IMG/VR virus record: IMGVR_UViG_2225789004_000001
Span: 1-39,414 of that record
DNA length: 39,414 bases
DNA from: a virus
Reading direction: 5' to 3' (one strand)
Part shown: piece by piece, positions 1 through 39,414 of the stretch
How positions within the stretch are numbered: position 1 is the stretch's first letter
How the letters are laid out: each line of letters starts with the position of its first letter
The notes under the pieces: model-generated
Database searches by the model: none
Told to the model about the DNA's origin: nothing
Seen by the model: the letters and a program-made list of their open reading frames with translations, nothing else
Program-made: the position numbers and the translations under genes

Positions 1-33
1 TTTCATCACTGCTGCTCATATTGACATTTCTAA
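1..33. repeat. Terminal overlap, left copy (identical to 39382..39414)
   Basis: tttcatcactgctgctcatattgacatttctaa read at both contig ends. This is consistent with a circular or terminally redundant assembly. Confidence 0.9.
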
Positions 34-91
34 GATGTTCTGTCAAATCACTTTCACAAAACGGACAAAATATCTCTAATTCATCAGACAC
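1..91 (-). CDS. N-terminal part of a junction-spanning Zn-ribbon protein (51 aa when circularised)
   Basis: Hand translation: GTG at 91..89 preceded by GAGGGA, giving MSDELEIFCPFCESDLTEHLRNVNMSSSDE... The frame runs off position 1 and continues at 39381 down to TAA at 39317..39319. Confidence 0.5.
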   Translation of the reverse strand, partial: MSDELEIFCPFCESDLTEHLRNVNMSSSDE

Positions 92-101
92 TATAAATCC
101 C

Positions 102-278
102 TCATCTTATGTTTGTAATTTCGTTTTTAAATTCCGTGTAATTTTGACATACCCACAATTTAAAAAAACCAAAAGGGGCAACTCGGACAACTCTTGCATT
201 TTGATGTTTACATCCATTTTTTGAAAAATGATAACATAAAGAATTGTTACATCTAACAGACACTATTCCAGATGCCAT
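102..278 (-). CDS. Small Cys-rich protein
   Basis: ORF track 102..284 has a TTG start. ATG at 278 follows GAGGA. The TGA stop overlaps the next start in an ATGA arrangement. Contains C-x4-C-x8-C-x-H. Confidence 0.5.
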   Translation of the reverse strand: MASGIVSVRCNNSLCYHFSKNGCKHQNARVVRVAPFGFFKLWVCQNYTEFKNEITNIR

Positions 279-288
279 TTTCAATTCC

Positions 289-585
289 TCAATTTTTAGA
301 TTCGAAACTCATGCAGTAAAGAGAATCTTTTAATGAAAACGGCTGTTCCGATTTCTGCAATTTAATGTTTTTCAACAAGCATGAACCGTTTTTTTGACTC
401 ATGCATAATTTATTATTGCCGACCCATGCAATTTTCTGAATTTTCTTTTCCAAGAAATCATGAATTCTTTCGTCTGCAAAATCATCTGGAAGATTATTAA
501 GGCGATTTCGAATTCTATTTTCTATCAATTTGTCGATTCCATCATCCTTTTCGATAAAATCAACATCTATCAGCAATTTTGGCAT
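289..585 (-). CDS. Hypothetical protein
   Basis: ORF track 289..654. Internal ATG at 585 is preceded by GAAGGTGATTAAA, directly after the TAA of the upstream gene. Confidence 0.6.
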   Translation of the reverse strand: MPKLLIDVDFIEKDDGIDKLIENRIRNRLNNLPDDFADERIHDFLEKKIQKIAWVGNNKLCMSQKNGSCLLKNIKLQKSEQPFSLKDSLYCMSFESKN

Positions 586-586
586 T

Positions 587-958
587 TTAATCACCTTCTT
601 TGGAATAAGCAATCCGGCAAGTTGGTTCAATATAAGTTGTTTCTTTGGCAACACTGATTTCTGGATATTTCAGTTCCAATTCTTTCAATGTTTTTGAGTT
701 CCACGAACTTCGTTCATGTCCTTTCACATACGAAACCGTTGCACCTGCTGTCTTGATACTTGTATCAGCCGGACAACACATTCGCACATTTAATTCCGCA
801 CGGCGAAAAATCTGATTCGCTTCCGAATTTTCAAGTTTTTGCTGTGCTTCCAAGAAGATTTTCTGTGCTTTTTGAAATTCTTTGTAATCTTCACTTTCAA
901 GGAAATGGTTTCTCTTGGAAACCAAATCTTCGACCATTTCACCGAATTTTTCAATCAT
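587..958 (-). CDS. Hypothetical protein
   Basis: ORF track 587..997. ATG at 958 overlaps the TGA of the upstream Zn-ribbon ORF (ATGA coupling). Confidence 0.6.
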   Translation of the reverse strand: MIEKFGEMVEDLVSKRNHFLESEDYKEFQKAQKIFLEAQQKLENSEANQIFRRAELNVRMCCPADTSIKTAGATVSYVKGHERSSWNSKTLKELELKYPEISVAKETTYIEPTCRIAYSKEGD

Positions 959-1116
959 TTTTCCCATTCCATTTCTGCGTTTAAAGTTCCACGACAATTT
1001 GGATTCCTACACCAGAATTTTAAAGTGTAATGAACCGCATCGCCGGTATCGTATTTAGCGTTTTTAGTTTGTTCAAGAGTGTCGCATTTACAATGCGGAC
1101 ATTTCAAATCAACCAT
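955..1116 (-). CDS. Zn-ribbon protein, 53 aa
   Basis: Hand translation, below the track length cut-off: MVDLKCPHCKCDTLEQ...FWCRNPNCRGTLNAEMEWEK. SD GGGGTGAT lies upstream. Confidence 0.55.
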   Translation of the reverse strand: MVDLKCPHCKCDTLEQTKNAKYDTGDAVHYTLKFWCRNPNCRGTLNAEMEWEK

Positions 1117-1121
1117 CGAAA

Positions 1122-1577
1122 TCACCCCACTCTTTCAATGAATTTTTCTAACCATGCGATGATATGTTCCGGAACTTCGATTTTCAACCAAGCCGAACCA
1201 TATTTGTAACCTTCATCGTCATAAATGCCAAACTCTTCTAAAATTTTACAAGTGGTTTCATAATCAAAAGAGCATTTGGATTGGAGTTCAAGATATTTCA
1301 TGAGTTCAGTCTGCTTCACCGTTCCGGCTCTCAAATTGTTGAGATGGTAGTTATCCCAGACATACATCAGAAAAGCGAAATCTCGTTTACTGAATTTTTG
1401 GTAAATTCTCAATTCGCCGGATTCATATTTCTTTTTCAAATAATCTTGAATCTGACCGATATGATTTCCACCGATGTCGCCGCAGATGCTTAACACGCCA
1501 TCTTTGGTGTATTCAATTTCAATTGTTACAAGACCTTCGTCTTTGATTACTCCAAATTTTATTGCTTTTTTAATCAT
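1122..1577 (-). CDS. Hypothetical protein, first gene behind promoter module at 1584..1650
   Basis: ORF track. GGAGTGAT SD 6 nt upstream of the ATG. Confidence 0.75.
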   Translation of the reverse strand: MIKKAIKFGVIKDEGLVTIEIEYTKDGVLSICGDIGGNHIGQIQDYLKKKYESGELRIYQKFSKRDFAFLMYVWDNYHLNNLRAGTVKQTELMKYLELQSKCSFDYETTCKILEEFGIYDDEGYKYGSAWLKIEVPEHIIAWLEKFIERVG

Positions 1578-1583
1578 TTCAAA

Positions 1584-1650
1584 TCACTCCAATTAGGTAA
1601 TTTACCTACAATATAGTAAAGTATCTATAAGTATATATAGGTTTTGGTTA
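1584..1650 (-). promoter_or_regulatory. Conserved promoter module (CCAAAA, TATATATA, N13, TACTATATTGTAG, hairpin, GGAGTGAT)
   Basis: On the minus strand: TATATATA 1632..1639, TACTATATTGTAG 1606..1618, palindrome TAGGTAATTTACCTA 1594..1608, SD 1584..1590. Confidence 0.65.
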
Positions 1651-1654
1651 AACC
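1605..1654. repeat. 50-bp perfect repeat, copy A (identical to 38642..38691)
   Basis: cctacaatatagtaaagtatctataagtatatataggttttggttaaacc read identically at both loci. It spans a promoter module and the stop region of an HNH-like gene. Confidence 0.85.
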
Positions 1655-1655
1655 A

Positions 1656-2093
1656 TCACCGAACCCGATTTTGCATATTTTCGGCATGAGTAATCCAACG
1701 ACAGTTTTCAGGTTCATAATTTCCGTTGTTATTGATTCTGTCTAATTCTAATCCTTCTTGGTATCCGTTTTCCATCGCCCAATCAAAAAAAGATTTAAAA
1801 TCAGATTTCCAGATTTCACATACTGAAATACCTCTGCCGCCGTAATCAGGATACGCATTTCTGTTTGGATTTGAACAGCGGTCTTTCATGTTTCGCCATA
1901 CGTTATGGAGTTTATGATTCGACAATCCGTGTCGAGTCATTTTTGTTGAAACATAACATTTCCGGCACAAATCCGTTTTCCGGCGTTCCCAGTTAATCAA
2001 TTCAACTTCTCTTAATTCGCCGCAATTCGGACATTTCACATTTTCATACATTTTCGTTAATTTATTTCGTTTTCTTTTTCTCACCTCTCGCAT
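1656..2093 (-). CDS. HNH_3-type endonuclease-like protein with N-terminal Zn ribbon
   Basis: ORF track 1656..2132. CPNC...CRKC, then WRNMKDRC..NP..YPDYGGRGISVC..W and LDRINNNGNYEPENCRWITHAENMQN. ATG 2093 follows GGTGATGAAA. The start choice is uncertain. Confidence 0.65.
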   Translation of the reverse strand: MREVRKRKRNKLTKMYENVKCPNCGELREVELINWERRKTDLCRKCYVSTKMTRHGLSNHKLHNVWRNMKDRCSNPNRNAYPDYGGRGISVCEIWKSDFKSFFDWAMENGYQEGLELDRINNNGNYEPENCRWITHAENMQNRVR

Positions 2094-2098
2094 TTTCA

Positions 2099-4144
2099 TC
2101 ACCGCCTGCCGGGTTTCAACTGAAACGACCATGTTGTTTTCTTGGAAGTTGAATTTGAAACATACCGTTTTTCGAATCCCTGTAAATCCATTTCAACGGA
2201 AAAGTTACCGCTTGATAACGGTTTATATCCATTTTCGTCACACCAAATAGAATACTCATATTTGTAAAAATGAGCGGCTGTAACAGACTTTAAATATTCG
2301 TTTAATTCAGCCTTTTCGCCATAACCGTTGAGGAACTCTACGACCGGATTTGACAAGATTTCATAGGCTTTTTTCATCTCAATCACACTCTCGGAAATAG
2401 TGAATCCGTATTTTTCCATTCGCCAATATCCTTTTATTGCCTGCTGTATTAGATATTCCAACGATTCGTGCGTTGTCAGTTTATCTATCATTTTATCATC
2501 TTCATCAGTCGAGGTGAATTTTGCAATAAACGGTATCAAGATGATTCTTCGAAGAAAACCATCCGAAGTATCGTCTGTTCTTGGCGGACGGTTTCCGGCG
2601 AAGATGAATTTTGCACAATTTGAAAATTTAATCGGTGTTTGGAATTTTATATCCACTGTCACCGAATCGCCAGTGACGAGTTTCTTAAAAAGGTTTGCAC
2701 CGGACACATATCGCATATTTATGTCACTGCCGATATTGATTAATTTACCGATTAATTTATGAGTGAAAAATTGCTTATTCAAATCTTCAAAATCCAATGA
2801 TTCAATATTATTACCGCCGAAAGCTTTCGTCACTGCTTTTAAGAAAGTGGATTTGCCGTTTGCACCAGAGCCGATTAAGAAAAACGATTTTCCTTTTTCA
2901 TTTCTTGGATTCAGGCAGAAACCAATCATTTCATAGAGAAGTTTTTCTAAATCTTCGTTGTTGCAAGTGATGTCTCTCATAAATTCGTCAAATACCGGCG
3001 ATTTCGCATTTGGATTGAAATCAATCGGTAATTTAAAGAAACAAATCCTGTCCGGTGAATAATCATACACCTTTCCGGTGCGGTTACTCCAAACGCAATT
3101 GCTAAAACCAATAAATTCATACAACTCCGCATCTTGAATATCAAAATTTGGAATCGCTTCTTCGGTTGTTAAGATGAAATCAAAAATTTCATTTATTTCA
3201 TTGCGTTTGAGATTGAAAATCGTATCCATGATTAAAGATTTTAAATTATCATTACGATAAATGCCATTTTGATACGCATACGGAACTCCGTTTATCTTTT
3301 TTATGTGTAAAACATTAATCAGACATTCTGCCGCATCTTGGTGCTTAAAACCATAATGCGGTTCGACAAACTATAACTTATCCGCTTTACCGCCAGTCGC
3401 AACCGTTGCCTTTTCAAATGTCTTATCCCGAAGAATCGCATCCATTTCCTTTTTCGATAATTTCTCTTCAAAAATCATTCCATTGATGATTCGACAAACT
3501 GTTTCAACATCATCTCGATTCATCAACTTTTGAAGTCCAAGAGCAAACTCAGAAAGCGTATGATTCCGGCTTCCTTGCTTCATTTTGAAAATGGATTCTC
3601 GTTTTTTGAAATAATAGAAGAAAAACGGAAGTGGGGACAATTCATCAAACGAATAAATTTCACCAAGAAAATTGCGGTCAATGGTATCCAGTCGAATCGG
3701 CTCATAGTCCGGATTTTTGCCTTGTTCACCGCCGAGTTTATATTCACATTCCAAACCTAACGCACAAATATGTCCTTGCGGTATTTTTTTTGGAATATTT
3801 CCTCTTGGGTTCTCAATCAAATCAGGATTCTTAAAATAGATGTGGTATCCTTTTTCAGTTTGAACGACATTATATTTCAAATCAATTTCGAACATTTCTT
3901 TTTCGACAATTAATTTCAAAAGACTGACTGCGAATTTACCTTCTTCTTCGTTATCGAAATCAAGAACAACAATGCCGTTTCTAATCTCTCCGGCAATGAA
4001 GTTTTCAGTTTCATCAACATTATAAAGCAACGGTGCTGAACGTGGTTGAAGCGGCACTTTCTTTTGCTCTGCATGCCATGCTTTCGCACTTAATTTGAAA
4101 AAACCATTATAAAGAGATTGAATTTTTGGATTTTTTAAGTCCAT
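2099..4144 (-). CDS. Prim-Pol primase fused to D5/P4-type helicase, with one in-frame TAG at 3371..3373
   Basis: ORFs 3371..4153 and 2099..3229 are in the same frame (924 nt apart). The 47 codons between them have no stop. N-terminal part has VVLDFDNEEEG and GYHIYF (Prim-Pol-like). C-terminal part has Walker A GSGANGKST. ATG 4144 is preceded by GAGTGATAAAA. Confidence 0.7.
3371..3373 (-). other. In-frame TAG inside the primase-helicase
   Basis: Context ...ADKL-TAG-FVEPHYGFKHQDAAECLINVLHIKKINGVPYAYQNGIYRND... The frame stays open into the helicase domain. Confidence 0.75.
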
Positions 4145-4149
4145 TTTTA

Positions 4150-4407
4150 TCACTCATCTGGTAAACGCTTTGCCAATACTCTTTCTTCGTGTTGTCGTTC
4201 AATGGATTGTAAAAATCTGGAAATCCGATACCGAATTTCTTTAATATCGTTTTGTTCCAATTCTTCGCCAACTTCCTCTATTTTTATGTGAAACAATTTC
4301 GGATTATCTTTCTGAACCGAAACTTTAACCATCATTACGATTTGAGAATCTAAATCTGTTGAAACATTTACCGGCGAACTCTTTTTTTTGAAAATATTAT
4401 TAAACAT
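4150..4407 (-). CDS. Hypothetical protein
   Basis: ORF track 4150..4578. ATG 4407 is preceded by GGAG. The upstream part of the ORF overlaps a hairpin-containing spacer. Confidence 0.5.
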   Translation of the reverse strand: MFNNIFKKKSSPVNVSTDLDSQIVMMVKVSVQKDNPKLFHIKIEEVGEELEQNDIKEIRYRISRFLQSIERQHEERVLAKRLPDE

Positions 4408-4481
4408 GATGAAAACTCCGAATTTTAATCTGGAAAACAACATATACGGATTAAAGTTTATTAAATTTCCGTATAAGAAAC

Positions 4482-4525
4482 ACCGCTTCCGGATTAAAGA
4501 TTTAAACAGCGTTTCCGGAAGCGGT
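4482..4525 (-). terminator. 11-bp perfect-stem hairpin in a 136-nt spacer (attenuator or regulatory hairpin)
   Basis: accgcttccgg (4482..4492) and ccggaagcggt (4515..4525). Confidence 0.4.
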
Positions 4526-4543
4526 TTTGTCGTTTTTAAAAGG

Positions 4544-5011
4544 TTATTTCCAAATACCGAATTTTCGGGTGGGGTCAATGGCTTGCTTTCTGAAATCTTG
4601 GAGTGATTTTAAGTCCGCCATACAGCCAGTGACGTGTTCTTCGATACCGGAAATAACTTCATTCACAAATTCGATATGGTAGTGACGAATGAATTTATTG
4701 AGTGTTTTTAATTCCCATTTGCCAGAAATGGGAGTGTAGCCTTCTTCTTCATTAGAGTGTTTCGCTCTTTCTTGGATAAGGCGTTCAATAAATTCTCGTT
4801 CATCGGAATCCATGAATGTAAGAGCGGATTTCAGAACTAAATCTTCAAATCCGCTCGCATCAATTGCATAGTTGTCGGAATCAAACGAATATCCGTCTCG
4901 TGATTCCAATATTTCTAAAATTGCGTCATAAATAGAATCCAACTCCGACTCAAAATAAGTCGGAGTGTTTTCTACTGATGAACTTTCAATTCGTTCATCC
5001 ATTTCAATCAC
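4544..5011 (-). CDS. Acidic hypothetical protein
   Basis: ORF track. SD ACGGTGATTGAA upstream. Confidence 0.7.
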   Translation of the reverse strand: MIEMDERIESSSVENTPTYFESELDSIYDAILEILESRDGYSFDSDNYAIDASGFEDLVLKSALTFMDSDEREFIERLIQERAKHSNEEEGYTPISGKWELKTLNKFIRHYHIEFVNEVISGIEEHVTGCMADLKSLQDFRKQAIDPTRKFGIWK

Positions 5012-5014
5012 CGT

Positions 5015-5812
5015 TTACTGCGGCATTGTGCATCTTGCAATAATTACATCGGCTTGAATCGGAACTTCGTATTCATAATTGCTTCCGTTTTCAAGAGACC
5101 AGAAATAAAGTTTGCCGAATTTATCGCCGAACTTAAATTCATAATCTTCGCCGAAACTCTTTTCCAGTTTGTTCATTATTGCTAAACATTCCGAATCTGT
5201 GATTGGTTTAATACAATTATCGTTGCCGAAACTTTCAATTTGAGCGAATCCGGCGGCTTGAACTCCACCGCACATGAAATAAATGATTTCGTTGTCTTTC
5301 TTGGAAGCGATTTCATTTACCAAGAAATTAATTGATGTTTCATCATTGACATGATGGTGGATGATGGATGTTACCGGATTGCCGAAAATATTTGTTGTTT
5401 TCAATTTTTCAGAAATCCATTTCTGCCTTTGTTCGCTGATGTCAAACTCATTCCCTTTTTCATCCAAAGAAATTGAAATGGAATGTCCGGCTGTCAGTTG
5501 TGTCGTTTCTGCATCTTCATATAAGACTTCATAAACGATGATTTTGTTTGAGTCCAACATCGCTTCTTTTGCCGCATCCGGAACATCGTCCGTCATAATC
5601 ATATGCATCATAAATTCGACTGATAAATCTTCCAGATTTTTGCTGTCTTTCAAATTGATTGCTTCAACTTTCGTCAATCCATACTTTTCCTTCATCATCG
5701 GATTTAAGAAAAGTGTTCTTTCACCGGAATCAACGATTTCCTTTAACGCAAGAATATCAGATTCGGTTTTAACGAGCAGGTTGTAAGCAATTCCAGATTT
5801 TAAATTTTTCAT
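5015..5812 (-). CDS. Hypothetical protein
   Basis: ORF track. GGAGTGAAAAAAT upstream of the ATG. Confidence 0.75.
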   Translation of the reverse strand: MKNLKSGIAYNLLVKTESDILALKEIVDSGERTLFLNPMMKEKYGLTKVEAINLKDSKNLEDLSVEFMMHMIMTDDVPDAAKEAMLDSNKIIVYEVLYEDAETTQLTAGHSISISLDEKGNEFDISEQRQKWISEKLKTTNIFGNPVTSIIHHHVNDETSINFLVNEIASKKDNEIIYFMCGGVQAAGFAQIESFGNDNCIKPITDSECLAIMNKLEKSFGEDYEFKFGDKFGKLYFWSLENGSNYEYEVPIQADVIIARCTMPQ

Positions 5813-5840
5813 ATTTTTTCACTCCAAGTTGATTTAAGTA

Positions 5841-5877
5841 ATTTATTAAAACCGGAAATTGGATTTCAACTTCCGGT
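5841..5877 (-). terminator. Intrinsic terminator-like hairpin
   Basis: accggaa (5851..5857) and ttccggt (5871..5877), followed on the minus strand by TTTAATAAAT. Confidence 0.5.
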
Positions 5878-5892
5878 CATAACTCTGATTGA

Positions 5893-6906
5893 TTATTTAT
5901 TTCCTAAATATCCGCCTCTCATTGCGGCAGACCCTTCGACTTCACCGGACATATAGACTGCACCAAGATTTGCACCTCTAATTCTTGACTGAACAGTTTT
6001 CATTCCTTTCAACATTTCGTCAAACTCTTCGTTTACTTTCGGGGGGGTAATGAGTTGAAGAGCAACGCAATTTTGATTCAAAACTTTTTCCACTCCGGCA
6101 ACGAATCCCAAAGCGAACGAGTTGTAAACATTTCTTCCATGTCCGTGTTCTTTTTGGTATTTCACTCTTTCTTTTTCCGCCAATTTGTTTCCCAAAGCGA
6201 ACAATTTTGTGAAAACCTTTCTTGCCACCAACGCATCAGTTTCAAATCCAAAAAATGCGATTGAATTTCCGATAGAATATTGTTTACAACGATAATTCTT
6301 CGCCAACACATTCGCCAAAGCAACTTTCCATTCTCTTCCCTCGCCGCAGTCATAGATTGCGGAGTAGCAGGTCTCAACTTCGCCTTCCAGATTCAAATCT
6401 TCTGTTTTCAATCCATGTTTCGCAAGAAGATTCTGTGCCATTTGAGCGGCGAGTTGAGCTTCTTCTTCGAATTTTGTTTTGGCTGATAATTCGAGACATT
6501 TGTTAATCTTTTCAATCAAATTAACTCTTTCTTCATCAACTTCGAGACATTGATTGATATGAAGGTCTTTGACGTAAAACTTAAACATTATTGTTTCAAA
6601 TTTTAATCCTTTAATTGTGACTTTTCTGGTTGAGAACTCCACATTGTCGTATAACTTGTCTTTTTGTTTCATCAACCGTTTAAAATCTTCCGGCACTATA
6701 AATGTTAATGTTGCGATTGCATCGTTCCAGTCATCCGGCTTAAAGAAGTTTAATTTTACTGTTCCATGTTTCAGGATTTCTTCTAAATTCGGACATCCGG
6801 CTGTTACGAACATCTTATTAATTCGGACTTCCATTTCCTTTACTTCTTCCGGCGTAAGTGTCGGTTGGTTAAGGGAATTTTTGATTTCAGTCATATTTTT
6901 AATCAC
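5893..6906 (-). CDS. Hypothetical protein with DUF2786-like helical segment
   Basis: ORF track. INKCLELSAKTKFEEEAQLAAQMAQNLLAKHGL resembles the DUF2786 signature. GGAGTGAT SD upstream. Confidence 0.7.
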   Translation of the reverse strand: MIKNMTEIKNSLNQPTLTPEEVKEMEVRINKMFVTAGCPNLEEILKHGTVKLNFFKPDDWNDAIATLTFIVPEDFKRLMKQKDKLYDNVEFSTRKVTIKGLKFETIMFKFYVKDLHINQCLEVDEERVNLIEKINKCLELSAKTKFEEEAQLAAQMAQNLLAKHGLKTEDLNLEGEVETCYSAIYDCGEGREWKVALANVLAKNYRCKQYSIGNSIAFFGFETDALVARKVFTKLFALGNKLAEKERVKYQKEHGHGRNVYNSFALGFVAGVEKVLNQNCVALQLITPPKVNEEFDEMLKGMKTVQSRIRGANLGAVYMSGEVEGSAAMRGGYLGNK

Positions 6907-6973
6907 TCCAATTATTAGTAGTAATTTTACTACAATTACATAAAGTCACTATAAGTATATATAGGTTTTGGTT
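6903..6973 (-). promoter_or_regulatory. Conserved promoter module, leftward arm
   Basis: TATATATA 6956..6963, hairpin GTAGTAA/TTACTAC 6918..6933, SD rc at 6903..6909. Shares 25 bp (6949..6973) with the 50-bp repeat. Confidence 0.6.
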
Positions 6974-7087
6974 GGATGTTTATGTTGTCTGCTATCGTTA
7001 TATTATATTATGTGTTGATTATGGGTTATTACTTTTTTATGTTTTCTTATTACTTTTTATGATTTTTTTTCAGTATTATATTTTTAA

Positions 7088-7123
7088 TTGTAAATTTACA
7101 ATTTTTTACAATATTTTTACAAT
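7088..7123. repeat. Iteron cluster 1: 14-bp palindrome TTGTAAATTTACAA plus three direct TTTACAAT
   Basis: TTTACAAT at 7095, 7105 and 7116, spaced 10 to 11 bp. Inverted ATTGTAAA at 7088. Confidence 0.8.
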
Positions 7124-7217
7124 AATCACCCCTTTTTTCGCCGATTTTTTCCAGTCGGAATAGAGGTGTGAGATTTATAATAATTGCTCAATATAAGTTT
7201 ATATAGGAAAATAAAAT

Positions 7218-7235
7218 TTTACAATTTTTTACAAT
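7218..7235. repeat. Iteron cluster 2: two direct TTTACAAT
   Basis: Copies at 7218..7225 and 7228..7235. Confidence 0.8.
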
Positions 7236-7367
7236 AAAGAAAATCGTTATCTATATACTATATTATTGTATTATTTTATTATTTTATAAGATATTAATTA
7301 AATATAGAAAAGTCCCCCCTAAATGATATTATAGATTTTTCTCATATTCAGACGCTGTTTCAAAAAT

Positions 7368-7383
7368 TTTACAATTTTACAAT
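7368..7383. repeat. Iteron cluster 3: two direct TTTACAAT
   Basis: Copies at 7368..7375 and 7376..7383. Confidence 0.8.
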
Positions 7384-7486
7384 ACAGTATCCTGCTATCG
7401 AATCAACCACCTACCTATTTTATTTTGCTATATAAACCCTCAAAAAACCTTCAACCGACCTCGATTGCCAGTGGAACTTTTTTCGG

Positions 7487-7673
7487 TATCAGGAGAACCG
7501 AAGTTGAAACCGTATGACCCCGACCCCGTAAAAAATTTCTTCATTTCCGGCAACTGCTGTCGAATCCGAAAAAACGGCATTTTTCGTCAAAAATCCACCG
7601 GTAATAAGAGACGGTGTAAAAATAAATCAACTTTACTTGATTTACAGATTTCGCCTTTCTGGTTCTCCTGATA
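7487..7673 (+). other. GC-rich structured element closed by a perfect 13-bp inverted repeat (candidate ncRNA or MITE-like insert)
   Basis: tatcaggagaacc (7487..7499) pairs with ggttctcctgata (7661..7673). Internal hairpins: cgaaaaa/tttttcg 7567..7586, caccg/cggtg 7596..7616, aaatcaa/ttgattt about 7623..7643. Strand is not established. Confidence 0.35.
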
Positions 7674-7717
7674 GTGATTCTTTTCTTGGATGTGAGAGTA
7701 AAAAGAAGAATTTTCAA

Positions 7718-7782
7718 CCAATAAGTATATATAGGAATAAAGACTATACTATATTGTAGGTAAATTACCTAATTGGAGTGAT
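7718..7782 (+). promoter_or_regulatory. Conserved promoter module, rightward arm
   Basis: CCAATA, TATATATA 7726..7733, 13 nt, TACTATATTGTAG 7747..7759, palindrome TAGGTAAATTACCTA 7757..7771, GGAGTGAT 7775..7782. Confidence 0.65.
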
Positions 7783-7787
7783 TAAAA

Positions 7788-8000
7788 ATGAAAATTATTG
7801 AAATGAGAATGAAATCAAAACAAATCATCGCAGAATACCAAACAAAAAATATTTTTGTTGTTGTGGATGAAGAAGTTGGACATCATCAAGTTACAAATGT
7901 GATTTCTGTTGATTCAAAAGTTGCAAAAGTTCAAGCCGGAGAATTTATCAGAGAGTTGAGAATTGATTCTTCATCAGTTGTGTTGATTTTGACGGAGTGA
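7788..8000 (+). CDS. Hypothetical early protein
   Basis: ORF track. Strong SD. Confidence 0.7.
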   Translation: MKIIEMRMKSKQIIAEYQTKNIFVVVDEEVGHHQVTNVISVDSKVAKVQAGEFIRELRIDSSSVVLILTE

Positions 8001-8233
8001 GTGAAGTGTCCGGCAGTATCATTTACAAACACATTAATAATTTAGAATCCGGCGATGTTTTGGAAGATTTATATGAAAATCATTTTATCTTCCTTCAACG
8101 AGCCGAAGAAGAATTAGAAGTCGTCAAAGTTGGCGGCGTTGGAAGTTTTTCAAAAATCTTAACCATTCCGGTTAAGAATGTTATGCAAGAAATTGGAACA
8201 GAACGATATATCAGAATTTATAAATGGAAGTGA
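7997..8233 (+). CDS. Hypothetical protein
   Basis: ORF track. GTG start overlapping the upstream TGA. Confidence 0.55.
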   Translation: MSEVSGSIIYKHINNLESGDVLEDLYENHFIFLQRAEEELEVVKVGGVGSFSKILTIPVKNVMQEIGTERYIRIYKWK

Positions 8234-8472
8234 AGCAAATGCCAGAAGAAATTATTATCACAACGGAAGAAATGGAAAATTCGGCGAGGGTTCTTCGCCT
8301 GCTCGGAACGAATGAAGGACTTGCCGAGTTGAAAGAACGAAAAGACATCAAACCGGAAGATGTTTCAAATGGATTGCGAACCGCATGGGTGATTGTTACA
8401 TCTCTAATTGAAGCAAAGACGGAATTAATCCTGACAAACGACCCGGCGGCAGAGAAGGTGGAATTGAAATGA
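8224..8472 (+). CDS. Hypothetical protein
   Basis: ORF track. Overlapping starts and stops suggest translational coupling. Confidence 0.6.
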   Translation: MEVKQMPEEIIITTEEMENSARVLRLLGTNEGLAELKERKDIKPEDVSNGLRTAWVIVTSLIEAKTELILTNDPAAEKVELK

Positions 8473-8777
8473 AATTCACGCCGGAACAAGAGAAAGTTAT
8501 GCAATCCGCAATCGCAACTTTCGGAATTGATGACCAAACCATCAAAGCGATTGAAGAGTTTTCGGAACTTAATGTTGAGTTGGCGAAAATGGTAAATGCA
8601 CCGGACTTCTTCGACCAAGAAAGATACGATGCTATGGTTGAGGAAATGGCGGATTCGCATATCATGCTTTATCAACTCAAAACGATGTATAAGGTTTCAG
8701 ATGAGGAATTGAATCTGAAAATTTTTGAAAAATTGAAACGTCTCGAAGAATTAATTGATTTTGTGAGAAGTGATTAA
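8469..8777 (+). CDS. MazG-like nucleotide pyrophosphohydrolase (small, all-helical)
   Basis: EEFSELNVELAK and MVEEMADSHIMLYQL resemble the paired EExxE/D metal-binding helices of MazG-type NTP-PPases. ATGA overlap with the upstream gene. Confidence 0.5.
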   Translation: MKFTPEQEKVMQSAIATFGIDDQTIKAIEEFSELNVELAKMVNAPDFFDQERYDAMVEEMADSHIMLYQLKTMYKVSDEELNLKIFEKLKRLEELIDFVRSD

Positions 8778-8778
8778 G

Positions 8779-8871
8779 ATGATTTTTCTCTTTCTCGCAC
8801 TCTGTTGTCTTTCTTTTGGAGTCGGAATGTATCTGGGTGCGAATATATGGCGGTTGAAACATGAGTTTTAA
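8779..8871 (+). CDS. 30-aa hydrophobic peptide
   Basis: Hand translation: MIFLFLALCCLSFGVGMYLGANIWRLKHEF. Confidence 0.4.
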   Translation: MIFLFLALCCLSFGVGMYLGANIWRLKHEF

Positions 8872-9025
8872 AGATTTCTTTGAATTATTTGGTGCGATTT
8901 CCCTTTTCATCATTCTCATGATAATCAGAGTCCTGATTGATTGGAAATTCTGGTTGATGTTTTTGATAATTTTGATTATCTCAATTCTTCTTGGAATTGT
9001 TAATATTTCAATTAATTTTAATTGA
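8861..9025 (+). CDS. 54-aa membrane protein
   Basis: Hand translation: MSFKDFFELFGAISLFIILMIIRVLIDWKFWLMFLIILIISILLGIVNISINFN. Confidence 0.45.
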   Translation: MSFKDFFELFGAISLFIILMIIRVLIDWKFWLMFLIILIISILLGIVNISINFN

Positions 9026-9026
9026 G

Positions 9027-9064
9027 ATATAGGCGAAATGCCTATATTTCTAACCCTATTTTTT
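9027..9064 (+). terminator. Intrinsic terminator-like hairpin
   Basis: atataggc (9027..9034) and gcctatat (9040..9047), then a T-rich tail. Confidence 0.5.
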
Positions 9065-9097
9065 ACAGTAAAAGGATAGACTATTTGGACTAAAAAT

Positions 9098-9514
9098 ATG
9101 TGGCAAATTGCTGACATGATTCTGGCACGGAAGATAAGCGAATCTTTGCGGATGAAATCCGATTTCCGGATAAACGGAGTTTCGGTTATTTTCATTTCCG
9201 CAGATAAAATTTTTCCATATCATCTTGATTTTTTCTTGGAAGATGGCGACACTATCAATCTTGATTTCTTGGTTAATCGCACTGTCGATATAGATTTCGA
9301 TTATGAATACTATGATGAGAGAGAAGAATTTATTTTCGAGATTATTGAAATGAGTTCCGGCTTGAATCAGTTCGATAAAGAGAAAAGGAATAGGATGTTA
9401 TTGAAAGAAGAATATTTATCGCCGCCGGAACTAAAAAGATTGCTCGCAATAGAAGGATTTTATGAATATCAAAAATTCAGAGTAAAAAACGGACAAAGAG
9501 TATATATAGGATGA
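9098..9514 (+). CDS. Hypothetical protein
   Basis: ORF track. Its 3-prime end overlaps the next promoter module. Confidence 0.65.
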   Translation: MWQIADMILARKISESLRMKSDFRINGVSVIFISADKIFPYHLDFFLEDGDTINLDFLVNRTVDIDFDYEYYDEREEFIFEIIEMSSGLNQFDKEKRNRMLLKEEYLSPPELKRLLAIEGFYEYQKFRVKNGQRVYIG

Positions 9515-9557
9515 AATACTATACTATATTGTAGGTAAATTACCTAATTGGAGTGAT
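9494..9557 (+). promoter_or_regulatory. Conserved promoter module
   Basis: TATATATA 9501..9508, 13 nt, TACTATATTGTAG 9522..9534, TAGGTAAATTACCTA hairpin, GGAGTGAT 9550..9557. Confidence 0.65.
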
Positions 9558-9562
9558 AAGAA

Positions 9563-9751
9563 ATGATTTATAGAGTTTGTTATAGCAGTATTCATTATGA
9601 TGCCGAAGAAGATGATGAATTTTCCGCATTTGATTCGGATTATTTCTCAACCAGAGAAAAAGCAGAAGAGTTTGCCAAGAAGGTCAGCGGCGATGTCGAT
9701 GAAATCACCGAAGAACATTTTGAAAGATTGAGAGTTCCGTTGAGAGGTTAA
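9563..9751 (+). CDS. Acidic hypothetical protein
   Basis: ORF track. Confidence 0.7.
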   Translation: MIYRVCYSSIHYDAEEDDEFSAFDSDYFSTREKAEEFAKKVSGDVDEITEEHFERLRVPLRG

Positions 9752-9754
9752 AAA

Positions 9755-10144
9755 ATGTCAAAATTTATAAACCTCAACACAAATCCGCACAATCGTCAAG
9801 TCGGCGATTGTGTTGTTCGTGCAATCGGGATGGCAACGAACCAAACGTGGGATGAAACCTTCGATGAGTTGTGCCAGATTGCCAGAGAAACAAAATCCAT
9901 GCCTGATGGAGATGATGTTTACGGACTTCTCTTGGCAAGACATGGGTTTCAGAGGATTCCGATTATTGTCAAGAAAAATTCAAAACGACCGACCGTCAGT
10001 CAGATGTGCGAACTTTGTCCAAAACAAGAATTTATCGTTTGCAAAGTGGCACATCATCTTGTCGCCGTGTCAAGAGATGGATATTATGATACATGGGATT
10101 CCGGCGATAAACCGCTTTATGCGTATTTCAAGAAGGTGGATTGA
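9755..10144 (+). CDS. Putative papain-like Cys/His peptidase
   Basis: VGDCVVRAIGMA (candidate nucleophile Cys) and AHHLVAVSRDGYYDTWDSG (candidate His/Asp). The fold assignment rests on motif resemblance only. Confidence 0.4.
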   Translation: MSKFINLNTNPHNRQVGDCVVRAIGMATNQTWDETFDELCQIARETKSMPDGDDVYGLLLARHGFQRIPIIVKKNSKRPTVSQMCELCPKQEFIVCKVAHHLVAVSRDGYYDTWDSGDKPLYAYFKKVD

Positions 10145-10446
10145 TGCCAGTTAATCTTCCATCCAATTCTCACGCATGGGGCGTTGTCAAAGGTTTCTCT
10201 ATCGGCGGCTGTTGGGTAAGTCCAAGTGGTGAAGTTGTCTGGACGGCATTTTCAAAACATGAAGATGTCGCACAATGTATCGTCCAGAAGAACTGGGTGC
10301 AGATAAGCGGACAGGATTTAACTCAATCAATCAGAGTTTATTCCAAAACCTCTGAAAGATTGACATCGCAACAACGCAGAGTTCTTGTGGAATTTGCGAT
10401 TGATGCAAAAGTTAAGACAGAAAATATTTCATTTGAATCATCTTAA
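10144..10446 (+). CDS. Hypothetical protein
   Basis: ORF track 10141..10446. ATG at 10144. Confidence 0.6.
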   Translation: MPVNLPSNSHAWGVVKGFSIGGCWVSPSGEVVWTAFSKHEDVAQCIVQKNWVQISGQDLTQSIRVYSKTSERLTSQQRRVLVEFAIDAKVKTENISFESS

Positions 10447-10515
10447 CCAATAGTTATTTATAGGAACGGATACTTTACTATATTGTAGTTTCAAAATACT
10501 ACAATTTGGAGTGAT
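10446..10515 (+). promoter_or_regulatory. Conserved promoter module (TATTTATA variant)
   Basis: AACCAATA, TATTTATA 10455..10462, 13 nt, TACTATATTGTAG 10476..10488, hairpin GTAGT/ACTAC, GGAGTGAT 10508..10515. Confidence 0.6.
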
Positions 10516-10519
10516 AAAT

Positions 10520-10645
10520 ATGCAGTATAATAAAAACATGACAGCTTGCGAAATCGAAAGTCAGTTGGAAAGAATCCAGAAGGAATATTTTGTTTCAGAA
10601 TCCGAAGCACGAGATATGTTCATTAATATGCGAATGGATGTGTAA
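10520..10645 (+). CDS. 41-aa protein
   Basis: Hand translation: MQYNKNMTACEIESQLERIQKEYFVSESEARDMFINMRMDV. Sits behind the promoter module and SD. Confidence 0.5.
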   Translation: MQYNKNMTACEIESQLERIQKEYFVSESEARDMFINMRMDV

Positions 10646-10647
10646 TC

Positions 10648-10740
10648 ATGTGCGAAGAATATGAATATGACCAATGCGAATGTCAAGATGAATACATGGA
10701 TGATTACGACCGGATTCCAAATTATGATGATTGGGAGTGA
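10648..10740 (+). CDS. 30-aa acidic Cys-containing peptide
   Basis: Hand translation: MCEEYEYDQCECQDEYMDDYDRIPNYDDWE. Confidence 0.4.
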   Translation: MCEEYEYDQCECQDEYMDDYDRIPNYDDWE

Positions 10741-10746
10741 TTTCTT

Positions 10747-10893
10747 ATGAAACAAGAAACCGTAACTGATTGTAAAACGAGGAAAGAAGTTTTTGAAAAA
10801 CTTCCATGGGCGAACAGAGTCGCCAAAGTTGAAGGCGGTTTTATCGCTTTTGAATCCATAGATGCTTATGAAAGATGGAATGAGCAGATTTAA
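10747..10893 (+). CDS. 48-aa protein
   Basis: Hand translation: MKQETVTDCKTRKEVFEKLPWANRVAKVEGGFIAFESIDAYERWNEQI. SD GGGAGTGAT upstream. Confidence 0.5.
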   Translation: MKQETVTDCKTRKEVFEKLPWANRVAKVEGGFIAFESIDAYERWNEQI

Positions 10894-10907
10894 TTCCATC
10901 TTTTTTC
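10874..10907 (+). terminator. Intrinsic terminator
   Basis: gatggaat (10874..10881) and attccatc (10893..10900), followed by TTTTTT. Confidence 0.65.
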
Positions 10908-11003
10908 ATTCTGCCGGAGTGAAAATCGGAAACACTTGCGAAGTCCGTTCAAATCGGAACTCTGGCAACTTAAATTATGTATCTTAAAAAGGAGTGATAT
11001 ATC

Positions 11004-11252
11004 ATGGTAAAAATTGAAAATAAAATCGAAATTACAGAAATCAAAACAGTCGATGACTTCATGTCTGCGTTCCGCACCGTCAAAGCCAAAAAACTTACCA
11101 ACTTTGAAGTTCAGTGCAATGAAGTCGGCGAATACTCCGTCCTTGCGTGGGCTGATGATGTTCCGGCAACCCCCAAACCCAAAGTCGAAGCAGAAACAGA
11201 AGGTGAGACCGTCTATTCTGACGAACCGCCATCCGGCACGGAGTTTGAGTAA
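11004..11252 (+). CDS. Hypothetical protein
   Basis: ORF track. AAAGGAGTGAT SD upstream. Confidence 0.65.
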   Translation: MVKIENKIEITEIKTVDDFMSAFRTVKAKKLTNFEVQCNEVGEYSVLAWADDVPATPKPKVEAETEGETVYSDEPPSGTEFE

Positions 11253-11261
11253 TCACGCTTT

Positions 11262-11298
11262 CCGGCGACCCCATATCGCCGGATTCATCTTTCTTTTT
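11262..11298 (+). terminator. Hairpin with T-rich tail
   Basis: ccggcga (11262..11268) and tcgccgg (11276..11282). Confidence 0.45.
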
Positions 11299-11310
11299 GG
11301 AGTGAGAAAA

Positions 11311-11523
11311 ATGTCTGAAATCAGAGTCGAACTTTTCATTGTGAAAAAGAACAATGATGGTTCGTTCACCAAAGATGGCGAAATTGATTACAATATTCCG
11401 GCTCGTGAGCAGTATGACTGTTTGACATGGCAAGAAGCGATGGCAAGAGTTCAGAAGATTTACGAAGTTGAAGATATGTCAAAACAAGTTATCACCATCA
11501 GAGAAATCGGAAATGCCTACTAA
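11311..11523 (+). CDS. Hypothetical protein
   Basis: ATG 11311 follows TGGAGTGAGAAAA. It is the C-terminal part of track ORF 11014..11523. Confidence 0.65.
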   Translation: MSEIRVELFIVKKNNDGSFTKDGEIDYNIPAREQYDCLTWQEAMARVQKIYEVEDMSKQVITIREIGNAY

Positions 11524-11869
11524 TGTTAGATGTCCGCAGTCTTGCCTTCATCGAATGAGTTCCGGTCTTTGCGGTAAGGAATCCATTGAATTAGGCGTGG
11601 ATGAGACGATTTGTAAAAGTTTCCAACCTGATGTCAATATCAGAGATTTCGAAAGCGTTCAAACCGATTCACGACTTCAAATTCATGCCAAGAGCAAGAG
11701 AAGACCGGAATATACCGTTTGTGGAATAAAATTGTATCCGGTGACATCATTGCGGAAGCAACGAACCGAAACTGAAAGTTTTCAGAAATATCAAAATTCC
11801 GGCAAGGCGTGTAAAACCTGCCAGATTCGAATTAGACAAATGAGTAGTGAGAAAAAGAAATGGAGTTGA
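11513..11869 (+). CDS. Cys-rich basic protein
   Basis: Track ORF 11468..11869. ATG 11513 overlaps the end of the upstream gene. CPQSC...C...C and CKTC motifs. Confidence 0.5.
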   Translation: MPTNVRCPQSCLHRMSSGLCGKESIELGVDETICKSFQPDVNIRDFESVQTDSRLQIHAKSKRRPEYTVCGIKLYPVTSLRKQRTETESFQKYQNSGKACKTCQIRIRQMSSEKKKWS

Positions 11870-11874
11870 AATAA

Positions 11875-12114
11875 ATGAGAATGGAAAAAGTTGAAAATAA
11901 ACAAGAAATGGAAGATTCAATGTTGAGTTACATGAGACAAGGATACTCCATCAAAATGAGAGATGAGAAATCGGTGACGATGGTTAAGAGAAGTTACGGC
12001 AATATTGGAATCCATATTGTCCTCGCATTATTCACATTTTTAATCGGCAATGCGTTATACGCCGCCTTCTGTTATGCCGCAAAAAGCGATGAAGTTTTTA
12101 TCCAAATCGTTTAA
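11875..12114 (+). CDS. Membrane-anchored small protein
   Basis: ORF track. Hydrophobic IHIVLALFTFLIGNALYAAFCYAA segment. Confidence 0.6.
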   Translation: MRMEKVENKQEMEDSMLSYMRQGYSIKMRDEKSVTMVKRSYGNIGIHIVLALFTFLIGNALYAAFCYAAKSDEVFIQIV

Positions 12115-12141
12115 TTTTTTTATTTTTTTTTTCAAAACATT

Positions 12142-12211
12142 CCAAAGATTATATATAGGAAGACATCCCTATATAGTATTGTAGTAAAATGATACTACAA
12201 CTTGGAGTGAT
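12142..12211 (+). promoter_or_regulatory. Conserved promoter module (last one before the long rightward operon)
   Basis: CCAAAGAT, TATATATA 12150..12157, 13 nt, ATATAGTATTGTAG, hairpin GTAGTA/TACTAC, GGAGTGAT 12204..12211. Preceded by a long T-run. Confidence 0.6.
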
Positions 12212-12215
12212 TAAA

Positions 12216-12713
12216 ATGAAAACTTTGAACCAACTTTTGATTGAAAAGAAAATCGCATCTGAAAAATACAGTAATGCAATTCGCACGATGGATTGGATGG
12301 GTGAAGATAAAGACTTTGTTGAATCTTATCGAATTGCTTGTATCAATAAAGATGCCGAAGTTGCTCAAAAGAGACAAGAGAATAGAGATTGTGACAAATA
12401 TCTCGAAGAAGAGAGAAAACACCAAACCACTTTTAAAAATCTTCCGGAAGAATTTAAAAACATTGTTCCGAAAATTATGGAAATGGCAGAAACAGAAAAT
12501 AGATTCTGGGGTGAATGTTATGCGATTTCGTTTTATAATAAAGTCGCAAAATACACCAAAGGAAATGAGGAGATTAAAAGATTTTACTTCACCGGAGTTG
12601 AAGTTCTTGGTTTGGTAATCGGAAATGGCGGTGCTTTCGAAGTCAGAACAATTTTCGCAGGCGGTTGGAATGTTCAGAGATTTCATTACAGGGTTATCGT
12701 AACCCCTGTTTAA
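12216..12713 (+). CDS. Hypothetical protein
   Basis: Track ORF 12189..12713. ATG 12216 follows the SD. Confidence 0.7.
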   Translation: MKTLNQLLIEKKIASEKYSNAIRTMDWMGEDKDFVESYRIACINKDAEVAQKRQENRDCDKYLEEERKHQTTFKNLPEEFKNIVPKIMEMAETENRFWGECYAISFYNKVAKYTKGNEEIKRFYFTGVEVLGLVIGNGGAFEVRTIFAGGWNVQRFHYRVIVTPV

Positions 12714-12776
12714 TTTTTTTAAAGGAATAATCCAAACTTTTATCTCTTTTGAATTCATCATCTTTCTTGGTGATTT

Positions 12777-13238
12777 ATGATGAATTCATTTATTTACAAT
12801 CTTCTGCGACCTCTCGTTATTAAATGGGAAGTCCACAATGCTGACATCTGGCGTTCCAAACTTGATTCCGGTGAAACAATTACGGCGGTGGAACTGAAAA
12901 GAAGTTTTCCGTTTATCCTTCGTTGTGCCGATTCAGAATATCGAGTCATCGACTACGATGCTTTGGTTGAATTTGTGAAATTTGACTGGACGGATTCGAA
13001 GAAATATAAACCGGAAGAATTCGACTGTGACAATTACGGTGCGGAATTCGATGGGAAAATCAAATCATTCGGTAACTTCACTTGTGCAAGAGTGCATGGT
13101 TATTTCTCTTGGGTGAATGGAAATCATGAATGTATTTGCTGTTATACAACCAAAGGATGGATTCTCTTGGAACCTCAAAACAATACCTTCTATCCGATTG
13201 AAGATTATATTAAATGGGGCGAACTCTCGTTGATGTAA
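12777..13238 (+). CDS. Transglutaminase-like Cys peptidase (candidate lysin)
   Basis: FDCDNYGAEF ... ARVHGYFSWVNGNHECICCY ... GWILLEPQN matches the Cys / His / acidic-residue spacing of transglutaminase-fold peptidases. Confidence 0.45.
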   Translation: MMNSFIYNLLRPLVIKWEVHNADIWRSKLDSGETITAVELKRSFPFILRCADSEYRVIDYDALVEFVKFDWTDSKKYKPEEFDCDNYGAEFDGKIKSFGNFTCARVHGYFSWVNGNHECICCYTTKGWILLEPQNNTFYPIEDYIKWGELSLM

Positions 13239-13295
13239 TTATTTTAAATACCATTAGAGCCATGTTGTTTTATTTACACTTCAAAACGTGACAGC

Positions 13296-13805
13296 ATGGC
13301 ATCTTCTCAATTACCAAAAACTCTGGAATTTTGGCTCTCGGATAAAGGGCTTCTCATTTTGAATAGTTTCGGTAGAGCCGGAATGACTGTTAAAGAAGTG
13401 TGTGAAAAAATCTCTATTTCTCAAAAAATATTTAAAGCATGGATGGAAACACACCATTCGATTCGAAATGCGTTTAATCTGGAAGAACGGAATTATATTG
13501 ATATTGTTGAAGGCAAACTTTTAAAAGCCGTAACCAATGAAATTGAAACCTACAACGAAAAAAGCGTTGTTGAAAGAATTGTTTATGATTCCGAAGGTAA
13601 ACAAGTTGGTAAGGTTGTCACAAAAAAGACAGTTGAAAAGCCGATTAAAATCGAATCTGAATTAATGAAATTTTATCTCACCAATCGTGCGGCAGATAAA
13701 TGGGCGTATTCACCTGAACCAATTAAGAAACGAAATGTTTCAAAATTAGAGGAAATTATGCAAGAATGGGTATCGGAAAGCAATAAAGAGAGTGATGAAG
13801 AATGA
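13296..13805 (+). CDS. terS: Terminase small subunit-like HTH protein
   Basis: N-terminal HTH (GMTVKEVCEKISISQKIFKAWM), then ...IVEGKLLKAV... and ...FYLTNRAADKW... typical of TerS proteins. Positioned upstream of terL. Confidence 0.5.
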   Translation: MASSQLPKTLEFWLSDKGLLILNSFGRAGMTVKEVCEKISISQKIFKAWMETHHSIRNAFNLEERNYIDIVEGKLLKAVTNEIETYNEKSVVERIVYDSEGKQVGKVVTKKTVEKPIKIESELMKFYLTNRAADKWAYSPEPIKKRNVSKLEEIMQEWVSESNKESDEE

Positions 13806-14521
13806 AAGTTTTAGTTACCGGAACAACACACGGAATTGGACATTCAATTGCAAGGTTATTCTTGGAAGAAGGACATTTGGTTGTCGGGTTGGATATTGAA
13901 CCTGAAATCGACCCTTTAAGTGCCGAGTTTGCCGATTGGAAATTTTATCAATGTGATGTCGGAAAGCCGGAAGAATTGCCGGACGAATCTGATTTTGAAA
14001 TCATCGTAAATAACGCCGCAACTACGGATGAAAAATCCGCAATTCAGACCAATCTTCTTGGTTATGTGAATGTTGGTGAAAAATACGCTTTCCAAGAAAG
14101 AATTAAATCAGTTGTAAACATTTGTTCAATATCATCAGTTAGTGGAATTGAATTGCCGAATTATTGCATTTCAAAAGGCGGTAATTTAGCATATTCACAA
14201 AACTTATCTCTTCGATTAGCACCAAGAGCAACAGTAAATGCGATTATCTGCGGCGGTGTGATTACTAAAATAAATCAAGAGATTTTAGATGACGAGAAAC
14301 TTTACCAAATGTGTAAAGACGAAACCCTTCTTGGAAAATGGTGTCAGCCAAGAGAAGTGGCAGATTTAGTTTATTATTTGACAGTTGGAAATAAATCTAT
14401 CACTGGACAAACTATAACTATTGATAACGGTGAATGTGCCAAATTCAATTTTATTGGAACTTCCGAAGTTAAAAATGAATTTTATAAATCACAGTTTAAA
14501 AGGAGTGAATTATATGAGTAA
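13802..14521 (+). CDS. Classical short-chain dehydrogenase/reductase (SDR)
   Basis: TGTTHGIGHSIA (TGxxxGxG), NNAA, catalytic Ser region CSISSVSG, YCISK (YxxxK). Confidence 0.85.
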   Translation: MKVLVTGTTHGIGHSIARLFLEEGHLVVGLDIEPEIDPLSAEFADWKFYQCDVGKPEELPDESDFEIIVNNAATTDEKSAIQTNLLGYVNVGEKYAFQERIKSVVNICSISSVSGIELPNYCISKGGNLAYSQNLSLRLAPRATVNAIICGGVITKINQEILDDEKLYQMCKDETLLGKWCQPREVADLVYYLTVGNKSITGQTITIDNGECAKFNFIGTSEVKNEFYKSQFKRSELYE

Positions 14522-15080
14522 AACAAACGAAATTTCTGTTCTCGATATTGATATTGAACAAATTAAAAAATATGAAAACAACCCAAGAGAAAATGCGGAA
14601 TCAATTCCTTATGTTGTAAACTCAATTAAGGAATATGGGTTTAAAAATCCAATTGTTTTGGATTCCAACATGGTTATTATCGCCGGACATACAAGATTTG
14701 AAGCCGCAAAGATTCTTGAAATGAAAACAGTTCCGTGTATAATTGCGGAAGATTTGACGGAAGAGCAGGCACGAGAGTTCCGATTAATTGACAATAAAAC
14801 TGCGGAATTGTCTTATTGGAATTTTGATAAACTTTTAGAAGAGATTTCGCATTTGGAGTGCGATTTAACGCAATATGGATTCAATGACATTCAAGATAGT
14901 ATTCGAGATTTAGATGATGTTGATGAAATTACAGAAGATAATTATAAGAATCCGGAACAAGCGAAAAAGAAATGTCCGGCTTGCGGTCATGTTGATTTCG
15001 TTGTAAATTTCAGAATTGTTAAAAATGAAGCAGTATCATCAACACCAACTTTCGAAGAACCTGACGAGGAATTTGAGTGA
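14514..15080 (+). CDS. ParB N-terminal (ParB/Srx) domain protein with C-terminal Zn ribbon, DpdB-like
   Basis: YENNPRENAESIPYVVNSIKEYGFKNPIVL..IIAGHTRFEAAKILEMKTVPCII. CPACGH near the C-terminus. ATG 14514 follows AAAGGAGTGAAT. Confidence 0.75.
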   Translation: MSKTNEISVLDIDIEQIKKYENNPRENAESIPYVVNSIKEYGFKNPIVLDSNMVIIAGHTRFEAAKILEMKTVPCIIAEDLTEEQAREFRLIDNKTAELSYWNFDKLLEEISHLECDLTQYGFNDIQDSIRDLDDVDEITEDNYKNPEQAKKKCPACGHVDFVVNFRIVKNEAVSSTPTFEEPDEEFE

Positions 15081-15838
15081 AGATTTTCTTATCAGCAGTC
15101 GAAGGGTCTGAAAAACATATTATCGACAGATGTATTAGAGAAGGAATTAATCTCAAATACATTTTAATTTCTTATTTTCACCTTCGCAAAAACGAAAAAA
15201 TATTCAACAAATTAAGATTAATTTGCGATGAAATGCTCATCGACAGCGGGGCACACTCTTTTCAAAAAGGTTTTAAAGTTGATTTTTATGAGTTTACCAA
15301 AGAATATGCTCAATGGATTATCGAAAATGATTGCGACCAAATGACTGGTTATTTTGAGATGGATATTGACAATTTAATCGGTTATGATGAGGTTAAAAAA
15401 CTTCGTGCAATTCTCGAAGCCGCACACCCGACAAAAATAATTCCGGTATGGCACGCAACGAGAGGTGTGGAAGAGTTCGAAAAAATGTGTGAAGAATACG
15501 CAGGTCGAATCGTTGCCATTTCCGCAATTAGAAATAAAGACATTTCAGACGACCAGTATATGATGTTTTTGAAAACAGCAAAAAAATATGGATGTAAAGT
15601 TCATGCTCTTGGAATGACACGAACAAATTTATTAAATAAAGTTCCTTTTGATTATACAGATTCATCAACATGGAAACAAACTGGTAATTATGGCGGTTTC
15701 GCCAAATTTACAGGATGTAAAATGAAAGTCGTTAGTGCGGCAGGTGGTCTGAAAACTTATTATTTAGATTTTCATAATTTAAAAGAATTTATGAAAATGC
15801 AACAGTATTTCGAAGCAAAATATAAACATTTAGAATAA
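15077..15838 (+). CDS. dpdA: DpdA-like DNA transglycosylase (TGT superfamily)
   Basis: LIDSGAHSFQKG resembles the TGT DSGGFQ catalytic strand. FDYTDSSTW resembles the second conserved Asp strand. ILISYFHL is a TIM-barrel strand. Neighbours are ParB-like and YhhQ genes. Confidence 0.6.
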   Translation: MKIFLSAVEGSEKHIIDRCIREGINLKYILISYFHLRKNEKIFNKLRLICDEMLIDSGAHSFQKGFKVDFYEFTKEYAQWIIENDCDQMTGYFEMDIDNLIGYDEVKKLRAILEAAHPTKIIPVWHATRGVEEFEKMCEEYAGRIVAISAIRNKDISDDQYMMFLKTAKKYGCKVHALGMTRTNLLNKVPFDYTDSSTWKQTGNYGGFAKFTGCKMKVVSAAGGLKTYYLDFHNLKEFMKMQQYFEAKYKHLE

Positions 15839-15844
15839 AAGGAT

Positions 15845-16540
15845 ATGATTGAAATGATACAGAATGAATTGCTGTTTTTTGTCACCATGTTGGTGAACTT
15901 CTCCGGCATCTTGATTGCTTATAAATTGTTTGGTAAACAAGGTCTTTTCGTATGGATGGGGCTTGCGATTGTTATAACTAACATCGAAGTCCTCAAATGC
16001 GTGGATATGTTCGGATGGGCTGTCACGTTAGGAAATGTGATATACGGCACAACTTTCTTGGTTACGGACATCCTTAACGAGAAATATGGTGTAAAAAAAG
16101 CACGGATGGCGGTTATGGTCGGATTCTTTGCGATGATTGTTTTCACGGTTATCATGCAGGTAAATCTTCTCTTCGAAGTGAATGCCGCCGACTTTTCCAA
16201 AGATGCTTTTGAAACAATCTTCGCCGTTCTGCCAAGAATTGCAATCGCTTCTATTATTGCTTATCTTGTCGCAAATCTTATTGATGTTCAAGTTTATCAT
16301 TTCATCAAAAAGGCATTGCCGGACGATAAGTGGTTATGGGTGCGAAACAACGGCTCATCCCTCTGCGGACAAGCAATCGACACTGTTATTTTTGGAATTA
16401 TCGCATTTATTGGACTTTACGAATTTCCGATAATTTTCCAACTCACAATAACAAGTTATATCTTAAAATTTGTGATTACTCTTTGCGAAACACCGTTTTT
16501 ATACATTGCGAAACGAATAAAGCCGATTTACGATGAGTGA
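15845..16540 (+). CDS. yhhQ: YhhQ/DUF165 (VUT) family queuosine-precursor transporter
   Basis: Polytopic membrane protein. GNVIYGTTFLVTDILNEKYGVKKAR and SSLCGQAIDTVIF match YhhQ signatures. Confidence 0.7.
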   Translation: MIEMIQNELLFFVTMLVNFSGILIAYKLFGKQGLFVWMGLAIVITNIEVLKCVDMFGWAVTLGNVIYGTTFLVTDILNEKYGVKKARMAVMVGFFAMIVFTVIMQVNLLFEVNAADFSKDAFETIFAVLPRIAIASIIAYLVANLIDVQVYHFIKKALPDDKWLWVRNNGSSLCGQAIDTVIFGIIAFIGLYEFPIIFQLTITSYILKFVITLCETPFLYIAKRIKPIYDE

Positions 16541-17867
16541 AATATTTAATCCAAAGCAAAAGCGTTCTTTTAGACGTTTTATTCAAAAAGCGTTTAAAAG
16601 AATTAACTTTTTTGAAGGGTCGGTATCATCTGGAAAGACCTACATCACATTGATTCTTTGGTCTCTCTGGGTGATGTCACGACCGCCGCAATCAGTCCAT
16701 CTTATGTTCGGAAGAACTATCACTTCTTTGGAACGTAATTGTCTGCTTCTTTTGACGGAACTGTTCGGCGAAGAAAATGTTCAATACTCTGTTTCTTCGA
16801 AAAGGATGCGACTATTTGGCAGGCTTGTCTGGTTAGAAGGTGCGGATAACGAAAGAGCCAGAGCGAAAATTCAAGGTTTAACGATTGATTCAGTGTATGG
16901 TGATGAACTCCCACTCGTTCCGGAAACCTTTTTTAACATGGTTCTTTCTCGTATGAGGATTCTCGGCTCGAAAGGATTTTTTACCGGAAACCCCGATGAC
17001 CCGACAAATTACGTTAAGAAGAATTGGATTGACCGCATTGAAGAGGACGATTTAGATATGATGGTTGAACATTATCATATCTGCGATAATTCGATGTTTC
17101 TTCCGGAAGGTTATATTGAAAATTTATAGAAAGAATACACTGGCGTGTTCTTCAAACGTTACATAGAAGGTCTTTGGGTTGTTGCCGAAGGTGCAGTTTA
17201 TCAATTGTTTGGCGATAATTCAGACGATTATATTATTGATTTGAAAGATTACAATTTTGATAATTTAATGTATATCAACATTGGCATAGATGTTGGTGAA
17301 ACAGAATCCGGAACTGCGTTCACAGCAACCGGCTTTGAGAAAAATTATGCCGGCATTGTTGCTCTGGATGCCGACTGGATTAAAGGAAATGCCTTAACCG
17401 ACCCCACCGCACTTTACGAAGCGTTTCATGCTTTCTTGGCACGGCAACAATATGACGGTGTGAAGGTAAAAGCGATTTATTTCGATAAGGCTCAACAATT
17501 TTTAAAACGTGGTTTAGTAACTTATCTTTCTTCCAAAGGAATCAACATCCAAGTTTACGATAGTTTAAAATATCCTATCAACGATAGAATTATGGTTACA
17601 AACGCATTATTTTCAACATATAAATTAAAAATAAGCACACGATGTCCGCATTTGATAAAAGCGTTTAAAGAAGCAGTTTGGAAAGCGAATACAACGCCGA
17701 TGGAACGACTTGATGACTTCACTTCTGACATTGATAGTTTAGATTCGTTTGAGTATTCAATCGAAGATGGAATGTATAACATCGTCACCTTTTTACAGAA
17801 ACCAAAAATCAGATTTCCAAAAGAAAATTTAATGATAAAGTTACAAACGCAGAGGTTATATGAATGA
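16533..17867 (+). CDS. terL: Terminase large subunit, with one in-frame TAG at 17127..17129
   Basis: ORFs 16533..17129 (Walker A GSVSSGKT, Walker B VYGDE) and 17145..17867 (nuclease half, IGIDVGETESG) are in the same frame (612 nt apart). Codons 17130..17144 (KEYTG) are open. Confidence 0.85.
17127..17129 (+). other. In-frame TAG inside terL
   Basis: ...PEGYIENL-TAG-KEYTGVFFKRYIEGLWVVAEGAVY... Confidence 0.8.
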
Positions 17868-19252
17868 ACACATTAATCGACCCAATCCTTCGGAAAGTTT
17901 TTCAAAAAGAAACATTTCTGGATGAAAAATGGCTTGCCAATTTGAAAAAGTGGAACGATTGGTATCGCAATGATGCACCGTTTCATACCAAGATGGTTTG
18001 GAACGGCGATGCTTATCAAAGTTACAAAATGTGCCGCACCGGTATCGTTAAATTGATTTGTTCAACAAAAGCAGATTTGATGATGAATGAAAAGGTGACG
18101 ATTACAGTTTCTGACAAATATAAAAAAGAATTTGACGAAATGTTGGAAGATAACAATTTCTGGATTCGAATGAATCAAGCCGTTGAATTGTCGCAAGCAT
18201 TTGGTTATTATGGAGTTATCATCGACAAGGATATGGATGAGAAAATTGTTTTGAATTACATTTCCGCAACCGGAATTTATCCAATTACCGCAGTAAACGG
18301 CGAGATTACCGAATGTGTTTTCATGACAAGCGTTCACCGTTCCAATCATGAGGTTTTGAGATTGGAAGGACATTTCTTGGAAGAAGGGAATTATGTTATC
18401 CGCAATGCGTATGTGAAAAGAGAAGCATACGGAAAATTGACTGTTATGGATGTTGAAGGCTTCGGACAAGAGCCGGAAATACGAACAAATTCACCGACAA
18501 GAAGGTTTGCCATTCTCTCTCCAAACGCAGTAAACAATATTGACCCTGATATTTCTCTTGGAATCCCATGCTTCGCCAATTCGATTTATGACATTAGAGC
18601 GGCGGATTCAGCATACGATTCTTATCAGAATGAATTTATTCTTGGAAGAAAAAGATTGATTTATTCCGCCGAAGCCGCCAAACCAAGCCATGACGGCGAA
18701 CTTGTTCCTAATTTTGACCCGACTGAAATCGGATATATGCGTGTTGATATGCGGAATCCGGATAAACCTTTTATTGAGGAATTGAACATGGAAATCCGTG
18801 CCGAAGAACACCGCACCGGATTAAATGATATTTTGAACATGATTTCGGTGAAATGCGGTCTTGGTTTAGGTTATTTTTCATTTGAAGGAAAAGAAGGATT
18901 TAAAACCGCAACCGAAGTTGTCAGTGAGAAATCCGAACTCTTCCGTTCAATCAAAAAAGATGAAATTCAAATCGACAAAGTTATCCGAATCATTGTTGAA
19001 GCCATTTTTGAATTGAAAGGTTGGATTTTCAACAATGAGGAATTAACGATTATTTTTGATGATTCAATTATCGAAGATAAAGCGGCATTGCAGGCACGAG
19101 CGTTCCAAGAAGTGGTGCAAGGAATCAGAACGCCGGAATCATATTATAAATTGATTTATGGTTATTCTGATGAAGATATTGCGGAAACAATTCCGGAAAA
19201 TTACGGTCAAAGTATCGTTGAACAACTTGGTTTAAACAGATATACAGAGTGA
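17864..19252 (+). CDS. Portal protein
   Basis: 462 aa, immediately after terL with an ATGA overlap. Size and position fit SPP1-type portals. Confidence 0.7.
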   Translation: MNTLIDPILRKVFQKETFLDEKWLANLKKWNDWYRNDAPFHTKMVWNGDAYQSYKMCRTGIVKLICSTKADLMMNEKVTITVSDKYKKEFDEMLEDNNFWIRMNQAVELSQAFGYYGVIIDKDMDEKIVLNYISATGIYPITAVNGEITECVFMTSVHRSNHEVLRLEGHFLEEGNYVIRNAYVKREAYGKLTVMDVEGFGQEPEIRTNSPTRRFAILSPNAVNNIDPDISLGIPCFANSIYDIRAADSAYDSYQNEFILGRKRLIYSAEAAKPSHDGELVPNFDPTEIGYMRVDMRNPDKPFIEELNMEIRAEEHRTGLNDILNMISVKCGLGLGYFSFEGKEGFKTATEVVSEKSELFRSIKKDEIQIDKVIRIIVEAIFELKGWIFNNEELTIIFDDSIIEDKAALQARAFQEVVQGIRTPESYYKLIYGYSDEDIAETIPENYGQSIVEQLGLNRYTE

Positions 19253-19257
19253 ATTAA

Positions 19258-20343
19258 ATGATTTTTGATTACGATGGAATAGTGGTTGATGATTCAATTT
19301 CTTCGATTTATATGGATATTGAATATGATTTAATTACAAACATCGCAAAGAACTTCTCAATCGGTCAAGAATTGGCATATACCGACCAATGGCGATTAGA
19401 CAAACTTCTTGAATTGCATGAATTGAATCAACGAAATTCAAAAATGTTCACTCAAAGAGAAAAAGAAGTAAATGCAGGTTTGGAAAAAACTCTTAATGAA
19501 TTTTCTTTTAAAATTGTTGAAAAAGATGTTAAAAAACTCGGCGGCACTGTTGATTTCGGCGATGAAAACGCTATTCGTAATATTGTTAATCGTCAAGTGT
19601 CGAGTTTTAAATTAGACAAAAATTTAACTAAAATTTCAGCATTGGAATCCGCAAACCAATCATTTTTATCAATTGTGAATAAAACGTATATCGAAACTGC
19701 CATTTCAACAAAAACTCCGCAAGAAGCACTTCGAGCCGGAGTAAAAGCACTTGGACAGCAAGGAATCAAAACCTTAACTTATTCTTCCGCAACTGGCGGC
19801 GTTTCAACCATTTCTCTTCAAAGCGGTCTTAAAAGAGCGGTCAATACCACTCTGACGACAACGATGAAAGAAGTTCAGTTTGCGAAATTGGATGAATGGG
19901 AAATGGATTTGATTGAAACATCTTCGCACATGGGTGCGAGACCGAAATGCGAACCGTATCAAGGAAAAATATTCACAAGAAGAGGGAAAGGAACAAAACA
20001 ATATCCATCCTTTGAAGCCGATACTTCTTATGGATTACCTGATGGTATTCTTGGCATAAATTGCACTCACATGATTTATCCTTTCTTGGAAGGCGTTAGT
20101 CAGCAAACTTATCAACCTTACGATAAGGCTTTAAATGATAAAGCATATAAAGAATCTCAAATACAGCGACATTTAGAGCGTGAAATCCGTAAAACAAAGA
20201 TGGAAGTTCATGCTTTACAGACCGCCGGATTTGATGCGAGTTCCGAATTGACGAAATTGAAAGATAAACAGAGTAATATCCGAAATTTCGTCAAAGAAAC
20301 CGGAAGAACGAGAATTTATTCAAATGAACAAATACATACTTAA
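19258..20343 (+). CDS. Head morphogenesis protein (SPP1 gp7 / Mu F-like)
   Basis: ARPKCEPYQGKIF...GLPDGILGINCTHMIYPF motif. Positioned after the portal gene. Confidence 0.7.
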   Translation: MIFDYDGIVVDDSISSIYMDIEYDLITNIAKNFSIGQELAYTDQWRLDKLLELHELNQRNSKMFTQREKEVNAGLEKTLNEFSFKIVEKDVKKLGGTVDFGDENAIRNIVNRQVSSFKLDKNLTKISALESANQSFLSIVNKTYIETAISTKTPQEALRAGVKALGQQGIKTLTYSSATGGVSTISLQSGLKRAVNTTLTTTMKEVQFAKLDEWEMDLIETSSHMGARPKCEPYQGKIFTRRGKGTKQYPSFEADTSYGLPDGILGINCTHMIYPFLEGVSQQTYQPYDKALNDKAYKESQIQRHLEREIRKTKMEVHALQTAGFDASSELTKLKDKQSNIRNFVKETGRTRIYSNEQIHT

Positions 20344-20375
20344 AATTTATATATCATAAAGGAGTTGATTTAACT

Positions 20376-21014
20376 ATGTCAGGAAACCAGTCTGGCTCTT
20401 CGAAAGAAGGTGAATCTGGTGCAGGTGATTTTACACCTGAACAGCAGAAAAAACTTGATTCTATTATTCAAACAAGAATTGGGGAAGTCTCTGCGAAAAA
20501 GGATGGCGAAATTAAAGAACTTCAAAAGAAGTTATCTGAAATTCCGCAAGATTTTAACGCAGAGAAATGGAACAAAATCCCCAAAGATTTCGATTTCGAT
20601 TTTTCAAAAATCCAAAAATCAGAGCCGCCAAAAGAAGGCGACATCGGTGCAGTAATCGCCGCTGAAATGGATAAATTGCGTAAAGAACATGAAAAGAGTA
20701 TGGCAGAATTGACCGGAAAATTCGAATCCGTGAGAGCGGAACGAGATTCTGAAATTCTTAACGCCAAACTTAAAGGCATGGGTGTGGACGACAAGCACTT
20801 GAAATTTGTCGGTTCAGAAGTCAATGAAGCTCTGAAAACACAATCCGGTAAACCTTTCGAGGAAATTGTTGATACTGTTTTGAAAGACAACGGTTTAAGC
20901 AAAGTTCCGGCACAAGGTAACGGCGGTCAAAGAATGGGTAACCCTCCGAACCCGAATAAACCAACATCATTCACCGAAGCCATTATGCAGGCTATGGGTG
21001 ATAAGGATAAATGA
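20376..21014 (+). CDS. Scaffolding protein
   Basis: Charged, coiled-coil-like 212 aa protein directly upstream of the capsid gene. Confidence 0.55.
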   Translation: MSGNQSGSSKEGESGAGDFTPEQQKKLDSIIQTRIGEVSAKKDGEIKELQKKLSEIPQDFNAEKWNKIPKDFDFDFSKIQKSEPPKEGDIGAVIAAEMDKLRKEHEKSMAELTGKFESVRAERDSEILNAKLKGMGVDDKHLKFVGSEVNEALKTQSGKPFEEIVDTVLKDNGLSKVPAQGNGGQRMGNPPNPNKPTSFTEAIMQAMGDKDK

Positions 21015-21020
21015 TTCAAT

Positions 21021-21977
21021 ATGGCAATTACACTTTTACAGATGAAAGAAACTTCTGACAGCACTCTCACACCGTGGGTTATTGACGAGTTCGTCACCGA
21101 CCCTCTTTTGGAATACCTTCCTTTCGACAATACGGTTAAAGCAGGCGGTCAGGGGCAGTCTCTTTCCTATTCCTACAACCGTGTTGTAAAATACGGAACG
21201 GCACAGACCAGAGCGTTGAACACTGAATACACTCCTGACATGGCAGAAACCAAAAGAGTGACTGTTGATTTGAAACAATTCGGCGGCTCTTTTGAAATTG
21301 ACCGTGTTTTGCAGAAGCACGAAGTTCAGGTTATCGCATCTCGTTTCCAGTTTGAAGCAGAACAGAAAATCAAAGCAACCAGAGCGTTGTTTGCTCACAT
21401 GTTCATTAACGGCGATGCAGAAGGCGACCCGACACAGTTCACCGGCATTGACAAAATCGTTACCGGCACTTCTACTGAATATATCCCTGCCGCAACAGTT
21501 GATATTTCAACCGCAGCCGCTGTCGAAGCAAACGCAAAGGATTTCATGTTCGACCTTCGTCAGGCACTCAAACCATTGAACGCAACCCCCACGTTCATGC
21601 TCGTGAACCCTGACCTTTTCGCAACTTTCCAGTCCGTTGCCGATGAATTGACCGGATTCACAACCAGAAAAACCGATTTAGGAACTGAAATTTTGTCTTA
21701 CGGCAGAATCGGTATCCTCGAAACCGGAAACAGACCCGGAACGAATGACCCGATTATTCCGACCGCCGCCGATGGAACGACATCCGCATACTTTGTCCGT
21801 CTCGGTCTCGATGGTGTTCACGCCGTCTCTCCGTCCGGCATGAGTCCTGTCGATGTTTATATGCCTGATTGGTCTGCCCCCGGTGCAGTCAAACGTGGTG
21901 AAGTCGAAATGCTCGGTGCTGTTGCCGTCAAAGACACACGTTCAATCGCCGCTTTCAGAAACATCAAGGTGGTCTAA
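21021..21977 (+). CDS. Major capsid protein
   Basis: 318 aa. Position after the scaffold gene. A terminator or attenuator follows two genes downstream. Confidence 0.6.
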   Translation: MAITLLQMKETSDSTLTPWVIDEFVTDPLLEYLPFDNTVKAGGQGQSLSYSYNRVVKYGTAQTRALNTEYTPDMAETKRVTVDLKQFGGSFEIDRVLQKHEVQVIASRFQFEAEQKIKATRALFAHMFINGDAEGDPTQFTGIDKIVTGTSTEYIPAATVDISTAAAVEANAKDFMFDLRQALKPLNATPTFMLVNPDLFATFQSVADELTGFTTRKTDLGTEILSYGRIGILETGNRPGTNDPIIPTAADGTTSAYFVRLGLDGVHAVSPSGMSPVDVYMPDWSAPGAVKRGEVEMLGAVAVKDTRSIAAFRNIKVV

Positions 21978-22229
21978 ATGTCTGTTGATGGCAAACCCGA
22001 CCAAGTTTCCGCAATTGTCAATGGTGAAATTCCGAAGATTACTGACATTTCAGAAATCGAAGCCGGAACACTTTATTACGCAATTGTGAAAAAGCAGAAC
22101 CAAGACATCCAGAGAACGCTCGGTCTTGTTTACGGAAACGTAATCACCGACTATGCCGGAAATGGATACGAATTGGTTTTCGCTTTCACTCCGTTCTACG
22201 CACCCAACGACATCGTTTCCACACTTTAA
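21978..22229 (+). CDS. Small head-associated protein
   Basis: ORF track. ATG immediately after the capsid TAA. Confidence 0.5.
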   Translation: MSVDGKPDQVSAIVNGEIPKITDISEIEAGTLYYAIVKKQNQDIQRTLGLVYGNVITDYAGNGYELVFAFTPFYAPNDIVSTL

Positions 22230-22230
22230 G

Positions 22231-22260
22231 CAGGGTTTTTCAACCCTGTTCCTTATTTTT
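22231..22260 (+). terminator. Intrinsic terminator or attenuator after the capsid genes
   Basis: cagggtt (22231..22237) and aaccctg (22242..22248), then a T-rich tail. Confidence 0.6.
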
Positions 22261-22277
22261 CTTGGAAGTGATTGAAA

Positions 22278-22691
22278 ATGTTAAAGATAGAGGATATTTG
22301 GGTTACGCAGGAAGAATATAATGATTTCAGTCCGTATCCCATTGAAGATTCTGATTTATTTTTGAAAATTGCAAATCGTTCGCAAATGATGATTAACAAT
22401 TCAACATTTTCGAGGATTATGATTCGGAAAATTACTTCTTTCAGCGAACATATTCAAAATCTCATTAAGCAAGCATTAATGTCACAAATCGAATTTTTCG
22501 CAGTTAATGGCGGTCTGAAAACGATTTCCAAAGGAAAAGTGAATAATGTCAGTTTGAATAAATTTTCTTACGGATATGAAGGCACTGGAAATACTCAAAC
22601 TGCCGCATCTGTCGATAATGCGAAAATCTGCGAAGCAAGTTATAAGTTGTTGATTCAAACTGGTTTGCTTTACGCAGGGATGAGTGGTTAA
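22278..22691 (+). CDS. Head-tail connector protein
   Basis: Track ORF 22272..22691. ATG 22278 follows GGAAGTGATTGAAA. Call is based on position. Confidence 0.45.
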   Translation: MLKIEDIWVTQEEYNDFSPYPIEDSDLFLKIANRSQMMINNSTFSRIMIRKITSFSEHIQNLIKQALMSQIEFFAVNGGLKTISKGKVNNVSLNKFSYGYEGTGNTQTAASVDNAKICEASYKLLIQTGLLYAGMSG

Positions 22692-23046
22692 TGTGATTGA
22701 TGACATCGAACCAATTCCGGCTGAATTGTTGAATATGACCGCAACCTTAAAACGTGCGATTTCGAAAGATAATGAAAATAATATCGTTTTTGAAGAAATT
22801 AATTTGGAAAATATTCGAATTGACTTCGCAAGAACGATAACAAGGAACAAAGAAGGAAATGAGATTGTTATTCCGGCATTAATGTTTTTCGATGTAACAT
22901 CTTCAACGCCGAAAGGTGTTGTTTTCCAAGAAGAAGATGAGATTGAATGTAATCTCTTTGGAAAAGAATTTAGATTTAAAATTGCATCGGTTGAGCCGGC
23001 AATTGCGTTTTCAATTCCGGTATTTTGGATAATCGGATTGATTTAA
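22684..23046 (+). CDS. Head closure or adaptor protein
   Basis: ORF track (GTG start). Call is based on position. Confidence 0.45.
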   Translation: MVNVIDDIEPIPAELLNMTATLKRAISKDNENNIVFEEINLENIRIDFARTITRNKEGNEIVIPALMFFDVTSSTPKGVVFQEEDEIECNLFGKEFRFKIASVEPAIAFSIPVFWIIGLI

Positions 23047-23409
23047 ATGCCGAGTAAAGTTAAAATTGATTTCAAACCATCAAAAATAAATGAAAAATTA
23101 GGCGTTGCCGCATCTTCGGCAACGAAAATGATGATGAATGAGGTGCATAAGGATTCGAATTTCTTCGCACCGGATTTAGAAGGAAATTTGAAAAGAAAAG
23201 TTGAACTGGTTCGCCGAAACGGCAACTGGGTTTTGATTTGGATGTCGGTTTATGCCAGACGGCTTTATTACGGCATTACTTTCAAATTTTCAACACATAA
23301 AAATCCAAACGCATCATCTTTTTGGTTTCATAAAGCAAAAGCGAAAAATTTATCAAAATGGATGAACTTTTTAAAACAATCATTTAAAAGAGAATATGCG
23401 AGGTTATAA
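23047..23409 (+). CDS. HK97 gp10-like tail component
   Basis: ...NFFAPDLEGNLKR...YARRLYYG... pattern and position. Confidence 0.5.
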   Translation: MPSKVKIDFKPSKINEKLGVAASSATKMMMNEVHKDSNFFAPDLEGNLKRKVELVRRNGNWVLIWMSVYARRLYYGITFKFSTHKNPNASSFWFHKAKAKNLSKWMNFLKQSFKREYARL

Positions 23410-23410
23410 A

Positions 23411-23938
23411 ATGTTAGAATTTTTATCACAATTTTTATTTAAATCGGACACGACACACCCGCTTTATCTTATCATAGCATCCATTTATGGTTTTATAACT
23501 GGTGCTATCGGTTTCGCTTTCGGCAATTGGTATGGTTTATTGGCTATTCTTGGCTGTTTGATTACCCTTGACACTATTCTTGGAATCATTGCCGCCGCCA
23601 AAGAAGGTCAGGTTGTAAACAGCAAGATTTTTGCGAAAATGTTTTTTTTGCACAAATTCATCCCATACAGTGCGGCAATCGGATTTTCGGTCTGTATTGA
23701 TTCATTAATTAAGATTTTCTTAACCAATGGAATTGATTTGATACCGCTTTTCGATTGGTTGCCTTATGCCGATGTTATTCTTGGAAACATTTTAACCGTT
23801 ATCTTAATGACGTGGCTTATTGTTAAAGAATCTTGGTCGATTTTGGAAAACCTGACTATTATTGATTCAAAAATCGTTCCGTCACCGATTAAGAAAGTGA
23901 TTGCGAAATTAATGCAAATTGTGAACCCGAATGAGTGA
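23411..23938 (+). CDS. Holin, TcdE/Phage_holin_4_1-like
   Basis: ITLDTILGIIAAAKEGQVVNSKIF and IVKESWSILENLTIIDSKIVPSPIKK resemble TcdE ISFDTLLGCLSAIKSRKFNS and ILYESVSILKNL..GLPVP. Multiple TM helices. ATG 23411 follows GAGGT. Confidence 0.65.
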   Translation: MLEFLSQFLFKSDTTHPLYLIIASIYGFITGAIGFAFGNWYGLLAILGCLITLDTILGIIAAAKEGQVVNSKIFAKMFFLHKFIPYSAAIGFSVCIDSLIKIFLTNGIDLIPLFDWLPYADVILGNILTVILMTWLIVKESWSILENLTIIDSKIVPSPIKKVIAKLMQIVNPNE

Positions 23939-23943
23939 ATAAA

Positions 23944-24375
23944 ATGGCTGTTATCAATGCTTCTGCCGGACAAATTCTTGCAAATTTATACCAAATAATT
24001 GCCGAAGAAGCCGGCGGTGCAATTGGTAAACAGATTGGATTACAATTCGACAAATTCACAACCGTTTCAATGCAGATGGTGCATGAAGCACCAACAAACA
24101 GATATTATTCAAGCCAAAAAAGAGTGAGAACGAAATTTTTATTTTCGTTTTTATCAGTTAATGAAAAACCTTTCGTGGCACTTGAAGAACTTGAAAAAAT
24201 TAAAACTCATTTCATGAATAAAAAATATCCAATTTCCGAAACATCTGAAAATGAATGGTGGAAAATTCATGGTATTCGAATTCAAAATGAGCCAAACTAT
24301 ACGAACATTTATGAAGAAGGAAAAGGCTATGTTTATCAAATGGCTTTTTCCGCCACTATCACATATCATATATAA
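23944..24375 (+). CDS. Tail completion or terminator protein
   Basis: Track ORF 23935..24375. ATG 23944 follows GAGTGAATAAA. Call is based on position. Confidence 0.45.
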   Translation: MAVINASAGQILANLYQIIAEEAGGAIGKQIGLQFDKFTTVSMQMVHEAPTNRYYSSQKRVRTKFLFSFLSVNEKPFVALEELEKIKTHFMNKKYPISETSENEWWKIHGIRIQNEPNYTNIYEEGKGYVYQMAFSATITYHI

Positions 24376-24388
24376 AAGGTGAAAAGAA

Positions 24389-24862
24389 ATGGGATTAACA
24401 TACGATGAACCGCAATCTCTCATGCCTAATTTTGAGAGCGAATTCTATGTCTCGGATGATTTAACAACTGCTTTGGAAGATGTTGAATGGGTTCCAGTCA
24501 TGGGAATTACTGAAATCAACAACAACTTCGACCCGACAACTTTGACAAGAGCCTACTACAATGACGGTGGGGCACAACGTGAATATCCAATCGGATTTAA
24601 ATTTACAGTTGATATTGCCGGAGACAGAGATTTGAATGATGAAGGTCAGAATCTTCTCTTTGACATTGAAAGAATTTTCGCAACTGGAACAAAACGACAG
24701 ATTCGTTGCAAATATTTAACCGAAGAATTCACAATCACCGGAGTCAGCAATCAAGCATACGGTATCGCACAAAACGGCGAAGCACTTGAATTTGCAACAT
24801 TCGACCTTGCGTTTACATTTCAAGGAACACCGAAAATTATCGAAACACCAACTACACCTTAA
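24389..24862 (+). CDS. Major tail protein
   Basis: 157 aa, positioned upstream of the chaperones and tape measure gene. Confidence 0.5.
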   Translation: MGLTYDEPQSLMPNFESEFYVSDDLTTALEDVEWVPVMGITEINNNFDPTTLTRAYYNDGGAQREYPIGFKFTVDIAGDRDLNDEGQNLLFDIERIFATGTKRQIRCKYLTEEFTITGVSNQAYGIAQNGEALEFATFDLAFTFQGTPKIIETPTTP

Positions 24863-24888
24863 TTAAATCAAACATGGAGTGATACAAA

Positions 24889-25272
24889 ATGGTATTTGAA
24901 TTTCAAAAACCCGACCAACATCCGATAAATATCAAAATCGGCGACAAGGAATACACTTATTACGTTGATGAATACACAATAAATCACGGAATTTATGCAA
25001 AAGCAAAAATGTTAGAAACCGATGCGTTAAATTCAAACACACCGGAAGAAATCGCCGTGACATATCCGGCACGAATTAAAGAACTTTGTGTTGATGTGTT
25101 TGGCGAAGAAGTTTATAACGCATTATCTGAATTTGCCGAAAAAAATCCTTATCGCCTTTCAAAGATGGTTATTCAGTATCTTAACACTGATTTCAAGGAA
25201 CAATATCAACAAATCATCCAAGTGGCATACGCTTCCAAAGTATCTTCTCTGAAACCGAATAAAAAGCGATGA
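24889..25272 (+). CDS. Tail assembly chaperone-like protein
   Basis: Lies between the major tail and tape measure genes. GGAGTGATACAAA SD. Confidence 0.45.
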   Translation: MVFEFQKPDQHPINIKIGDKEYTYYVDEYTINHGIYAKAKMLETDALNSNTPEEIAVTYPARIKELCVDVFGEEVYNALSEFAEKNPYRLSKMVIQYLNTDFKEQYQQIIQVAYASKVSSLKPNKKR

Positions 25273-25280
25273 GGTAAAGA

Positions 25281-25922
25281 ATGGATTTATTAAAATCGGA
25301 TTTACATCCGATTTTTACTTATAAGAAATGGGATTTCACATTAAATCTTTCTTTGGAACGTGTTCTTAATGCCATTTCTGCACTTGATGAAGAAGCGGAC
25401 ATAAAACAACTCGACCGCTTCTATCTCGTTTTGGATAATTTACTTGATGTCAATTCTAATGATTTTGATACTTTTGAGTATCTTGAAGAAATGACTTGTT
25501 TTGAACAATAGGAAGTTTTCACCATATTGCTGAAAACCTTCGTATTTCCGCCGGAATCTGCGATAAAACGCTCAACTCCATCTTTCGATATTAACTATGA
25601 TTTTGAACTCGTTTATACAGCGATTTTGAAGGCTTTTAATATTGACATTATCGACCAAAAAGAAGTGCTTTCTTGGAACAAATTCAGAGCCTTATTAAAA
25701 GATGTGAATGAAGATTCGATGTTAAATCGTGTTATTGAAATTCGAGAAATGCCTTTACCGCCTGCTACCAAGAAAAATATGGAACGGCGTGCTGAAATCA
25801 GGCGTGCGAAAAAGAAATATGACCTTCCGCACCTGAAAAAAGCAAGAAAGGAAAAAGAACGAGAGACATTGAGAAAGATGGCGGAAATGCAAAAGAAGGC
25901 GGAAGAAAATGGCAACACCTGA
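25281..25922 (+). CDS. Tail assembly chaperone-like protein, with one in-frame TAG at 25509..25511
   Basis: ORFs 25281..25511 and 25527..25922 are in the same frame (246 nt apart). Codons 25512..25526 are open. The basic C-terminal tail overlaps the tape measure start. Confidence 0.5.
25509..25511 (+). other. In-frame TAG in the chaperone gene
   Basis: ...EEMTCFEQ-TAG-EVFTILLKTFVFPPES... Confidence 0.65.
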
Positions 25923-28260
25923 TGGTTTTATTCATGTCGAAGCGGATGTTAATTTCAAAAATGCCGAAAAATCTGTAAAAGATTTCGGCAATCAAATGGA
26001 AAAAGACATTTCCGCAAACATGGGTTTTTTGGATAATAAGTTTAACGCATTAGCCGAAGGTATTGATGAAGATTTCGAAAAAATCAGTAAATCCAGTAAG
26101 AAAAACTTCAAAGATGTTGAAACGGAAGGCGGTAATTCAAGTGCCATGATTGCCGGTGCATTTGCCGGCGTTGCAATGTCTATTGCTAATTCTTTTATAG
26201 AAATGGCGAAATCCGCACTCGCTTCGCTGAAACAATTGGTTGCCGATTCGATTTCTTTGGTAATTGAATTTGACGATGCGATGCGTGGTGTTCAAGCTAC
26301 TCTTGGTATTCATGGTGAGGAAGCCGCTGAAACATTGAAACAAATTGAAGATGCCGCAAGAGAAATGGGTGCGACAACGCAATACACCGCAATGGATGGT
26401 GCAAATGCGTTACAGTATATGGCACAAGCAGGTCTTGGACTTCAAGATTCTTTGGAACTTGCCCCTGTTTCCCTTCAATTTGCTTCTGCCGGAAATATGG
26501 AAATTGCCGAATCCGCACTTTACGCTACTCAAATGATGAAAGCGATGGATTTGGAACTTGAAGAACTTCCGGCAACTTTGGATATGATTGCGAAATCTTC
26601 GCAGATTTCATCCACTTCAATTTCTCAAATGAGCGATGCCATTTTGACAGTTGGTGCGACAGCACCTGCCGCAAAGCAAGATATGCAAGATGTTATCGCC
26701 GTGATGGCAGTCTTTTCAAACAACGCTATCACTGCTTCCGAAGCCGGAACATCATATCGTAATATGTTGCGTTTGATGACTTCGCCCGGAAATCAGGCAC
26801 AAGAAGCATTAGATAAACTTGGTGTTTCAGCATACGATTCTTCTGGAAATATTCGACAGATGACGGATGTTTTCAAAGATATGCGAAAAGCACTCGATGA
26901 AAGCGGTTATACCGACCAAGAGAGAGCAAATTTCATTGAGGAAGTTTTCGGCACTTATAATTCAAGAGCCGCAAACGCTTTATTGAAAGATATTGGCGAT
27001 GTTGATGAAATTATGGCAGAACTTACTGAATCCGGCGGCACGATGGAAATCATGGCTGAAATTCGGGAAGGCGGCACTGGCGGTATGAAACGTGAGTTAG
27101 AGTCCATGACCGAAGAAATCATGCTCACTCTTGGAAGAAATTTAGAACCAATTTTGCAAATTATTATCCCGATGGTGAATGATTTACTTTCAAAGCTTCA
27201 ACCAATCATCGAAGAATTATTTGGATTAATTACCGAAGAGAATCTTGCCGCAGTCGGTGAAGTTTTGCAATGGGTTTCTGATTTGACAATTATTTTCGCA
27301 GAACATTTATTGAGAATTGGAAAAATTGTTATTCCACTTATGGCAGAAGCCTTTACTACACTTGTTAAATGGCTCACTCCAACTGTGAATATGTTGAAAG
27401 TTGCATTACCGCTTATTTCACGAGCGTTTCTCTTTCCATTGCAACAACTCGCAAACATGATAAAACCGATTTATGCCGCTCTTCGAGATTTATTCGATTA
27501 CCTTCAACCAGTTTTTGAATGGGTTGGATACCACATCGGTCAATTTATTCAAATGTGCGAGGACATCCTCGAAATGTATTACAAACTTTCCAAGAAAGGT
27601 AAAGAGGAATTTGATAAAATTGATGAGGAAATTATCGAAGTCACCGAAGAAGTTAAAAATCTCGATGATGCTTTGACTGATTTAGACGGTAAAGAAATCA
27701 ATATGACCGCAACTCTTCATCAGACAACAAGTGGCGGTTATACCAGTGGTTCTTCCGGTGGCGGTGGCGGCGGTGGAAGCAGTGGTGGTTCGTCTCAATA
27801 CGCAAGCACTGTTTATGCGGTAAAAGGTATCAGTTACGGCAATGACGGAAGTGGCAATGTCGGATATTATAATTCAAAAACAGGTGCTTCCGTTTCCGAA
27901 GCAGAAGTAAAACAAAAATTCAATGCAAACCAATCCGACCCGAAATACAAAGTGTATCACTCCGGCGGAATTGTTGATGGTGTTGGCGATGTTCCTGCTC
28001 TCTTGGAAGCAGGTGAAATGGTTTTGACGAAAGGGATGCAATCCAAACTTTTCGGCATGATTAACAACGCAAGTTATTCAAATGGTGGCGACAGCGGAAT
28101 GGGATTGACTGATATTGTTAATGCTCTTACCGAAGCAATAAAAAACACACCTTTAAATATCAACAACCAAGTAAATGCTGTATTCAATAAAAGAACTCTT
28201 GCCAAAGAATTGATTCCTGAATTTGAAACCGAATTAAAGAGATTAGGACAAGGATTATGA
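25909..28260 (+). CDS. Tape measure protein
   Basis: 783 aa, helical. AMRGVQATLGI...TTQYTAMDGANALQYMAQAGL core. Gly/Ser run near the C-terminus. Confidence 0.85.
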   Translation: MATPDGFIHVEADVNFKNAEKSVKDFGNQMEKDISANMGFLDNKFNALAEGIDEDFEKISKSSKKNFKDVETEGGNSSAMIAGAFAGVAMSIANSFIEMAKSALASLKQLVADSISLVIEFDDAMRGVQATLGIHGEEAAETLKQIEDAAREMGATTQYTAMDGANALQYMAQAGLGLQDSLELAPVSLQFASAGNMEIAESALYATQMMKAMDLELEELPATLDMIAKSSQISSTSISQMSDAILTVGATAPAAKQDMQDVIAVMAVFSNNAITASEAGTSYRNMLRLMTSPGNQAQEALDKLGVSAYDSSGNIRQMTDVFKDMRKALDESGYTDQERANFIEEVFGTYNSRAANALLKDIGDVDEIMAELTESGGTMEIMAEIREGGTGGMKRELESMTEEIMLTLGRNLEPILQIIIPMVNDLLSKLQPIIEELFGLITEENLAAVGEVLQWVSDLTIIFAEHLLRIGKIVIPLMAEAFTTLVKWLTPTVNMLKVALPLISRAFLFPLQQLANMIKPIYAALRDLFDYLQPVFEWVGYHIGQFIQMCEDILEMYYKLSKKGKEEFDKIDEEIIEVTEEVKNLDDALTDLDGKEINMTATLHQTTSGGYTSGSSGGGGGGGSSGGSSQYASTVYAVKGISYGNDGSGNVGYYNSKTGASVSEAEVKQKFNANQSDPKYKVYHSGGIVDGVGDVPALLEAGEMVLTKGMQSKLFGMINNASYSNGGDSGMGLTDIVNALTEAIKNTPLNINNQVNAVFNKRTLAKELIPEFETELKRLGQGL

Positions 28261-28646
28261 CCGAAGTTGTAACTTTCATAGATATTTCGAAACCGGATTT
28301 GACGATAAATAAAATTTATCAATTTTCATCAACTCCGTTTCGGAATATTCAACAAAATACGTCACCGAATGGTCGTTTGTTCGCCCAGAAATCATATATG
28401 AAGAATATGATTTCTGTTAAATTCGGTTGGTTGGAAGCAGATGAGAAAAAAGCAATTTTAGATAGAATTGTTGATAAAGAATTTAAATTACGATTCTTCA
28501 ATGAAGAAAGCCAACAGCACGAAGAAGGAACTTTCATGTTATTGAATGGAAGATATGATTCCGGCACGATGAAAGATGTTTCCTATGGTGTTGTTTGGAT
28601 TGATTTTGGATTTTCCGCAGTCGAAACAACAGGTCGAGTTATATGA
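28257..28646 (+). CDS. Tail protein (distal tail region)
   Basis: ORF track. Overlapping start and stop with neighbours. Confidence 0.5.
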   Translation: MTEVVTFIDISKPDLTINKIYQFSSTPFRNIQQNTSPNGRLFAQKSYMKNMISVKFGWLEADEKKAILDRIVDKEFKLRFFNEESQQHEEGTFMLLNGRYDSGTMKDVSYGVVWIDFGFSAVETTGRVI

Positions 28647-30445
28647 TACCGCAATCATCGCAATATTATGTCAATGTTGATAAACCGATAAGAGAACCGT
28701 TCCACCCGACAGTTTTACTTTCATCTTCTGACCCGACATTGATTGCAAAAACACAGTTCGATTCTTCATCATCAGAACTTGTTTTTTCAAAACGTAACCA
28801 ACTTTTTAACCAAATTGTTAATCCTTCTTGGGGATTGCAAACTTTCGAACCAAATAGAACCATTGCAGATGGCAGTTTTGTCGTTTTTGATGATAATACC
28901 GCAGGTGAATTTGGATGGTGGTCGGAAGCAAGATGTGATGAGAATGGAGTTTTTGAAACACCGCAAATTATCAAACTAAACTACACGGAAAATTTAAATT
29001 TCATTGAGTTCAGTATCTTTTTCGATTCTTTTGGTAAAGAATGGTCTGATGATTTTGAAATTTTCTTTTATTCCCAATCCGGTGCAGTTATTCAAAGTTA
29101 TCATATTACCGATTGTGATTCTCCGATTTATCTGATTGAAAATGAATTAAATTTCGTCAGAAGTATGGAAATCAGAATCAATAAATGGTCTGTCGGACAC
29201 CGATTCGCAAAGATTTCAGAATTACTTTCAGGATTCGTTATTTCTTTCACCGATGACGAAATATTTGGAATTTCATTCACTGAAAATTTATCGCTTTTCC
29301 AAGAAGAAATCATCTCGTCAGAATTGTTAATTACAGTTGAAAATTTCAACCAACAGTTCAACATTAATAATCCGCAAGGTGTAGCGAAAAAATTGAATTT
29401 GAGACAAGTTTTCACTGCCGCAATTTCTTTGGAACATGAGTCTATTCCTCTTGGTCTAATGTATCTCATGGAACAACAAAATAACGACCGCAACTTCATT
29501 ACGTTTGTTTGTCGTTCGGTTTTTGATTTTAGCGAAGATGAATATATTCCAGAATCGTGGGAAACTTGTTCTGCATATTCATTATTTGAAAAATTATTCC
29601 AAAAAATTGGAATAAATGAATACGATATTCCTGAAAGTTTGAAAAATATTCAAGTAAATCAGTATGTCGAAAAAATGTCAATCAGACAAGCAATTCAACA
29701 ACTCGCAAATTCTGTTCGTTGTGTTGTTTATGTAAACAGAACCGGAAGTGTAACTGTCGATACCATCAATTCGTTATTTTCGCATACCGGACAATCTATC
29801 ACTTTAAATCAGAACACAACCGAAGAACCACCGAGAGTTGAAAAGTTAAAAACTAATGATTCAGCAACGGTGAATATTTATCAATATTCCAAAGATGATG
29901 AAATTGGAAATACGGAACTTGTAAAGGATTTTAAAGTTTTGGTTGATTCACCAACCCCAGTTTCGTATATTATTTCATACAAAACTATCGCTGATTCTGT
30001 AACCGCAGAAGTTACTGGCGCATCTGTTAGCGGCAATATTCTCTATTATGCAGATAGATGTGAAATTATGCTTTTCGGTCAAGGTGAAGCAGTTGTAAAT
30101 ATTTCAGGCACTCCTGTTTTACAAAAAATCGGAAAAGTTAATATAAAATCAGATTTATTTTATTTGAATCCGATTAAAGAGGATTATCTGATTGAAAATC
30201 AATTTATCGCATCCACTTCGGAAGGACGAATACTCGCAAGTGCATTTGTTGAATTTTCACAATTTAGATTGCGACATGAAGTTTACGAACGTGGCAGACC
30301 GGATTTGGAAGTTGGAGATATGATTAATGTCGAAAATGAGTTTGGACTTTTAACCAATGGAATCATTTTTGAACAAAATATCGAATTTAACCAGAATGGA
30401 TTTTTAGAAGGAAAAATGATTATCAAAGCAAAAGGTGAAAATTAA
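28643..30445 (+). CDS. Baseplate or tail-tip structural protein
   Basis: 600 aa, positioned after the tape measure gene. Confidence 0.55.
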   Translation: MIPQSSQYYVNVDKPIREPFHPTVLLSSSDPTLIAKTQFDSSSSELVFSKRNQLFNQIVNPSWGLQTFEPNRTIADGSFVVFDDNTAGEFGWWSEARCDENGVFETPQIIKLNYTENLNFIEFSIFFDSFGKEWSDDFEIFFYSQSGAVIQSYHITDCDSPIYLIENELNFVRSMEIRINKWSVGHRFAKISELLSGFVISFTDDEIFGISFTENLSLFQEEIISSELLITVENFNQQFNINNPQGVAKKLNLRQVFTAAISLEHESIPLGLMYLMEQQNNDRNFITFVCRSVFDFSEDEYIPESWETCSAYSLFEKLFQKIGINEYDIPESLKNIQVNQYVEKMSIRQAIQQLANSVRCVVYVNRTGSVTVDTINSLFSHTGQSITLNQNTTEEPPRVEKLKTNDSATVNIYQYSKDDEIGNTELVKDFKVLVDSPTPVSYIISYKTIADSVTAEVTGASVSGNILYYADRCEIMLFGQGEAVVNISGTPVLQKIGKVNIKSDLFYLNPIKEDYLIENQFIASTSEGRILASAFVEFSQFRLRHEVYERGRPDLEVGDMINVENEFGLLTNGIIFEQNIEFNQNGFLEGKMIIKAKGEN

Positions 30446-31875
30446 TGCAACCTTCAAGTGATATTATTTATATAACTTTTAACGAAGAGAAAATAGGATA
30501 CAATGGAACAGTCTATCCTATTTTAAAATCTTCTTTATCTACAATAACACCCTTTTTGGAATTTTCAGATAAAGATAAAAATCCATTGAAATTTTATTTA
30601 GATTCTCAATCGGAAACAACTTGGTTTTATATTATTCGATTTGATGCTAAAATAGGAATAAATAAAATTTATATTCACCCATCCAATATCAATAATAGTA
30701 GCATTGATGTTTTTGATGATTATTACGATTTAAGTAAAGGATTAGATGGAAGATTACAAGTATCAGACCCTTCAACAGGTGGTAATGAAGCGGCTTATCT
30801 TGCTTTGGTTTGGCGAAACAGTTTAACAGGAAGCACAATAGCTAACAGAGTAATCCAAGAAGTAGATGGATTACGATATGTAGGTAACTTCTCTCATTTT
30901 ATCAGACCTATATCATCTGTTAAAAACAAAGATTCTTTCGGTGATACATGGGAAGCAAAGGTTGAACATAATAACATTTATTCGAGATGTATATTTGGTT
31001 TTTCTATGCCAAGCCTTAATACAAATTCATATTCAGAAGGTATTAAAAAAGGAAATAACAATAGTTTATCAACAGGGAATAATATTTATTATAACGAATC
31101 AAATTCATCATCATTTAAAACAGATACTGATGCTGAACATGTAAAAACTGATATTTTTGGATTCAATACATTTGAAAATGGCGGTAACAGTTATTTTATT
31201 TCAGAAGATTATTCGAGTAAAATCGAAAGTGGATTTAAGCAAAGAAATCCGAATAGTGGATTACAAACTAACATTAGACATGAATTGAAAATTTGGTCTT
31301 ACGGCGTTAATTTGTCAGATAATTATAAATTATCAACCAAATGGTTTTGGATTCGAAAAAGAACAAATCCGATTCCGAATACCTTTATAATCACTATAAA
31401 TGACGATTAGGAATTTATACCAATTCCTCAATATGCATGGTTTTCTACATCTCCTATTAATGATTTTGATTTTAATAGAATTTCAAATAATATCGCAGTG
31501 TGTTGGACGATTCTTAATAAGATGGGTTATGTGAATCAATTTAGAGAAATGAGATGTGATTTCGATTTTTTTGAACATTTAGACGACCATATTCGTTTAT
31601 CCAAAGAATGGAAGAACATGAGAGAGAATTTGTGGGATTTGTATAAAGTATTTCCTTTGGTACAAATGTTTCCGGAAGCACCGATTTATGTTCAGTTTGT
31701 TGAACCGTCACCAAGAAATCCGGTGGAAGCATTAACGGCAAGTTTATTAAATTCAATGGAAATTAACTTGGCAAACTTATATTACTATTTAACGATATTA
31801 GAATTTGAAAGATTACCGATATTAATGACTGAAAACAGAATGAGACAAAGAATAGTGAGGAAACCGAATGACTGA
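30445..31875 (+). CDS. Tail fibre or receptor-binding protein, with one in-frame TAG at 31408..31410
   Basis: ORFs 30445..31410 and 31498..31875 are in the same frame (1053 nt apart). All 29 codons between them are open, and there is no SD-like motif before the downstream fragment. Confidence 0.5.
31408..31410 (+). other. In-frame TAG in the fibre gene
   Basis: ...IITINDD-TAG-EFIPIPQYAWFSTSPINDFDFNRISNNIAVCWTIL... Confidence 0.6.
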
Positions 31876-33895
31876 TGAATATAACGCACCGTTCCAAGAC
31901 GAAATCACTCAAATATTGACCGCACCGAATCCGGAAAGTGGAAAACCGCCGATTTCGGTGATTTCCTACAATTTGAGAAAACGGATAGATGGTTCGATTG
32001 TCCAATCAGATGTTTTCTTGGAAATGATAAATGAAATCGTCCAAGAAGGTTCATGGAATAACGCCGCCGTGATGAACAATTTTGTCGCAAGAGATAATGC
32101 AATGGCAAAAAATCTCGCAAATGTGATGCTTATTGTCAATACATTACGAAGAGTCCAATCTTCCGGCACGGATAATCTTGAAATCATGGGTATTAATGAT
32201 GATACTGAATTATTCATGAGAAATAACCATTCCGATTTCGGTATCTTGGCAGAAAATTCTATCGCCGGAATGAATCAAATTAAAATTTTAAATGCGAGCG
32301 GATATAGATTTGAAGAAATGTTACCCGTTGCTTTAAATATATCCCCACCTGCATTTAAAATTCCTTTTGCATTAAATCCTTCTTTTATAACATCCGATTC
32401 AGTTCTTTTAGATAACGGTCAAATTGTATATATGTATAGTGCAGGTGGAACTGCTCATGGAACTTCATATAACACTTGGCAATTTGTTTTGTTCGACCCA
32501 TTATTAAATACCACATTCTTAATATTTAATGGTTCAGTAGGAATGGGTGATACTCAAAATCTTATAAAAATAAAAGAACGAAATATGTTTGGATTTCGTG
32601 CTGACGGAGAAGGGAAAATCAGTATAAGAGATTGTAATTCAAACACATCTATATCTTCAAATGCGGCAGCAGCTCGATATACAAGTTGTATATTTTATTC
32701 AAAAATTGATAATACAATATATGGTTTACAAAGTGTAACTGCCCCAAATACCATTTTACTTGCTACCCCCAGTGTTTTGCCCGCAACGCTGACACCTGCC
32801 GCAATCTCATTAAGTCGCACAGTTAGAACTTTATCAACAGGTAATATCGGAAAACCATTAGCGTTTTGTTATGTTTCAGAAACAGAACGATATTGTATTG
32901 GTTTTAGTTCAAATGGGGGTTTATATGAATTAAATAATAATTATCAAGAATTACTTTTACATCCAAGTGTTTTACCCACACCTTTCGGATATGTAAACAG
33001 TATGATTCGATTAGATGATTCTTATTTAGCTGTTATTTTCACAACATATCGTCCAAATAACTCTTCTTGGGATTCTAAATTAATTAAATTTAATAGAAAT
33101 GGAATTCGAATTGATTTAGCTTCGTATGAGGAAATAATTTTACCATTTTTAAATGGTAGAAAAGTTTTAAATGTTTGGAATTATGAAAATATTGCTTATA
33201 TTTCAGGAACGGATGGATTATTGGCTTATTCATTAAATGGTGATTTATGGACTGAAATAATAATGAATAACCCAAATTTTAACGATGCAATGTTATCTGT
33301 TGGAATTACAGTTGGAAACTCAATTTATAACATCTGTCGATATAATAATGATACAATTCCGGCGATTGCTAATTATGAATCATTTAACCCAGATAATTTC
33401 AAAAATAAAAAATATGTTTTGAATACCGAATCTGTTTTAATTGATTCAGTAAATCTTCTTGGAAGTGACATTGTTCTTGGATTAGATTCACCATTAATTC
33501 AGAATCACAACTCCGGCGAATTATTGCGAAGAACAAACAATTCAACAATTCCGCCAAACTCAACAGTGAATGTGACGGTAGAGTTCGATAATTTGTTCTC
33601 ACATAACGCAGTTGTTCTCTTCCCCCAGTTTACCAATCTTCAAAATGTCTCAATCAATGCACAGGTTTCCAAGAGAAATACGACAGATGAGTTAGAAAAT
33701 TTTGAAAACATTCCTCTGGTGCATGAAGTGGAACTTAATGCGGATTGGCGTGAGCAGACATATTTCTTAAAATACCCAACTGATGGCACAATCTTCGCCG
33801 CAAGTTTTACGATAACGAACAACAATCCTTTCGCAATTGAATTATGGCAACTGACCGCAATTCTTTTCGATGAGGTTTACGAAATGGGTGCATAA
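31868..33895 (+). CDS. Large tail fibre or host-recognition protein
   Basis: 675 aa, last large gene of the structural arm. Confidence 0.55.
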   Translation: MTDEYNAPFQDEITQILTAPNPESGKPPISVISYNLRKRIDGSIVQSDVFLEMINEIVQEGSWNNAAVMNNFVARDNAMAKNLANVMLIVNTLRRVQSSGTDNLEIMGINDDTELFMRNNHSDFGILAENSIAGMNQIKILNASGYRFEEMLPVALNISPPAFKIPFALNPSFITSDSVLLDNGQIVYMYSAGGTAHGTSYNTWQFVLFDPLLNTTFLIFNGSVGMGDTQNLIKIKERNMFGFRADGEGKISIRDCNSNTSISSNAAAARYTSCIFYSKIDNTIYGLQSVTAPNTILLATPSVLPATLTPAAISLSRTVRTLSTGNIGKPLAFCYVSETERYCIGFSSNGGLYELNNNYQELLLHPSVLPTPFGYVNSMIRLDDSYLAVIFTTYRPNNSSWDSKLIKFNRNGIRIDLASYEEIILPFLNGRKVLNVWNYENIAYISGTDGLLAYSLNGDLWTEIIMNNPNFNDAMLSVGITVGNSIYNICRYNNDTIPAIANYESFNPDNFKNKKYVLNTESVLIDSVNLLGSDIVLGLDSPLIQNHNSGELLRRTNNSTIPPNSTVNVTVEFDNLFSHNAVVLFPQFTNLQNVSINAQVSKRNTTDELENFENIPLVHEVELNADWREQTYFLKYPTDGTIFAASFTITNNNPFAIELWQLTAILFDEVYEMGA

Positions 33896-33896
33896 T

Positions 33897-34163
33897 ATGG
33901 ATTTTAAAGGAAAACCGAAAAGAAATTCAAAACCATCAGAGTTCCAAAGGAAAGGTATCGGTGATTTTGTTGAAAAAGATGAAATTTTCCAATACAAAAA
34001 TGATGGAAAATTTTACAAAGCAATCGACAAATTTATTTTGAGTGAGATTTATAATCCGATTTCATCAAAAGGTTTTTTTCAACTTTACAAAAAACCACAA
34101 CATGAAGTTGCCGGAATTGAACCGCATTACCGATTGTTGGACTATCTGTTAAATTTGCCATGA
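33897..34163 (+). CDS. Hypothetical protein
   Basis: Track ORF 33870..34163. ATG 33897 comes directly after the upstream TAA. Confidence 0.45.
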   Translation: MDFKGKPKRNSKPSEFQRKGIGDFVEKDEIFQYKNDGKFYKAIDKFILSEIYNPISSKGFFQLYKKPQHEVAGIEPHYRLLDYLLNLP

Positions 34164-34200
34164 TGGATATTTTTAAATACATATCCATCCTTTTCTTTCT
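34162..34200 (+). terminator. Intrinsic terminator ending the rightward arm
   Basis: gatggatat (34162..34170) and atatccatc (34181..34189), then a T-rich run. Confidence 0.65.
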
Positions 34201-34246
34201 TGGAAACTCCGTTTCTACTCTTTTTGTAATCACTCCAAAATGATTT

Positions 34247-34287
34247 AAAAAAGAACCCTCACCGGCGGTTATCCAGATGCCGCCGGT
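34247..34287 (-). terminator. Intrinsic terminator ending the leftward arm
   Basis: GC-rich stem accggcgg (34261..34268) and ccgccggt (34280..34287). On the minus strand it is followed by GAGGGTTCTTTTTT. Confidence 0.65.
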
Positions 34288-34292
34288 AACAC

Positions 34293-34523
34293 TTATCTCT
34301 TTTTCATTAATTCGTCTATCTGATACTGTAAATACTAACATTCATCGCCTAAATCGTTATAGCGATAAACCAATTTATTGTAGGCATCTGTATTCGGAAT
34401 TTGACAAATCAGGAAAACATTCTGAACTTTCATAAATTCCTTTGTGACTTTTTCTAATTTCGTTTTCAATTTTGAAATCTTTCGTTTATGGAAATACTTT
34501 TCAATAAAATTCATTTTAATCAC
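34293..34523 (-). CDS. Small protein, with one in-frame TAG at 34335..34337
   Basis: Track ORF 34335..34523 ends in TAG. The same frame continues YLQYQIDELMKKR to TAA at 34293..34295, 5 nt before the terminator stem. Confidence 0.5.
34335..34337 (-). other. In-frame TAG
   Basis: ...YNDLGDEC-TAG-YLQYQIDELMKKR-TAA. Confidence 0.5.
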
Positions 34524-36304
34524 CAGTCAGATAATGTTTTCTGAAACGCAGAAGTCTCAATTTCTTTAATTTGGTCTCGGCACATTCGAGCATAATATTC
34601 AAAATCCAACCACTCTGGACATTTTTTACCCAGAATTTCACCATTCAAGATAATTCCTTTGGAAGTCACATTCGGTATCCCGTCACCTTTTTCATCCTTT
34701 TTCCACTTCACATGAACCGCCATTTCCGGTTTCGTTATCGGGAACCACCTTATAACCTTATATGGCAAATCCTTGCCAAATTCGTCTATAAAGCCCTCAT
34801 GCTCGCCAACCGACACAATCCTCTGGAACAGTTGTAAATTCCCTTTATTGGCGGAAATTGACTCGTTTACAAGGATTCCATGAACGAAATAATCCTGCAA
34901 AACAATCGGTATTATTCCGAGGTCACATTTGAGTGAAGATGGAAGTTTGAAAGCACCGATTGCTTTGACATTGTTTTCCTCTTCATCCGTTACCCAGATG
35001 TAAGAATTGACATCTCTTTGGAAACAGCCGATGAGATTTTTAAATTCTAATTCAAATCCGGTTCTTTTTTGCCATTCTTCGCAGATTTCCATACATTTTT
35101 TGGTGCAATCGGCGTTTAATGGGTGAATACACAAACCATCGGTGTTGGAGTTTATTGGTTTGCAATACGGTTCGAGTTTTTCGAGTAAATCCAAGAGAAA
35201 TAATTGACCGAAGGCACAAATGTTTCTACCCATGCGAGGGTCGTATGATTTTGAAAATTCATAAATCGTTGTTCCAAAGAAAGTGTTTAAAAGAACTTTT
35301 AAAGCGTTTGCAACAGGGTCTTTTTTGGCTTTTAATTCCAATCGTTCCCAATATGCTTCTACATATCTGTCGATGTTTTCAACAGCACGAGACATCAAGT
35401 GATAGAGGATGATGATTGTCGGATAATAACTTTTGACATCAAGAACCAACATCTTTTCTTCGCCGCTGTCCGGCGACCAACGCCAACAGACCATCAAATC
35501 CGTTGAGTGCATACCGCCCCACGCAACTGTATGATTCACACCACCGATTTTGAAATTATTTTGTCGATATGGTTTGCCTTTTTCATTTAAAACAGATGAT
35601 TCAGGACTTAAAAACCAATCAACCACATGATGGTATTTTTCAATTCTTAAATTTTCAGGAATTTCGATTTCAAACTCATCATCTGTCGGAATCCTTCTTT
35701 TGGCATCGACAATTTCGGCAACGAGTTGTGCTTTTGTTAATTTGAAATGAGAAATCGGTAAATCGAATTTGTTAATTAAAAGAGCATGATTTTTGAACTC
35801 TTCAATCCGTTCATAGAAAACAGTTTCGAGAGCATTAACATCCGCCCAACAATATTCTTCCACTTCTGCCAATTCTTCTTCGGTAAGAGGACGGTCAATG
35901 TCGAAAGGAACTGATGTTTCAATAATTGACAAACCCATGTGTGCTTCGAGTTTCTTTAAACCGATTTGTTCAGTCATCACATCGAAGAAAACGAATTTTG
36001 GAACGGATTTGTTTTTCAACACTTCCCATCCACGTTTTTTGTATTTGATGATTTGGTCGTTTACGAATTTTGGTTCAACTCCGGCACAAATGGCTTGGAT
36101 AATATACTGGTCGTAATGTCGAATATTATAACCGACCGTGATGTCGTCTTTATGTTTAACCACAAATTCAATTAATGCTCTGCGGTCGTTGTGGAAACTG
36201 ATTTGTTCACCGTTTTTAAATTTGTAACACACCAACCAGTCATAAGCATAAACTTCGGTATCGCAAAAGATAACATCTCTCAAAAAATCACCCATTTCGT
36301 CCAA
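34520..36304 (-). CDS. Family B DNA polymerase
   Basis: Exo I FCDTEVY, Exo II YNIRHYDQ, Exo III YCWADVNAL. Polymerase motif A LDVKSYYPT, motif B KVLLNTFFG, motif C NSNTDGL. Confidence 0.85.
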   Translation of the reverse strand: MDEMGDFLRDVIFCDTEVYAYDWLVCYKFKNGEQISFHNDRRALIEFVVKHKDDITVGYNIRHYDQYIIQAICAGVEPKFVNDQIIKYKKRGWEVLKNKSVPKFVFFDVMTEQIGLKKLEAHMGLSIIETSVPFDIDRPLTEEELAEVEEYCWADVNALETVFYERIEEFKNHALLINKFDLPISHFKLTKAQLVAEIVDAKRRIPTDDEFEIEIPENLRIEKYHHVVDWFLSPESSVLNEKGKPYRQNNFKIGGVNHTVAWGGMHSTDLMVCWRWSPDSGEEKMLVLDVKSYYPTIIILYHLMSRAVENIDRYVEAYWERLELKAKKDPVANALKVLLNTFFGTTIYEFSKSYDPRMGRNICAFGQLFLLDLLEKLEPYCKPINSNTDGLCIHPLNADCTKKCMEICEEWQKRTGFELEFKNLIGCFQRDVNSYIWVTDEEENNVKAIGAFKLPSSLKCDLGIIPIVLQDYFVHGILVNESISANKGNLQLFQRIVSVGEHEGFIDEFGKDLPYKVIRWFPITKPEMAVHVKWKKDEKGDGIPNVTSKGIILNGEILGKKCPEWLDFEYYARMCRDQIKEIETSAFQKTLSDW

Positions 36305-36494
36305 AAGAAAGTCTGGTTAATCCGAGAATTTTCAAATCATTTTCTTGGTTTTTCTTATTCGCATTGAAACGAAGGATTCGTCTTTCTGCTTTGTCACGGA
36401 AAACCCTTCTTTTTCCGATATTGGTATCAATTCTGTATTTTAATAACGCTTTTTTACACAATCCGCTTTCTTGGTTCAAAAATAACAACTCCAA
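36288..36494 (-). CDS. Small basic protein
   Basis: ORF track. Overlaps the polB start by 17 nt. Weak support. Confidence 0.35.
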   Translation of the reverse strand: MELLFLNQESGLCKKALLKYRIDTNIGKRRVFRDKAERRILRFNANKKNQENDLKILGLTRLSFGRNG

Positions 36495-36540
36495 AATTAA
36501 AAAAAAAAATTAAAATCTGGTTTGATTGAAATCAAGCCAG
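36495..36540 (-). terminator. Intrinsic terminator
   Basis: On the minus strand: CTGGCTTGAT..ATCAAACCAG followed by a long T-run (plus-strand A-run 36495..36516). Confidence 0.6.
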
Positions 36541-37059
36541 ATAACCGTTCACAACTTCCACGTTGATGTTTTTTTCGCCGGAAGGTGTAACTTTGATTTC
36601 GTAAAGAGCCGGAGTTTCGCTTGCGATACCGTATTTCTTCACGATTGCTTCATGTTGCATTGGCAGGTCAGATGCTTTGTTGAATTTGAATCCTTTTTCG
36701 AGGACAAATGCACCTCTGTCGTCTGCTTTCCAAAAAGATGGAATAAGTTTGTTGAGATTTCTCATGAGAATGGAAATCGCTGTAACATTGCCGTCTTTGG
36801 AGTTTTCAACGCTGATATTTTCAAATGAAATCACATTTCTGCCGTGCCATTTTTCAGGATTGTCTGGCGAATCCGTAATTGTGAAATATTTTTTCAGATA
36901 ATTGCGGTTGTTGGCATCCACTTCGAAAGTGACTTTGTTCAGATAAGCAATGTAAGTTCCGGCAGGCGGATTCTCAATTGCGGCATAATTTTTGTCTGAA
37001 TTGGCTTTTTCTTGGATTTCGGCGATGTTCAATTGTTGGTCTAAATCTTCTAAACTCAT
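36532..37059 (-). CDS. Hypothetical protein, possibly ssDNA-binding (DUF669-like)
   Basis: ORF track. Position next to the Erf gene. The family assignment is a weak resemblance only. Confidence 0.35.
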   Translation of the reverse strand: MSLEDLDQQLNIAEIQEKANSDKNYAAIENPPAGTYIAYLNKVTFEVDANNRNYLKKYFTITDSPDNPEKWHGRNVISFENISVENSKDGNVTAISILMRNLNKLIPSFWKADDRGAFVLEKGFKFNKASDLPMQHEAIVKKYGIASETPALYEIKVTPSGEKNINVEVVNGYLA

Positions 37060-37625
37060 TTTTTAACTCCTTTCTTTGTTGGCTCAATGCCGAGATAGTT
37101 CTTTTGTGTCTGTTGGATTTCGAAAGTTAAGTTTTCGATTTCCTTTTCATGTCTTTCATTTTCCTTGTTTAAATCAAGGATGAAGTCAGCGATTTCGTTG
37201 TCTTTTTCTTCTTGATAACCTGCGATTCTGGCTTCAATGTTTTCGACTCTGCGTTTCGCATCTGCTTTGACATTTTCGATTTCCTTCTTGGAATCTTCGG
37301 CATATCGTTTGTATTTCGAATCTTGCCTTTCTGTTTCTTTGGCAACTTTGAAATCGAAATCGTCAATGGCTTTCTGAATTGTCAAAATGTCATCTTCGTC
37401 ATGCTTAATTAATGTCTTTGCGGCTTCAACTTCTGTTTCAAAAAGCCGGCAGGGTGCAATCAAGTCCGAAGAATAGTGACAATAATCCGAGTGCATATAC
37501 ACGAAATAACTTCCGTCTTTGGTTCTCTTTTCAAATGTCACAGGAACAATCTTGTGGTCTTTAATGGTGAATAATCCGTCACCTTTTTCAAGATGAACGA
37601 ATCTTTCGCCGGATATTGCTGTCAT
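37056..37625 (-). CDS. Coiled-coil protein
   Basis: ORF track. Charged heptad-like C-terminal half. GGAGTGATAAAAAT SD. Confidence 0.6.
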   Translation of the reverse strand: MTAISGERFVHLEKGDGLFTIKDHKIVPVTFEKRTKDGSYFVYMHSDYCHYSSDLIAPCRLFETEVEAAKTLIKHDEDDILTIQKAIDDFDFKVAKETERQDSKYKRYAEDSKKEIENVKADAKRRVENIEARIAGYQEEKDNEIADFILDLNKENERHEKEIENLTFEIQQTQKNYLGIEPTKKGVKK

Positions 37626-37647
37626 ATTTTTATCACTCCATAGAGAT

Positions 37648-38343
37648 TTAAGGTAAATTTTTCATCAATTCATCGACTTCTTTTGATGCCGCATCCAGTT
37701 GAGCATCCGTCATCTTTGATGTTTGAGATACGGTTCGTTTTTCTTCCGGCTTTTCTTCTTTCGGTTTTGTCGCAGGTGCGGTTGCCGTTACCGAAGTTTC
37801 TTTGGAAACAGGTTTAGAAGCGTGAGGTTGTGATATGTCCGGTGCTGAATTAAGCGGCGTGGCTTCCGGCGGCGTTTGTGTCAAATTTGAAGCAAACGCC
37901 CCGTCATCGTCAGGTTCGCCGCAAGTGATTCCGAGCAGTCCGGTGATAAGGAAGCGCTTTGAATAAGTTTTTGAAGCACCATAACCTTGTGCGTTGTTGT
38001 CTTTGTTCAATGGTAAAGTTCCGGCGGAACCCATCCACTGACCAGAAATGTGGGAAATCTGACATCCGAAATCAACGAAAATTTGAGTAATTTCTTTATT
38101 CTTTTCGTCACGGTAATGTTCAATTTTGTATCCCGGAAATGAAGGGAAGGAAGCAATCATTCCATGCTTCGCCAACTTCGGTCTGATTTCATCCATAATT
38201 GTGTCGAAATCTGCGTATTTGTTTTTATGGTATCCAGTTGCAGTAAAACAGATTCTGGTATTCTCTTTTTGAAATTCGACCATCGCCGTAACGAGTTTGT
38301 CGATTTCCGGACTCATAAACATTTGAAAATGGTCGGTTTGCAT
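37648..38343 (-). CDS. erf: ERF-family single-strand annealing protein
   Basis: KYADFDTIMDEIRPKLAKHGM ... HISGQW ... QGYGASKTYSKRFLITGLLGITCGEPDDDG. Confidence 0.75.
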   Translation of the reverse strand: MQTDHFQMFMSPEIDKLVTAMVEFQKENTRICFTATGYHKNKYADFDTIMDEIRPKLAKHGMIASFPSFPGYKIEHYRDEKNKEITQIFVDFGCQISHISGQWMGSAGTLPLNKDNNAQGYGASKTYSKRFLITGLLGITCGEPDDDGAFASNLTQTPPEATPLNSAPDISQPHASKPVSKETSVTATAPATKPKEEKPEEKRTVSQTSKMTDAQLDAASKEVDELMKNLP

Positions 38344-38390
38344 ATTTTCACTCCAAAAAAATTAAAAAATTTAGAAGATTGTTCCATCTC

Positions 38391-38393
38391 CTA
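38391..38393 (-). other. TAG at the ORF end (ambiguous: stop or sense)
   Basis: ...NLTLI-TAG-EMEQSSKFFNFFGVKICKPTIFKCL-TGA. The extension has no independent support. Confidence 0.3.
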
Positions 38394-38615
38394 AATGAGC
38401 GTTAAATTCTTTTCTGCACATCTTTTCGTATTTTTTTGTTCTTTTTTGAACAATTCTTTATTTTCTATTCTGGCTTTTTCAATTGCCGCTTCCAATTCTT
38501 CTTCGTCTTTTAAATAAATGATTTCTTTACCCGCTTCAACAATCATAAAAATACAATTGTTTCTTTTTTGGAAAAATTGATTTCCAACTCTTGTATCTGA
38601 ATTAGCCCATGTCAT
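38391..38615 (-). CDS. Hypothetical protein ending in TAG
   Basis: ORF track. If TAG is read through, the frame continues 25 codons to TGA at 38313..38315 and overlaps the erf start. Confidence 0.55.
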   Translation of the reverse strand: MTWANSDTRVGNQFFQKRNNCIFMIVEAGKEIIYLKDEEELEAAIEKARIENKELFKKEQKNTKRCAEKNLTLI

Positions 38616-38619
38616 TTTA

Positions 38620-38691
38620 TCACTCCAAATTAGGATTTAATCCTACAATATAGTAAAGTATCTATAAGTATATATAGGTTTTGGTTAAACC
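38620..38691 (-). promoter_or_regulatory. Conserved promoter module
   Basis: TATATATA 38669..38676. Hairpin TAGGATT-T-AATCCTA 38631..38645 has compensatory changes relative to TAGGTAA-A-TTACCTA. SD rc at 38620..38626. Confidence 0.65.
38642..38691. repeat. 50-bp perfect repeat, copy B (identical to 1605..1654)
   Basis: Identical string read at both loci. Confidence 0.85.
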
Positions 38692-39074
38692 CACCGACAA
38701 TTATTCGGAATATAATCGCCATCAGTATCGACACGAATTAATTTCTTGTTTGGTGCGTATCCGTTGTTTATCGACCATGCTTTAAAATTGGCATAATTTT
38801 GCCAAGAATGGTGAATTGTGATATTTGGCTTTCCGTTGTGTTTCATTCTTCCGCCGTAGAGGTGAAACCATGCGTTATGTGGATTGTGACAACGATTCTT
38901 CATCCCACTCCAAATGTTGTGAAGATGAGAATGTGAATCACCATGAGATTTCAAATCTGTGCGATAACATTTCCGACAGAGATTTGTTTTCATGTTTTTC
39001 AAGTTGTCATTTCGAACCTGACGAACTTCGCCGCATTTTTCACATTTTACGGCTGTTGTATTTCCTTTTTTCAT
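38685..39074 (-). CDS. HNH_3-like paralog with Zn ribbon (divergent)
   Basis: CEKCGEVRQV...CRKCY, HNIWSGMKNRCHNPHN, YGGR, DTDGDYIPNNCRWV. Same architecture as 1656..2093, but the core region differs. Confidence 0.6.
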   Translation of the reverse strand: MKKGNTTAVKCEKCGEVRQVRNDNLKNMKTNLCRKCYRTDLKSHGDSHSHLHNIWSGMKNRCHNPHNAWFHLYGGRMKHNGKPNITIHHSWQNYANFKAWSINNGYAPNKKLIRVDTDGDYIPNNCRWV

Positions 39075-39095
39075 TTCTCTTACTCCTTAAATTCC

Positions 39096-39302
39096 TCATT
39101 TTGTAATTTCAAAATACACTCGCGTTCCGTCATTCATCATGACGGAACCGCTCGGCTTATTTCGATTTTGTAAATATTTTTTCCCATAGAGCTTTTTTCC
39201 GCAATCGGGGCAGTGTTTGATATCATATTCGTTAATTAATTCCGAATTGAATGTGTATCCGCATTTTGAGCATTTCCCAAAATCACCATCATCAACAAAC
39301 AT
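39096..39302 (-). CDS. Zn-ribbon protein
   Basis: CSKCG...CPDCG. SD GAGGGATTAAA upstream. Confidence 0.65.
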   Translation of the reverse strand: MFVDDGDFGKCSKCGYTFNSELINEYDIKHCPDCGKKLYGKKYLQNRNKPSGSVMMNDGTRVYFEITK

Positions 39303-39316
39303 TTTAATCCCTCAAT

Positions 39317-39414
39317 TTATAACCAAAAGGCTTGTTTGCAATCCGAACAATGATATTCTTCAAATATTCGGTTTTTAATCGTTTCATCACTGCTGCTCAT
39401 ATTGACATTTCTAA
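39317..39414 (-). CDS. C-terminal part of the junction-spanning Zn-ribbon ORF (see 1..91)
   Basis: ...ETIKNRIFEEYHCSDCKQAFWL then TAA at 39317..39319. The last 33 nt duplicate 1..33. Confidence 0.5.
   Translation of the reverse strand, partial: RNVNMSSSDETIKNRIFEEYHCSDCKQAFWL
39382..39414. repeat. Terminal overlap, right copy (identical to 1..33)
   Basis: Same 33-mer as 1..33. Confidence 0.9.

Follow-up and report, generated by a model that had tools for sequence, protein, structure and literature searches.

Several systems are known in which a TAG codon, or another stop signal inside a gene, is overcome during translation. In the gut phages that use genetic code 15 (crAss-like, Lak and Garnet/Topaz phages), a suppressor tRNA with a CUA anticodon is usual but not universal, the TAG codons are numerous and cluster in the late and lysis genes, and much coding density is lost when genes are called with the standard code. 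Phage amber (sus) mutants from the laboratory carry single TAG codons in essential genes and are grown on suppressor strains. Programmed read-through gives a minor long isoform, as for the Qbeta A1 protein, which is made through UGA, and the −1 frameshift of the G/GT tail-assembly chaperones is functionally analogous to it. In the recoded prophages described by Borges et al. 2022 (bioRxiv 10.1101/2021.08.26.457843), most genes contain in-frame TAG. Finally, the decoding of TAG as pyrrolysine is ambiguous in pyrrolysine-using methanogens and a few bacteria and genome-wide in the archaea with code 34 (bioRxiv 10.1101/2024.09.30.615893; PMC12626013). In code 34, the TAG positions have no consensus residue in homologues, and reports of pyrrolysine in bacteria are limited to a few methylamine methyltransferases and to one L-serine dehydratase (bioRxiv 10.1101/2024.09.30.615893). 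A literature search gave no report of a virus that uses pyrrolysine.

The DNA that we analysed (the window) is a whole phage genome of 39,414 nt taken from a metagenome. It has in common with the code-15 phages a low G+C content, a depletion of TAG, the presence of in-frame TAG codons in essential or structural genes and the fragmentation of these genes when they are called with the standard code. However, it holds only four in-frame TAG codons in ∼10,300 codons, one of them is located in a replication gene (the primase), and their positions are fixed across relatives, with no turnover. The complete genome carries no suppressor tRNA, and TAG is not predominantly aligned with Gln, which is found only in the distant D6E terminase. 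A first, sequence-only reading of this genome had already set it apart from the recoding of crAss-like and Lak phages, and we agree, given the few TAG codons, the lack of a phage tRNA and the lack of alignment with Gln.

Pyrrolysine decoding resembles the present case in that in-frame TAG is rare and without consensus residue, TAG is hardly used as a terminator, and the decoder has to be supplied by the cell with no cis element, as proposed here. These features are permissive and not diagnostic, and the gene content points to a bacterial (Bacillota-type) host. As in Qbeta A1 and G/GT, the in-frame stop is followed by a conserved coding extension, here directly and in the same frame, and a fixed ratio of short and long forms is plausible for the fibre-like protein and for Gp15, which is adjacent to the tape measure. 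However, the codon is UAG and not UGA, the event is a read-through and not a −1 frameshift, four unrelated genes are concerned, two of the TAG codons lie within single folded domains, and no stimulatory context or structure was found. The sus mutants also have TAG codons one substitution away from a sense codon and need a suppressing host, whereas the TAG codons described here belong to natural metagenome sequences, occur in several independent samples and are conserved across lineages that differ at about one-third of their nucleotides.

Genes interrupted by TAG in the window

The genome (G+C, 36%; ∼39.4 kb) is that of a siphovirus, apparently lytic, and its gene content resembles that of Bacillota phages. 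Its two ends share 33 bases, which indicates a complete genome, circular or terminally redundant, from which nothing is missing. Six ORFs end in TAG, at the positions already given by the sequence-only reading (Table 1), and the bases found 3′ of these codons (T, A, G, G, T and G) are also as it reported. The same frame had been described as open past all six codons, with a biologically sensible extension in five. The first statement applies in a meaningful way to four sites, where the open runs are long (423 codons in the primase, 245 in TerL, 136 in Gp15 and 154 in the fibre-like gene), and the second count has to be reduced to these four; the runs of 13 and 25 codons at positions 34335 and 38391 are at chance level, and these two sites look like plain stops. 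TAA and TGA together occupy ∼6.8% of the off-frame codon positions, and by simple arithmetic from this frequency the chance of an open run of at least 136 codons is ∼1e-4. The codons that interrupt the genes are all TAG; there is no interruption by TAA, TGA or a frameshift.

Table 1. Location of the phage genome, of the four genes that hold a TAG in frame and of the two weak TAG sites
Feature	Coordinates	Strand	TAG codon or remark
IMGVR_UViG_2225789004_000001	1 to 39,414		Whole phage genome, 39,414 nt
Primase-helicase (D5_N + DUF5906), 684 codons	2099..4153	-	TAG 3371-3373, codon 261
Large terminase TerL, PBSX-type, 444 codons	16533..17867	+	TAG 17127-17129, codon 199
Phage_Gp15 tail-assembly protein, 213 codons	25281..25922	+	TAG 25509-25511, codon 77
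Tail-fibre or baseplate-like protein, 476 codons	30445..31875	+	TAG 31408-31410, codon 322
TAG at the end of a 62-aa ORF that lies just downstream of the DNA polymerase gene	34335..34337	-	Probably true stop
TAG at the end of a 74-aa ORF that lies upstream of the Erf gene	38391..38393	-	Probably true stop

In the primase-helicase, the TAG falls within the linker that joins the primase part to the helicase part. The phrog_864 match (residues 60–667) is unbroken across codon 261, the Pfam domains D5_N and DUF5906 are found 3′ of the TAG, and full-length homologues (678–688 aa) have D, E and D at this position. In TerL, the TAG falls within the ATPase domain: Pfam Terminase_6N covers residues 27–225, spanning codon 199, and the phrog_2 match extends over residues 5–421. 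The 120 TerL homologues listed are single chains of 404–432 aa, with 88–95% query coverage, and 118 of these have a Lys opposite the TAG. Over TerL residues 27–302, the solved D6E terminase (5OE8/5OEA) aligns in one stretch, with Gln at the TAG. The gene for Gp15 lies directly upstream of the tape-measure gene. PF06854 (Phage_Gp15) and phrog_706 each match this protein in one stretch, over residues 8–182 and 4–199, with the TAG at residue 77. Continuous homologues have R (locus L013) or N (locus L014) at this position, and the matches obtained by tblastn in Streptococcus and Latilactobacillus phages cross it unbroken.

Thus, the domain continuation that had been noticed in the two enzymes is supported by single matches that span the TAG, and the same is true for Gp15. 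The residue aligned to TAG, for which Gln was the precedent considered, is K in the TerL homologues and D/E in those of the primase, and therefore not of the Gln type. When genes were called again with TAG as a sense codon, as had been suggested, the coding density rose from 0.912 to 0.925 and the profile matches were continuous across the TAG; the remaining genes are intact and packed, with 91–93% of the genome coding. Judging from the alignments, the TAG codons of the primase, TerL and Gp15 must be translated through.

The fibre-like protein has no family match in Pfam/PHROG profile searches, and its AlphaFold model, which is helical (pLDDT 68), has no neighbour in the PDB. Its TAG stands exactly where the variable N-terminal part gives way to a conserved C-terminal domain (∼154 aa, helical), and it is probably also translated through.

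Conservation and frequency of in-frame TAG

We compared the window with relatives from independent metagenome assemblies of different projects, which have 63–68% amino-acid identity with it (35–42% for the fibre). Relative A is represented by loci L001/L022 for the primase and L011 for TerL, Gp15 and the fibre, with ∼68% nucleotide identity. The TAG codon is found at the identical position in all four genes of relative A, in Gp15 of relative B (L002, identical to L009) and in the fibre of an otherwise different phage, L014. With the TAG shown as *, the conserved surroundings in relative A read DKL*F.E..YGFKHQDAA in the primase and GYIENL*KEYTGVFF in TerL; in Gp15 they read EQ*E.FTILL in both relatives, and in the fibre the junction TAG is followed by EFIP in relative A and in L014. 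Conserved residues with degenerate codons have the identical codon between relatives in only 53% of the cases. Synonymous sites are therefore largely randomised, and the TAG is still kept in six of six comparisons.

The sequence-only reading had also noted that no ribosome-binding site or start precedes the downstream fragments. This holds for the primase, TerL and Gp15, where neither a restart codon nor a ribosome-binding site after the TAG is conserved in the relatives; this speaks against split genes. The fibre differs: an AGGA motif is located four bases before a possible ATA/ATT start, and in the distant relative L013 the C-terminal domain is encoded on its own. Separately translated halves in relatives had been named as a result that would speak against read-through; instead, except for the fibre, the relatives hold the TAG at the same positions without start signals, which strengthens read-through.

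The four shared sites show no turnover. Relative A carries two further TAG codons of its own, one at codon 16 in a tail protein and one at codon 17 in the fibre; the matching residues in the window are Tyr and Phe. Newly gained TAG codons at ordinary positions speak for a decoder acting in trans. In this respect the general decoding that had been proposed finds support, whereas the rarity of in-frame TAG and the fixation of the four shared sites count against it. Over 10,310 codons, TAG is found 4 times in frame, as against 82 and 39 times in the two off-frames, a frequency 10–20-fold below that off-frame, which indicates a costly codon rather than a free one. Accordingly, in-frame TAG behaves as a rare, costly and selectively retained codon and not as an ordinary sense codon.

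The use of TAG as a terminator is less informative. Outside the TAG sites, 25 genes end in TAA and 28 in TGA, in agreement with the earlier statement that the other delimitable genes use these two codons, and the exceptions are three doubtful ORFs (6972-7163, 7637-7759 and 12195-12761). The first two are tiny; the third is antisense to a gene at 12189-12713 and is probably spurious. These counts come from crude ORF calls in the window and in the fetched parts of relative A, which gave only two candidates for a true TAG terminator in the former and none in the latter (L011, L022). However, TAG and CTA are depleted 4.4-fold in every frame, TAG makes up only 7.9% of the off-frame stop triplets, and CTAG does not occur in the window. 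The scarcity of TAG terminators in the window is thus largely a result of this general depletion and is not independent evidence for recoding.

Decoding of the UAG codons and alternative explanations

Our preferred reading, to which we assign a probability of about one-half, is that UAG in four essential genes is read by a decoder that is not encoded by the phage and comes from the infected cell. ARAGORN finds no tRNA in the complete window and an Rfam search (E <= 5) finds no tRNA-like element, as the inspection by eye had suggested; the phage encodes none of the genes that a pyrrolysine-decoding cell carries, pylT (tRNA-Pyl, CUA anticodon), pylS and pylBCD, and no CUA-anticodon tRNA was found in the fetched parts of the relatives' genomes. 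There is no common sequence context at the four sites, which are followed by T, A, G and G and have variable flanking synonymous sites, and the earlier impression that the TAG codons share no motif is confirmed. No downstream RNA structure is conserved either (z-scores from -3.2 to +1.9, with one outlier that is absent in the relative). The lack of both a phage tRNA and a shared context or structure points to a decoder acting in trans, from the infected cell. The residues found opposite TAG in homologues and at the lineage-specific sites (K, D/E, R/N, Y and F) indicate that this is not the TAG-to-Gln reassignment of code 15. By elimination, we infer that the decoder is host-encoded, and its identity and its decoding efficiency are likewise inferred.

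According to this reading, the ribosome would translate through each UAG to give full-length primase-helicase, TerL, Gp15 and fibre-like protein. The decoder would most likely be a CUA-anticodon tRNA, either a natural amber suppressor or of the pyrrolysine type, perhaps helped by an RF1 termination that is weak or absent. Incomplete decoding is probable and would explain why TAG is tolerated only in proteins needed in low copy number, why TAG terminators are nearly absent in the lineage and why in-frame TAG is rare. Against a cellular decoder, two scans of GTDB genomes found no relative, and a suppressor tRNA, a pyl operon or an RF1 defect of the host is therefore hypothetical; the scarce TAG terminators of the window are already accounted for by the TAG/CTA depletion, and L014 apparently uses TAG as a stop, so that the fibre site may not need a general decoder.

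A further step, which we regard as doubtful, would be that the host belongs to a Bacillota-type bacterial lineage in which UAG is no dedicated stop, RF1 being lost or ineffective and UAG being decoded genome-wide by a CUA-anticodon tRNA, of the pyrrolysine type or another. General decoding of UAG is not known to us from any bacterium, and a search of the literature found no case. If true, this would be a bacterial counterpart of the archaeal code 34, or a new bacterial genetic code, with these phages as its first visible footprint, and the phage would be tied to that host by the fixed TAG codons in four of its essential genes.

Programmed leaky termination in a host with the standard code is the alternative that survives best, and we consider it a serious possibility, if an unlikely one. 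RF1 would stop most ribosomes, near-cognate Gln, Tyr, Lys or Trp tRNAs would read UAG in a few per cent of the cases, and the TAG codons would be selected attenuators that keep the full-length proteins or the long fibre form low; the short forms may be useful. The strict conservation of TAG amid varying synonymous sites points to selection for the stop codon itself, and the strong avoidance of in-frame TAG (4 versus 82 and 39), together with the lack of turnover, fits such leaky termination at least as well as a cellular decoder. In the window, TAG occurs only in proteins presumably needed in low copy and is absent from the genes for capsid, portal, major tail and tape measure; in the primase, at the linker, and in the fibre, at the junction of its N- and C-terminal parts, a short form could function. 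The coexistence of the fibre TAG with apparently normal TAG stops in L014 also fits. However, a shared context and a conserved stimulatory structure are both absent, and TAG codons inside a single folded domain, as in TerL and Gp15, would yield mostly useless fragments. Moreover, truncation at codons 16 and 17 in relative A would give products without conceivable use, and to our knowledge no case of programmed UAG read-through has been described in a dsDNA phage of Bacillota.

It is improbable that the suppressor comes from another mobile element in the cell, such as a prophage, a plasmid or a co-infecting phage with a CUA-anticodon tRNA, in which case the phage would depend on a helper and not on the host chromosome. 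The window itself has no tRNA, in-frame TAG codons are also found in other phages from neighbouring samples, and suppressor tRNAs are common on recoded phages and present in their standard-code relatives as well (bioRxiv 10.1101/2021.08.26.457843). However, the fetched loci carry no suppressor tRNA, and to depend on a helper for four essential genes seems fragile over so long an evolution, the sites being kept in relatives at 63–68% identity.

We give still less credit to true stops followed by reinitiation at the downstream half of split genes, a possibility that is most plausible for the fibre only. There, the C-terminal domain is encoded in L013 by a separate gene of 160 aa with its own ATG, and GAA TTT AT(A/T) comes directly after the TAG in the window, L011 and L014, with AGGA four bases before the possible ATA/ATT start. 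In contrast, the primase, TerL and Gp15 have no conserved in-frame start past the TAG, conserved coding resumes at the codon directly after it, the TerL and Gp15 breaks interrupt single Pfam domains, and all 120 listed TerL homologues are single chains. Finally, the TAG codons are each one substitution from a sense codon of homologues (AAG, GAG or TAY), as would be expected of errors in assembly or sequencing, or of nonsense mutations if the phage were decaying or defective, but this view is effectively refuted by the same TAG codons in independent assemblies of lineages ∼32% diverged in nucleotides, by interruptions that are TAG only, without frameshifts, and by the intact, densely coding rest of the genome.

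Weak TAG sites and side observations

The two remaining TAG codons are probably plain stops. Read-through at 34335 adds only 13 codons, and a single base separates the TAG from the preceding ATG of the next gene (34341-34339; ATGtTAG), an arrangement typical of stop/start overlaps. The 25-codon extension at 38391 overruns the ribosome-binding site (GGAGTGA) and the start of the Erf gene; the ORF of relative A at the same position is not homologous, and the extension has no homology there.

In L014, which carries the fibre TAG, TAG is apparently an ordinary stop elsewhere, and its Gp15 gene appears to end in TAG. In the unrelated phage L007, which comes from a neighbouring sample, a Tyr position of the minor capsid protein is occupied by an in-frame TAG; the homologue in the window has a Tyr there, in the matching motif YG.PDG.

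In-frame TAG codons in four long genes

The six TAG-terminated ORFs listed by a sequence-only reading of this genome, together with their contexts, were found as described. When TAG was read as a sense codon, exactly four long genes gained one in-frame TAG each (Table), and the other long genes contained none. As TAA and TGA together occupy ∼6.8% of off-frame codon positions, the runs of 136–423 codons that stay open after these TAGs are far beyond chance. Moreover, single profile matches span the TAG in the large terminase TerL (Terminase_6N, residues 27–225), in the Gp15 tail-assembly protein (Phage_Gp15, 8–182) and in the primase-helicase (phrog_864, 60–667), and the solved D6E terminase (5OE8/5OEA) aligns unbroken over residues 27–302, across the TerL TAG. 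No in-frame TAA, TGA or frameshift was found. In public records of the same contig, the primase appears as a 376-aa 'primase C-terminal domain' and the fibre-like protein as fragments of 321 and 117 aa. Standard annotation pipelines cut these genes in pieces, so that such phages are systematically mis-annotated.

Five of the six sites had been proposed to have biologically sensible extensions; four hold. Extension by read-through amounts to 13 codons at site 34335 and to 25 codons at site 38391, both at chance level. At 34335, the ATG of the next gene lies one base before the TAG, and at 38391 the extension overruns the Erf ribosome-binding site and no homologue of it was found in a related phage (relative A). 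Conserved coding was rejected for the latter extension: the ORF of relative A in the same place is also 100 aa long yet non-homologous, so that the equal length is coincidental. Both TAGs were treated as ordinary stops.

Features of the window, with the position of the in-frame TAG where one is present
Feature	Position	Strand	Observation
Primase-helicase	2099–4153	-	TAG 3371, codon 261; 423 codons open afterwards
TerL	16533–17867	+	TAG 17127, codon 199; 245 codons open afterwards
Gp15	25281–25922	+	TAG 25509, codon 77; 136 codons open afterwards
Fibre-like protein	30445–31875	+	TAG 31408, codon 322; 154 codons open afterwards
Replication block	∼7,000 down to 1, then 39,414 down to 34,300	-	
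Short-chain dehydrogenase	13802–14521	+	
ParB-like protein	14421–15080	+	DpdB-like by our reading
TGT/DpdA-like protein	15077–15838	+	phrog_887 'queuine tRNA-ribosyltransferase' match
Vut_1/YhhQ-family transporter	15845–16540	+	PF02592, E = 1e-47

The earlier proposal of 'general decoding' was overstated, since only four in-frame TAGs occur in 10,310 curated codons, compared with 82 and 39 in the two off-frames. None is found in the capsid, portal, major tail and tape-measure genes of the window, and the four TAG-bearing proteins are probably needed in low copy. Selection against TAG in frame persists, as expected under slow or incomplete decoding. Crude ORF calls gave two candidate TAG terminators for the window, whereas the portions of relative A that were fetched showed none. 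TAG makes up 7.9% of off-frame stop triplets in the window, which predicts ∼4.5 TAG stops. Since TAG and CTA show a 4.4-fold depletion, on either strand and in every frame, composition explains the low terminator use in the window alone. When the window and relative A are pooled and ∼100 genes are assumed, ∼8 TAG stops would be expected against the two seen (p ∼0.01), which is only suggestive of a shortage beyond composition.

Conservation of the TAG codons in related phages

Protein searches returned truncated homologues starting just past the TAG positions of the window, and their contigs, once fetched, carried TAG there too. Relatives from three lineages were recovered. Relative A (Ga0265295_1002027, IMGVR_UViG_3300028601_000087; 33.6 kb) is also present in SRR27710299 at 97.7% identity. 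Relative B is a 6-kb ENA contig with an identical record in IMG/VR and a JGI contig of equal length (L012); contigs from ERZ27264051 and SRR5215205 encode its Gp15 protein as well. The third lineage, L014 (a 56-kb contig), is clearly another phage.

Relative A is ∼68% identical to the window in DNA, with protein identities of 66% for TerL, 68% for Gp15, 63% for the primase and 35% for the fibre, and it has TAG at exactly the matching codon in all four genes. Relative B has TAG at the matching codon of Gp15, and L014 has it at the fibre junction, while Gp15 of L014 is continuous. In codon alignments, the synonymous neighbours of TAG vary freely (e.g. AAT TTA TAG and AAC CTT TAG), and only 53% of conserved residues with degenerate codons keep an identical codon, whereas TAG was kept in six of six comparisons. 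By rough estimates from these alignments, the chance of such retention would be ∼7e-4 if TAG behaved as an average degenerate codon and ∼0.03 if it behaved as an average single-codon residue. The four-site feature is real, reproducible and maintained by selection; translation very probably proceeds through the four TAGs by one means or another.

Candidate explanations for reading of UAG

Homologues indicate no consensus residue at the TAG positions, and certainly not glutamine; the code in use is not code 15 (TAG-to-Gln). The TerL TAG corresponds to Lys in 118 of 120 homologues and to Gln in the distant D6E terminase, the primase TAG to Asp, Glu and Asp in the three nearest full-length homologues, and the Gp15 TAG to Arg or Asn. 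Relative A has two further TAGs of its own, at codon 16 of a 145-aa tail protein (Tyr in the window) and at codon 17 of the fibre (Phe in the window and L014). One in-frame TAG also interrupts the Phage_min_cap2 minor capsid protein (1766–2842, minus strand) of L007, an unrelated phage of a neighbouring sample (JGI 3300000062); the window homologue has Tyr there, in the matching motif YG.PDG. L007, too, hardly uses TAG as a terminator. An equal lack of consensus characterizes TAG-as-pyrrolysine in the archaeal code 34 (bioRxiv 10.1101/2024.09.30.615893). It would fit mixed near-cognate reading equally well.

The view that the phage has no tRNA and that the TAGs have no common context was borne out. 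ARAGORN found no tRNA, and Rfam at relaxed thresholds (E ≤ 5) gave only four chance-level snoRNA/miRNA matches and nothing tRNA-like. The next base differs between sites, flanking synonymous positions vary, and when the 123 nt starting at each TAG were folded, window and relatives showed no downstream structure in common. The only unusually stable segment of the window, a long hairpin at the TerL TAG (17127–17249, plus strand; -31.6 kcal/mol, z = -3.2), is probably no conserved signal, since its counterpart in relative A has z = +0.4. A-to-I editing (UAG to UIG, read as Trp) was rejected, as the TadA target motif, UACG in a loop, is missing from the TAG contexts. With no shared cis signal, a trans-acting decoder is the simplest reading.

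The decoder would have to come from the cell, because the phage genome is complete (∼39.4 kb, circular or terminally redundant) and lacks a tRNA. Completeness follows from the identity of bases 1–33 with bases 39382–39414 and from the source of the window, which is the reverse of a 39,486-bp MEGAHIT contig (ena:ERZ27245259:k141_1727189, also at JGI) minus 36 bases at each end. We infer a host-supplied decoder, to which we give a probability of about 0.5: UAG would be read by a natural amber suppressor or a Pyl-type tRNA, possibly helped by a weak RF1. The missing cis signals, the new TAGs at ordinary positions in relative A, the location of TAGs within single folded domains and the second phage with an in-frame TAG, from a neighbouring sample, speak for it. 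The original interpretation is right on read-through and on a phage without its own decoder, but claims too much generality. In the search for a host, none of 185,579 GTDB genomes yielded a relative when scanned with a profile of the conserved tail protein of 600 aa, and a degenerate DNA pattern for the fibre junction (TAG-EFIP...DFNR) gave five matches in unrelated taxa, about the number we would expect by chance, none of which encodes the domain.

In the known forms of phage stop-codon recoding, phage suppressor tRNAs drive a wholesale reassignment of TAG to Gln or of TGA to Trp, or the phage simply mirrors a recoded host. In contrast to both, the in-frame TAGs here are few, lie in replication, packaging and tail genes at positions conserved across diverged relatives, and occur in a complete genome without its own decoder. 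The window resembles code-15 phages (Borges et al., bioRxiv 10.1101/2021.08.26.457843) in TAG depletion and in fragmented standard-code gene calls, but differs from them in having no Gln identity, suppressor tRNA or multitude of recoded sites. It resembles pyrrolysine-type ambiguous decoding in every testable feature, the defining genes of which would sit in the host; reports of Pyl in bacteria are so far confined to a handful of enzymes (bioRxiv 10.1101/2024.09.30.615893). Literature searches brought up neither a bacterial lineage that decodes UAG generally nor a phage that combines sparse, conserved amber codons with the lack of a tRNA. The chance that the feature marks an undescribed way in which bacteria decode UAG is not negligible. 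Should a host tRNA be the decoder, these phages would indicate a bacterial lineage, so far unrecognised, in which UAG is ambiguous or reassigned, and could serve as bait for finding it.

Leaky termination, kept by selection as an attenuator, is a possible though rather doubtful alternative. The strict persistence of the four sites, the avoidance of in-frame TAG elsewhere, the low-copy targets and the apparent use of TAG as a normal stop in L014, which keeps the fibre TAG, all speak for it; however, a stimulatory context was not found, and most of the TerL and Gp15 output would be useless fragments. Such an attenuator would offer an alternative to the tail-chaperone frameshift; we know of no earlier case of programmed UAG read-through in several genes of a dsDNA phage. 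Supply of the tRNA by a helper element is unlikely: suppressor tRNAs are common on mobile elements, but nothing points directly to one here.

True split genes are more improbable still. Codon alignments show no conserved in-frame start after the TAG in the primase, TerL and Gp15, conserved coding resumes at the very next codon, and all 120 TerL homologues listed are single chains; split translation of these three genes was therefore rejected. The earlier statement that downstream fragments lack a start applies to them, but less clearly to the fibre, where the TAG is followed by GAA TTT AT(A/T), giving an AGGA motif and a possible weak ATA/ATT start. Exactly at the TAG, a fast-evolving N-terminal part of the fibre gives way to a conserved C-terminal domain of ∼154 aa. 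This domain follows the TAG in L014 (10001–11407; ∼150 aa), which apparently uses TAG as a stop, and stands alone, which favours splitting, as a 160-aa gene with its own ATG in a distant relative (L013, 8999–9481). It behaves as a mobile module; its AlphaFold model is helical (pLDDT 68) and has no PDB neighbour at E ≤ 0.001, and the fibre matched no Pfam or PHROG family. Read-through fusion and termination-reinitiation are both possible for this gene. Finally, although one substitution separates each TAG from a sense codon, conservation at matching codons between assemblies excludes sequencing error and gene decay, to which we attach almost no weight.

Genome organization and a likely DNA-modification module

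The genome (36% G+C) has two gene blocks on opposite strands. The replication block encodes a DUF2786 protein, the primase-helicase, two HNH endonucleases, Erf and a DNA polymerase. The plus-strand block comprises small early genes, a DNA-modification module, terminase, an SPP1-type portal, a minor capsid protein and capsid, followed by tail genes, Gp15, tape measure and distal tail or fibre proteins. The HNH endonucleases are paralogues (1656–2132 and 38685–39074, minus strand; both phrog_374/3377), one of them directly downstream of the primase gene. Many genes are preceded by Shine-Dalgarno sites of the GGAGTGA type, and no integrase was seen among the proteins scanned. Promoter and terminator scans gave counts at shuffled expectation and carry no information on bacterial versus archaeal transcription. 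For the polymerase, portal and Gp15, the nearest cultured relatives, at 25–38% identity, are phages of Staphylococcus, Paenibacillus, Bacillus, Enterococcus, Streptococcus and Listeria. Megablast of 21 kb of the window against 50,697 GenBank phages found no near-identical phage, and a TerL peptide scan of IMG/VR gave no match.

The genes at 13802–16540 (plus strand), directly upstream of the terminase, are likely to form a 7-deazaguanine DNA-modification module. No preQ0 synthesis genes were seen in the window, implying import of the precursor from the host. Purely as speculation, a tRNA-Tyr whose wobble base had been altered by the TGT-like enzyme might favour the reading of UAG. The idea that DNA modified by this enzyme was misread in sequencing, giving the TAGs, was rejected, because the modification acts on G, the T of TAG is decisive, and identical TAGs occur across many independent assemblies. 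The YhhQ-like transporter gene of relative A (L011, 1197–2175) seems to have been rearranged, with only its C-terminal half recognisable; this ORF overlaps another, has an in-frame TAG at codon 67, and could be another recoded gene or a degraded one.

The tetranucleotide CTAG is absent from the window, where ∼12 would be expected after correction for TAG/CTA depletion. It is likewise missing from L006, from L013 and from the loci fetched for relatives A and B (loci named for this observation: window 1–39414, L001, L002, L005, L006, L011 and L013). Avoidance of restriction might explain the absence of CTAG and the depletion of TAG/CTA, as might a mutational signature of the host.

What the first reader, a model, noticed from the sequence alone, without database searches (positions are those of the whole stretch)
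2099..4144. Prim-Pol and D5/P4-type helicase domains are joined through an in-frame TAG in an early replication gene
The 47 codons between TAG 3371 and the annotated helicase ATG contain no stop. They encode FVEPHYGFKHQDAAECLINVLHIKKINGVPYAYQNGIYRND, which looks like the linker or D5_N region normally found between primase and helicase domains in fused phage and plasmid primases.

This is a replication (presumably early) gene. TAG decoding is therefore not confined to late genes, unlike the lytic-switch model proposed for some recoded phages.
Basis: partly seen in the sequence, partly recalled or inferred. Interest (0 to 1): 0.75.

Follow-up and report, generated by a model that had tools for sequence, protein, structure and literature searches.

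The report
Amber codon inside a phage primase-helicase gene
A phage replication gene that public annotation splits in two is really one primase-helicase gene containing a single TAG "stop" that must be read through. The phage carries only four such TAGs, all kept at the same codons in diverged relatives, and has no suppressor tRNA of its own.

Summary
On the minus strand, ATG 4144 to TGA 2099 is one 682-codon frame with a single in-frame TAG (3373-3371, codon 258). The 47 codons before the annotated helicase ATG (3229) contain no stop.

Those 47 codons are real coding sequence:
- Uninterrupted homologs of 618-688 aa align straight through them.
- They contain invariant residues.
- They are modelled as confidently folded.
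- A phage primase profile crosses the TAG in one stretch.
- ATG 3229 has no ribosome-binding site.

The window is a complete, circular, roughly 39.4 kb siphovirus-like genome. It has four in-frame TAGs: primase-helicase, large terminase, a Gp15-like tail gene and a tail protein. It has essentially no TAG terminators and no tRNA.

The new result is that all four TAGs sit at exactly homologous codons in a second complete genome (35-66% protein identity, synonymous sites near saturation). The primase TAG is also present in a third lineage.

Its authors already reported variable recoding of replication genes.

Verdict: a sparse, positionally fixed, tRNA-less variant of amber recoding. The decoding agent and the inserted amino acid are unknown.

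The parts
2099..4144 (-). Single primase-helicase gene, 681 aa including the TAG-encoded position. Domains: AEP-type PrimPol, linker, D5_N-like domain, P4/D5-type SF3 helicase.
   Evidence: One frame with a single TAG. phrog_864 matches 57-664 in one stretch, E 1.5e-110. TIGR01613 covers 344-648 at 182.9 bits (cut-off 108.7). Pfam D5_N and DUF5906 hit. Best structural match is the SaPI5 primase-helicase 7OLA.
3374..4144 (-). PrimPol (archaeo-eukaryotic primase-like) domain plus helical bundle, residues 1-257. This would be the whole product if the TAG terminates translation.
   Evidence: Invariant LDFD (D62, D64) and G-x-H-IYF (H101) motifs in alignments A1 and A3. Pfam Prim-Pol is weak (E 0.008, 17.1 bits, below the 22.8 cut-off). 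The model is confident up to about residue 243.
3371..3373 (-). In-frame amber codon TAG, codon 258, at the C-terminal edge of the inter-domain linker. Local context is GAT AAG TTA TAG TTT GTC GAA.
   Evidence: pLDDT is below 50 at residues 244-254. TAG sits at the same codon in the REL lineage (L001, L006, L007/L011) and in L009. Uninterrupted homologs have D or E there.
3230..3370 (-). The 47 codons between the TAG and the annotated helicase ATG. They encode the folded N-terminal element (helix plus small sheet) of the D5_N/helicase module.
   Evidence: Invariant I284 and Y296 across 15 homologs. pLDDT 88-90, H268-278, E282-297, H301-308. The PDB profile match to 7OLA begins at profile position 245.
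2099..3229 (-). The 376-aa 'helicase' ORF as annotated. This is a truncated call, and its ATG has no Shine-Dalgarno sequence.
   Evidence: P0001. The sequence upstream of ATG 3229 is AATTTAAAATCTTTAATC-ATG. Upstream of ATG 4144 it is GAGTGATAAAA-ATG, the motif used by other genes here. Walker A is GSGANGKST.
16533..17867 (+). Large terminase subunit with an in-frame TAG at 17127-17129. It belongs to the same amber set.
   Evidence: phrog_2 matches 5-421 in one stretch and Terminase_6N matches 27-225. 28 homologs are continuous, with K at the TAG column in 26 of 28. REL has TAG at the same codon.
25281..25922 (+). Phage_Gp15-like gene just upstream of the tape-measure gene, with an in-frame TAG at 25509-25511.
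   Evidence: PF06854 matches 8-182 in one stretch, E 4.6e-22. REL has TAG at the same codon.
30445..31875 (+). Tail protein with an in-frame TAG at 31408-31410. The TAG lies exactly at the junction of a divergent N-terminal part and a conserved C-terminal part.
   Evidence: No family hit.
6915..6978 (-). One copy of a repeated promoter/leader-like element. It heads the minus-strand operon that contains the primase-helicase gene.
   Evidence: Six copies in gene orientation, each ending in GGAGTGAT-N4-5-ATG. The element is conserved in REL.

Best explanation
Window 4144 to 2099 (minus strand) is one gene for a replicative primase-helicase: AEP-type PrimPol domain, linker, D5_N-like domain, P4/D5-type SF3 helicase. 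The TAG at codon 258 is translated as a single amino acid, giving a 681-aa protein. The annotated 257-aa and 376-aa ORFs are an artefact of standard-code gene calling.

This gene is one of four amber-containing genes in a complete, roughly 39.4 kb tailed-phage genome. TAG has essentially ceased to be a terminator there (TGA and TAA about half each). It survives only at a few fixed codons, mostly near domain boundaries.

The genome encodes no tRNA, so TAG must be decoded by something supplied in trans. Candidates are a host suppressor or TAG-decoding tRNA, near-cognate host tRNAs, or an unrecognised factor.

The TAGs are kept at identical codons in relatives whose synonymous sites are near saturation. 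TAG is therefore under selection at these sites. It likely acts as a gate or throttle on full-length protein. At the primase site, termination would release a free, fully folded PrimPol domain.

Shown: the single frame, homology across the TAG, conservation of the TAG, absence of tRNA, and avoidance of TAG terminators.

Inferred: that read-through actually occurs, its efficiency, the amino acid inserted, the source of the decoder, and early timing.
For: **One gene**
- phrog_864 spans the TAG in a single stretch.
- Homologs P0002, P0004 and P0005 (686-688 aa) and about 625-aa relatives are continuous, with one residue at the TAG column. There are invariant residues inside the 47 codons.
- Residues 268-308 are folded at pLDDT 88-90, while the linker 244-254 is below 50.
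- The SaPI5 primase-helicase 7OLA aligns from the TAG region onward.
- There is no SD before ATG 3229, and no conserved start codon after the TAG.

**Genome-wide amber use**
- TerL, the Gp15-like gene and a tail protein also have one TAG each. Profiles or homologs span the TAG in TerL and Gp15.
- Stop usage among 53 predicted genes is TGA 27, TAA 26, TAG 0 when TAG is read as sense. Read with the standard code, only one or two small ORFs end in TAG without long continuation.
- More distant relatives end 13-40% of genes in TAG.

**Complete genome, no tRNA**
- The window ends overlap by 33 nt.
- ARAGORN finds no tRNA. Rfam gives no hit at E <= 1.

**Conservation**
- The second complete genome, IMGVR_UViG_3300028601_000087 (33.6 kb, 127-nt terminal overlap, no tRNA), has TAG at exactly the same four codons.
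- Only 52% of identical amino acids use the same codon in the two genomes.
- A third lineage, L009 (56-59% identity), also has the primase TAG.
- If TAG were a Gln synonym, it would be only 4 of 253 Gln codons in 18 long genes.
Against: - There is no protein-level evidence that the TAG is read through.
- No decoder was found, neither a suppressor tRNA nor a release factor. This leaves the central step unexplained.
- Homologs do not show one consistent amino acid at the TAG columns: K in TerL, D/E in primase, L in a related SNF2 helicase, F at an extra TAG in the relative. The usual TAG=Gln signature is absent.
- No conserved RNA structure follows the TAGs.
- One 74-aa ORF (38615-38391) appears to end at a TAG followed by an RBS-containing spacer. 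TAG may therefore still terminate to some degree.
- The host is unknown. The only clue is that portal homologs are all in Bacillota phages.
Confidence: 0.75

Rival explanations
1. Programmed partial read-through. The TAG is a deliberately leaky stop that sets a fixed ratio of two products, a free 257-aa PrimPol and the full 681-aa primase-helicase. The other three genes would likewise yield a short and a long form. This is a refinement of the main explanation: the reason the TAG is conserved.
For: - The TAG sits at the edge of the disordered linker, after a complete folded PrimPol domain.
- The tail-protein TAG sits exactly at a module junction.
- The Gp15-like gene lies in the position before the tape-measure gene, where two-product recoding is the rule in siphoviruses (established knowledge: conserved G/GT frameshift, Xu et al. 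2004).
- TAG is kept at 4 of 4 sites despite near-saturated synonymous change.
- No suppressor tRNA is needed if low-level near-cognate read-through suffices.
Against: - TAG is avoided as an ordinary terminator in both genomes. This is not expected if TAG terminates efficiently.
- An ATPase-only terminase fragment has no obvious use.
- The relative has an extra TAG at codon 17 of the tail gene, which is not a domain junction.
- No conserved read-through-stimulating structure or shared +4 base was found.
Confidence: 0.3
2. Host-code matching. The phage infects an organism in which TAG is itself a sense or ambiguous codon. Examples would be a constitutive pyrrolysine decoder, as in the proposed archaeal Code 34, or an undescribed bacterial amber reassignment. 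The phage would then need no tRNA, and TAG would behave like a rare single-codon amino acid.
For: - Two complete genomes have no tRNA.
- TAG terminators are nearly absent, and in-frame TAGs are few. This is the pattern described for Pyl-decoding archaea with 1.6% TAG stops and a handful of TAG-containing genes (PMC4153887; 10.1101/2024.09.30.615893).
- A single-codon amino acid would explain positional conservation without invoking regulation.
- The relatives come from methanogenic habitats, such as the landfill biofilm metagenome 3300028601.
- No peptidoglycan hydrolase was recognised among the genes scanned.
Against: - Portal homologs are all in phages of Bacillota.
- Distant primase homologs are mostly in Clostridia and other Bacillota genomes.
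- Good sigma-A-like promoters (TTTACA-17-TACAAT) lie in the divergent control region.
- In bacteria, Pyl is reported in very few proteins and TAG otherwise stops.
- No PYLIS-like structure was found.
- The host is not identified.
Confidence: 0.15
3. The TAG is a true stop. The phage makes a separate PrimPol protein and a separate helicase starting at ATG 3229, as annotated.
For: - Standard-code gene callers produce exactly this.
- Split primase and helicase genes exist in other phages (established knowledge, for example T4 gp61 and gp41).
Against: - The 47 codons upstream of ATG 3229 are conserved and folded.
- There is no RBS at ATG 3229.
- M306 is not conserved outside the closest relatives.
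- The same genome would also need a terminase split before its invariant EYxGV...R.I.G motif.
- There is no conserved start codon after any of the TAGs.
Confidence: 0.07
4. Sequencing or assembly error, or a decaying pseudogene.
For: The window is a single metagenomic contig.
Against: - The same TAG is present in independent assemblies from ENA, Logan and three JGI samples.
- Only TAG ever interrupts genes, never TAA or TGA.
- Flanking codons differ synonymously while the TAG is kept.
Confidence: 0.01

Closest known systems
Amber-recoded (genetic code 15-type) phages: crAss-like, Lak, Garnet, Amethyst (Borges et al., 10.1101/2021.08.26.457843; Cook et al., PMC11210395)
   Same: - In-frame TAG occurs in conserved phage genes, including structural genes.
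- TAG is abandoned as a terminator.
- Genome size and likely host phylum resemble the small Firmicutes-infecting clades Garnet and Amethyst (34 +/- 5-6 kb).
- Lack of a detectable Sup-CTA tRNA is common: it was found in only 40-52% of such genomes.
- Recoding of replication genes is already described as variable.
   Different: - Only 4 of about 55 genes (about 7%) carry a TAG, against 26-71% of genes in the described clades.
- The TAG positions are fixed across relatives at 35-66% protein identity.
- The aligned residues in homologs are K, D/E, L and F rather than Q.
- Two complete genomes have no tRNA at all.
SaPI5 primase-helicase (PDB 7OLA/7OM0) and the P4 alpha / poxvirus D5 / ASFV C962R class of fused AEP primase and SF3 helicases
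   Same: - The C-terminal module is shared: a D5_N-like domain followed by a P4-type SF3 helicase with a Walker A motif.
- TIGR01613 scores above its cut-off.
- The best sequence and fold matches are to 7OLA.
   Different: - Those genes are uninterrupted.
- Here a stop codon lies between the primase and D5_N modules.
- The N-terminal PrimPol domain is only weakly related to Pfam Prim-Pol.
Programmed stop-codon read-through giving two products (for example Q-beta A1 from UGA), and the G/GT tail-chaperone frameshift
   Same: A recoding signal at a module boundary could yield a short and a long product in a set ratio. One of the four TAG genes lies in the tail-chaperone position.
   Different: - No stimulatory context or structure was found.
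- TAG is avoided genome-wide as a terminator.
- Product ratios are unknown.
Pyrrolysine-decoding archaea with ambiguous or fully reassigned TAG (proposed Code 34; 10.1101/2024.09.30.615893; PMC12626013)
   Same: TAG terminators are very rare. There are a few scattered in-frame TAGs in otherwise ordinary genes, including mobile-element genes. The element itself needs no dedicated decoder.
   Different: - No evidence that the host is such an organism.
- The structural genes resemble those of Bacillota phages.
- No virus using this code is described in the papers read.

Membership tests
P4-family phage/plasmid primase, C-terminal (helicase) domain (TIGR01613) | Profile score above the curated cut-off | tested here: met
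   182.9 bits against a cut-off of 108.7, residues 344-648, full profile 2-304 of 304.
P4-family phage/plasmid primase, C-terminal (helicase) domain (TIGR01613) | SF3 helicase Walker A P-loop | tested here: met
   GSGANGKST at 425-433. G425, N429, G430, K431 and T433 are invariant in 15 homologs.
D5_N (PF08706) | Profile score above Pfam's gathering threshold | tested here: met
   31.4-34.7 bits against 22.4. Only profile positions 54-145 align (residues 299-394). The first 53 profile positions, which would cover the TAG region, are not aligned.
Prim-Pol / AEP primase-polymerase (PF09250) | Profile score above Pfam's gathering threshold | tested here: not met
   17.1 bits against 22.8, E 0.008, residues 55-116. 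JGI nevertheless names the ORF 'Bifunctional DNA primase/polymerase, N-terminal'.
Prim-Pol / AEP primase-polymerase (PF09250) | Catalytic motifs I (DxD) and II (sxH) | tested here: met
   L61-D62-F63-D64 and G99-x-H101-I-Y-F are invariant in the close subfamily alignment A3 and nearly invariant in A1.
Fused primase-helicase architecture (phrog_864; SaPI5 PriRep-like) | One polypeptide in homologs, continuous across the junction | tested here: met
   phrog_864 matches 57-664 in one stretch. P0002, P0004 and P0005 are uninterrupted, and L008 is uninterrupted. 7OLA aligns from profile position 245.
Genetic code 15-type amber-recoded phage | In-frame TAG in conserved genes whose homologs are continuous | tested here: met
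   Shown for primase-helicase, TerL and the Gp15-like gene. A fourth TAG is in a tail protein.
Genetic code 15-type amber-recoded phage | TAG not used as a terminator | tested here: met
   0 of 53 when TAG is read as sense. With the standard code, only one or two small ORFs end in TAG without continuation. The relative has 0.
Genetic code 15-type amber-recoded phage | Phage-encoded suppressor tRNA (anticodon CUA) | tested here: not met
   No tRNA by ARAGORN and no Rfam hit at E <= 1 in the complete window. None in the complete relative either. This feature is absent in about half of reported code-15 phages.
Genetic code 15-type amber-recoded phage | TAG columns align with glutamine in homologs | tested here: not met
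   K (26 of 28) in TerL, D/E in primase, a variable column in Gp15, L in the SNF2 helicase of L008, F at the relative's extra TAG. There are few sites, so this does not exclude Gln.
Programmed stop-codon read-through | Two products in a set ratio | not testable with these tools
   Needs proteomics or reporter assays.
Programmed stop-codon read-through | Conserved stimulatory context or downstream RNA structure | tested here: not met
   Folding z-scores for 60- and 100-nt windows after each TAG are inconsistent and not shared by the two genomes. The +4 bases are A, G, G and T.
Virus of a pyrrolysine/TAG-decoding host | Host carries pylTSBCD or another TAG decoder | not testable with these tools
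   The host is not identified. The genome-contig scan found only homologs of 36% identity or less.

The most novel reading that the evidence does not exclude
A clade of small tailed phages from anaerobic habitats keeps a fixed set of amber codons, one each in the replication, packaging, tail-assembly and tail-tip genes, and encodes no suppressor tRNA. The TAGs would act either as host-dependent translational gates or isoform-ratio setters, or the phages would be the first recognised viruses of hosts that read TAG as an amino acid (for example pyrrolysine). Either way, the primase-helicase TAG would be a selected functional element rather than a neutral recoded codon.
Probability: 0.25. Interest if true: 0.8.

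Novelty: new variant of a known kind. Interest (0 to 1): 0.58.

Why it matters
**Practical.** Standard-code annotation breaks this phage's primase-helicase, terminase and two tail genes into fragments. The public records carry those fragments.

**Biological.** Amber recoding in phages has been described as extensive (26-71% of genes) and linked to phage suppressor tRNAs that switch on late genes. This clade differs in three ways:
- It has only four or five TAGs.
- They are fixed in position over deep divergence, and one lies in the replication module.
- It has no tRNA.

This is either an early or minimal stage of code change, or a distinct use of a stop codon as a conserved control point. The clade gives a small, tractable set of sites for asking what decodes TAG and why the TAGs are kept.

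Tried and rejected
- **Nucleotide search of the gene against GenBank phages:** no match.
- **Single-protein scans of IMG/VR with the primase and with TerL:** no close relatives. Alignment-based scans were needed.
- **Wasted scan:** one viral-contig scan returned the same stored chunk.
- **Hidden suppressor tRNA or other known RNA:** ARAGORN and Rfam at E <= 1 found nothing in either genome.
- **Read-through-stimulating or PYLIS-like structures after the TAGs:** none consistent or conserved.
- **Reinitiation after the TAG:** rejected, as no conserved in-frame start codon follows any TAG and there is no SD at ATG 3229.
- **Amino acid inference from aligned columns:** inconclusive (K, D/E, L, F, variable).
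- **Host identification via prophage relatives in 185k reference genomes:** only distant (36% or less) homologs, mostly Clostridia and other Bacillota.
- **Promoter and terminator consensus counts:** no different from shuffles.
- **'Open frame after the stop' as a test:** not specific, because same-frame neighbouring genes give long open stretches after TAA and TGA too.
- **The DNA polymerase-like protein:** no PDB sequence match and no Pfam hit.
Full report
**1. The observation**

- The feature is on the minus strand. From ATG 4144 to TGA 2099 there is one frame of 682 codons with a single internal stop, TAG at + coordinates 3371-3373 (codon 258).
- Public gene calls for this contig (ena:ERZ27245259:k141_1727189, 39,486 bp) split the region into two ORFs with a 141-nt gap:
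  - a 257-aa ORF named 'Bifunctional DNA primase/polymerase, N-terminal';
  - a 376-aa ORF named 'phage/plasmid primase, P4 family, C-terminal domain'.

**2. It is one gene**

- With the TAG bridged, PHROG 864 ('DNA primase') matches residues 57-664 in one stretch (E 1.5e-110).
- NCBIfam TIGR01613 (P4-family primase C-terminal domain) scores 182.9 bits against a cut-off of 108.7.
- Pfam gives D5_N (residues 299-394) and DUF5906.
- The Pfam Prim-Pol model is below threshold (17.1 against 22.8 bits). The AEP motifs DxD (D62, D64) and sxH (H101) are nevertheless invariant.
- Homologs of 618-688 aa run straight through the junction with exactly one residue at the TAG column. Two residues inside the 47 codons (I284, Y296) are invariant in all 15 aligned sequences.
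- An AlphaFold2 model (mean pLDDT 76.5) puts the only low-confidence inter-domain segment at 244-254. The TAG is at its C-terminal edge. Residues 268-308 fold as a helix plus small sheet at pLDDT 88-90. A helicase starting at M306 would lose this element.
- The best solved relative by sequence profile and by fold is the SaPI5 primase-helicase (7OLA). The profile match begins at the TAG region.
- ATG 3229 has no Shine-Dalgarno sequence. ATG 4144 is preceded by GAGTGAT-AAAA, the motif used elsewhere in this genome.
The only qualification is that no Pfam model itself spans the TAG.

**3. The genome context**

- The window's first 33 nt recur at its end, so the contig is a circularly closed genome of about 39.38 kb.
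- It is a siphovirus-like phage with:
  - a minus-strand replication module (DNA polymerase, Erf, primase-helicase, HNH);
  - a plus-strand morphogenesis module (terminase, portal, head, tape measure, tail proteins).
- Three further genes have one in-frame TAG each:
  - TerL, TAG 17127-17129. phrog_2 spans it, and 28 homologs are continuous.
  - A Phage_Gp15-like gene just before the tape-measure gene, TAG 25509-25511. PF06854 spans it.
  - A tail protein, TAG 31408-31410.
- No TAA or TGA interrupts any gene.
- When TAG is read as sense, 53 predicted genes end in TGA (27) or TAA (26) and none in TAG.
- Under the standard code, the only TAG-ended ORFs besides the four are one or two small ones at 38391 and 34335.
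- More distant relatives of the primase and terminase end 13-40% of genes in TAG.
- ARAGORN finds no tRNA, and Rfam gives no hit at all at E <= 1.

**4. The new result: the TAGs are positionally conserved**

- A 64%-identical relative (Logan contig L001) has ...KPDKL-TAG-FLEQYYGFKHQ at the same codon. So do near-identical contigs from other samples.
- A third lineage, L009, is 56-59% identical to both and has ...IPDKL-TAG-FVEQYYGFKHQ.
- I rebuilt the complete genome of the second lineage, IMGVR_UViG_3300028601_000087. It is 33,593 bp with a 127-nt terminal overlap and comes from a landfill biofilm metagenome.
  - It has no tRNA and no Rfam tRNA hit.
  - No gene ends in TAG.
  - It carries TAG at exactly the homologous codon in all four genes.

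| Gene | Protein identity, window vs relative |
|---|---|
| Primase-helicase | 62% |
| TerL | 66% |
| Gp15-like | 66% |
| Tail protein | 35% |

- Flanking codons differ synonymously (AAG/AAA, TTA/CTT, TTT/TTC). Only 52% of identical amino acids use the same codon across these genes, so synonymous sites are close to saturation.
- If TAG were merely a rare synonym of, say, Gln (4 TAG against 249 CAA+CAG in 18 long genes), retention at 4 of 4 sites would be extremely unlikely. TAG is therefore under selection at these sites, or it encodes something with no synonym.
- The relative has one extra TAG at codon 17 of its tail gene, aligned to F in the window.
- A more distant lineage, L008 (45% identity), has D at the primase site. 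It carries an in-frame TAG between the two lobes of an SNF2 helicase, aligned to L in an uninterrupted homolog.
- TAG use is therefore a property of the wider clade and is not restricted to late genes.

**5. What decodes the TAG, and as what**

- This is unknown.
- Aligned residues in uninterrupted homologs are K (26 of 28) for TerL, D/E for primase, L for SNF2, F for the extra site, and a variable column for Gp15. This is not the glutamine signature of code 15, although Gln would be tolerable at the charged positions.
- There is no conserved RNA structure or common +4 base after the TAGs.
- No conserved in-frame start codon follows any TAG, so termination-reinitiation is unlikely.
- The host is unidentified. 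Portal homologs (30-36%) are all in phages of Bacillota, distant primase homologs are mostly in Clostridia and other Bacillota genomes, and the divergent control region has good sigma-A-type promoters.

**6. Most likely mechanism**

- *Shown:* one gene, four conserved amber codons, TAG abandoned as a terminator, and no phage tRNA.
- *Inferred:* the TAG is read as one amino acid by a decoder supplied in trans, producing the 681-aa primase-helicase. Termination at the TAG would release a complete, folded 257-aa PrimPol domain.
- Conservation suggests the TAG is a selected control point, acting as a throttle, a gate, or an isoform-ratio setter.
- Avoidance of TAG terminators argues that decoding is efficient enough to matter genome-wide. 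That favours real reassignment over rare leakage.
- A host that itself reads TAG would explain the lack of tRNA, the scarcity of TAG and the positional conservation in one stroke. An example is constitutive pyrrolysine decoding, as in the proposed Code 34 archaea. The structural genes, however, point to a bacterial host. I rate this at about 0.15.

**7. Comparison with what is known**

- Amber-recoded phages are well described. Small Firmicutes-infecting clades (Garnet, Amethyst, 34 +/- 5-6 kb) exist.
- Suppressor tRNAs are detected in only 40-52% of such genomes.
- Recoding of replication genes is reported as variable, and as extensive in Lak phages.
- Three things differ from the described clades:
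  - the sparseness (about 7% of genes against 26-71%);
  - the strict positional conservation over deep divergence;
  - the complete absence of tRNA genes in two closed genomes.
- I file it as a new variant of a known kind.
- 'Early' expression is inferred. The gene lies in the first minus-strand operon behind one of six copies of a repeated promoter/leader-like element next to the divergent control region.

**8. Verdict**

- Interest is moderate to high, because of the conserved, tRNA-less, minimal amber set rather than because of the fusion itself.

Noticed in passing
window 7719-7791(+), 9494-9566(+), 10448-10520(+), 1591-1654(-), 6915-6978(-), 38628-38691(-): This is a 64-79 nt element repeated six times, always in the orientation of the gene that follows. 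It reads ...AAGTATATATAGG...ACTATACTATATTGTAGG-TAAATTACCTA..GGAGTGAT-N4-5-ATG and includes a small hairpin (TAGGTAA/TTACCTA). It heads the replication-side and small-gene operons and is conserved in the relative. It is probably a phage-specific promoter/operator/leader. The TATATATA box about 25 nt upstream of the hairpin does not fit a sigma-70 -35/-10 well.
   Followed up: partly
window 12189-15838 (+): This block lies upstream of the terminase. It holds a protein matching phrog_887 'queuine tRNA-ribosyltransferase' (15077-15838, E 1e-34; no Pfam or NCBIfam hit), a short-chain dehydrogenase (13802-14521) and a ParB_N-domain protein (14418-15080). It may be a DpdA-like DNA (7-deazaguanine) modification module. 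A tRNA-directed activity that could influence decoding was not excluded.
   Followed up: partly
window 38391-38615 (-): This 74-aa ORF sits behind a copy of the repeated element and ends in TAG (38393-38391). The TAG is followed by a 45-nt spacer carrying the RBS of the next gene (Erf-like, 37648-38343). It is the only good candidate for TAG acting as a terminator. Read-through would add 25 residues overlapping the next gene. No homolog was found in the relative.
   Followed up: partly
window 34293-34523 (-): This small ORF lies downstream of the DNA polymerase and has a TAG at 34337-34335. The TAG is followed by 13 more in-frame codons (YLQYQIDELMKKR) that look like a continuation of a coiled coil. 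It may be a fifth in-frame TAG.
   Followed up: no
window 30445-31875 (+) versus relative (IMGVR_UViG_3300028601_000087, 18878-20278): In the tail protein the part before the TAG is almost unalignable between the two genomes, while the part after it is well conserved. The TAG marks the exact boundary of a swapped module. There is no start codon near the TAG for the conserved C-terminal part.
   Followed up: partly
L008 7327-8571 (JGI24708J26588_10001870): A more distant relative, whose primase is uninterrupted with D at the site, has an SNF2-type helicase with one in-frame TAG between its two lobes. The TAG aligns to Leu in the uninterrupted homolog of L003. Apart from this read-through TAG, none of the 19 ORFs counted on that contig ends in TAG.
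   Followed up: partly
relative genome (IMGVR_UViG_3300028601_000087), codon 17 of the tail gene at 18878: This is a lineage-specific extra TAG near the N-terminus (MSQLAAKDLIGSLTIT*AEAV...), behind a good RBS. It aligns to Phe in the window. It shows that TAGs can be gained away from domain junctions.
   Followed up: partly
window 1-33 and 39382-39414: There is an identical 33-nt terminal overlap. With the 36 nt trimmed at each end of the 39,486-nt contig, this indicates a circular assembly, meaning a complete genome.
   Followed up: yes
window 1656-2132 (-): An HNH endonuclease gene (phrog_374, E 1e-43) overlaps the 3' end of the primase-helicase gene by 34 nt. Its codon usage scores poorly against the rest of the genome, as expected for a mobile homing-type gene.
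   Followed up: no
window, whole genome: No endolysin, holin or integrase was recognised among the roughly 40 proteins scanned with Pfam or PHROGs. The 594-aa 'DNA polymerase' (phrog_1252, E 4e-123) has no Pfam hit and no PDB sequence match. TGA ends half of all genes, which is unusual for a 36% G+C phage of low-G+C Bacillota.
   Followed up: no

Follow-up and report, generated by a model that had tools for sequence, protein, structure and literature searches.

The window, i.e. the whole 39,414-nt stretch of viral record IMGVR_UViG_2225789004_000001, carries seven promoter-plus-leader cassettes of about 70 nt, each abutting the gene that leads an early or replication operon. Self-BLAST revealed an exact 33-nt overlap of the window ends, which indicates that the genome (about 39.38 kb) is complete and was assembled as a circle; apart from this overlap, the modules were the sole repeated DNA of the window (74-94% identity over 40-90 nt). 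Two arms run outward from a gene-free region of about 750 bp (6974..7717) located between two divergent modules. The leftward arm codes for a DUF2786 protein, a PrimPol plus D5-type helicase, HNH endonucleases, an ERF recombinase and a family-B DNA polymerase (PolB). The early part of the rightward arm contains small genes without known family, the small terminase and a cluster of SDR, ParB-like, DpdA-TGT-like and YhhQ genes, while its structural part comprises the large terminase, an SPP1-type portal, minor capsid protein 2, the major capsid protein, a holin-like protein, the tape measure and tail proteins. A module heads every early, replication and recombination operon, and none was found in the 21-kb structural region, for which no evident promoter was detected at all. 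The gene-free region carries TTTACAAT repeats, which scanners called as sigma-70 boxes. These calls were set aside: the repeats are the counterpart of iteron-like repeats in a relative (R1, see below) and were for that reason read as origin or regulatory repeats, the region itself being probably a replication origin or a regulatory region.

Pfam and PHROGs scans covered nearly all ORFs of at least 60 aa as well as the small ORFs close to modules. No ORF for a sigma factor, an RNA polymerase, TBP or TFB was detected in these scans, and murein hydrolase, Sipho_tail and Prophage_tail families were likewise absent among the scanned ORFs. A 587-aa protein considered as a transcription polymerase was rejected, as it is the family-B DNA polymerase. 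Many early ORFs displayed no detectable family. The holin-like protein (PF05105, TcdE-type, E=2e-16) is encoded among head-completion genes. No tRNA genes were found in the window, in R1 or in the examined parts of a second relative (R2), and no Rfam families were found in the window.

All seven modules listed by the sequence-only reading were recovered, with identical coordinates and strands:

W1, 1584..1650, minus strand: perfect CAAAA-CC-TATATATA-N21-TG; putative promoter of 1122-1577 (minus strand) and of the genes downstream.
W2, 6903..6973, minus strand: perfect consensus match with variant core TATGTAATTGTAG; putative first promoter of the leftward replication operon.
W3, 7718..7782, plus strand: the copy originally flagged; CCAATA at 7718-7723, TATA box TATATATA at 7726-7733, 13-nt spacer ending in ACTA, AT-rich TACTATA at 7747-7753, invariant TTG at 7754-7756 (G7756 being 22 nt past the TATA box), hairpin at 7757-7771, Shine-Dalgarno sequence GGAGTGAT at 7775-7782, ATG at 7788.
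W4, 9494..9557, plus strand: putative promoter of 9563-9751; BRE and TATA box within the 3' end of the upstream gene 9098-9514.
W5, 10446..10515, plus strand: TATTTATA variant; putative promoter of a 41-codon ORF (10520-10645); hairpin ATTGTAGT/ACTACAAT.
W6, 12142..12211, plus strand: spacing longer by one base; putative promoter of 12216-12713; last module ahead of the structural genes.
W7, 38620..38691, minus strand: perfect consensus match; putative promoter of 38391-38615, the ERF gene (37648-38343) and on to PolB (34520-36283).

The operon led by W2 comprises the DUF2786 gene (5893-6894), the primase-helicase and others. A T7-A-T10 run occurs at 12115-12132, upstream of W6. Modules W1 and W7 are near-identical, and each lies downstream of a paralogous HNH endonuclease gene.

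The modules share the following order: an (A)ACC-AAWR or C(C/A)AAWR box, 2 nt, TATWTATA, 13 nt ending in MCTW, 7 variable AT-rich nt, an invariant ATTG (whose G is 22 nt past the TATA box, 23 in one copy), a hairpin of 5-9 bp, (T)TGGAGTGAT and, in all modules, 3-7 nt before the ATG of the next gene. The upstream box was CCAAAA in three window copies, CCAATA in two, and ACAAAG and CCAAAG in one each. The spacing of exactly 13 nt, initially claimed for every module, was observed in six of the seven, the 12142 copy being one base longer; similarly, the core TACTATATTGTAG was exact in five, with variants TATGTAATTGTAG in the 6903-6973 copy and TATAGTATTGTAG in the 12142-12211 copy. The regular expression TATWTATA-N18-23-TTGTAG matched precisely the seven module sites. 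The 13-mer TACTATATTGTAG, with up to two mismatches, matched seven times against 0.48 expected: the five exact matches were all within modules, and the two with two mismatches (7256, plus strand, and 7377, minus strand) lay outside, in the central non-coding region.

Two uncultivated viruses related to the window carry modules as well; R1 comes from sample JGI 3300028601 and R2 from sample ERR14656823. R1 (L236/L237), whose PolB is 60% identical, is syntenic and contains five modules of the same design, of the form CAAAAC-TATATATA-GTATTAAACCCTT-ATTGTAATTGTAG-hairpin-TGGAGTGAT. R2 (L239), with a PolB identity of 39%, contains two, organized as TATWTATA-CTTCTAACGCCTT-TTAGTATTTG-hairpin-GGATGTGAA and displaying a TTCTAACGCC direct repeat on both sides of the TATA box. 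Together with the seven window copies, these formed an alignment of 14. Its invariant upstream positions were a C at 7 nt before the TATA box and the TATA box itself, except for its fourth base (A/T); downstream, CT at +11/+12 and the G of ATTG 22 nt past the TATA box (with a 1-nt gap in one copy) were invariant. The 7 nt occupying the would-be -10 position were variable and merely AT-rich across the 14 copies. Small genes next to modules were not conserved among the three viruses, where this conservation was restricted to replication and recombination genes. A conserved motif thus occurs without a conserved virus-encoded reader, which suggests that host machinery reads the cassettes. We consider it very probable that the modules are host-read promoter-plus-leader cassettes of early genes.

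The downstream half of the module was missing from the earlier description. It consists of a hairpin that begins at the ATTG or within 4 nt of it, followed by TTGGAGTGAT and the start codon. Stems vary among copies and yet remain complementary (TAGGTA/TACCTA, TAGGAT/ATCCTA, GTAGTA/TACTAC and ATTGTAGT/ACTACAAT), and in 13 of the 14 copies from the three viruses the hairpin occupies the same place with differing stem sequences, presumably close to the transcript 5' end. Hairpin energies are weak (-4.6 to -8.4 kcal/mol) and whole-leader z-scores against dinucleotide shuffles reach only -1 to -2.4, so that support for the hairpin is comparative, not thermodynamic. Ribosome-binding sites in the window are GGAGTGAT or GGTGAT. 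The Methanosarcina ribosome-binding consensus, GGAGG, is nearly missing from the window (one observed, 9.6 expected) and seldom occurs in the relatives, which counts against the archaeal reading.

Searches for further copies of the cassette were conducted more broadly. Scans of viral, genome and metagenome collections with module DNA patterns revealed no close relative; the 14-mer and ATTGTAG...TTGGAGTGAT patterns retrieved chance singletons only, and the pattern scan of the genome collection gave zero matches. One metagenome match was rejected as a further module, as it falls inside a coding region. A strict TATA-N13-core scan retrieved one unrelated phage locus (L117) with a similar spacer and an AAGGAGG site; no proteins in common with the window were found within the 14.7 kb of this locus. 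Megablast of 25 kb against known phages gave no match, and a literature search for phage promoters of the TATATATA type returned nothing relevant.

The sequence-only reading had proposed that the module geometry is of archaeal type. This was borne out, and more strongly than noted, since the modules fit a consensus published beforehand (PMC11409679, PMC2699501). In Methanosarcina, a BRE of sequence CAAAA is separated by 2 bp from an 8-bp TATA box, TTTATATA, and a Py-Pu start occurs about 23 bp downstream (PMC11409679). In M. jannaschii, the box is TWTATATA, the distance from TATA to start is 23+/-2 nt in 94% of promoters, T is found at -1 and A/G at +1 together with an AT-rich proximal element, and the extended BRE prefers A, C and C at -40 to -38 (PMC2699501). 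The pattern CAAAA-N2-TWTATATA-N21-TG with at most one mismatch gave five matches in the window (three perfect, two with one mismatch) versus 0.02 by chance. Patterns of the same type displayed a background of about 2 per Mb in 329 other loci, where the BRE-TATA part was encountered as singletons only, except in R1.

This agreement was also observed at the level of the individual elements. The TATA box is TATATATA in six of the seven window copies and in 11 of 14 over the three viruses, the rest being TATTTATA. As to the BRE, three window copies display CAAAA, two CAATA and two CAAAG, each 2 bp before the TATA box; its C is invariant (14/14), and the R2 copies are poorer BRE matches. A-C-C precedes the CAAAA position in five of the seven window copies, as in the extended-BRE preference of M. 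jannaschii. Candidate start steps, as deduced from the sequence, are the invariant T-G 22 nt and a T-A 24 nt past the TATA box. The sequence-only reading had placed the AT-rich stretch at the position of proximal promoter elements, and the variable 7-mer does fall where such an element, rather than a specific -10 box, would be expected. With a -10 box TACTAT/TATACT (plus 7 nt), transcription is predicted to begin almost where the archaeal geometry (TATA plus 23 nt) places it and, as the predicted starts are near-identical, start-site mapping cannot separate the archaeal from the bacterial reading.

The dismissal of a sigma-70 reading was overstated, since a conserved WATTGT hexamer with two key -10 bases follows TATATA at a distance of 18 bp. 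In the aligned core, A at position 11 and T at position 15 are present in 13 of the 14 copies, comparable to -11A and -7T. TGn occurs just upstream of the WATTGT hexamer in six copies (one in the window, five in R1), including two with full TRTG; copies with AATTGT or AAATGT have TGT directly upstream, two of them with full TATG. No -10 register fits all copies, WATTGT fitting 12 of 14 and TACTAT five window copies, and the WATTGT register places the start within the hairpin loop. A TTGACA-like -35 was found in none of the modules, the position being held by TATATA (3/6 match). Genome-wide, sigma-70 consensus matches were at chance level.

Sense TAG codons were the other clue to an archaeal host offered by the sequence-only reading. 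It proved real: four genes contain an in-frame TAG, conserved in relatives (among them a third one, R3, from sample JGI 3300009826):

3371..3373, minus strand: between the PrimPol domain (3374-4144) and the D5/DUF5906 helicase (2099-3370); TAG at the same site in R1.
17127..17129, plus strand: within the large terminase gene (16533-17867); TAG at the same site in R3, whose terminase is 64% identical.
25509..25511, plus strand: at the tail-chaperone position (25281-25922), just upstream of the tape-measure gene; TAG at the same site in R1.
31408..31410, plus strand: in a 478-codon tail protein gene (30445-31875); residue-aligned TAG in R2, at 27% protein identity.

The R1 counterpart of the last gene has an in-frame TAG about where this site falls, to within some 17 codons as judged from coordinates. 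ORFs of 100 aa or more end with TAA (26), TGA (24) or TAG (4), and these four TAG are the read-through sites. Two short genes end with TAG (34335-34514 and 38391-38615), so that true TAG stops number at most two. General recoding of TAG was rejected, since reading it as sense adds little coding length and concerns only a handful of sites. The four TAG appear to be conserved stops that are leaky and coincide with domain junctions. To our knowledge, constitutive UAG read-through is not known for bacteria.

With respect to the archaeal host suggested earlier, the promoter fit, the conserved TAG codons in a genome without tRNA genes, and the absence of murein hydrolase, Sipho_tail and Prophage_tail families were in its favour, whereas the core proteins were 36-40% identical to proteins of Gram-positive phages and prophages. 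The portal was 36-40% identical to those of Clostridia prophages (e.g. Blautia, Monoglobales), the minor capsid protein 36% to Bacillus phages, PolB 37-38% to Staphylococcus, Paenibacillus and Bacillus phages, and the capsid 39% to Streptomyces phages; for all recognisable proteins, the nearest kin were bacterial phages. As a calibration, the portal of methanogen virus psiM2 was only 24% identical to bacterial phages. Comparison of window proteins with methanogen viruses psiM2 and MSTV1 gave no match. The ParB-DpdA-YhhQ module and an HNH gene were common to the window and locus L241 (44-57%), an ordinary temperate phage that encodes a serine recombinase, DnaB, YqaJ and a cI-like repressor and uses AGGAGG ribosome-binding sites.

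Further attempts at host assignment singled out no host. The best cellular relatives of YhhQ belonged to Gastranaerophilales and Eubacteriales MAGs, at just 52-56%; assignment through this protein failed, these loci displaying canonical TTGACA/TATACT promoters, AGGAG sites and no module patterns, with stop-codon counts too small for use. A 'Methanosarcinales' MAG locus was rejected as a match, as it is leaderless-looking, unlike the window. The holin failed as a host clue, having six relatives among 1.8 billion representative proteins, apparently from this clade, and no phage match. Tetranucleotide similarity clustered the three relatives together but picked no host. Sense-strand T-runs were no more depleted than A-runs, i.e. 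not selectively avoided, and a T7 run follows the first gene downstream of W6; these observations count against the archaeal reading. T-runs located directly past stop codons count in its favour. Several intergenic gaps contain GC-rich hairpins followed by T-tracts.

The organization of the cassette suggests a strong core promoter joined to a short leader with a 5'-proximal hairpin and a consensus ribosome-binding site, by which all early, replication and recombination operons would be started without any virus-encoded factor. In the archaeal reading, TFB would contact the C-A-A-A-A box, TBP would bind the 8-bp TATWTATA, and RNA polymerase would initiate at the invariant T/G (or the adjacent T/A) 22-24 nt downstream. 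With initiation at T/G, the transcript would start at the base of the hairpin, some 20 nt ahead of GGAGTGAT. TBP/TFB-type recognition is tentatively the most likely single mechanism, at somewhat below an even chance; taken together, the readings with a bacterial host and a non-canonical promoter come out about equally likely. If TBP/TFB recognise the cassettes, the host would be an archaeon, and the simplest candidate would be a methanogen that decodes pyrrolysine and treats UAG as an ambiguous stop. The virus would then belong to a lineage of Gram-positive-phage descent (mostly of Bacillota type) with cis-signals adapted to an archaeal host, and UAG may act as a programmed leaky stop yielding primase versus primase-helicase, the terminase, and a short versus a long tail protein; in the tail-chaperone gene, a leaky UAG would take the place of the usual frameshift. 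Promoters, stops and lysis genes must fit the current host while protein similarity reflects ancestry, and here the two disagree. It is possible, if rather doubtful, that a tailed-virus clade of Gram-positive-phage descent now infects pyrrolysine-decoding methanogens (Methanosarcinales/Methanomassiliicoccales) using BRE/TATA cassettes and leaky UAG. The promoter half agrees nearly base for base with the published methanogen consensus, yet the proteins resemble those of Gram-positive phages.

The archaeal reading makes one unusual assumption, namely that a lineage of bacterial-phage descent (mainly of Bacillota type) has come to infect a methanogen, and would jointly explain the promoter fit, the leaky TAG, the stop usage and the missing wall hydrolase. 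A bacterial reading keeps ancestry simple, but has to assume both a promoter class not yet described and a host in which UAG is read through constitutively. One form of it, which we find unlikely, is that the cassettes are non-canonical promoters for which the primary sigma-A holoenzyme of a bacterium suffices, with the A-tract as proximal UP element, TATATA as -35, an 18-bp spacer and either WATTGT or TACTAT/TATACT as -10, to which some copies add a TGn/TRTG extended -10 in support, the start falling in or just before the hairpin. Protein homology and modules shared with Gram-positive phages, a holin family typical of Bacillota, the -11A/-7T-like bases in 13 of the 14 copies, the TGT upstream of AATTGT/AAATGT and the hairpin plus T-tract in several intergenic gaps all agree with this proposal. 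Yet, the 14 copies are not covered by any one -10 register, TATATA is invariant despite only a 3/6 match to TTGACA, and early promoters of Bacillota phages are normally near-consensus, none such being present in the window. A start in the hairpin loop, moreover, leaves the stem complementarity unexplained, even for the two modules without upstream transcription, as are TAG read-through, avoidance of TAG stops and the missing endolysin under sigma-A alone.

Slightly less probable still is a bacterial host with an unrecognised factor binding the CAAAA-TATATATA block, either a very divergent sigma-like or activator protein that is virus-encoded or co-injected, or an alternative host sigma. The same evidence of bacterial ancestry applies, the many early ORFs without family leave room for such a protein, phage promoters that depend on a sigma factor or an activator typically show bipartite conserved blocks with a constant spacing, and the TTCTAACGCC direct repeat of R2 could be a protein-binding site. 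Every early operon is headed by a module, however, so that there is no obvious module-free gene to supply the factor first; no small early gene is conserved among the three motif-sharing viruses, and the cassettes would resemble a published, unrelated consensus so closely only by coincidence. Finally, the cassettes might not primarily be promoters but mobile or recombinogenic regulatory cassettes, or RNA-processing or translation-initiation modules, with transcription starting elsewhere. The near-identical W1 and W7 after paralogous HNH genes, the hairpin plus GGAGTGAT half being as well conserved as the upstream half, and the absence from R1 of rightward early genes lying between modules, as expected from cassette-mediated shuffling, would agree with this. 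It is nevertheless very improbable: the positions of highest conservation are upstream of the hairpin, W2 and W3 point away from the gene-free region, which is sensible only for promoters, and the early genes have no other promoter candidates.

Should the archaeal reading be true, this clade would count as one of the first lineages of tailed viruses to be proposed as infecting pyrrolysine-decoding methanogens. It would also exemplify a close kinship between tailed viruses of archaea and of bacteria, documented cases of which are rare, and the cassette would provide a compact, very strong promoter-plus-leader part for methanogen genetics. A shift to a methanogen host would further represent a cross-domain shift with both ancestries still legible. 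A bacterial host would imply a promoter class beyond known sigma-70 rules and a host that must tolerate constitutive UAG read-through. Whichever reading is right, UAG read-through by an uncultivated host can be tested directly at the conserved in-frame TAG.

Promoters of the archaeal BRE/TATA type were already known, as were phage promoter cassettes that occur as repeats. What is new is a near-consensus archaeal-type promoter with a fixed hairpin and ribosome-binding leader, in seven copies, within a bacterial-phage proteome and a clade with leaky TAG. Methanogen core promoters display the same CAAAA, 2 bp, TWTATATA and 22-24 nt to T/G or T/A, the same AT-rich stretch before the start (a predicted one in the cassettes) and A-C-C upstream of the BRE (PMC11409679, PMC2699501). 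Methanogen cellular promoters are degenerate, whereas 11 of the 14 cassette copies have a perfect TATA box; the cassette further differs by being fused to a fixed leader and repeated in a genome whose proteome is bacterial-phage-like. Sigma-70/sigma-A promoters share with it two conserved blocks 17-18 bp apart, the -11A/-7T-like bases, TGn/TRTG in some copies and an A-tract at the proximal UP position, but the invariant T and G of the cassette occupy those positions at which genuine -10 boxes vary the most.

Other known systems share some traits with the cassette. T4 late promoters (TATAAATA) have an 8-bp box at -10 and need gp55, gp33 and gp45. They are alike in their 8-bp TATA-like box and absence of a -35 element; in contrast, the cassette box lies at about -27 and the genes served are early, and no homologues of gp55, gp33 or gp45 were found in the scanned window ORFs. 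The ompA, ermC and aprE leaders carry 5'-terminal stabiliser hairpins of bacterial mRNAs, and in both cases a short hairpin a few nt from the presumed 5' end precedes an accessible, strong ribosome-binding site, although the cassette hairpins are weak and their 5'-end position is predicted. PeSL (promoter-early stem-loop) cassettes of T4-type phages are built on canonical sigma-70 early promoters; in them, the stem-loop precedes the promoter and no ribosome-binding site is fused. Both PeSL and the present cassettes are short promoter plus stem-loop units repeated in a plastic early region beside variable small genes; in the window, however, the order is promoter then hairpin, with the ribosome-binding site fused.

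Four in-frame TAG codons, all located at domain junctions, interrupt reading frames of the window:
3371-3373, (-) strand, in-frame TAG
17127-17129, (+) strand, in-frame TAG
25509-25511, (+) strand, in-frame TAG
31408-31410, (+) strand, in-frame TAG
All four are matched by a TAG at an identical or almost identical position in relatives (L236, 2983 and 19637; L239, 17568; L326, about 3184), and for the tail protein the match persists in spite of only 27% identity. TAG stands in place of the usual frameshift site in the tail-chaperone gene, which precedes the tape measure gene. These codons look like programmed leaky stops, each yielding a short and a long product.

GGAGG occurred once over the whole window (both strands) against 9.6 expected, and GGAGC was absent against 11.5 expected, whereas GGAGT reached twice its expected frequency. 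Instead of GGAGG, ribosome-binding sites read GGAGTGAT or GGTGAT. Relatives (L236, L237, L239 and L326) displayed the same rarity of GGAGG, without depletion of GGAGC. Restriction avoidance could account for this scarcity, as could an unusual anti-Shine-Dalgarno sequence.

Positions 1-33 and 39382-39414 form an exact terminal overlap of 33 nt, which shows that the contig was assembled as a circle and the window is thus a complete genome; no integrase, tRNA gene or recognisable endolysin was found in it. A holin-like membrane protein (PF05105, TcdE-type) is encoded at 23411-23938(+), among head-completion genes and not beside a lysin, and had only 6 relatives in 1.8 billion representative proteins. 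Just upstream of the large terminase gene, a cluster (13802-16540) codes for a short-chain dehydrogenase, a ParB-like nuclease, a DpdA/TGT-like protein (phrog_887) and a YhhQ/Vut_1 preQ0 transporter, suggesting that the virus DNA is modified with 7-deazaguanines. L326 and the temperate phage L241 share ParB, DpdA and YhhQ with the window.

The segment 6974-7717, which separates the divergent modules and contains no genes, is a probable replication origin. It carries a GC-richer stretch and several TTTACAAT repeats, whose reverse complement, ATTGTAAA, is similar to the ATTGTAG block of the modules. The equivalent region of relative R1 (L237, 920-2315) contains iteron-like repeats ATAAGAATATAAGAAT and TTGTAAATTTAAATTAAAA.

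Two paralogous genes end immediately 5' of modules W1 and W7, respectively, which are themselves near-identical (92% over 83 nt):
1656-2093, (-) strand, zinc-finger and HNH endonuclease
38685-39074, (-) strand, zinc-finger and HNH endonuclease
Within W5 and W7, the conserved TTAACC contains the stop codon of the gene preceding the module. Terminator-like signals of two styles occur in the window:
12115-12132, long T-run directly after a stop codon
12714-12720, the same
36497-36520, (-) strand, the same
38351-38372, (-) strand, the same
5825-5860, (-) strand, GC-rich hairpin then T-tract
11261-11283, (+) strand, the same
22229-22250, (+) strand, the same
The four post-stop T-runs lack a convincing upstream hairpin, except for a weak stem 5' of 12115.

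An unrelated IMG/VR phage locus, L117 (14.7 kb compared), has no proteins in common with the window. It contains a single module-like sequence (11658-11720), AAAC-TATATATA-GTTTAAAACCCAT-TACTATATTGTAG, followed by AAGGAGG and ATG, with a spacer similar to that of the R1 (L236/L237) modules. The unrelated temperate phages L240 and L241, which share YhhQ, display a short motif, GNTTCAAATAGTAAA, that differs from the window's module. In many genes it recurs some 10-15 nt 5' of the AGGAGG site, where it could represent either the -10 region of a promoter or a site of RNA processing.

Follow-up and report, generated by a model that had tools for sequence, protein, structure and literature searches.

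What do the four genes that separate terS from terL in this phage do together, and from where would they draw the base that they appear to handle? The window, i.e. the whole 39,414-nt stretch of IMG/VR record IMGVR_UViG_2225789004_000001 analysed here, has a 33-nt overlap common to both of its ends (~39.4 kb), therefore the genome is probably complete. An earlier sequence-only reading had described four overlapping, co-oriented genes between the terminase genes, and all of these ORFs were confirmed, with the following layout:

13296..13805, + strand: terS (small terminase), upstream flank; phrog_309, 2.7e-11
13802..14521, + strand: classical short-chain dehydrogenase/reductase (SDR); adh_short_C2, 8.7e-23
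14514..15080, + strand: ParB-fold protein, 188 aa; ParB_N (PF02195), 1.9e-10; phrog_620, 2.8e-49
15077..15838, + strand: DpdA-family protein, 253 aa; phrog_887 'queuine tRNA-ribosyltransferase', 9.6e-35
15845..16540, + strand: YhhQ/COG1738 (Vut_1) transporter; Vut_1, 1.1e-47; TIGR00697, 5.6e-60
16533..17867, + strand: terL (large terminase), downstream flank; Terminase_6N/3, phrog_2

Organization of the cassette

Start and stop codons overlap at 13802-13805 (where the terS stop and the SDR start share ATGA), 14514-14521, 15077-15080 and 16533-16540 (Vut_1 stop, terL start), and a 6-nt gap is the single exception. A terS homologue occupies the same position in a related locus, L006. DNA searches found essentially no relatives of the island among deposited phages (one 207-nt match at 67%).

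The possibility that terL represents two genes was rejected, as it is a single reading frame broken by an in-frame TAG at 17127-17129. The terL of L006 also has a same-frame TAG, and 30 homologous TerL proteins align through this codon in one HSP. In-frame TAG codons are conserved in terL and in other genes, which suggests that TAG may be recoded in this phage.

The transglycosylase belongs to the phage DpdA family

The 253-aa protein had been read as DpdA-like from the motifs DSGAHSFQ and FDYTDSSTW. Both are present, and D56, S57, G58, D195, S196, S197 and W199 within them are invariant in 42 homologues, among which the invariant residues comprise D56-S-G, D96/D98, H126, H176-x-L-G-x-T-R and D195-S-S-x-W. 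In an hhalign comparison with Dp-1 DpdA (95.6%), these motifs pair with VDSSAYS, PIFH, HAFGMT and ADSTS. The putative catalytic residues were mapped through this motif alignment, and not by superposition onto D95/D130/D256 of bacterial DpdA.

The AlphaFold2 model (pLDDT 91.7) is a minimal TIM barrel, with neither a Zn subdomain nor a large insertion. Foldseek searches of BFVD returned 37 matches (E <= 1e-3; TM up to 0.92), almost all of them phage queuine tRNA-ribosyltransferase/DpdA proteins, including those of Vibrio phage nt-1 and mycobacteriophages. Against the PDB, the best match was the TGT 5utj, which was weak (E 2.8e-4, TM 0.58) and barely above generic TIM barrels. The fold assignment was therefore decided by the viral Foldseek library rather than by the PDB.

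Several other searches were negative: the protein matched neither the Pfam TGT model (PF01702) nor the NCBIfam and PADLOC models of bacterial DpdA, its profile showed no relationship to E. coli Tgt (hhalign probability 0.3%), and PDB sequence searches with the protein or its profile gave nothing significant. Membership in the bacterial DpdA group of the Dpd islands was rejected, since those models did not match and the large Ins8 insertion is absent from the 253 aa. The proposed link to DpdA subfamilies thus holds for the phage family but not for the bacterial models and, judged by profile and model comparison, the protein is a member of the phage DpdA fold family. It is a divergent one: tblastn matched the annotated DpdA of BCD7, BRock, VpKK5 and phiFN37, and the clade shares only about 25-30% identity with DpdA of isolated phages. 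In BCD7, the best match among them, DpdA adjoins FolE/QueC/QueE/QueD.

A constant ParB-fold partner

The 188-aa product of the preceding gene contains the motifs NPR, GHTRFEAA (GxxRxxA) and a C-terminal CPxCG. Its matches are of the ParB/Noc type and to the N-terminus of MTase_II (PADLOC, 3.6e-19), and it is similar to ParB domains that occur in fusion with phage DNA methyltransferases. The sequence-only reading had likened this gene and its neighbour to the bacterial DpdA/DpdB pair. The ParB fold and the pairing stand, but orthology to DpdB does not: no DGQHR/DndB-type match, no match to DpdB models (NCBIfam, PADLOC) and no SspE-like C-terminal domain were found, and a 188-aa protein with GHTRxxA in place of DGQ(H/Q)R was rejected as a DpdB orthologue. 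The likeness is a functional one only.

The pairing was examined in a set of 103 distinct related loci, derived chiefly from gut and rumen metagenomes and from (pro)phages of Firmicutes (n=97 for the ParB count, n=100 for the supply module). ParB lies upstream of DpdA in 95 of 97, with overlapping stop and start codons. The pair persists in contigs of Firmicutes, Bacteroidales and Methanobrevibacter, is retained with flipped gene order in L018, and is kept away from terminase genes in the full-pathway clusters of Bacteroidales. This conserved pairing supports a functional partnership, in which the ParB-fold protein would assist DpdA.

Could the ParB-like gene instead be a common phage nuclease or partition gene that stays near the terminases by synteny, with no functional tie to DpdA? 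Proteins of the phrog_620 type are widespread across phages, and the resemblance to the N-terminal domain of methyltransferase fusions would fit such an origin. We nonetheless hold this to be improbable in view of the translationally coupled co-occurrence in nearly all loci and of its survival both away from the terminases and in the inverted L018. The bacterial DpdA/DpdB system also provides a precedent for a transglycosylase-ParB pairing (PMC10164549).

The partner also bears on the target of the enzyme. The TGT superfamily consists ancestrally of tRNA enzymes, and the DpdA-like protein might act on tRNA, boosting or altering its queuosine-type modification, with the transporter feeding that pathway. 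Such tRNA would be that of the host, because the phage encodes none (no tRNA genes were found in the window). DNA as the target is inferred here, and some phages may boost the production of Q precursors, according to Hutinet 2019 (PMC6884629). Against this, the window carries no tRNA genes, the protein has no Zn subdomain and no PF01702 match, structure and profile place it with phage DpdA, its constant partner has a DNA-binding fold and the cassette is part of the packaging operon. Taken together, action on host tRNA seems to us highly improbable, and modification of DNA is the reading that we follow below.

Probable precursor supply by import

The fourth gene had been assigned to YhhQ-type transporters, and this was confirmed at the level of the COG1738/Vut_1 family: the protein scores 162.6 bits with Vut_1 and 202.6 bits with TIGR00697 'queuosine precursor transporter' (cutoff 50.95), while the E. 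coli-type model NF008406 scores it at just 57 versus 252.

None of FolE, QueC, QueD, QueE, QueF-L or QueT was found in the window when all six-frame ORFs were searched by phmmer with Dp-1 queries; as a positive control, the same queries recovered these supply genes in related loci. The other window ORFs, scanned with Pfam and PHROG, likewise revealed no preQ0 biosynthesis genes or QueT. The reported absence of FolE and of QueD, QueE and QueC is thus upheld, and with it the view that the base would have to be imported or derived from the host pool, because the phage carries no genes for preQ0 biosynthesis.

The same condition prevails among the relatives. Of 100 cassettes scored for a supply module, 56 have only Vut_1, 22 only QueT, 14 a full preQ0 pathway and 8 none detected; the transporter-only state (78/100) makes salvage the commonest condition in the clade. 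The 14 with a pathway adjoin QueC/D/E/FolE, with or without QueF-L, and more distant clade members carry ParB-DpdA-(QueF-L)-QueC-QueD-QueE-FolE clusters. The displacement of Vut_1 by the non-orthologous QueT in related cassettes points to queuosine precursors as the probable cargo of Vut_1. In one phage locus (L126), a canonical preQ1-I riboswitch is located between DpdA and Vut_1, directly upstream of the Vut_1 orthologue.

The SDR is a partner of the transporter

The first gene of the cassette encodes a classical SDR, as had been read from its sequence, with the N-S-Y-K tetrad, the TGxxxGIG and NNAG motifs and matches to adh_short and adh_short_C2. The conserved residues are G7/G11/G13, N84, S109, Y121 and K125, and Asp31 after beta2 suggests a cofactor of the NAD type. 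It belongs to a clade (~212 aa, 45-68% identity) of operon partners of Vut_1 transporters, and the phage SDR retains every clade-invariant residue. In gut bacteria, Vut_1 adjoins the SDR in 69 of 80 loci, clearly chromosomal contexts included. The SDR is therefore present in the DpdA island, as had been described, but it is primarily the partner of Vut_1 in a bacterial two-gene operon and not that of DpdA.

Within the DpdA clade, the SDR was found in only 4 of 100 cassettes, and at about 4% it must be dispensable; it accompanies DpdA proteins of two lineages, and at least three gene arrangements are seen. The SDR of L011 was considered as a further recruitment and rejected, since it scores 103 bits with the clade model and is an SDR of another, generic kind; it adjoins a Tad2-like anti-defence gene.

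Upstream of the bacterial Vut_1-SDR operon we found preQ1-I-like elements in about 10 of roughly 64 SDR loci with sufficient upstream sequence. Coding-strand matches lie immediately upstream in nine loci (L045, L055, L056, L061, L062, L077, L092, L098 and L112) and ~300 nt upstream of the operon in L078. The elements of these 10 loci share a 5-bp P1, a loop that starts with UUC and ends in C, and an A-rich tail (AAACAAAAC.AGG); pairing in P1 is complete (100%) and includes one compensatory change, and a terminator-like hairpin then follows most of the inspected matches. RF00522 scores are below the gathering value of 39 bits (26.9 for L077, 24.6 for L062), and an Rfam scan at the gathering threshold detected no riboswitch in 20 bacterial SDR loci, the window or 6 related loci, so that the signal arose only from a permissive scan and a custom model. 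As a specificity control, the same model gave one match in 1.55 Mb of phage loci, and this was upstream of Vut_1.

A profile search of the PDB for clues to the substrate gave only generic FabG-like relatives. The clade has no invariant cysteine, and for this reason QueF-like nitrile reduction was thought unlikely. No SDR partner was found in the queuosine-salvage literature searched, where the Vut_1-SDR operon is undescribed, and the clade is a candidate for an undescribed queuosine-precursor salvage enzyme. We tentatively put forward, as a possibility that falls somewhat short of an even chance, that it is a new 7-deazaguanine salvage enzyme. In gut Firmicutes, the Vut_1-SDR operon, in some loci under a preQ1 riboswitch, would import a precursor that cannot be used as such, and the enzyme would turn it into the base used by TGT through NAD(P)-dependent redox chemistry; phages from two or more DpdA lineages would then have captured the module. 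As substrates, queuine or another compound derived from Q, oxidised preQ1, or preQ0 may be considered. A bolder variant is that the SDR might form a novel 7-deazaguanine derivative, which is then built into phage DNA.

The SDR family includes the pteridine, sepiapterin and dihydropteridine reductases. The gene might also be unrelated, as a moron or auxiliary metabolic gene that travels with a Vut_1 of another substrate (e.g. a pterin) and has no role in DNA modification. The small share of cassettes that carry it is in line with this, as are the generic nature of its nearest PDB relatives, the lack of a riboswitch match at the majority of Vut_1-SDR loci and the L011 arrangement, in which a different SDR beside an anti-defence gene suggests a hotspot for accessory genes. 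On the other hand, at least 10 loci carry, directly upstream of the operon, preQ1-I-like aptamers with terminator-like hairpins, recruitment of the SDR took place beside DpdA of two separate lineages and in no fewer than three gene orders, and the phage copy has kept all clade-invariant residues. We consider a role unconnected with DNA modification unlikely, and keep to the salvage function as a working proposal.

Proposed mechanism

Considering the explanation as a whole, we find it probable that the cassette swaps guanine in phage DNA for a scavenged queuosine-precursor base. It would be expressed late, in one transcript with the terminase genes, and would act on replicated DNA of the phage itself, using a base that the phage does not make. 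Infected cells would take up preQ1 or preQ0 through the YhhQ/Vut_1 permease, and host pools may contribute. The DpdA-family transglycosylase would then exchange guanine in double-stranded DNA for the imported base, presumably by double displacement with the conserved aspartates, a mechanism modelled on that of TGT and of bacterial DpdA. The ParB-fold protein would be its obligatory DNA-handling partner, analogous to the DpdB ATPase but from another ParB lineage. The SDR would be an accessory of the transporter, taken from the bacterial Vut_1-SDR operon (in some loci behind a preQ1-I-like riboswitch), and would most likely convert an imported 7-deazaguanine-type compound by NAD(P)-dependent redox for use by DpdA or, in bacteria, TGT. 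The modified DNA should resist host restriction. 7-Deazaguanine DNA modifications shield phages from restriction enzymes, and in vitro tests in one study reportedly showed protection against Cas9 as well.

Carriage of DpdA does not guarantee modification, since the DNA of Orion, a DpdA-only phage, is unmodified and that of 7-11 barely modified (PMC6884629).

Relation to known systems

The suggestion that the locus is an uncharacterised version of the system was overstated, as DpdA-only phages, phage YhhQ homologues and a phage ParB-DpdA pairing have all been published. YhhQ homologues were noted in phages by Hutinet 2019 (PMC6884629), where DpdA-only phages are also said to be able to rely on preQ0 of the host or on its uptake. 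With the DpdA systems described for phages (Hutinet et al. 2019, 2023; Dp-1 and 'group 3' DpdA-only), the cassette shares a transglycosylase of the DpdA family, a presumed guanine exchange after replication and an encoded precursor transporter, which in Dp-1 is QueT, adjoining DpdA. Dp-1, whose DNA contains dPreQ1 (PMC6884629), supplies its DpdA with QueF-L, QueC/D/E, FolE and QueT. In contrast to Dp-1 and 'group 3', this clade has a minimal 253-aa barrel and a constant ParB-fold partner (95/97 loci), and the present cassette heads the terminase operon and adds an SDR.

Cluster B mycobacteriophages (CRB2, Rosebush) likewise have a ParB (ORF1)-DpdA (ORF2) pair beside the packaging module, as noted for CRB2 (PMC6392294), and Rosebush DNA carries dPreQ0 (PMC6884629). 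However, they encode the preQ0 genes queC/D/E or, in Orion, no supply, and have neither transporter nor SDR.

Insertion of preQ0 into DNA by bacterial DpdA requires the ParB-fold DpdB (Gedara et al. 2023, PMC10164549), and YhhQ occurs in about 9% of dpd islands (PMC11888242). The transglycosylase and its ParB-fold partner are common to both systems, whereas no DpdA or DpdB model matched here and the partner, at 188 aa, has GHTRxxA rather than DGQQR and no SspE-like domain. In the general scans of the phage, dpdC was not detected and there was no sign of the dpdD-K restriction module. Bacterial Dpd serves host defence, while the phage cassette would serve self-modification.

Bacterial salvage (YhhQ/QPTR, QueT/QrtT) and the loci described here have in common the Vut_1 family and the control of transporter genes by a preQ1-I riboswitch; the SDR partner is the difference from the salvage literature searched. 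The type of modification system is already known, and the new part is the SDR as a partner of Vut_1, riboswitch-linked in some loci.

The Vut_1-SDR operon constitutes a concrete candidate for a missing enzyme of queuosine salvage. From the constancy of the ParB-fold partner it would seem that this DpdA lineage generally needs an accessory for DNA handling, which parallels bacterial DpdA/DpdB. Most members of the clade do not synthesise the base and would import it by YhhQ or QueT, so that the anti-restriction of these phages is linked to the queuosine precursors available in the community.

Organization of the island

The sequence-only reading described four co-oriented genes inserted between terS and terL, and these ORFs proved to be real and translationally coupled:

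13296-13805, plus strand: terS, flanking the island on its 5' side
13802-14521, plus strand: SDR (profile search, adh_short_C2, 8.7e-23)
14514-15080, plus strand: ParB-like protein (profile search, ParB_N, 1.9e-10; phrog_620, 2.8e-49)
15077-15838, plus strand: DpdA-like protein (phrog_887 "queuine tRNA-ribosyltransferase", 9.6e-35)
15845-16540, plus strand: YhhQ/Vut_1 transporter (Vut_1, 1.1e-47; TIGR00697 "queuosine precursor transporter", 202.6 bits, cutoff 50.95)
16533-17867, plus strand: terL, flanking the island on its 3' side

As the island has a GC content (0.336) near that of the remaining genome and shows no enrichment of promoter-like or terminator-like sites, we consider the region from terS to terL to be one operon. 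A terS gene located 5' of the cassette was found only in the window and in its closest relative, L006; elsewhere the cassette usually lies just upstream of both terS and terL. In a Lentilactobacillus senioris prophage (L011) a Tad2-like (anti-Thoeris) gene (11314-11571) is situated between the cassette QueT gene and a generic SDR gene, just 5' of terS, which suggests that the cassette position is an anti-defence/accessory hotspot.

Genome completeness and in-frame TAG codons

The ends of the window share a 33-nt direct overlap (1-33 = 39382-39414; assembly of ~39.38 kb), and a 39,486-bp ENA contig agrees with it at every position of the 8.7 kb compared; the assembly is therefore probably circular or complete. 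Other genes recognized in it are:

2099-3229, minus strand: D5_N/DUF5906 primase-helicase
37648-38343, minus strand: ERF recombinase

In a PHROG batch scan of small ORFs lying within 289-12114 and 36532-39074, two gave hits to HNH/restriction-endonuclease families, reaching 1e-43, and one to an NTP pyrophosphohydrolase family (3e-18).

The terL gene is one reading frame that contains a TAG codon in phase (17127-17129). This codon also occurs in L006 (5920-5922), in the same context (IENL*KEYTGVF) despite synonymous divergence, and with 30 TerL homologues the alignment runs through it as one HSP, lysine being the commonest residue at that position. TAG "stops" were present in five of the 56 called genes, four of which continue into long in-frame ORFs. 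The interrupted genes besides terL are those of the primase-helicase, a tail-chaperone-like protein and a tail protein:

3371-3373, minus strand: in-frame TAG in the primase-helicase gene (4153->2099)
25509-25511: in-frame TAG in gene 25281-25922
31408-31410: in-frame TAG in gene 30445-31875

Since the frames continue, the terL TAG is conserved and the window genome carries no tRNA genes, host-dependent TAG readthrough/suppression or recoding is suggested.

The DpdA-like protein and its ParB partner

The 253-aa protein matched neither the Pfam TGT model nor the bacterial DpdA models, sequence searches of the PDB were empty, and hhalign detected no relationship between its family and E. coli Tgt. 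However, the evidence for DpdA identity is stronger. The alignment-based AlphaFold2 model is a TIM barrel (pLDDT 91.7), for which the top PDB fold match is a TGT (5utj), though only marginally above generic barrels. Among predicted viral structures there were 37 significant matches (TM up to 0.92), nearly all of them phage "queuine tRNA-ribosyltransferase"/DpdA proteins, including those of Vibrio phage nt-1 and actinophages. Moreover, hhalign related the family to DpdA of phage Dp-1 (95.6%, E 1e-8), whose DNA contains dPreQ1 (PMC6884629), with aligned motifs DSGAHS/DSSAYS, PVWH/PIFH, HCLGMT/HAFGMT and DSSSW/DSTS (family/Dp-1). Together with phrog_887, these results uphold the original assignment to the TGT superfamily as DpdA-like: by fold and profile the protein belongs to the phage DpdA family; it is not a member of the bacterial family. 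The closest match among isolated phages is Bacillus phage BCD7 (30% identity), where the gene adjoins FolE, QueC, QueE and QueD genes. In BCD7 gp021 (L205, 5950-8223), which has 757 aa, the DpdA domain makes up the N-terminal third.

The pairing with a ParB-like protein, which had been compared with DpdA/DpdB of bacteria, stood as far as the ParB fold and the gene arrangement are concerned, but not the DpdB identity: the protein has only 188 aa, no DGQHR-type match and no SspE-like C-terminal domain. It carries the conserved motifs PYxxNPR, SIxxxGFxxPI, GHTRxxA, DNK and a C-terminal CPxCG, and is similar to the ParB domain that occurs in fusions with phage DNA methyltransferases (PADLOC MTase_II N-terminus, 3.6e-19; phrog_498). 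As bacterial DpdA requires the ParB-fold ATPase DpdB (PMC10164549), our best inference is that the ParB-like protein may act, by analogy, as a DNA-loading or DNA-opening accessory.

Precursor supply in related cassettes

The DpdA-like family comprises 1439 relatives at E<=1e-5. Loci were collected from GTDB genomes (25), IMG/VR (80) and contig look-ups (several), and annotated with locally built HMMs. Among 103 distinct loci, a ParB-fold gene lies immediately 5' of DpdA in 95/97, its stop codon usually overlapping the DpdA start. The supply module (n=100) consists of Vut_1 only in 56 loci, QueT only in 22 and the full preQ0 pathway in 14 (five with QueF-L, as in Dp-1, and six additionally with Vut_1); none was detected in 8. 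Six loci with no transporter detected (L178-L180, L182, L187, L188) encode a DpdA ORF of ~413 aa (10001-11239), which may be a fusion with an extra C-terminal domain, followed directly by terS. Among the host names on genome contigs are Listeria monocytogenes, Lentilactobacillus, Clostridia, Lachnospiraceae, Megasphaera, Bacteroidales/Alistipes/Prevotella and Methanobrevibacter MAGs. ParB-DpdA-Vut_1, with DpdA identity of 37-48%, is also present on three contigs (L018, L020, L021) from MAGs of Methanomicrobiales and Methanobrevibacter, which could represent archaeal proviruses or errors of binning.

In phage locus L126 (IMG/VR UViG_3300045988_159653) a canonical preQ1-I riboswitch (10750-10786; AGCAGUUCGCAAUAAUCCUGCUAAAAACUAAGGAG), with the Shine-Dalgarno sequence sequestered, is located between DpdA and Vut_1, directly 5' of the transporter gene. 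A 7-deazaguanine role of the cassette is strongly supported by three features, namely that two unrelated precursor transporter families replace each other, that full pathways occur within the same clade, and this riboswitch. These features also show salvage-only to be the usual state of the lineage. The window fits this state, as had been read from its sequence: Dp-1 reference queries for FolE, QueC, QueD, QueE, QueF-L and QueT found no match in its six-frame ORFs, while readily detecting these genes in related loci, and Pfam and PHROG scans of its remaining ORFs revealed no preQ0-pathway or QueT genes.

The SDR and its association with Vut_1

Homologues of the SDR form a tight clade (~212 aa, 45-68% identity) with an intact catalytic tetrad, a characteristic C-terminus (DNGE..NFIW) and an Asp after beta2, which we read as a putative NAD-type signature. 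The clade lacks an invariant Cys, which argues against QueF-like nitrile reduction; PDB relatives are generic and give no substrate clue.

Contig look-ups showed SDR homologues adjoining Vut_1 in ordinary chromosomal neighbourhoods, without DpdA. In 69 of 80 SDR-centred metagenome loci Vut_1 shares the strand of the SDR gene and lies no more than 300 nt from it, upstream in 64 and downstream in 5; several of the remaining 11 are interrupted by contig ends. No other neighbour was recurrent in the 80 loci.

Together with DpdA, the SDR gene occurs in the orders SDR-ParB-DpdA-Vut_1 (window, L006/L007), ParB-DpdA-SDR (L019) and ParB-DpdA-SDR-X-Vut_1 (L163 and L164; L079 is apparently the same locus as L164). 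X is a conserved ~277-aa protein with no Pfam match (L164 5256-6086, L163 4060-4899, L079 5253-6083), and may be a further salvage- or modification-pathway component. The SDR gene was also found near a different, Dp-1-type DpdA lineage with no Pfam TGT match (L069 2975-3982, L070 2873-3949, L109 1-978). In L069 and L070 these DpdA genes are within ~1-1.3 kb of a Vut_1-SDR operon; on the short contig L109, where no Vut_1 was detected, the DpdA gene adjoins that of the SDR.

Scans of 20 bacterial SDR loci, the window and six related loci with Rfam at the gathering threshold found no riboswitch; a permissive scan gave two sub-threshold PreQ1 matches exactly 5' of the Vut_1-SDR operon. A small covariance model, derived from three PreQ1-like elements of this kind, yielded nine coding-strand matches, eight directly 5' of the operon and one ~300 nt 5', and an extra match in L108, ~1 kb from a neighbouring ECF S-component gene and on the strand of that gene. 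Counting L077 (detected by Rfam only), at least ten Vut_1-SDR loci carry the preQ1-I-like element, GACAGUUCG...ACCAUCCUGUC...AAACAAAACUAGG, and a terminator-like hairpin then follows most of those inspected. P1 is fully paired, but shows only one compensatory change because the stem is so conserved.

Proposed mechanism and relation to known systems

Beside the gene identities, synteny and regulatory association observed, we infer the following chemistry and phenotype. Late in infection the operon would be expressed with the terminase genes, and Vut_1 would import preQ1 or preQ0, with a slight preference for the former in view of the L126 riboswitch and of the relatives that contain QueF-L. The SDR, where present, would convert an imported derivative that is otherwise unusable. 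DpdA, assisted by ParB, would then swap guanines in the concatemeric DNA, ahead of packaging or in its course, and the modification would blunt restriction.

The system would work like the phage DpdA systems (Hutinet 2019, 2023) and bacterial DpdA/DpdB. Its proteins fall outside both bacterial families, DpdA and DpdB. The suggestion that it is an uncharacterised version is overstated, as DpdA-only phages, phage YhhQ/QueT genes and ParB-DpdA pairing, the last recorded in mycobacteriophage CRB2 (PMC6392294), are already published. The queuosine-salvage literature accessible for search makes no mention of the SDR partner and, as far as could be determined, neither the Vut_1-SDR module nor its capture by phages has been described. 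That a phage carries a preQ1 riboswitch which controls the import of precursor, in a ParB-DpdA-Vut_1 cassette, is noteworthy in itself.

Follow-up and report, generated by a model that had tools for sequence, protein, structure and literature searches.

An SDR oxidoreductase linked to queuosine-precursor importers in a phage DpdA cassette and its possible role in converting queuine to preQ1

The window analysed here, a stretch of viral DNA of 39,414 nucleotides (IMG/VR record IMGVR_UViG_2225789004_000001), encodes an SDR oxidoreductase whose clade is strongly tied to queuosine-precursor salvage. On balance, we consider it probable that this enzyme is a non-orthologous replacement of QueL, which would convert queuine to preQ1 and feed the DpdA-like transglycosylase encoded in the same cassette. 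An earlier note on this sequence had proposed a functional tie between the SDR gene and its deazaguanine neighbours, which was borne out, and had offered three mechanisms (a new DNA derivative, a pterin-like precursor, unrelated cargo), which fared less well. It had also stated that no role in deazaguanine pathways has been assigned to an SDR, in agreement with the literature searched, where no description of a role for this SDR family was found.

The SDR open reading frame (Table 1) was confirmed as a genuine classical SDR. A Pfam search of its translation gave matches above cut-off to adh_short_C2 (PF13561, E = 8.7e-23) and adh_short (PF00106, E = 7.9e-17), and its AlphaFold2 model (pTM 0.88, mean pLDDT 90), with a Rossmann-type order of strands and helices, retrieved many classical SDRs with Foldseek (TM ~0.78). 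All the classical motifs listed in the earlier note (TGxxxGxG, NNAA, Ser and YxxxK) were read directly in the translation. The dinucleotide-binding motif is TGTTHGIG, which fits TGxxxGxG; NNAA occurs within VNNAAT, replacing the NNAG of the family consensus; and the catalytic tetrad Asn-Ser-Tyr-Lys is complete (N84, S109, Y121 and K125, the last two within Y121-C-I-S-K125), with an additional S111 beside S109. N84, S109 and Y121 are invariant (100%) across 138 family members, K125 is retained in 95%, and the family alignment has no Cys column conserved above 50%. Strand beta-2 ends with D31, which is also 100% conserved in the family; since an Asp at this position is usually read as a preference for NAD(H) and not NADP(H), the enzyme is probably of the NAD type. 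Searches of GenBank phages with DNA and protein detected no near match (best protein match, 29% identity), and sequence and fold searches of the PDB returned only generic classical SDRs with 21-27% identity, so that no function could be transferred from them. EntA-type and cumate cis-diol dehydrogenases occur among its structural and sequence neighbours.

Table 1. Genes of the SDR cassette in the window.
Feature	Coordinates	Strand	Details and evidence
Terminase small subunit-like gene (terS)	13296..13805	+	phrog_309 E=2.7e-11; upstream cassette boundary
SDR gene	13802..14521	+	ATG start, 239 aa; Pfam, AF2 model, clade and context, residue conservation
ParB_N-domain protein, 188 aa	14514..15080	+	PF02195 E=1.9e-10; phrog_620 2.8e-49; C-terminal CxxC segment
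DpdA-like DNA guanine transglycosylase, 253 aa	15077..15838	+	phrog_887 E=9.6e-35
YhhQ/QPTR (COG1738) queuosine-precursor transporter, 231 aa	15845..16540	+	Vut_1 (PF02592) E=1.1e-47; TIGR00697 5.6e-60
Terminase large subunit (terL), two ORFs (16533-17129, 17145-17867)	16533..17867	+	Terminase_6N 1e-09; phrog_2 4e-21; phrog_10250 2.1e-10

The gene belongs to a cassette with the order terS-SDR-ParB-DpdA-YhhQ-terL, in which the ParB-like and DpdA-like genes lie between SDR and YhhQ, and terL marks the downstream boundary. The translational coupling of the SDR to the ParB-like and DpdA-like genes claimed previously is real. The terS stop and the SDR ATG overlap as ATGA, the ParB-like gene starts at the ATG at 14514, preceded by an AAGGAG site and overlapping the SDR end by 8 nt, and GTGA at 15077 combines the start (GTG) of the DpdA-like gene with the ParB stop. 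YhhQ begins 7 nt downstream of the DpdA stop, and the terL start overlaps the YhhQ stop; terL is split in two ORFs in the sister phage L001 as well. The YhhQ protein has a TIGR00697 score of 202.6 bits vs a cut-off of 51. The DpdA-like protein showed 24-34% identity by tblastn to phage genes annotated as queuine tRNA-ribosyltransferase or "7-deazaguanosine inserting enzyme", and is predicted to insert a 7-deazaguanine base into the phage DNA. The ParB-like gene is a repeated partner of the DpdA1-like gene in phage architectures A and B: ParB-DpdA pairs are present in L001, L090 and L091, and in L095, too, tblastn located a ParB relative ahead of DpdA. PADLOC gave no match for the ParB-like protein as DpdB. 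The window encodes no FolE, QueC, QueD, QueE, QueF or QueL, and hence no alternative source of the base, suggesting that it is supplied by salvage.

The SDR clade is compact, comprising 139 representatives at E<=1e-30 in a set of 1.84 billion proteins. The earlier note had suggested asking whether this clade recurs beside dpdA or yhhQ, and would have taken a lack of such linkage as a refutation; the linkage does recur: a YhhQ/QPTR gene adjoins the SDR, or lies within about two genes of it, in 70 of the 80 bacterial species loci (GTDB) and in 29 of the 32 viral loci, and dpdA recurs in the phages. The two genes are co-directional at every locus for which strand was scored, most gaps in adjacent yhhQ-SDR pairs range from -4 to +55 nt, and in most bacterial loci the module consists of the transporter and the SDR alone. 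No other recurrent operon partner was detected in bacteria (top family count 4/149), and a screen of the clade representatives for informative domain fusions yielded nothing beyond zinc-ribbon extensions and one probable chimera. Besides YhhQ/QPTR, the salvage genes found near family members include QueK with an ECF S-component and TGT. In Granulicatella balaenopterae the SDR is located 156 nt upstream of tgt, whose pocket (GGLSVGE) is of the preQ1 type. Characterised YhhQ proteins are mostly preQ0 or preQ1 carriers, and only some carry queuine (PMC11570991), which counts against queuine as the cargo of the SDR-linked ones.

PreQ1-I aptamers were found directly 5' of 32 of the 78 yhhQ-SDR operons, as counted with our own descriptor, and in none of the reverse-complement and shuffled control sequences. 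At the Rfam gathering level no riboswitch was detected in the first yhhQ-SDR loci; the five of the 32 aptamers that were run and reported with Rfam scored 25-30 bits and so fell short of the gathering score (39), and aptamers of this yhhQ type were recovered only by the Rfam E-value mode and our descriptor. Divergent copies of the yhhQ-type aptamer were misaligned by MAFFT. Upstream of the queK-qrtT-SDR operons, RF00522 scored 49.6-54.7 bits against the same gathering score, and our descriptor located an aptamer in 67 of 74 regions. SDR family members are therefore found in the preQ1 regulon, but not the window copy, as no preQ1 riboswitch was found in the window.

Among 80 QueK-anchored gut metagenome loci, 54 have the order queK-ecfS (qrtT)-SDR and 10 have in third place a radical-SAM-like gene for a 232-aa protein; the two genes never occur together (0/80). 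The 232-aa protein is RaSEA-related with a sub-threshold match (E=8e-11), and our label "QueL-like" denotes its operon position plus this match, the C. difficile QueL sequence itself not being the comparator. The C. difficile operon is described, in passages of PMC11477304, PMC11130926 and PMC11570991 that refer to Yuan et al. 2019, as riboswitch-queK-qrtT-queL, with QueL converting queuine to preQ1. The SDR is likewise the third gene after queK and an ECF S-component, with a PreQ1-I riboswitch in front, and QueK is of the nucleoside hydrolase type, with queuine as its product. This shared operon slot suggests that the SDR works like QueL, and its alternation with the QueL-like gene behind queK-qrtT suggests that it replaces QueL; the predicted outcome is identical, namely conversion of queuine to preQ1 for a preQ1-type TGT. 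However, the SDR is not a member of the QueL family, since it has no radical-SAM Cys motif and no similarity to it. Fold and chemistry are unrelated: the SDR lacks an Fe-S motif, is cofactor-dependent with an N-S-Y-K tetrad and, unlike QueL, should in principle be insensitive to oxygen. Its partner is mostly YhhQ and less often the ECF component. Phages encode it as well, and no QueL-like gene was found in them.

The importer linkage, the preQ1-riboswitch regulon, the QueL slot and the tgt neighbour together argue for a salvage role. We propose a two-gene module composed of an importer (YhhQ/QPTR or an ECF QrtT-type component) and the SDR as its enzyme, which would have been captured by the phage to supply its DpdA DNA transglycosylase. 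Queuine would be brought in by the transporter, and the SDR with NAD+ would oxidise the cyclopentenediol side chain at the allylic/vicinal CH-OH or at the allylic C-N carbon. The activated side chain could then leave by beta-elimination or imine hydrolysis, yielding preQ1 (7-aminomethyl-7-deazaguanine), which would be used by a preQ1-type TGT in bacteria and by DpdA in the window phage, resulting in dPreQ1 in DNA. From sequence and gene context, we infer queuine as the most likely substrate, preQ1 as the most likely product, and NAD+ and these steps as the most likely chemistry. In the NAD+-dependent GH4/GH109 glycosidases and sugar-nucleotide 4,6-dehydratases, transient oxidation of a ring CH-OH makes a neighbouring leaving group eliminable, and the reaction proposed for the SDR would follow the same logic; cis-diol dehydrogenases such as EntA are a further point of comparison. 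The resemblance goes no further than that of classical SDRs in general (21-27% identity).

A wider claim, for and against which we are evenly divided, is that the clade constitutes a hitherto unrecognised SDR-type "queuine lyase" family, which makes preQ1 from queuine by a route other than radical-SAM chemistry. It would be widespread in gut and rumen Bacillota, under riboswitch control together with YhhQ/QrtT, and repeatedly captured by phages along with the importer to make anti-restriction DNA bases (dPreQ1, formyl-dPreQ1 and perhaps additional derivatives). Queuine is a micronutrient drawn on by gut bacteria and animal hosts. If the claim is true, there is a second, unrelated enzyme for the conversion of queuine to preQ1, apparently commoner than the first (54 SDR vs 10 QueL-like operons in the QueK-anchored sample), as well as a new gene in the preQ1 riboswitch regulon. 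The predicted set of queuine-consuming gut species would change, given that gut-microbiome queuosine reconstructions used QueK and QueL as the sole markers of indirect queuine salvage (PMC11130926). An Fe-S-free enzyme would also be expected to be easily expressed and useful for producing preQ1 from queuine.

In phages, the SDR is accompanied by DpdA1 or DpdA3 and by a DpdN-like formyltransferase, and some loci add the complete FolE/QueDECF set. The substrate of DpdN is preQ1 or dPreQ1 (PMC10516641), and the presence of DpdA3 and a DpdN-like formyltransferase with YhhQ-SDR suggests a need for preQ1 in these phages. The DpdA3 assignment corresponds to a 277-aa cluster (c1), which is 48% identical by tblastn to Flavobacterium phage immuto_2-6A, although an hhalign comparison with DpdA was negative. 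Type-B phages encode a 279-aa protein between SDR and YhhQ, with no match in Pfam, PHROG, PDB or GenBank phages, which appears glycosyltransferase-like by eye, with no search confirming it, and type-C phages carry phrog_30343 beside the SDR. Detailed comparison revealed that the SDRs of the window and L001 differ from the family by Y46W, H48F and NNAA, and that the C-terminal Trp (W219) is lost, with a tail of 15-20 residues instead. Their closest relatives (type-B phages, L009 and L010) have Gln at the position of the catalytic Lys (K125Q). These deviations at family-conserved positions suggest that the phage enzyme may have drifted to another substrate.

Other readings of the SDR have to be weighed against the queuine-to-preQ1 conversion. 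The enzyme could be a QueF analogue, with YhhQ importing preQ0 and the SDR reducing its nitrile to preQ1, which we consider quite unlikely. E. coli YhhQ is a preQ0 transporter (PMC5372724), many gut Bacillota have no QueF but require preQ1 (PMC6593275, PMC11130926), and preQ1 is required by DpdN-type phages; as a preQ1-delivering enzyme the SDR would resemble QueF, which likewise occurs in deazaguanine clusters of phages and downstream of preQ1 riboswitches. However, at least seven phage gene clusters (L097, L102, L111, L113-115 and L122) encode a bona fide QueF along with the SDR, and the co-occurrence with a full FolE/QueDECF set indicates that the SDR is not a QueF substitute. Behind QueK, which yields queuine, it swaps with QueL and not with QueF. 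A QueF-type nitrile reductase was also rejected on structure, since the fold is Rossmann and not T-fold, no Cys is conserved to form the thioimide and the cofactor site, with its Asp, is NAD-type. We know of no SDR that reduces nitriles. Alternatively, the SDR could be an accessory of queuosine salvage acting on epoxyqueuine, a glycosylated or nucleoside form, or a reactive cyclopentenone by-product, with preQ1 released by another enzyme, or its effect could be limited to metabolic trapping of the base after import. The pathway, but not the reaction, is set by the evidence from regulon and operons, some phages have extra genes beside the SDR (the 279-aa protein and phrog_30343), and candidate pocket residues are changed in the window subclade, all consistent with such a role. 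We regard it as unlikely nonetheless, because most bacterial loci hold only the transporter and the SDR, and in the QueK operons no gene other than the SDR stands in for the QueL-like one, so that these operons would lack the preQ1 step if the SDR did not carry it out.

It is improbable, too, that the SDR gives rise to a new, phage-specific DNA modification by tailoring the deazaguanine, whether already inserted or not. The SDR is closely coupled to ParB and DpdA in the window and in phages of types A and B, which would fit this role, as would the subclade-specific substitutions (K125Q in type B among them) and the neighbouring 279-aa protein. Yet the family is overwhelmingly bacterial, the yhhQ-SDR pair occurs in hundreds of bacterial genomes, often behind preQ1 riboswitches, dpdA was absent from the flanks examined there, and a neighbour-joining tree scatters the phage copies among the bacterial ones. 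A new DNA derivative made by side-chain redox chemistry, as the earlier note had suggested, is thus unlikely as the primary role; the evidence points to chemistry on the free imported base, queuine to preQ1, before insertion into DNA. Its suggestion of a pterin-like precursor found no support either: the pteridine reductase model PRK09135 scored 55 bits vs a cut-off of 288 and covered only residues 103-211, the closest partner is an importer and not FolE or QueD, and neither of these is in the window. Unrelated cargo was rejected by the clade-wide linkage. In particular, it is hardly credible that the gene is a moron for FabG-like lipid metabolism or general redox functions: the top PHROG and NCBIfam names are FabG-like, but the scores fall far below every NCBIfam cut-off (81.6 vs 222, 74.1 vs 297.75 and 68.2 vs 301 bits), no fab genes were found in the window or the related loci examined, and the importer linkage statistics and riboswitches contradict it.

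With its DpdA-family transglycosylase and YhhQ, the window cluster resembles the phage DpdA clusters described previously (Hutinet 2019, PMC6884629; Cui 2023, PMC10516641), as do those of the SDR relatives, with DpdA1-like or DpdA3 proteins, the DpdN-like formyltransferase and FolE/QueDECF. In contrast to the clusters in those studies, for which no SDR is listed, the precursor here would come from the salvage pair YhhQ and SDR, replacing or supplementing de novo synthesis. In Flavobacterium phage immuto_2-6A, QueF lies downstream of the DpdA3-formyltransferase pair, separated from it by a thymidylate kinase gene. If phages do use the salvage pair in this way, a portable module of two genes would let them draw on a micronutrient from the environment for DNA hypermodification, and the source of the base in phages with DpdA but without synthesis genes would be explained.

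It is very probable that the short-chain dehydrogenase (SDR) of the window functions as a dedicated part of the salvage of queuosine precursors, and that the phage acquired it along with the importer to supply DpdA, the predicted DNA guanine transglycosylase that inserts 7-deazaguanine. The SDR translation contains TGTTHGIG, NNAA, S109/S111, Y121xxxK125 and N84, and strand beta-2 ends in an Asp (D31). The junction sequences showed that the gene is translationally coupled at both ends: the stop of a small-terminase-like gene overlaps its ATG as ATGA, and its end overlaps by 8 nt a ParB_N gene with AAGGAG in front. The GTG start of the DpdA-like gene overlaps the ParB stop, and yhhQ, encoding the queuosine-precursor importer (YhhQ/QPTR, Vut_1), begins 7 nt past the DpdA-like gene and overlaps the large-terminase start with its stop. 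The earlier note was therefore correct in what it observed of this gene: all the SDR motifs that it listed are present, in agreement with the Pfam matches, and the overlapping starts and stops bear out the coupling of the SDR, ParB-like and DpdA-like genes. The window is a phage genome and carries genes for a DNA polymerase, a primase and an Erf protein; homologues of FolE, QueC, QueD, QueE, QueF, bacterial TGT, QueK or a QueL-like protein were not found in it.

The cassette of the sister phage L001 is identical in layout. A small ParB_N protein with CxxC segment recurs directly 5' of the DpdA1-like gene in the window, L001 and the relative loci L090 and L091, where it is annotated, and in L095 as a tblastn match only. 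PADLOC detected no relationship of this protein to DpdB and matched it solely to the ParB domain found in ParB-methyltransferases; the protein may help DpdA as a partner that targets DNA. Both the window and L001 have the large terminase in two ORFs, so the split is probably not a sequencing error.

Coordinates of features in the window and in relative loci
Locus	Feature	Position	Strand	Remarks
Window	SDR	13802-14521	+	239 aa; Pfam adh_short_C2 E=8.7e-23, adh_short E=7.9e-17
Window	ParB_N protein	14514-15080		C-terminal CxxC segment
Window	Large terminase, N-terminal ATPase part	16533-17129		15 nt before next ORF
Window	Large terminase, C-terminal nuclease part	17145-17867		
Window	Locally GC-rich stretch	21001-22000		0.48 vs ~0.36 elsewhere; covers ORF 21021-21977, structural gene region
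L001	Large terminase, two ORFs	5314-5922, 6058-6669		
L002	ROOL RNA	4308-4931		222.9 bits; 48-kb contig
L002	Three tRNA genes	3909-4278		same contig
L012	PreQ1-I aptamer, yhhQ type	5150-5186		~30 similar sites 5' of yhhQ
L030	PreQ1-I aptamer	5126-5161		then ~660 nt to 5824 without intact yhhQ before SDR
L089	276-279-aa protein	913-1752		between SDR and YhhQ
L090	276-279-aa protein	4060-4899		between SDR and YhhQ
L091	276-279-aa protein	8656-9495		between SDR and YhhQ
L095	276-279-aa protein	5256-6086		between SDR and YhhQ
L097	phrog_30343 protein	8672-9214		172-180 aa; between SDR and QueF
L111	phrog_30343 protein	8685-9203		172-180 aa; between SDR and QueF
L111	QueD fused to HNH endonuclease domain	10477-11403		HTH-HNH-PTPS
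L102	ORF with HNH domain	8872-10065		also a stretch matching the PHROG of L111 QueF (phrog_5949, labelled GTP cyclohydrolase)

The database names for this SDR, FabG, glucose dehydrogenase and pteridine reductase, all scored far under their curated cut-offs (FabG 81.6 bits, cut-off 222; pteridine reductase 55 bits, cut-off 288). The closest match in GenBank phages was 29% identical and the top PDB sequence match had E=2e-14. An AlphaFold2 model (mean pLDDT 90, from an 18-sequence alignment) superposed on many classical SDRs with TM ~0.78 at 21-27% identity. A search of 5.8 billion proteins recovered a clade whose SDRs are short (212-220 aa) and 45-68% identical, in Bacillota MAGs and phage-like contigs. 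When a profile of 18 members was scored against 1.84 billion representatives, 139 matches were obtained at E<=1e-30 compared with 25,273 at E<=1e-10; the clade thus has few members and stands well apart from other SDRs, and it is distinct from FabG.

At least 520 relatives were detected in GTDB species representatives, and 80 of their loci were analysed together with a viral set of 32 SDR loci by calling ORFs and running an iterated YhhQ profile over them. In 70 of the 80 bacterial loci, and likewise in 29 of the 32 viral ones, a YhhQ gene lay no more than two genes from the SDR, so the recurrent linkage to dpdA or yhhQ on which the earlier note had made a deazaguanine role depend does exist. 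The two genes were co-directional in all 64 bacterial loci with strand scored, with gaps of mostly -4 to +55 nt between adjacent pairs. In a Bacilli MAG chromosome (L003-L008) they form an isolated pair, and a Pfam scan revealed no other recurrent bacterial neighbour, no family occurring in more than 4 of 149 co-directional operon partners. Ten bacterial loci lacked yhhQ beside the SDR. In Granulicatella balaenopterae the SDR is just 5' of tgt (PF01702, E=8e-159), whose pocket, GGLSVGE, is of the preQ1-type signature (PMC11570991). In three others the SDR is flanked by genes for a QueK-type nucleoside hydrolase and for an ECF S-component (ecfS), two have a PreQ1-I aptamer directly 5', and in two the contig ends ~100 and ~360 nt upstream. 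In the relative locus L030, the gap between aptamer and SDR may be a decayed transporter gene.

PreQ1 riboswitches also precede part of the yhhQ-SDR operons. With a descriptor comprising the P1 stem, loop and tail A[AC]AAAAC[AT][AG], 21 PreQ1-I-like aptamers were found across 120 loci, whereas shuffled sequence gave none; 16 of them are immediately 5' of yhhQ in yhhQ-SDR operons. A relaxed descriptor, confined to operon start regions, detected aptamers in 32 of 78 regions and in no reverse complement or shuffle. They follow the pattern AGACAG-UUCGUGACCAUC-CUGUCU-AUAAACAAAACUA, with an AAGAUG… variant, and several are followed by a terminator hairpin. For the five of these elements on which RF00522 was run and gave a report, the alignment was full-length at 25-30 bits; because the gathering score is 39, standard Rfam annotation misses the yhhQ-type aptamers.

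The C. difficile salvage operon has the order PreQ1-I riboswitch-queK-qrtT-queL, in which QueK hydrolyses queuosine to queuine, the QrtT importer carries preQ1, q and Q, and QueL, a radical enzyme, remakes preQ1 out of queuine (PMC11477304, PMC11130926, PMC11570991). A metagenome scan that took as its anchor the QueK-like neighbour of the SDR yielded 80 loci, mostly from human gut. The order queK-ecfS-SDR was present in 54, whereas in 10 the gene after queK-ecfS encodes a protein of 232 aa that contains the motif CAWGKCAFC, has a sub-threshold similarity to the archaeosine radical-SAM protein RaSEA (NCBIfam, E=8e-11) and is inferred to be QueL; the remainder ended at a contig edge or had no third co-directional gene. 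The SDR and the QueL-like gene co-occurred in none of the 80, and the latter was absent from the other 120 loci and the window. A PreQ1-I aptamer lies 5' of queK in 67 of 74 testable loci (0 in reverse-complement controls), with RF00522 above its gathering score in four SDR operons (49.6-54.7 bits) and one QueL-type operon (41.3 bits). The riboswitch, queK and S-component are common to the C. difficile and SDR operons, but the third gene is unrelated: SDR and QueL-like genes alternate in one riboswitch-controlled slot, the classical signature of non-orthologous displacement. Clustering at 90% identity divides these SDRs into 9 groups, and they share 36-47% identity with the SDR of the window, which is predicted, with slightly better than even confidence, to be a specific replacement of QueL in the step from queuine to preQ1. 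The SDR family did not come up in the accessible full text on YhhQ/QPTR, queuine, preQ1, riboswitches, QueK/QueL and DpdA, which included the main papers on phage deazaguanines and Q salvage. To judge by the literature within reach, the pathway step is known but the enzyme family predicted to carry it out is new, and so is this kind of supply of precursor to phage DNA hypermodification.

Conservation over 138 distinct family members showed that D31, N84, S109, Y121, N146, E185 and N197 are invariant, that conservation reaches 95% or more at K125, W180, D208, E211 and F217, and that no cysteine column exceeded 50%. Judged from the sequences, a classical tetrad that is intact indicates CH-OH/C=O or C-N/C=N chemistry, and the invariant D31, which closes beta-2, indicates NAD(H), which oxidative reactions typically use. 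The cyclopentene of queuine, joined through a secondary amine, bears an allylic cis-diol. The SDR could oxidise this ring, making the preQ1 amine eliminable, and release would follow either as a beta-elimination via the alpha-carbon or when a conjugated imine is hydrolysed. A comparable logic of oxidation and elimination operates in GH4/GH109 enzymes and sugar-nucleotide dehydratases. This stepwise route is proposed with less confidence than the replacement of QueL itself.

The window and L001 SDRs differ from the family in having W46 and F48 for Y46 and H48, NNAA for NNAG, and a tail of 15-20 residues in place of the C-terminal Trp, and the specificity of the window enzyme may have shifted. 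Both keep K125, and the window SDR keeps the rest of the tetrad. The nearest relatives of the two (L089, L090, L091 and L095, which are type-B phages, and L009 and L010) carry Gln at position 125, the catalytic Lys of YxxxK, and have lost the C-terminal Trp of the family, which suggests that SDRs linked to DpdA1 and ParB differ in catalysis or in specificity.

Phage SDRs formed several groups interspersed among bacterial ones in a neighbour-joining tree, and the SDR-YhhQ pair was found in at least six phage layouts: terS-SDR-ParB-DpdA-YhhQ-terL (A; window and L001); ParB-DpdA-SDR-279-aa protein-YhhQ (B; ParB beyond the fetched stretch in L089); YhhQ-SDR-(phrog_30343)-QueF-QueC-QueD-QueE-FolE (C; the phrog_30343 protein in some phages); YhhQ-SDR with DpdA3 and a formyltransferase in one locus (D and F), several kilobases apart in type D and adjoining in L002, a contig of 48 kb whose gene content is phage-like and whose order is DpdA3-formyltransferase-Vut_1-SDR; a 330-aa DpdA with YhhQ-SDR (E); and, in L122, YhhQ-SDR-QueC-QueF-QueD-QueE-FolE-DpdA3-formyltransferase. 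Because SDR and QueF co-occur in these clusters, the SDR is no substitute for QueF. In the immuto phage, Tmk and QueF come after a DpdA3-formyltransferase (DpdN) pair, and DpdN has been proposed to formylate preQ1 or dPreQ1 (PMC10516641). The SDR-YhhQ pair therefore belongs to phage clusters whose downstream enzymes need preQ1. The conserved 276-279-aa protein of type B had no match in Pfam, PHROG, PDB or GenBank phages; by eye its motifs (…RN…, WIDANE, SEDVY) hint at a GT-A glycosyltransferase, which would in turn hint at a further hypermodification. The HNH-containing ORFs of the relative loci L111 and L102 suggest homing-endonuclease insertions in phage preQ1 genes.

Follow-up and report, generated by a model that had tools for sequence, protein, structure and literature searches.

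In-frame TAG codons at conserved positions in the large terminase gene and three other genes of a siphovirus genome, and their probable decoding

In the stretch of viral DNA analyzed here (the window, 39,414 nucleotides), the gene for the large terminase subunit (TerL) is interrupted at codon 199 by an in-frame TAG (17127-17129, plus strand), and judging from the continuity of homology and constraint across the interruption, this codon is very probably translated to give a full-length TerL. A first-pass annotation of the window had already described a single TAG in the middle of the terminase. TerL indeed holds just this one, yet the genome holds more, since at least three other genes are interrupted in the same manner. 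The comparisons point to something that the annotation had not foreseen, namely that TAG is decoded genome-wide at a few conserved sites and is not a peculiarity of the terminase. How can a phage keep such codons in its essential genes, and what reads them?

TerL is a large terminase of the PBSX type (16533-17867, plus strand), as recognized by profile and homolog alignments and by an AlphaFold model, and would have 444 amino acids if the TAG is decoded. Its ATPase part occupies 16533-17126 and its nuclease part 17130-17864, followed by a TGA stop at 17865-17867. The TAG is in frame with the open reading frame (ORF) 16533-17129, as had been claimed, and the two ATPase motifs named in the annotation are both present upstream of it, Walker A (GSVSSGKT) at residues 29-36 and Walker B (VYGDE) at residues 121-125. 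The former and the D124-E125 pair are conserved across an alignment of 33 TerL homologs, and the Pfam families PF03237 (Terminase_6N, E 1e-9) and PF04466 (Terminase_3, E 1.6e-7) match residues 23-197. When the concatenated 444-aa product was searched against terminase families, as the annotation had proposed, it was matched in one stretch: phrog_2 covers residues 5-421 across the TAG, and the profile of the D6E terminase, whose structure has been solved (PDB 5OEA), matches the joined protein at positions 3-403 with an E-value of 1.8e-57. In addition, hundreds of uninterrupted PBSX-family TerL proteins of about 420 amino acids cover 88-95% of the joined query. In an AlphaFold model the joined TerL forms one two-domain chain (pLDDT 85.7), so that an RNase-H-like nuclease domain would lie on the same polypeptide as the ATPase, provided that the TAG is decoded. 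The annotation had placed the TAG between the two halves. This holds in that it lies in the inter-domain region; more exactly, residue 199 falls in the model in a short loop with helix 192-197 on one side and helix 204-211 on the other, and this loop belongs to the region linking the ATPase core to the nuclease domain.

Could the nuclease part be made as a separate polypeptide, started 3' of the TAG? Phages do have split genes of other kinds, and the window offers a GTG at 17145, five codons past the TAG, which is the earliest start recognized there by the ORF finder. Behind the TAG, 245 further codons can be read in the TerL frame before the next stop, from 17130 to the TGA at 17865-17867. 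By our own arithmetic, such a run past a stop codon has a chance probability of about 5e-6, given the 1920 stop trinucleotides among the 39,414 positions of this strand (about 0.049 per position). However, the GTG is not conserved, being GTC in a relative described below (the L001-phage), in which the first start is found 46 codons downstream. Residues E201, Y202, G204 and V205, directly past the TAG, are invariant in the 33 homologs and precede any start codon, and E201, Y202 and G204 would be lost from a separate nuclease. No convincing Shine-Dalgarno (SD) sequence was found 5' of GTG 17145, as the annotation had also noted, even though SD scoring of true starts against these downstream halves is weakly informative because the ORF-finder starts were not curated. 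Between the window and the L001-phage, nucleotide identity in the downstream half of TerL is 0.70 at the first codon position, 0.80 at the second and 0.44 at the third. In published work on T4 gp17, the two domains supplied in trans reportedly do not package DNA. Furthermore, three other genes carry the same TAG-only interruption, which calls for one common cause. A split terminase is therefore very improbable, and the view that both halves belong to one terminase and that read-through is needed stands well with the invariant residues past the TAG, the unconserved GTG, the coding-type conservation and the retention of the TAG in two relatives.

The window is a low-GC siphovirus genome of 39.4 kb, complete and circular. 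Its bases 1-33 are identical to 39382-39414, an overlap of the assembly, so the circle itself measures 39,381 bp. Among stop trinucleotides TAG is very rare: the given strand has 170 TAG in all frames as compared with 802 TAA and 948 TGA, and the stop codons of about 51 ORFs are TGA in 26, TAA in 22 and TAG in 3. Each of the four long TAG-ending ORFs continues in its own frame, with 136 to 423 open codons past the TAG. In total, four to five in-frame TAGs are found among about 11,900 codons, and in a crude tiling by ORFs the coding fraction is 94.0% with TAG as a stop and 96.0% with TAG as sense, a gain of about 2 points. An in-frame TAA or TGA is not found in any of the long coding frames of the window, and no frameshift is seen in the ORF layout.

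Besides TerL, the long interrupted genes encode a primase-helicase and two tail proteins. The primase-helicase gene (2099-4153, minus strand, 684 codons) encodes a PrimPol-like N-terminal part followed by D5_N and DUF5906 helicase parts, and has its TAG at 3373-3371. The primase family phrog_864 matches it in one stretch over residues 57-664 (E 1.4e-110), spanning the TAG, and uninterrupted primase-helicases of 678-688 amino acids align across the site. The second gene (25281-25922, plus strand, TAG at 25509-25511) lies just 5' of the tape-measure gene and encodes a Gp15-family protein of 213 amino acids, in which PF06854 (Phage_Gp15) forms one stretch over residues 8-182, again spanning the TAG. 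A -1 frameshift of the G/GT type joining 24889-25272 to this gene was considered and rejected, since the Gp15 frame opens only past the stop codon of the gene upstream. The third, tail-region gene B (30445-31875, plus strand, 476 amino acids), has its TAG at 31408-31410, abutting a conserved C-terminal domain that starts with EFIP. Upstream of the TAG, gene B varies from phage to phage; downstream of it, the sequence is conserved. In public records of the contigs concerned, annotation with the standard code 11 splits all four genes.

Two small ORFs of the window also end in TAG, and homologs of both were sought in the L001-phage and not found. One of them (34293-34523, minus strand, with its first stop TAG at 34337-34335) lies 3' of the DNA polymerase gene and continues past the TAG for 14 codons (YLQYQIDELMKKR) to a TAA directly before a terminator hairpin. 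Judging from the window itself, this TAG is probably a fifth decoded one. The other ORF (38391-38615, minus strand, 74 amino acids) lies behind a copy of a conserved promoter/leader and ends with the TAG at 38393-38391. The 47 nucleotides that follow hold the ribosome-binding site (SD) of the ERF gene, so TAG may still terminate translation at least sometimes, and this one is possibly a genuine terminator.

The four long interruptions are shared with other phages. One of these is the L001-phage, a complete genome of 33.6 kb that comprises the loci L001, L014, L011 and L100 and has been assembled three times independently (JGI, ENA and Logan); its JGI sample is an anaerobic municipal landfill biofilm. 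In this phage all four genes, including the gene B analogue, have TAG at the same codon: 5553 of L001 for TerL, 2199-2197 of L014 for the primase (ending an ORF of 2197-2979), 13957 of L001 for Gp15, and 4792 of L011 for gene B. The shared junctions read GYIENL*KEY in TerL, DKL*F in the primase, EQ*E in Gp15 and *EFIP in gene B, where the asterisk is the TAG. None of the genes called in the L001-phage other than these four ends in TAG. Apparent TAG junctions at 4604 of L001 and 1819 of L100 were discarded as off-frame or opposite-strand artefacts. The locus L002 has TAG at the TerL site as well (3184; one of one), and a 56-kb phage, L018, has it at the gene B site (10970; one of one) with 41% overall identity, and also carries further TAG junctions of its own.

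Only three proteins among 5.8 billion in databases resemble the N-terminal half of TerL, and more distant terminases, at 37-49% identity, are uninterrupted. A first genome scan found no relatives, and a second found relatives at about 40% identity, all of them uninterrupted. When 50,697 phage records were searched with the TerL region by megablast, no match appeared; scans of viral contigs with the C-terminal part of the primase and with a 600-aa tail protein gave distant matches or none; and a metagenome scan with the three-sequence TerL alignment, for which weak patterns were chosen, returned only matches of 21% identity.

The window and the L001-phage have diverged far enough for the shared TAGs to be informative. 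Amino-acid identity is 59-74% over the aligned segments, and by codon position nucleotide identity is 0.44-0.59 at the third, which is saturated, and 0.79-0.86 at the second. This coding-type pattern holds 5' as well as 3' of each TAG, and also within the 46 codons past the primase TAG that precede any ATG. It implies that the downstream parts are translated in that frame, and they are under purifying selection. The same four codons are still TAG despite the saturation of synonymous sites, so the TAGs look as if they were selected as TAG. At the 80 sites where the window has Gln, the relative has Gln in 41% and the identical codon in 29%, whereas TAG is kept in four of four. If TAG were Gln-like, this would have a probability of about 0.007 (0.29^4, our own arithmetic), a value that comes from a small sample and is lower when L002 and L018 are counted. 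A plain synonym of CAA and CAG would be expected to drift, and no drift of TAG is seen between the relatives. The codon for Trp is kept at 92% in the relative, similarly to TAG. Taken together, the comparison suggests that these TAGs are conserved as TAG.

The same observations bear on whether the interruptions are real. A single base change from AAG, CAG or GAG yields TAG, as might happen by an error of sequencing or assembly, or in a defective phage in decay. However, the same TAG is present in three diverged genomes, one of which comes from three independent assemblies, every interruption is a TAG with no break by TAA or TGA and no frameshift seen, and the downstream parts are under purifying selection. 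This explanation is hardly credible, and error, pseudogene and split terminase alike are effectively excluded.

What, then, decodes the TAGs? Neither of the two complete genomes, the window and the L001-phage, has a tRNA gene detectable by ARAGORN or by Rfam at E<=1. A relaxed ARAGORN search for a hidden suppressor tRNA, in which introns were allowed, gave only noise and no plausible CTA anticodon. Scans of 43 of the approximately 51 ORFs with Pfam and PHROG revealed no release factor, aminoacyl-tRNA synthetase, integrase or recognizable endolysin. Signals in the RNA were looked for at ten TAG sites. No stimulatory context is common to them, the base after TAG being A, G or T, and single-sequence folds with shuffles and an alignment fold showed no significant or consistent downstream structure. 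The shuffle z-scores of the window sites and nine conserved sites range from -3.2 to +0.9 without covariation, and the strongest belongs to a hairpin about 45 nucleotides downstream of the TerL TAG.

As for the inserted amino acid, a column analysis at the TerL site had been suggested by the first-pass annotation. It yields sense residues in the outgroups, mostly K but also R and S, and Q in D6E; the corresponding primase column has D, D, D and E. Lys, Glu and Gln each have a codon of the form NAG, one base away from TAG, so the ambers could have arisen in this way. The outgroup columns are compatible with insertion of Gln and are not diagnostic of it. By analogy with known recoded phages, Gln is the most plausible residue.

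The host is most likely a low-GC bacterium of the Bacillota type, as suggested by the affinities of three proteins. The nearest relatives of TerL belong to gut Clostridia, in which they are prophages; the family-A DNA polymerase (34520-36304) most resembles the polymerases of Staphylococcus, Paenibacillus, Bacillus and Enterococcus phages; and homologs of Gp15 are found in Streptococcus, Listeria and Bacillus phages. On the other hand, a repeated promoter element, CCAAA-N4-TATATATA, located about 25 nucleotides upstream of a conserved block, can be read as an archaeal BRE/TATA. An archaeal, pyrrolysine (Pyl)-using methanogen as the host was considered because of TATATATA and the absent lysin; the bacterial relationships of TerL and the polymerase weaken this idea, which is an unsupported though conceivable alternative.

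This matters for the possibility that the host itself decodes UAG, as a pyrrolysine user, by a chromosomal amber suppressor or by being devoid of RF1, and that the phage just follows the host code. Two complete genomes without a tRNA, the rarity of TAG in all frames and the retention of TAG at a level like that of Trp, an amino acid with a single codon, would all be natural under such a host; the possible archaeal reading of the promoter element fits too, as does the origin of the L001-phage in an anaerobic landfill biofilm. Methylamine users occur in settings of this kind. Nevertheless, the affinities of TerL and the DNA polymerase lead to host groups that are not known for UAG reassignment, the outgroup residues (K, R, S or Q in one column, D or E in the other) give no sign of a special amino acid, and we know of no bacterial lineage with wholesale TAG reassignment. 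A host code of this sort is thus quite unlikely.

Another possibility, which we consider rather improbable but of more weight than the host code, is that UAG remains a stop and that a fixed fraction of ribosomes passes it at four sites located at domain junctions. Under the same reservation, the products would be primase alone and primase-helicase, a tail protein without and with its conserved C-terminal domain, Gp15 in a short and a long form, and full-length TerL in small amount, and the arrangement can be likened to the A1 protein of Q-beta or to the G/GT tail chaperones. The retention of the TAG positions despite saturated synonymous sites is readily understood in this way. So is their placement at module boundaries, since elsewhere separate helicases start nearby (P0262, P0263 and P0273), gene B is variable 5' of the TAG and conserved 3' of it, and the TerL TAG falls into an inter-domain loop. 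The probable genuine terminator at 38393 and the lack of a suppressor tRNA in the genome also agree with it, and organisms that encode Pyl are known to produce both truncated and extended forms at UAG (PMC12626013). However, no common context and no significant downstream RNA structure accompany the ten sites, no use is known for the ATPase fragment of TerL on its own, and the Pfam domain of Gp15 crosses the TAG as a single domain. TAG is almost unused as an ordinary terminator, which fits reassignment better than a leaky stop. The near absence of TAG terminators leans to complete decoding, while the candidate true stop at 38393 and the placement at junctions lean slightly to partial decoding.

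The best explanation, which we hold to be somewhat probable, is amber suppression, in which a suppressor supplied in trans inserts Gln and the TAGs are selected as gates. From the pattern described above we infer that the infected cell would insert an amino acid at UAG in a few fixed places. TerL would then be one ATPase-nuclease polypeptide of 444 amino acids, and the primase-helicase, the Gp15-type protein and the gene B product would likewise be made at full length. A decoder without a recognizable tRNA gene in the phage would have to be supplied in trans, be it a suppressor tRNA of the host or an undetected factor, and the efficiency of decoding may lie anywhere between the partial and the complete. 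The most likely role for which the TAGs would be retained is that of translational gates, or attenuators, on low-copy essential proteins. Seen in this manner, the lineage would recode TAG in the way of genetic code 15 phages, in which TAG is read as Gln, but sparsely. Several findings speak against suppression. The searches described above revealed neither a suppressor tRNA nor a release factor or aminoacyl-tRNA synthetase; the few in-frame TAGs and the small gain in coding density are far from what typical code-15 genomes show; the primase TAG is in an early replication gene, as opposed to the late-gene bias of recoded phages; TAG has not drifted between the relatives as a synonym of CAA and CAG should; and the real-looking gene at 38615-38391 ends in TAG.

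A more specific proposal, which we put forward tentatively and with more doubt than suppression itself, is that the four TAGs are not mere synonyms but conserved amber checkpoints at the domain junctions of low-copy essential proteins, that is, the primase-helicase, the terminase, the tail chaperone-like Gp15 and the tail-tip protein. Such checkpoints might set the ratios of isoforms and the dosage of the proteins. They might also make replication, packaging and tail assembly conditional on suppressor activity, provided by a host tRNA-CUA/Pyl or by a co-infecting element.

It is useful to compare the lineage with known cases of stop-codon decoding. Viral programmed read-through is well represented by the Q-beta A1 protein at UGA, the MuLV gag-pol at UAG and the tobamovirus replicase. 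The phages described here resemble them in having a conserved in-frame stop at a domain boundary and a downstream domain that is constrained as coding sequence without a start codon of its own. They differ in that no stimulatory context or RNA structure was detected, four genes are affected at once, and hardly any other gene terminates with TAG. Amber (sus) mutants of phages grown in the laboratory on suppressor hosts, with UAG in essential genes, are viable only where it is suppressed; unlike these, the ambers here are natural, common to wild relatives from separate metagenomes, and long-conserved. In organisms that encode Pyl, UAG is rare as it is here, and it is read as stop or sense with no dedicated cis element to give truncated and extended forms (PMC12626013), but the phage relatives of the window point to ordinary Bacillota hosts.

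The most relevant comparison is with the code-15 phages, for which the crAss-like phages, the Lak phages and the Firmicutes-infecting clades of Borges et al. (10.1101/2021.08.26.457843) were taken. TAG-recoded phages are known down to 14.7 kb, and a suppressor tRNA is detectable in only 40% of them (Borges et al., 10.1101/2021.08.26.457843), so that such a tRNA is not strictly required in the phage genome. The code itself has been validated by proteomics (PMC9523058). Like these phages, the window has in-frame TAGs in conserved genes including the large terminase, most of them in structural or late genes, largely avoids TAG as a terminator (with one candidate true stop, at 38393), has a low-GC genome in which TAG is already rare, and is devoid of a detectable suppressor tRNA as are about 60% of code-15 genomes. 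In number, however, it has only four to five in-frame TAGs per genome as compared with tens to hundreds, and its gain in coding density of about 2 points is below the >10% used as a screening criterion for contigs of 5-100 kb (Borges et al., 10.1101/2021.08.26.457843). In recoded gut phages, in-frame TAGs turn over as synonymous changes (10.1101/2023.08.07.552389), while the positions here are fixed between relatives. One TAG is in an early gene, that of the primase-helicase, the TAGs sit at module junctions, and the L001-phage comes not from the gut but from a landfill biofilm.

So far, the phages recognized as recoding a stop codon have mostly been those in which it occurs so densely that standard gene calling fails. 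The lineage described here would be its minimal form, with four to five fixed ambers distributed over essential early and late genes and no suppressor tRNA in the complete genomes. If the TAGs indeed serve as checkpoints, such sparse recoding would escape the screens based on coding density and could be widespread. Are these codons control points in the life of the phage? If so, the regulatory use of stop-codon ambiguity by phages and the source of the decoder would become testable, and so would the question of how many of the "fragmented" terminases, primases and tail genes in viromes share the same mechanism.

TAG is far from common in the window: over its whole length, TAG occurs 170 times and its complement CTA 159 times, and both are far rarer than TAA (802) or TGA (948), each being about fourfold less frequent than base composition predicts on both strands. 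The depletion thus extends beyond the coding frame.

Directly upstream of the large terminase gene lies a stretch of four genes (13802-16540), which encode a short-chain dehydrogenase (13802-14521), a ParB_N protein (14421-15080), a DpdA/tgt-like queuine tRNA-ribosyltransferase homolog (15077-15838; phrog_887) and a Vut_1/YhhQ-type transporter (15845-16540). As a set, these genes resemble a putative 7-deazaguanine (preQ-type) DNA-modification module. It is known in eukaryotic systems that Q-deficient tRNA-Tyr misreads UAG, and because of this misreading a link between the putative module and amber decoding is conceivable. In the related landfill-biofilm phage (L001-phage), all that represents the Vut_1 transporter is a C-terminal ORF of 113 aa; ahead of it, in a different frame, is an ORF of 211 aa (L001 3976-4954, the same as L014 9030-10008), and this gene may be frameshifted or remodelled.

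In the window, a conserved promoter/leader element some 70 nt long occurs in seven copies, on the + strand at 7719-7791, 9494-9566, 10448-10520 and about 12150-12218, and on the - strand at 1591-1654, 6915-6978 and 38628-38691. In order, it has CCAAA-N4-TATATATA, some 12 nt, then ACTTTACTATATTGTAG, a small palindrome and AATTGGAGTGAT, with an ATG a few bases further on; the palindrome arms vary by copy (TAGGTAA/TTACCTA, GTAGTAA/TTACTAC, TAGGATT/AATCCTA). Its TATATATA block is also similar to the TATA box of archaea. Both leftward and rightward operons are headed by these copies, which may act as a promoter specific to the phage, together with either an operator or a hairpin in the leader. Where the leftward early and rightward late operons converge, there is a strong intrinsic-terminator-like hairpin (34230-34292, - strand), GTTACCGGCGG...CCGCCGGT, followed by a T-run. 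Pfam and PHROG scans of 43 of the approximately 51 ORFs recognised no endolysin, holin-lysin pair or integrase, and matched no family to the 675-aa protein at 31868-33895; the sole 'holin' match (23396-23938) is weak and sits among head-tail connector genes.

The tail-region gene with an in-frame TAG, gene B (30445-31875 in the window, 3901-5250 in L011 of the L001-phage, and 10001-11407 in L018, a 56-kb relative), is modular. Upstream of the TAG, the window and the L001-phage have unrelated sequences, and the part of about 150 aa after it (EFIP...NRISNNIAVCW...LLNSMEINL) is shared and conserved among the three phages. A paralogue of gene B without an interruption, P0126 (453 aa), is also present in L018. 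In addition, L018 has TAGs at positions absent from the window, in the regions 4657-5215 and 16439-16972 (- strand). One is close to the C-terminal end of Gp15, and similarity, as judged by eye, apparently goes on beyond it; another links a 60-aa ORF to a 114-aa ORF. At 1005-1331 of L018, a TAG stands five codons ahead of a TGA, which itself overlaps the ATG of the next gene. The L018 phage may have advanced further towards general recoding.

Follow-up and report, generated by a model that had tools for sequence, protein, structure and literature searches.

A conserved tail assembly gene interrupted by an in-frame amber codon raises the question of what the stop is for: a device that yields two proteins from one gene, a relic of decay, or an ordinary codon in a phage that reads TAG as sense. 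The gene in question lies in IMG/VR record IMGVR_UViG_2225789004_000001, a complete circular phage genome of 39.4 kb with a 33-bp terminal overlap, which was analysed at its full length of 39,414 nucleotides and is referred to below as the window. It shares the stretch that separates the genes for the major tail protein and the tape measure with a smaller gp14-like open reading frame (Table 1). The gene has its own ribosome-binding site (GAGG, 6 nt 5' of the ATG), begins with ATG at 25281-25283 and runs for 76 sense codons to a TAG at 25509-25511. The same frame then stays open for a further 136 codons (25512-25919) before a TGA at 25920-25922, and the tape measure ATG at 25909 falls 14 nt inside its 3' end. 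This arrangement of a 76-codon segment, a TAG and 136 in-frame codons reaching into the tape measure start had been read with exact coordinates in the original prediction, which went on to propose that partial decoding of the TAG could supply a short and a long tail chaperone in place of the conserved G/GT frameshift.

Table 1. Positions in the window of the tail module, of the genes with an in-frame TAG and of two candidate TAG terminators
Feature	Position	Strand	Remarks
Large terminase gene	16533..17867	+	TAG 17127-17129, codon 199
Primase-helicase gene	2099..4153	-	TAG 3371-3373, codon 261; D5_N and DUF5906
Major tail protein gene	24389..24862	+	PHROG 820 and 3884, E 1.5e-15
gp14-like ORF, 'G' position	24889..25272	+	127 aa; separate cistron ending in TGA
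Gp15-family gene	25281..25922	+	213 codons, with one in-frame TAG
In-frame amber of the Gp15 gene	25509..25511	+	Codon 77
Codons directly 3' of the TAG	25512..25541	+	EVFTILLKTF; amphipathic helix, family-conserved
Tape measure protein gene	25909..28260	+	Pfam PhageMin_Tail, E 5.9e-42; many tape-measure PHROGs
Tail gene 'B'	30445..31875	+	Family unassigned; TAG 31408-31410, codon 322
Possible genuine TAG terminator	34335..34337	-	62-aa early candidate ORF; overlapped by the ATG of the next gene
Possible genuine TAG terminator	38391..38393	-	74-aa early candidate ORF; followed by a spacer with a ribosome-binding site and the ERF gene

The first matter to settle is whether the frame beyond the stop encodes anything. 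The 213-aa read-through product matches Pfam Phage_Gp15 (PF06854) as a single stretch that spans the TAG, with residues 8-182 aligned to positions 5-170 of the 170 in the profile at 79.3 bits (gathering cut-off 23), and the open frame 3' of the TAG is therefore a real coding sequence. The product also matches PHROG 706, and the chance of a 136-codon open stretch is about 5e-5 on a rough estimate from base composition. The location just upstream of the tape measure gene agrees with the synteny seen in Bacillus phage IEBH (gp61), Lactobacillus phage phiJB, Streptococcus phage 33888 and Latilactobacillus phage TMW 1.706 P2. The Gp15 family has 648 representatives at E<=0.001; the best 150 of these are nearly all contiguous and roughly 185-230 aa long.

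An AlphaFold2 model of the read-through product forms one confident unit (pLDDT 92, pTM 0.82). In this model, residue 77, the position of the TAG, lies in the N-terminal part, in the loop that joins helix 63-70 to helix 79-88, and the lower-confidence linker of the model, at residues ~91-100, comes after the TAG site. An alignment of 134 family members places a conserved amphipathic helix immediately after the TAG. Since the stop falls in a loop inside one predicted fold, a 76-aa product would be a truncated piece of that fold, without the next family-conserved helix. Foldseek matched the model to other Gp15 models at E 1e-5 and, weakly (E 0.02-0.1), to actinophage tail assembly chaperones and to a 'pre-TMP frameshift protein'; against solved structures in the PDB it gave no fold match. 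The literature offered nothing useful on the function of the Gp15 family. The protein is probably a chaperone-type tail assembly protein translated from its own start.

The stop recurs in relatives of this phage. The one close relative in the protein database (P0001, 127 aa) covers only the part of Gp15 that follows the TAG, and its contigs (L001-L006, from ENA, Logan and JGI/IMG-VR) have the same gene order as the window. In L001, L004 and L005 a TAG occupies the identical Gp15 codon; the window reads TCFEQ*EVFTILLKTF and L001 reads LCEEQ*ELFTILLKSY, the asterisk standing for TAG. A third lineage (L012, L013, L014 and L016; a 33.6-kb contig) was found via the terminase, and the Gp15 genes of L012 and L016 again have TAG at the same codon, within MTCDEQ*ELFTILLNRF. 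Only these three TAG-bearing lineages are known for the Gp15 gene. Comparison at this location, proposed as a check in the original prediction, gives an in-frame TAG in the L001 and L012 lineages and CAG in L008, a more distant relative (~32% identity in Gp15) whose Gp15 gene opens with a weak ATT start.

Protein identity is 62-68% among the three lineages with the Gp15 TAG and 60-75% over the relatives that share the TAGs described below. Among identical residues, the fraction encoded by the same codon is 0.53-0.58 in the Gp15 gene and 0.49-0.59 in the genes of the clade, where 0.44-0.51 is expected at synonymous saturation; synonymous sites across the clade are close to saturation. A rare codon held at one site in three lineages while synonymous sites are nearly saturated points to selection on the TAG itself.

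Such conservation bears on the simplest reading of a lone in-frame stop inside a conserved domain, which has the appearance of a pseudogene and could stem from a nonsense mutation in a decaying prophage, from a laboratory amber mutant, or from an error of sequencing or assembly. This is barely credible here. The same TAG stands in independent assemblies of different samples (ENA, JGI and Logan) that have diverged at the protein level, and the genome is circular and complete, with reading frames intact elsewhere. The window has no DNA similarity to any cultured phage, which also counts against this reading. Pseudogene and assembly error were accordingly ruled out on the strength of the independent relatives.

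A subtler possibility is that the gene has been split in two, with a 76-aa polypeptide ending at the TAG and a second one of ~131 aa produced by termination and reinitiation at TTG 25527, five codons further on. This possible restart codon is present in the window and in L001, in both cases with an AGGA-like motif that overlaps the TAG (AGGAAG in the window, 11 nt before the TTG), and gene callers list the part after the TAG as a separate protein. However, L012 has ATT TTA in place of the TTG, and its next ATG, GTG or TTG lies 32 codons downstream, yet the intervening peptide is conserved: ELFTILL is kept in L012 through synonymous changes (ACC to ACA, ATA to ATT and TTG to TTA). Moreover, the five codons between the TAG and the TTG make up the first half of the family-conserved helix encoded by 25512-25541, and this stretch is therefore translated in the Gp15 frame. 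The L012 terminase, described below, lends itself to the same argument, as it has no restart codon for ~44 codons after its own TAG. Reinitiation at TTG 25527 is highly improbable and was rejected, the start being absent in L012 while the peptide is kept. Since the codons after the TAG remain coding and relatives lack a restart codon, the ribosome must, judged from the sequences, read through the TAG to make the Gp15 protein.

Decoding of the Gp15 TAG does not stand alone. When each stop codon was treated in turn as sense, and pairs of open reading frames joined within one gene were scored, TAG joined large same-gene pairs in four genes, and no comparable in-frame TGA or TAA was found. Besides the Gp15-family gene, these genes are the large terminase, a primase-helicase and tail gene B. 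Reading TAG through raises the coding length of the genome from 36,891 to 38,028 bp, a rise of ~3%.

In the terminase, the Terminase_6N profile matches residues 27-225, spanning the TAG; the protein also aligns through the TAG site to PDB 5oea, and the window, L012 and L015 all have the motif GYIENL*KEY, with the TAG in the same position. The two halves of the primase-helicase match adjoining positions of PHROG 864, the first ending at 206 and the second starting at 209. Homologues of this protein in cultured Bacillus, Staphylococcus and Paenibacillus phages are contiguous; the TAG sits in a 12-residue linker specific to the clade, within a DKL*F motif shared at the same site by the window and L012. 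Gene B has *EFIP at the same place in the window, in L008 and in L100 of the L012 lineage, the last of which was recovered with a degenerate DNA motif, and no canonical start follows its TAG for 29 codons. L008 has additional in-frame TAGs of its own; one of them interrupts its gene for the minor capsid protein and another a small head gene. The Gp15 TAG is not special to the tail-chaperone slot.

The best reading of these observations is a sparse form of the amber recoding already known from metagenomic phages: with a probability of roughly 0.7, amber recoding or suppression extends across the lineage, and the Gp15 TAG is one of four conserved cases of it. The clade is a small group of uncultured siphoviruses of 34-39 kb with four positionally conserved amber codons, at each of which the ribosome would insert an amino acid and continue. 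The functional product of 25281-25922 would be the full 213-aa Gp15 protein, made apart from that of the gp14-like gene. The TAGs are few, each would be kept by selection, and a host or undetected factor would decode them. We infer that their role is to gate or throttle the production of the full-length proteins, and not to yield useful short ones.

How this reading relates to the G/GT frameshift depends in part on the gene upstream. The position of the gp14-like open reading frame matches that of the gp14-like genes of cultured Gp15-type phages, and an hhalign comparison with their proteins gave a probability of 60% (E 8.5e-5, 106 columns). Its AlphaFold2 model (pLDDT 76) has a beta-hairpin and four helices, and a fold search with it returned nothing significant. 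A profile comparison of the gp14-like and Gp15 families was likewise not significant (E 0.15) and involved the N-terminal hairpin only.

The original prediction had noted no obvious slippery heptamer, rightly so: a search of 24889-25272 found a single in-frame X_XXY_YYZ sequence, A_AAA_AAT at 25140, and the -1 extension from it is only 12 codons long. Gp15 lies in the -1 frame of the upstream open reading frame, with which it does not overlap, and a TAA at 25275-25277 closes this frame between the two. The window holds no productive slippery heptamer, no G/GT-type site and no -1 fusion. For the window, the possibility that the gp14-like frame is fused to Gp15 by a -1 or +1 shift was therefore rejected.

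Relatives differ in this respect. The Gp15 frame is -1 and open in L001, where a productive A_AAA_AAG occurs; in L012 it is +1, and in L008 the two genes share a frame, with Gp15 behind two TAA stops. The productive heptamer is found in L001 only and is conserved in neither L012 nor L008. Since the relation between the frames varies within the TAG clade, this heptamer probably arises incidentally from a C-terminus rich in Lys.

The four cultured phages named above, which were examined for comparison, all have a gp14-like gene and, directly after it, a Gp15 gene in one piece with no TAG, and neither annotated slippage nor a productive heptamer was found in any of them. To judge from these cases, modules of the Gp15 type commonly do without the 'universal' G/GT frameshift, whether or not they have a TAG; chaperone dosage in such modules may be controlled by other means.

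These results allow the original prediction to be weighed in full. In this model a leaky TAG sets a fixed ratio between two functional products, of 76 and 213 aa, and so plays the part of G and GT. Part of it is supported: three lineages keep the TAG at one codon although synonymous change is near saturation, the full protein requires its read-through, and the window has no frameshift signal. The model also draws on the phage's lack of a suppressor tRNA, such that decoding could well be partial, and on the fact that all four genes with a TAG encode low-copy proteins. The weak ATT start of L008, which has CAG in place of the TAG, could limit the amount of Gp15 by a different route, and the weak fold matches include tail assembly chaperones and the 'pre-TMP frameshift' protein.

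What the evidence does not support is the functional short and long pair. The 76-aa fragment would stop in a loop of a single predicted fold and lack the helix that follows, and the G position is already filled by a separate gp14-like gene. Cultured phages have the same two genes with no TAG and no annotated frameshift, so nothing needs replacing. Conserved TAGs also occur in the ATPase domain of the terminase and in the primase-helicase, where a short form has no known role; a truncated terminase might even be harmful. Finally, L008 dispenses with the TAG at this site, and the TAGs share no conserved RNA structure or sequence context. A functional pair made by a leaky TAG in the G/GT role is, on balance, quite unlikely, and the preferred reading remains amber decoding across the lineage.

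If the TAGs are decoded, something must decode them. ARAGORN and Rfam detected no tRNA gene, either in the complete genome or in those loci of relatives that were fetched, and relaxing the Rfam threshold to E<=1 yielded no match of any kind in the window. The complete genome contains no recognisable suppressor tRNA, release factor or aminoacyl-tRNA synthetase, the search for a release factor covering part of the open reading frames. In a phage without a suppressor tRNA, decoding must rest on the host or on an undetected factor. Two scans of species-representative genomes found no prophage relatives that might name a host. The phages with homologous modules infect Bacillus, Listeria, Streptococcus and the like, which are not known for amber decoding.

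The residue inserted is not indicated consistently by homologues. At the terminase site, 72 of 76 IMG/VR relatives have Lys, the others having Glu (2), Met (1) or Arg (1), and PDB 5oea has Gln. The Gp15 site is a variable column of the family alignment, where the CAG of L008 encodes Gln, and the minor-capsid TAG of L008 aligns with Leu, Tyr or Trp. Assignment of the inserted amino acid from aligned homologues was dropped in view of this disagreement between sites, which therefore does not fit a clean TAG=Gln code (code 15).

Nor do the surroundings of the stops have anything in common. Nine TAGs share no context, the +4 base being G in six, A in two and T in one, with varying preceding codons, and RNA folds around five TAG sites are not significant (z -0.04 to -1.7) and differ between relatives. 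As for termination, TAG ends none of the confident genes of L012 and L008. In the window, two small early open reading frames seem to end in TAG (Table 1), so TAG may still terminate sometimes.

These features leave room for a variant of the preferred reading, in which the host would decode TAG weakly or conditionally, perhaps with a pyrrolysine system or with an amber suppressor of its own. The TAGs would then be low-efficiency throttles or sensors of host state, and the four full-length proteins would be made at low or conditional levels. This is possible rather than probable. It accords with the lack of a phage tRNA, with TAGs selected at fixed sites, with the inconsistent amino acids at aligned sites and with the possible termination of two early open reading frames; in the terminase, TAG replaces a nearly invariant Lys and is one base from AAG. 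Dual reading of UAG is documented in Methanosarcina, where the codon is read both as a stop and as pyrrolysine with no required cis element; in organisms with pyrrolysine, pools of truncated and extended proteins result, in a ratio that depends on the state of the cell (PMC12626013). On the other hand, neither pyl genes nor a suppressor can be connected with these phages, and nothing ties them to a pyrrolysine-using host, the sole hint being the TAG at the conserved terminase Lys. That Lys signal rests on a single site, and the fact that relatives avoid ending genes in TAG is more in keeping with efficient decoding. The hosts of homologous modules, as noted, also count against it.

Two further claims can be attached to this variant. 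One is that fixed ambers in low-copy essential genes serve as throttles or host sensors read by, for example, a Lys- or Pyl-inserting host decoder, which is rather unlikely. The other is that the TAG, or the ATT start in L008, keeps Gp15 scarce relative to the gp14-like protein and so attains the G/GT stoichiometry by read-through, and this too must be regarded as doubtful. The combination of no phage tRNA, selection on the TAG and the ATT start of L008 nevertheless makes the throttle version worth testing.

Amber recoding across the lineage has its nearest precedent among gut phages that use code 15. According to Borges et al. (bioRxiv 10.1101/2021.08.26.457843), TAG-recoded phages are common; only 40% of their genomes had a detected suppressor tRNA, and Gln was the residue that best matched TAG in alignments. 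Like the window, such phages (see also Peters et al., PMC9523058) have TAGs in conserved domains of essential genes, including the terminase, have homologous modules from phages of standard-code Firmicutes, often lack a detectable suppressor tRNA and rarely use TAG as a terminator. In contrast to them, the window has only four in-frame TAGs in 39 kb, one of the four in a replication gene, and its complete genome is without any tRNA. The TAGs of this clade are also fixed at the same codons despite near-saturated synonymous change, and the residues aligned with them do not clearly point to Gln, as the terminase illustrates.

The lambda-type G/GT system (PMC5009743) resembles the window in having two genes between the major tail and tape measure genes. 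The resemblance extends to the second protein of the window, with its weak matches to tail assembly chaperone folds, and to L001, with A_AAA_AAG and an open -1 frame into Gp15. Unlike G and GT, however, the two genes of the window form separate cistrons, the -1 frame being shut by a TAA, and their products would share no G domain. Recoding in the window would instead take the form of stop read-through inside the second gene.

Read-through that adds a C-terminal extension is the basis of the A1 protein of Q-beta, the short product of which is the complete functional coat protein. In both cases a conserved stop passed by some ribosomes would yield a truncated and an extended protein. The stop in the window differs in that it lies inside a single predicted fold, three more genes are interrupted likewise, and no stimulatory context was found.

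Recoding of stops in phages is usually recognised by many in-frame stops and a suppressor tRNA. A genome with four ambers and no tRNA would therefore likely be missed by standard code-detection screens, and gene callers did split all four of the genes concerned. In annotating such contigs, short open reading frames that come in pairs where a terminase, primase or tail-chaperone gene is expected should be merged into one gene. The fixation of the TAGs while synonymous sites turned over argues that the stop itself is selected, and a selected stop has a role that can be tested, be it as a timing gate, a throttle or a sensor of the host. The strict positional conservation of so rare a codon is unlike the behaviour of a neutral synonym, and would fit low-efficiency programmed read-through equally well.

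In-frame TAG in the large terminase gene stands in place of a nearly invariant lysine, encoded as AAG or AAA at this position in 72 of 76 IMG/VR terminase relatives. The window terminase differs in this respect from TAG-recoded phages, in which glutamine would be expected at TAG. The alignment hints that the residue inserted is lysine or lysine-like, or that several residues are tolerated. A Vut_1/YhhQ-family gene runs into the start of the terminase gene, and is kept at the same location in two loci of uncultured relatives (L012 and L015). This family includes queuosine-precursor transporters. In other systems, UAG read-through is affected by the queuosine status of tRNA-Tyr.

The amber codon of the primase-helicase gene lies in a linker that joins the primase part to the D5_N/helicase part and is missing in cultured homologues. 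In tail gene B, for which no Pfam or PHROG family was found, TAG followed by EFIP occurs at the same position in three lineages: the window, the more distant relative L008, and L100, a locus of the L012 lineage. The N-terminal 320 aa of this gene are poorly conserved, and the window and L008 proteins share 32% identity overall. Close to the N-terminal end of the L100 homologue, the translation shows one more stop in the reading frame ('...SLTIT*AEAV...').

Two small candidate open reading frames in the early region apparently end in TAG, and the downstream genes have normal starts. TAG is therefore perhaps a terminator as well, and may act both as a terminator and as a decoded codon within one genome.

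Among the relatives, the Phage_Gp15-family tail gene of L008 has no ATG, GTG or TTG start. Its open reading frame begins with ATT directly after TAA, with GGGGGA 6 nt upstream, and gene callers consequently give only the C-terminal 134 aa. In the relative L001, A_AAA_AAG lies eight codons ahead of the stop of the upstream gp14-like open reading frame, and from there the -1 frame is open for 88 codons, reaching the Gp15 TAG. This motif resembles a classical signal for the G/GT tail chaperone frameshift, but the window, L012 and L008 do not share it.

Coordinates of features in the window and in loci of uncultured relatives
Feature	Source	Position	Detail
Primase-helicase TAG	window	3371-3373	minus strand; inside 12-residue linker insertion
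Short-chain dehydrogenase	window	13802-14521	
Vut_1/YhhQ-family gene	window	15845-16540	Pfam PF02592, E 1e-47
Terminase TAG	window	17127-17129	
Phage_holin_4_1-domain protein	window	23396-23938	180 aa
Gene B TAG	window	31408-31410	TAG then EFIP
Gene B TAG	L008	13353-13355	TAG then EFIP
Gene B TAG	L100	4792-4794	TAG then EFIP
Gene B extra stop	L100	about 3800-3850	
TAG end, early candidate ORF	window	34335-34337	minus strand
TAG end, early candidate ORF	window	38391-38393	minus strand
DNA polymerase, phage's own	window	34520-36304	
ERF recombinase	window	37648-38343	
Gp15 gene, start region	L008	7075-7092	
A_AAA_AAG	L001	2767-2773	

Positions 1-33 and 39382-39414 of the window are identical, and this exact 33-bp terminal overlap shows a complete, circularly assembled genome of about 39.38 kb. 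The Phage_holin_4_1 gene is placed among the head-tail connector genes, outside any lysis cassette, an arrangement shared by L001, L008 and L012.
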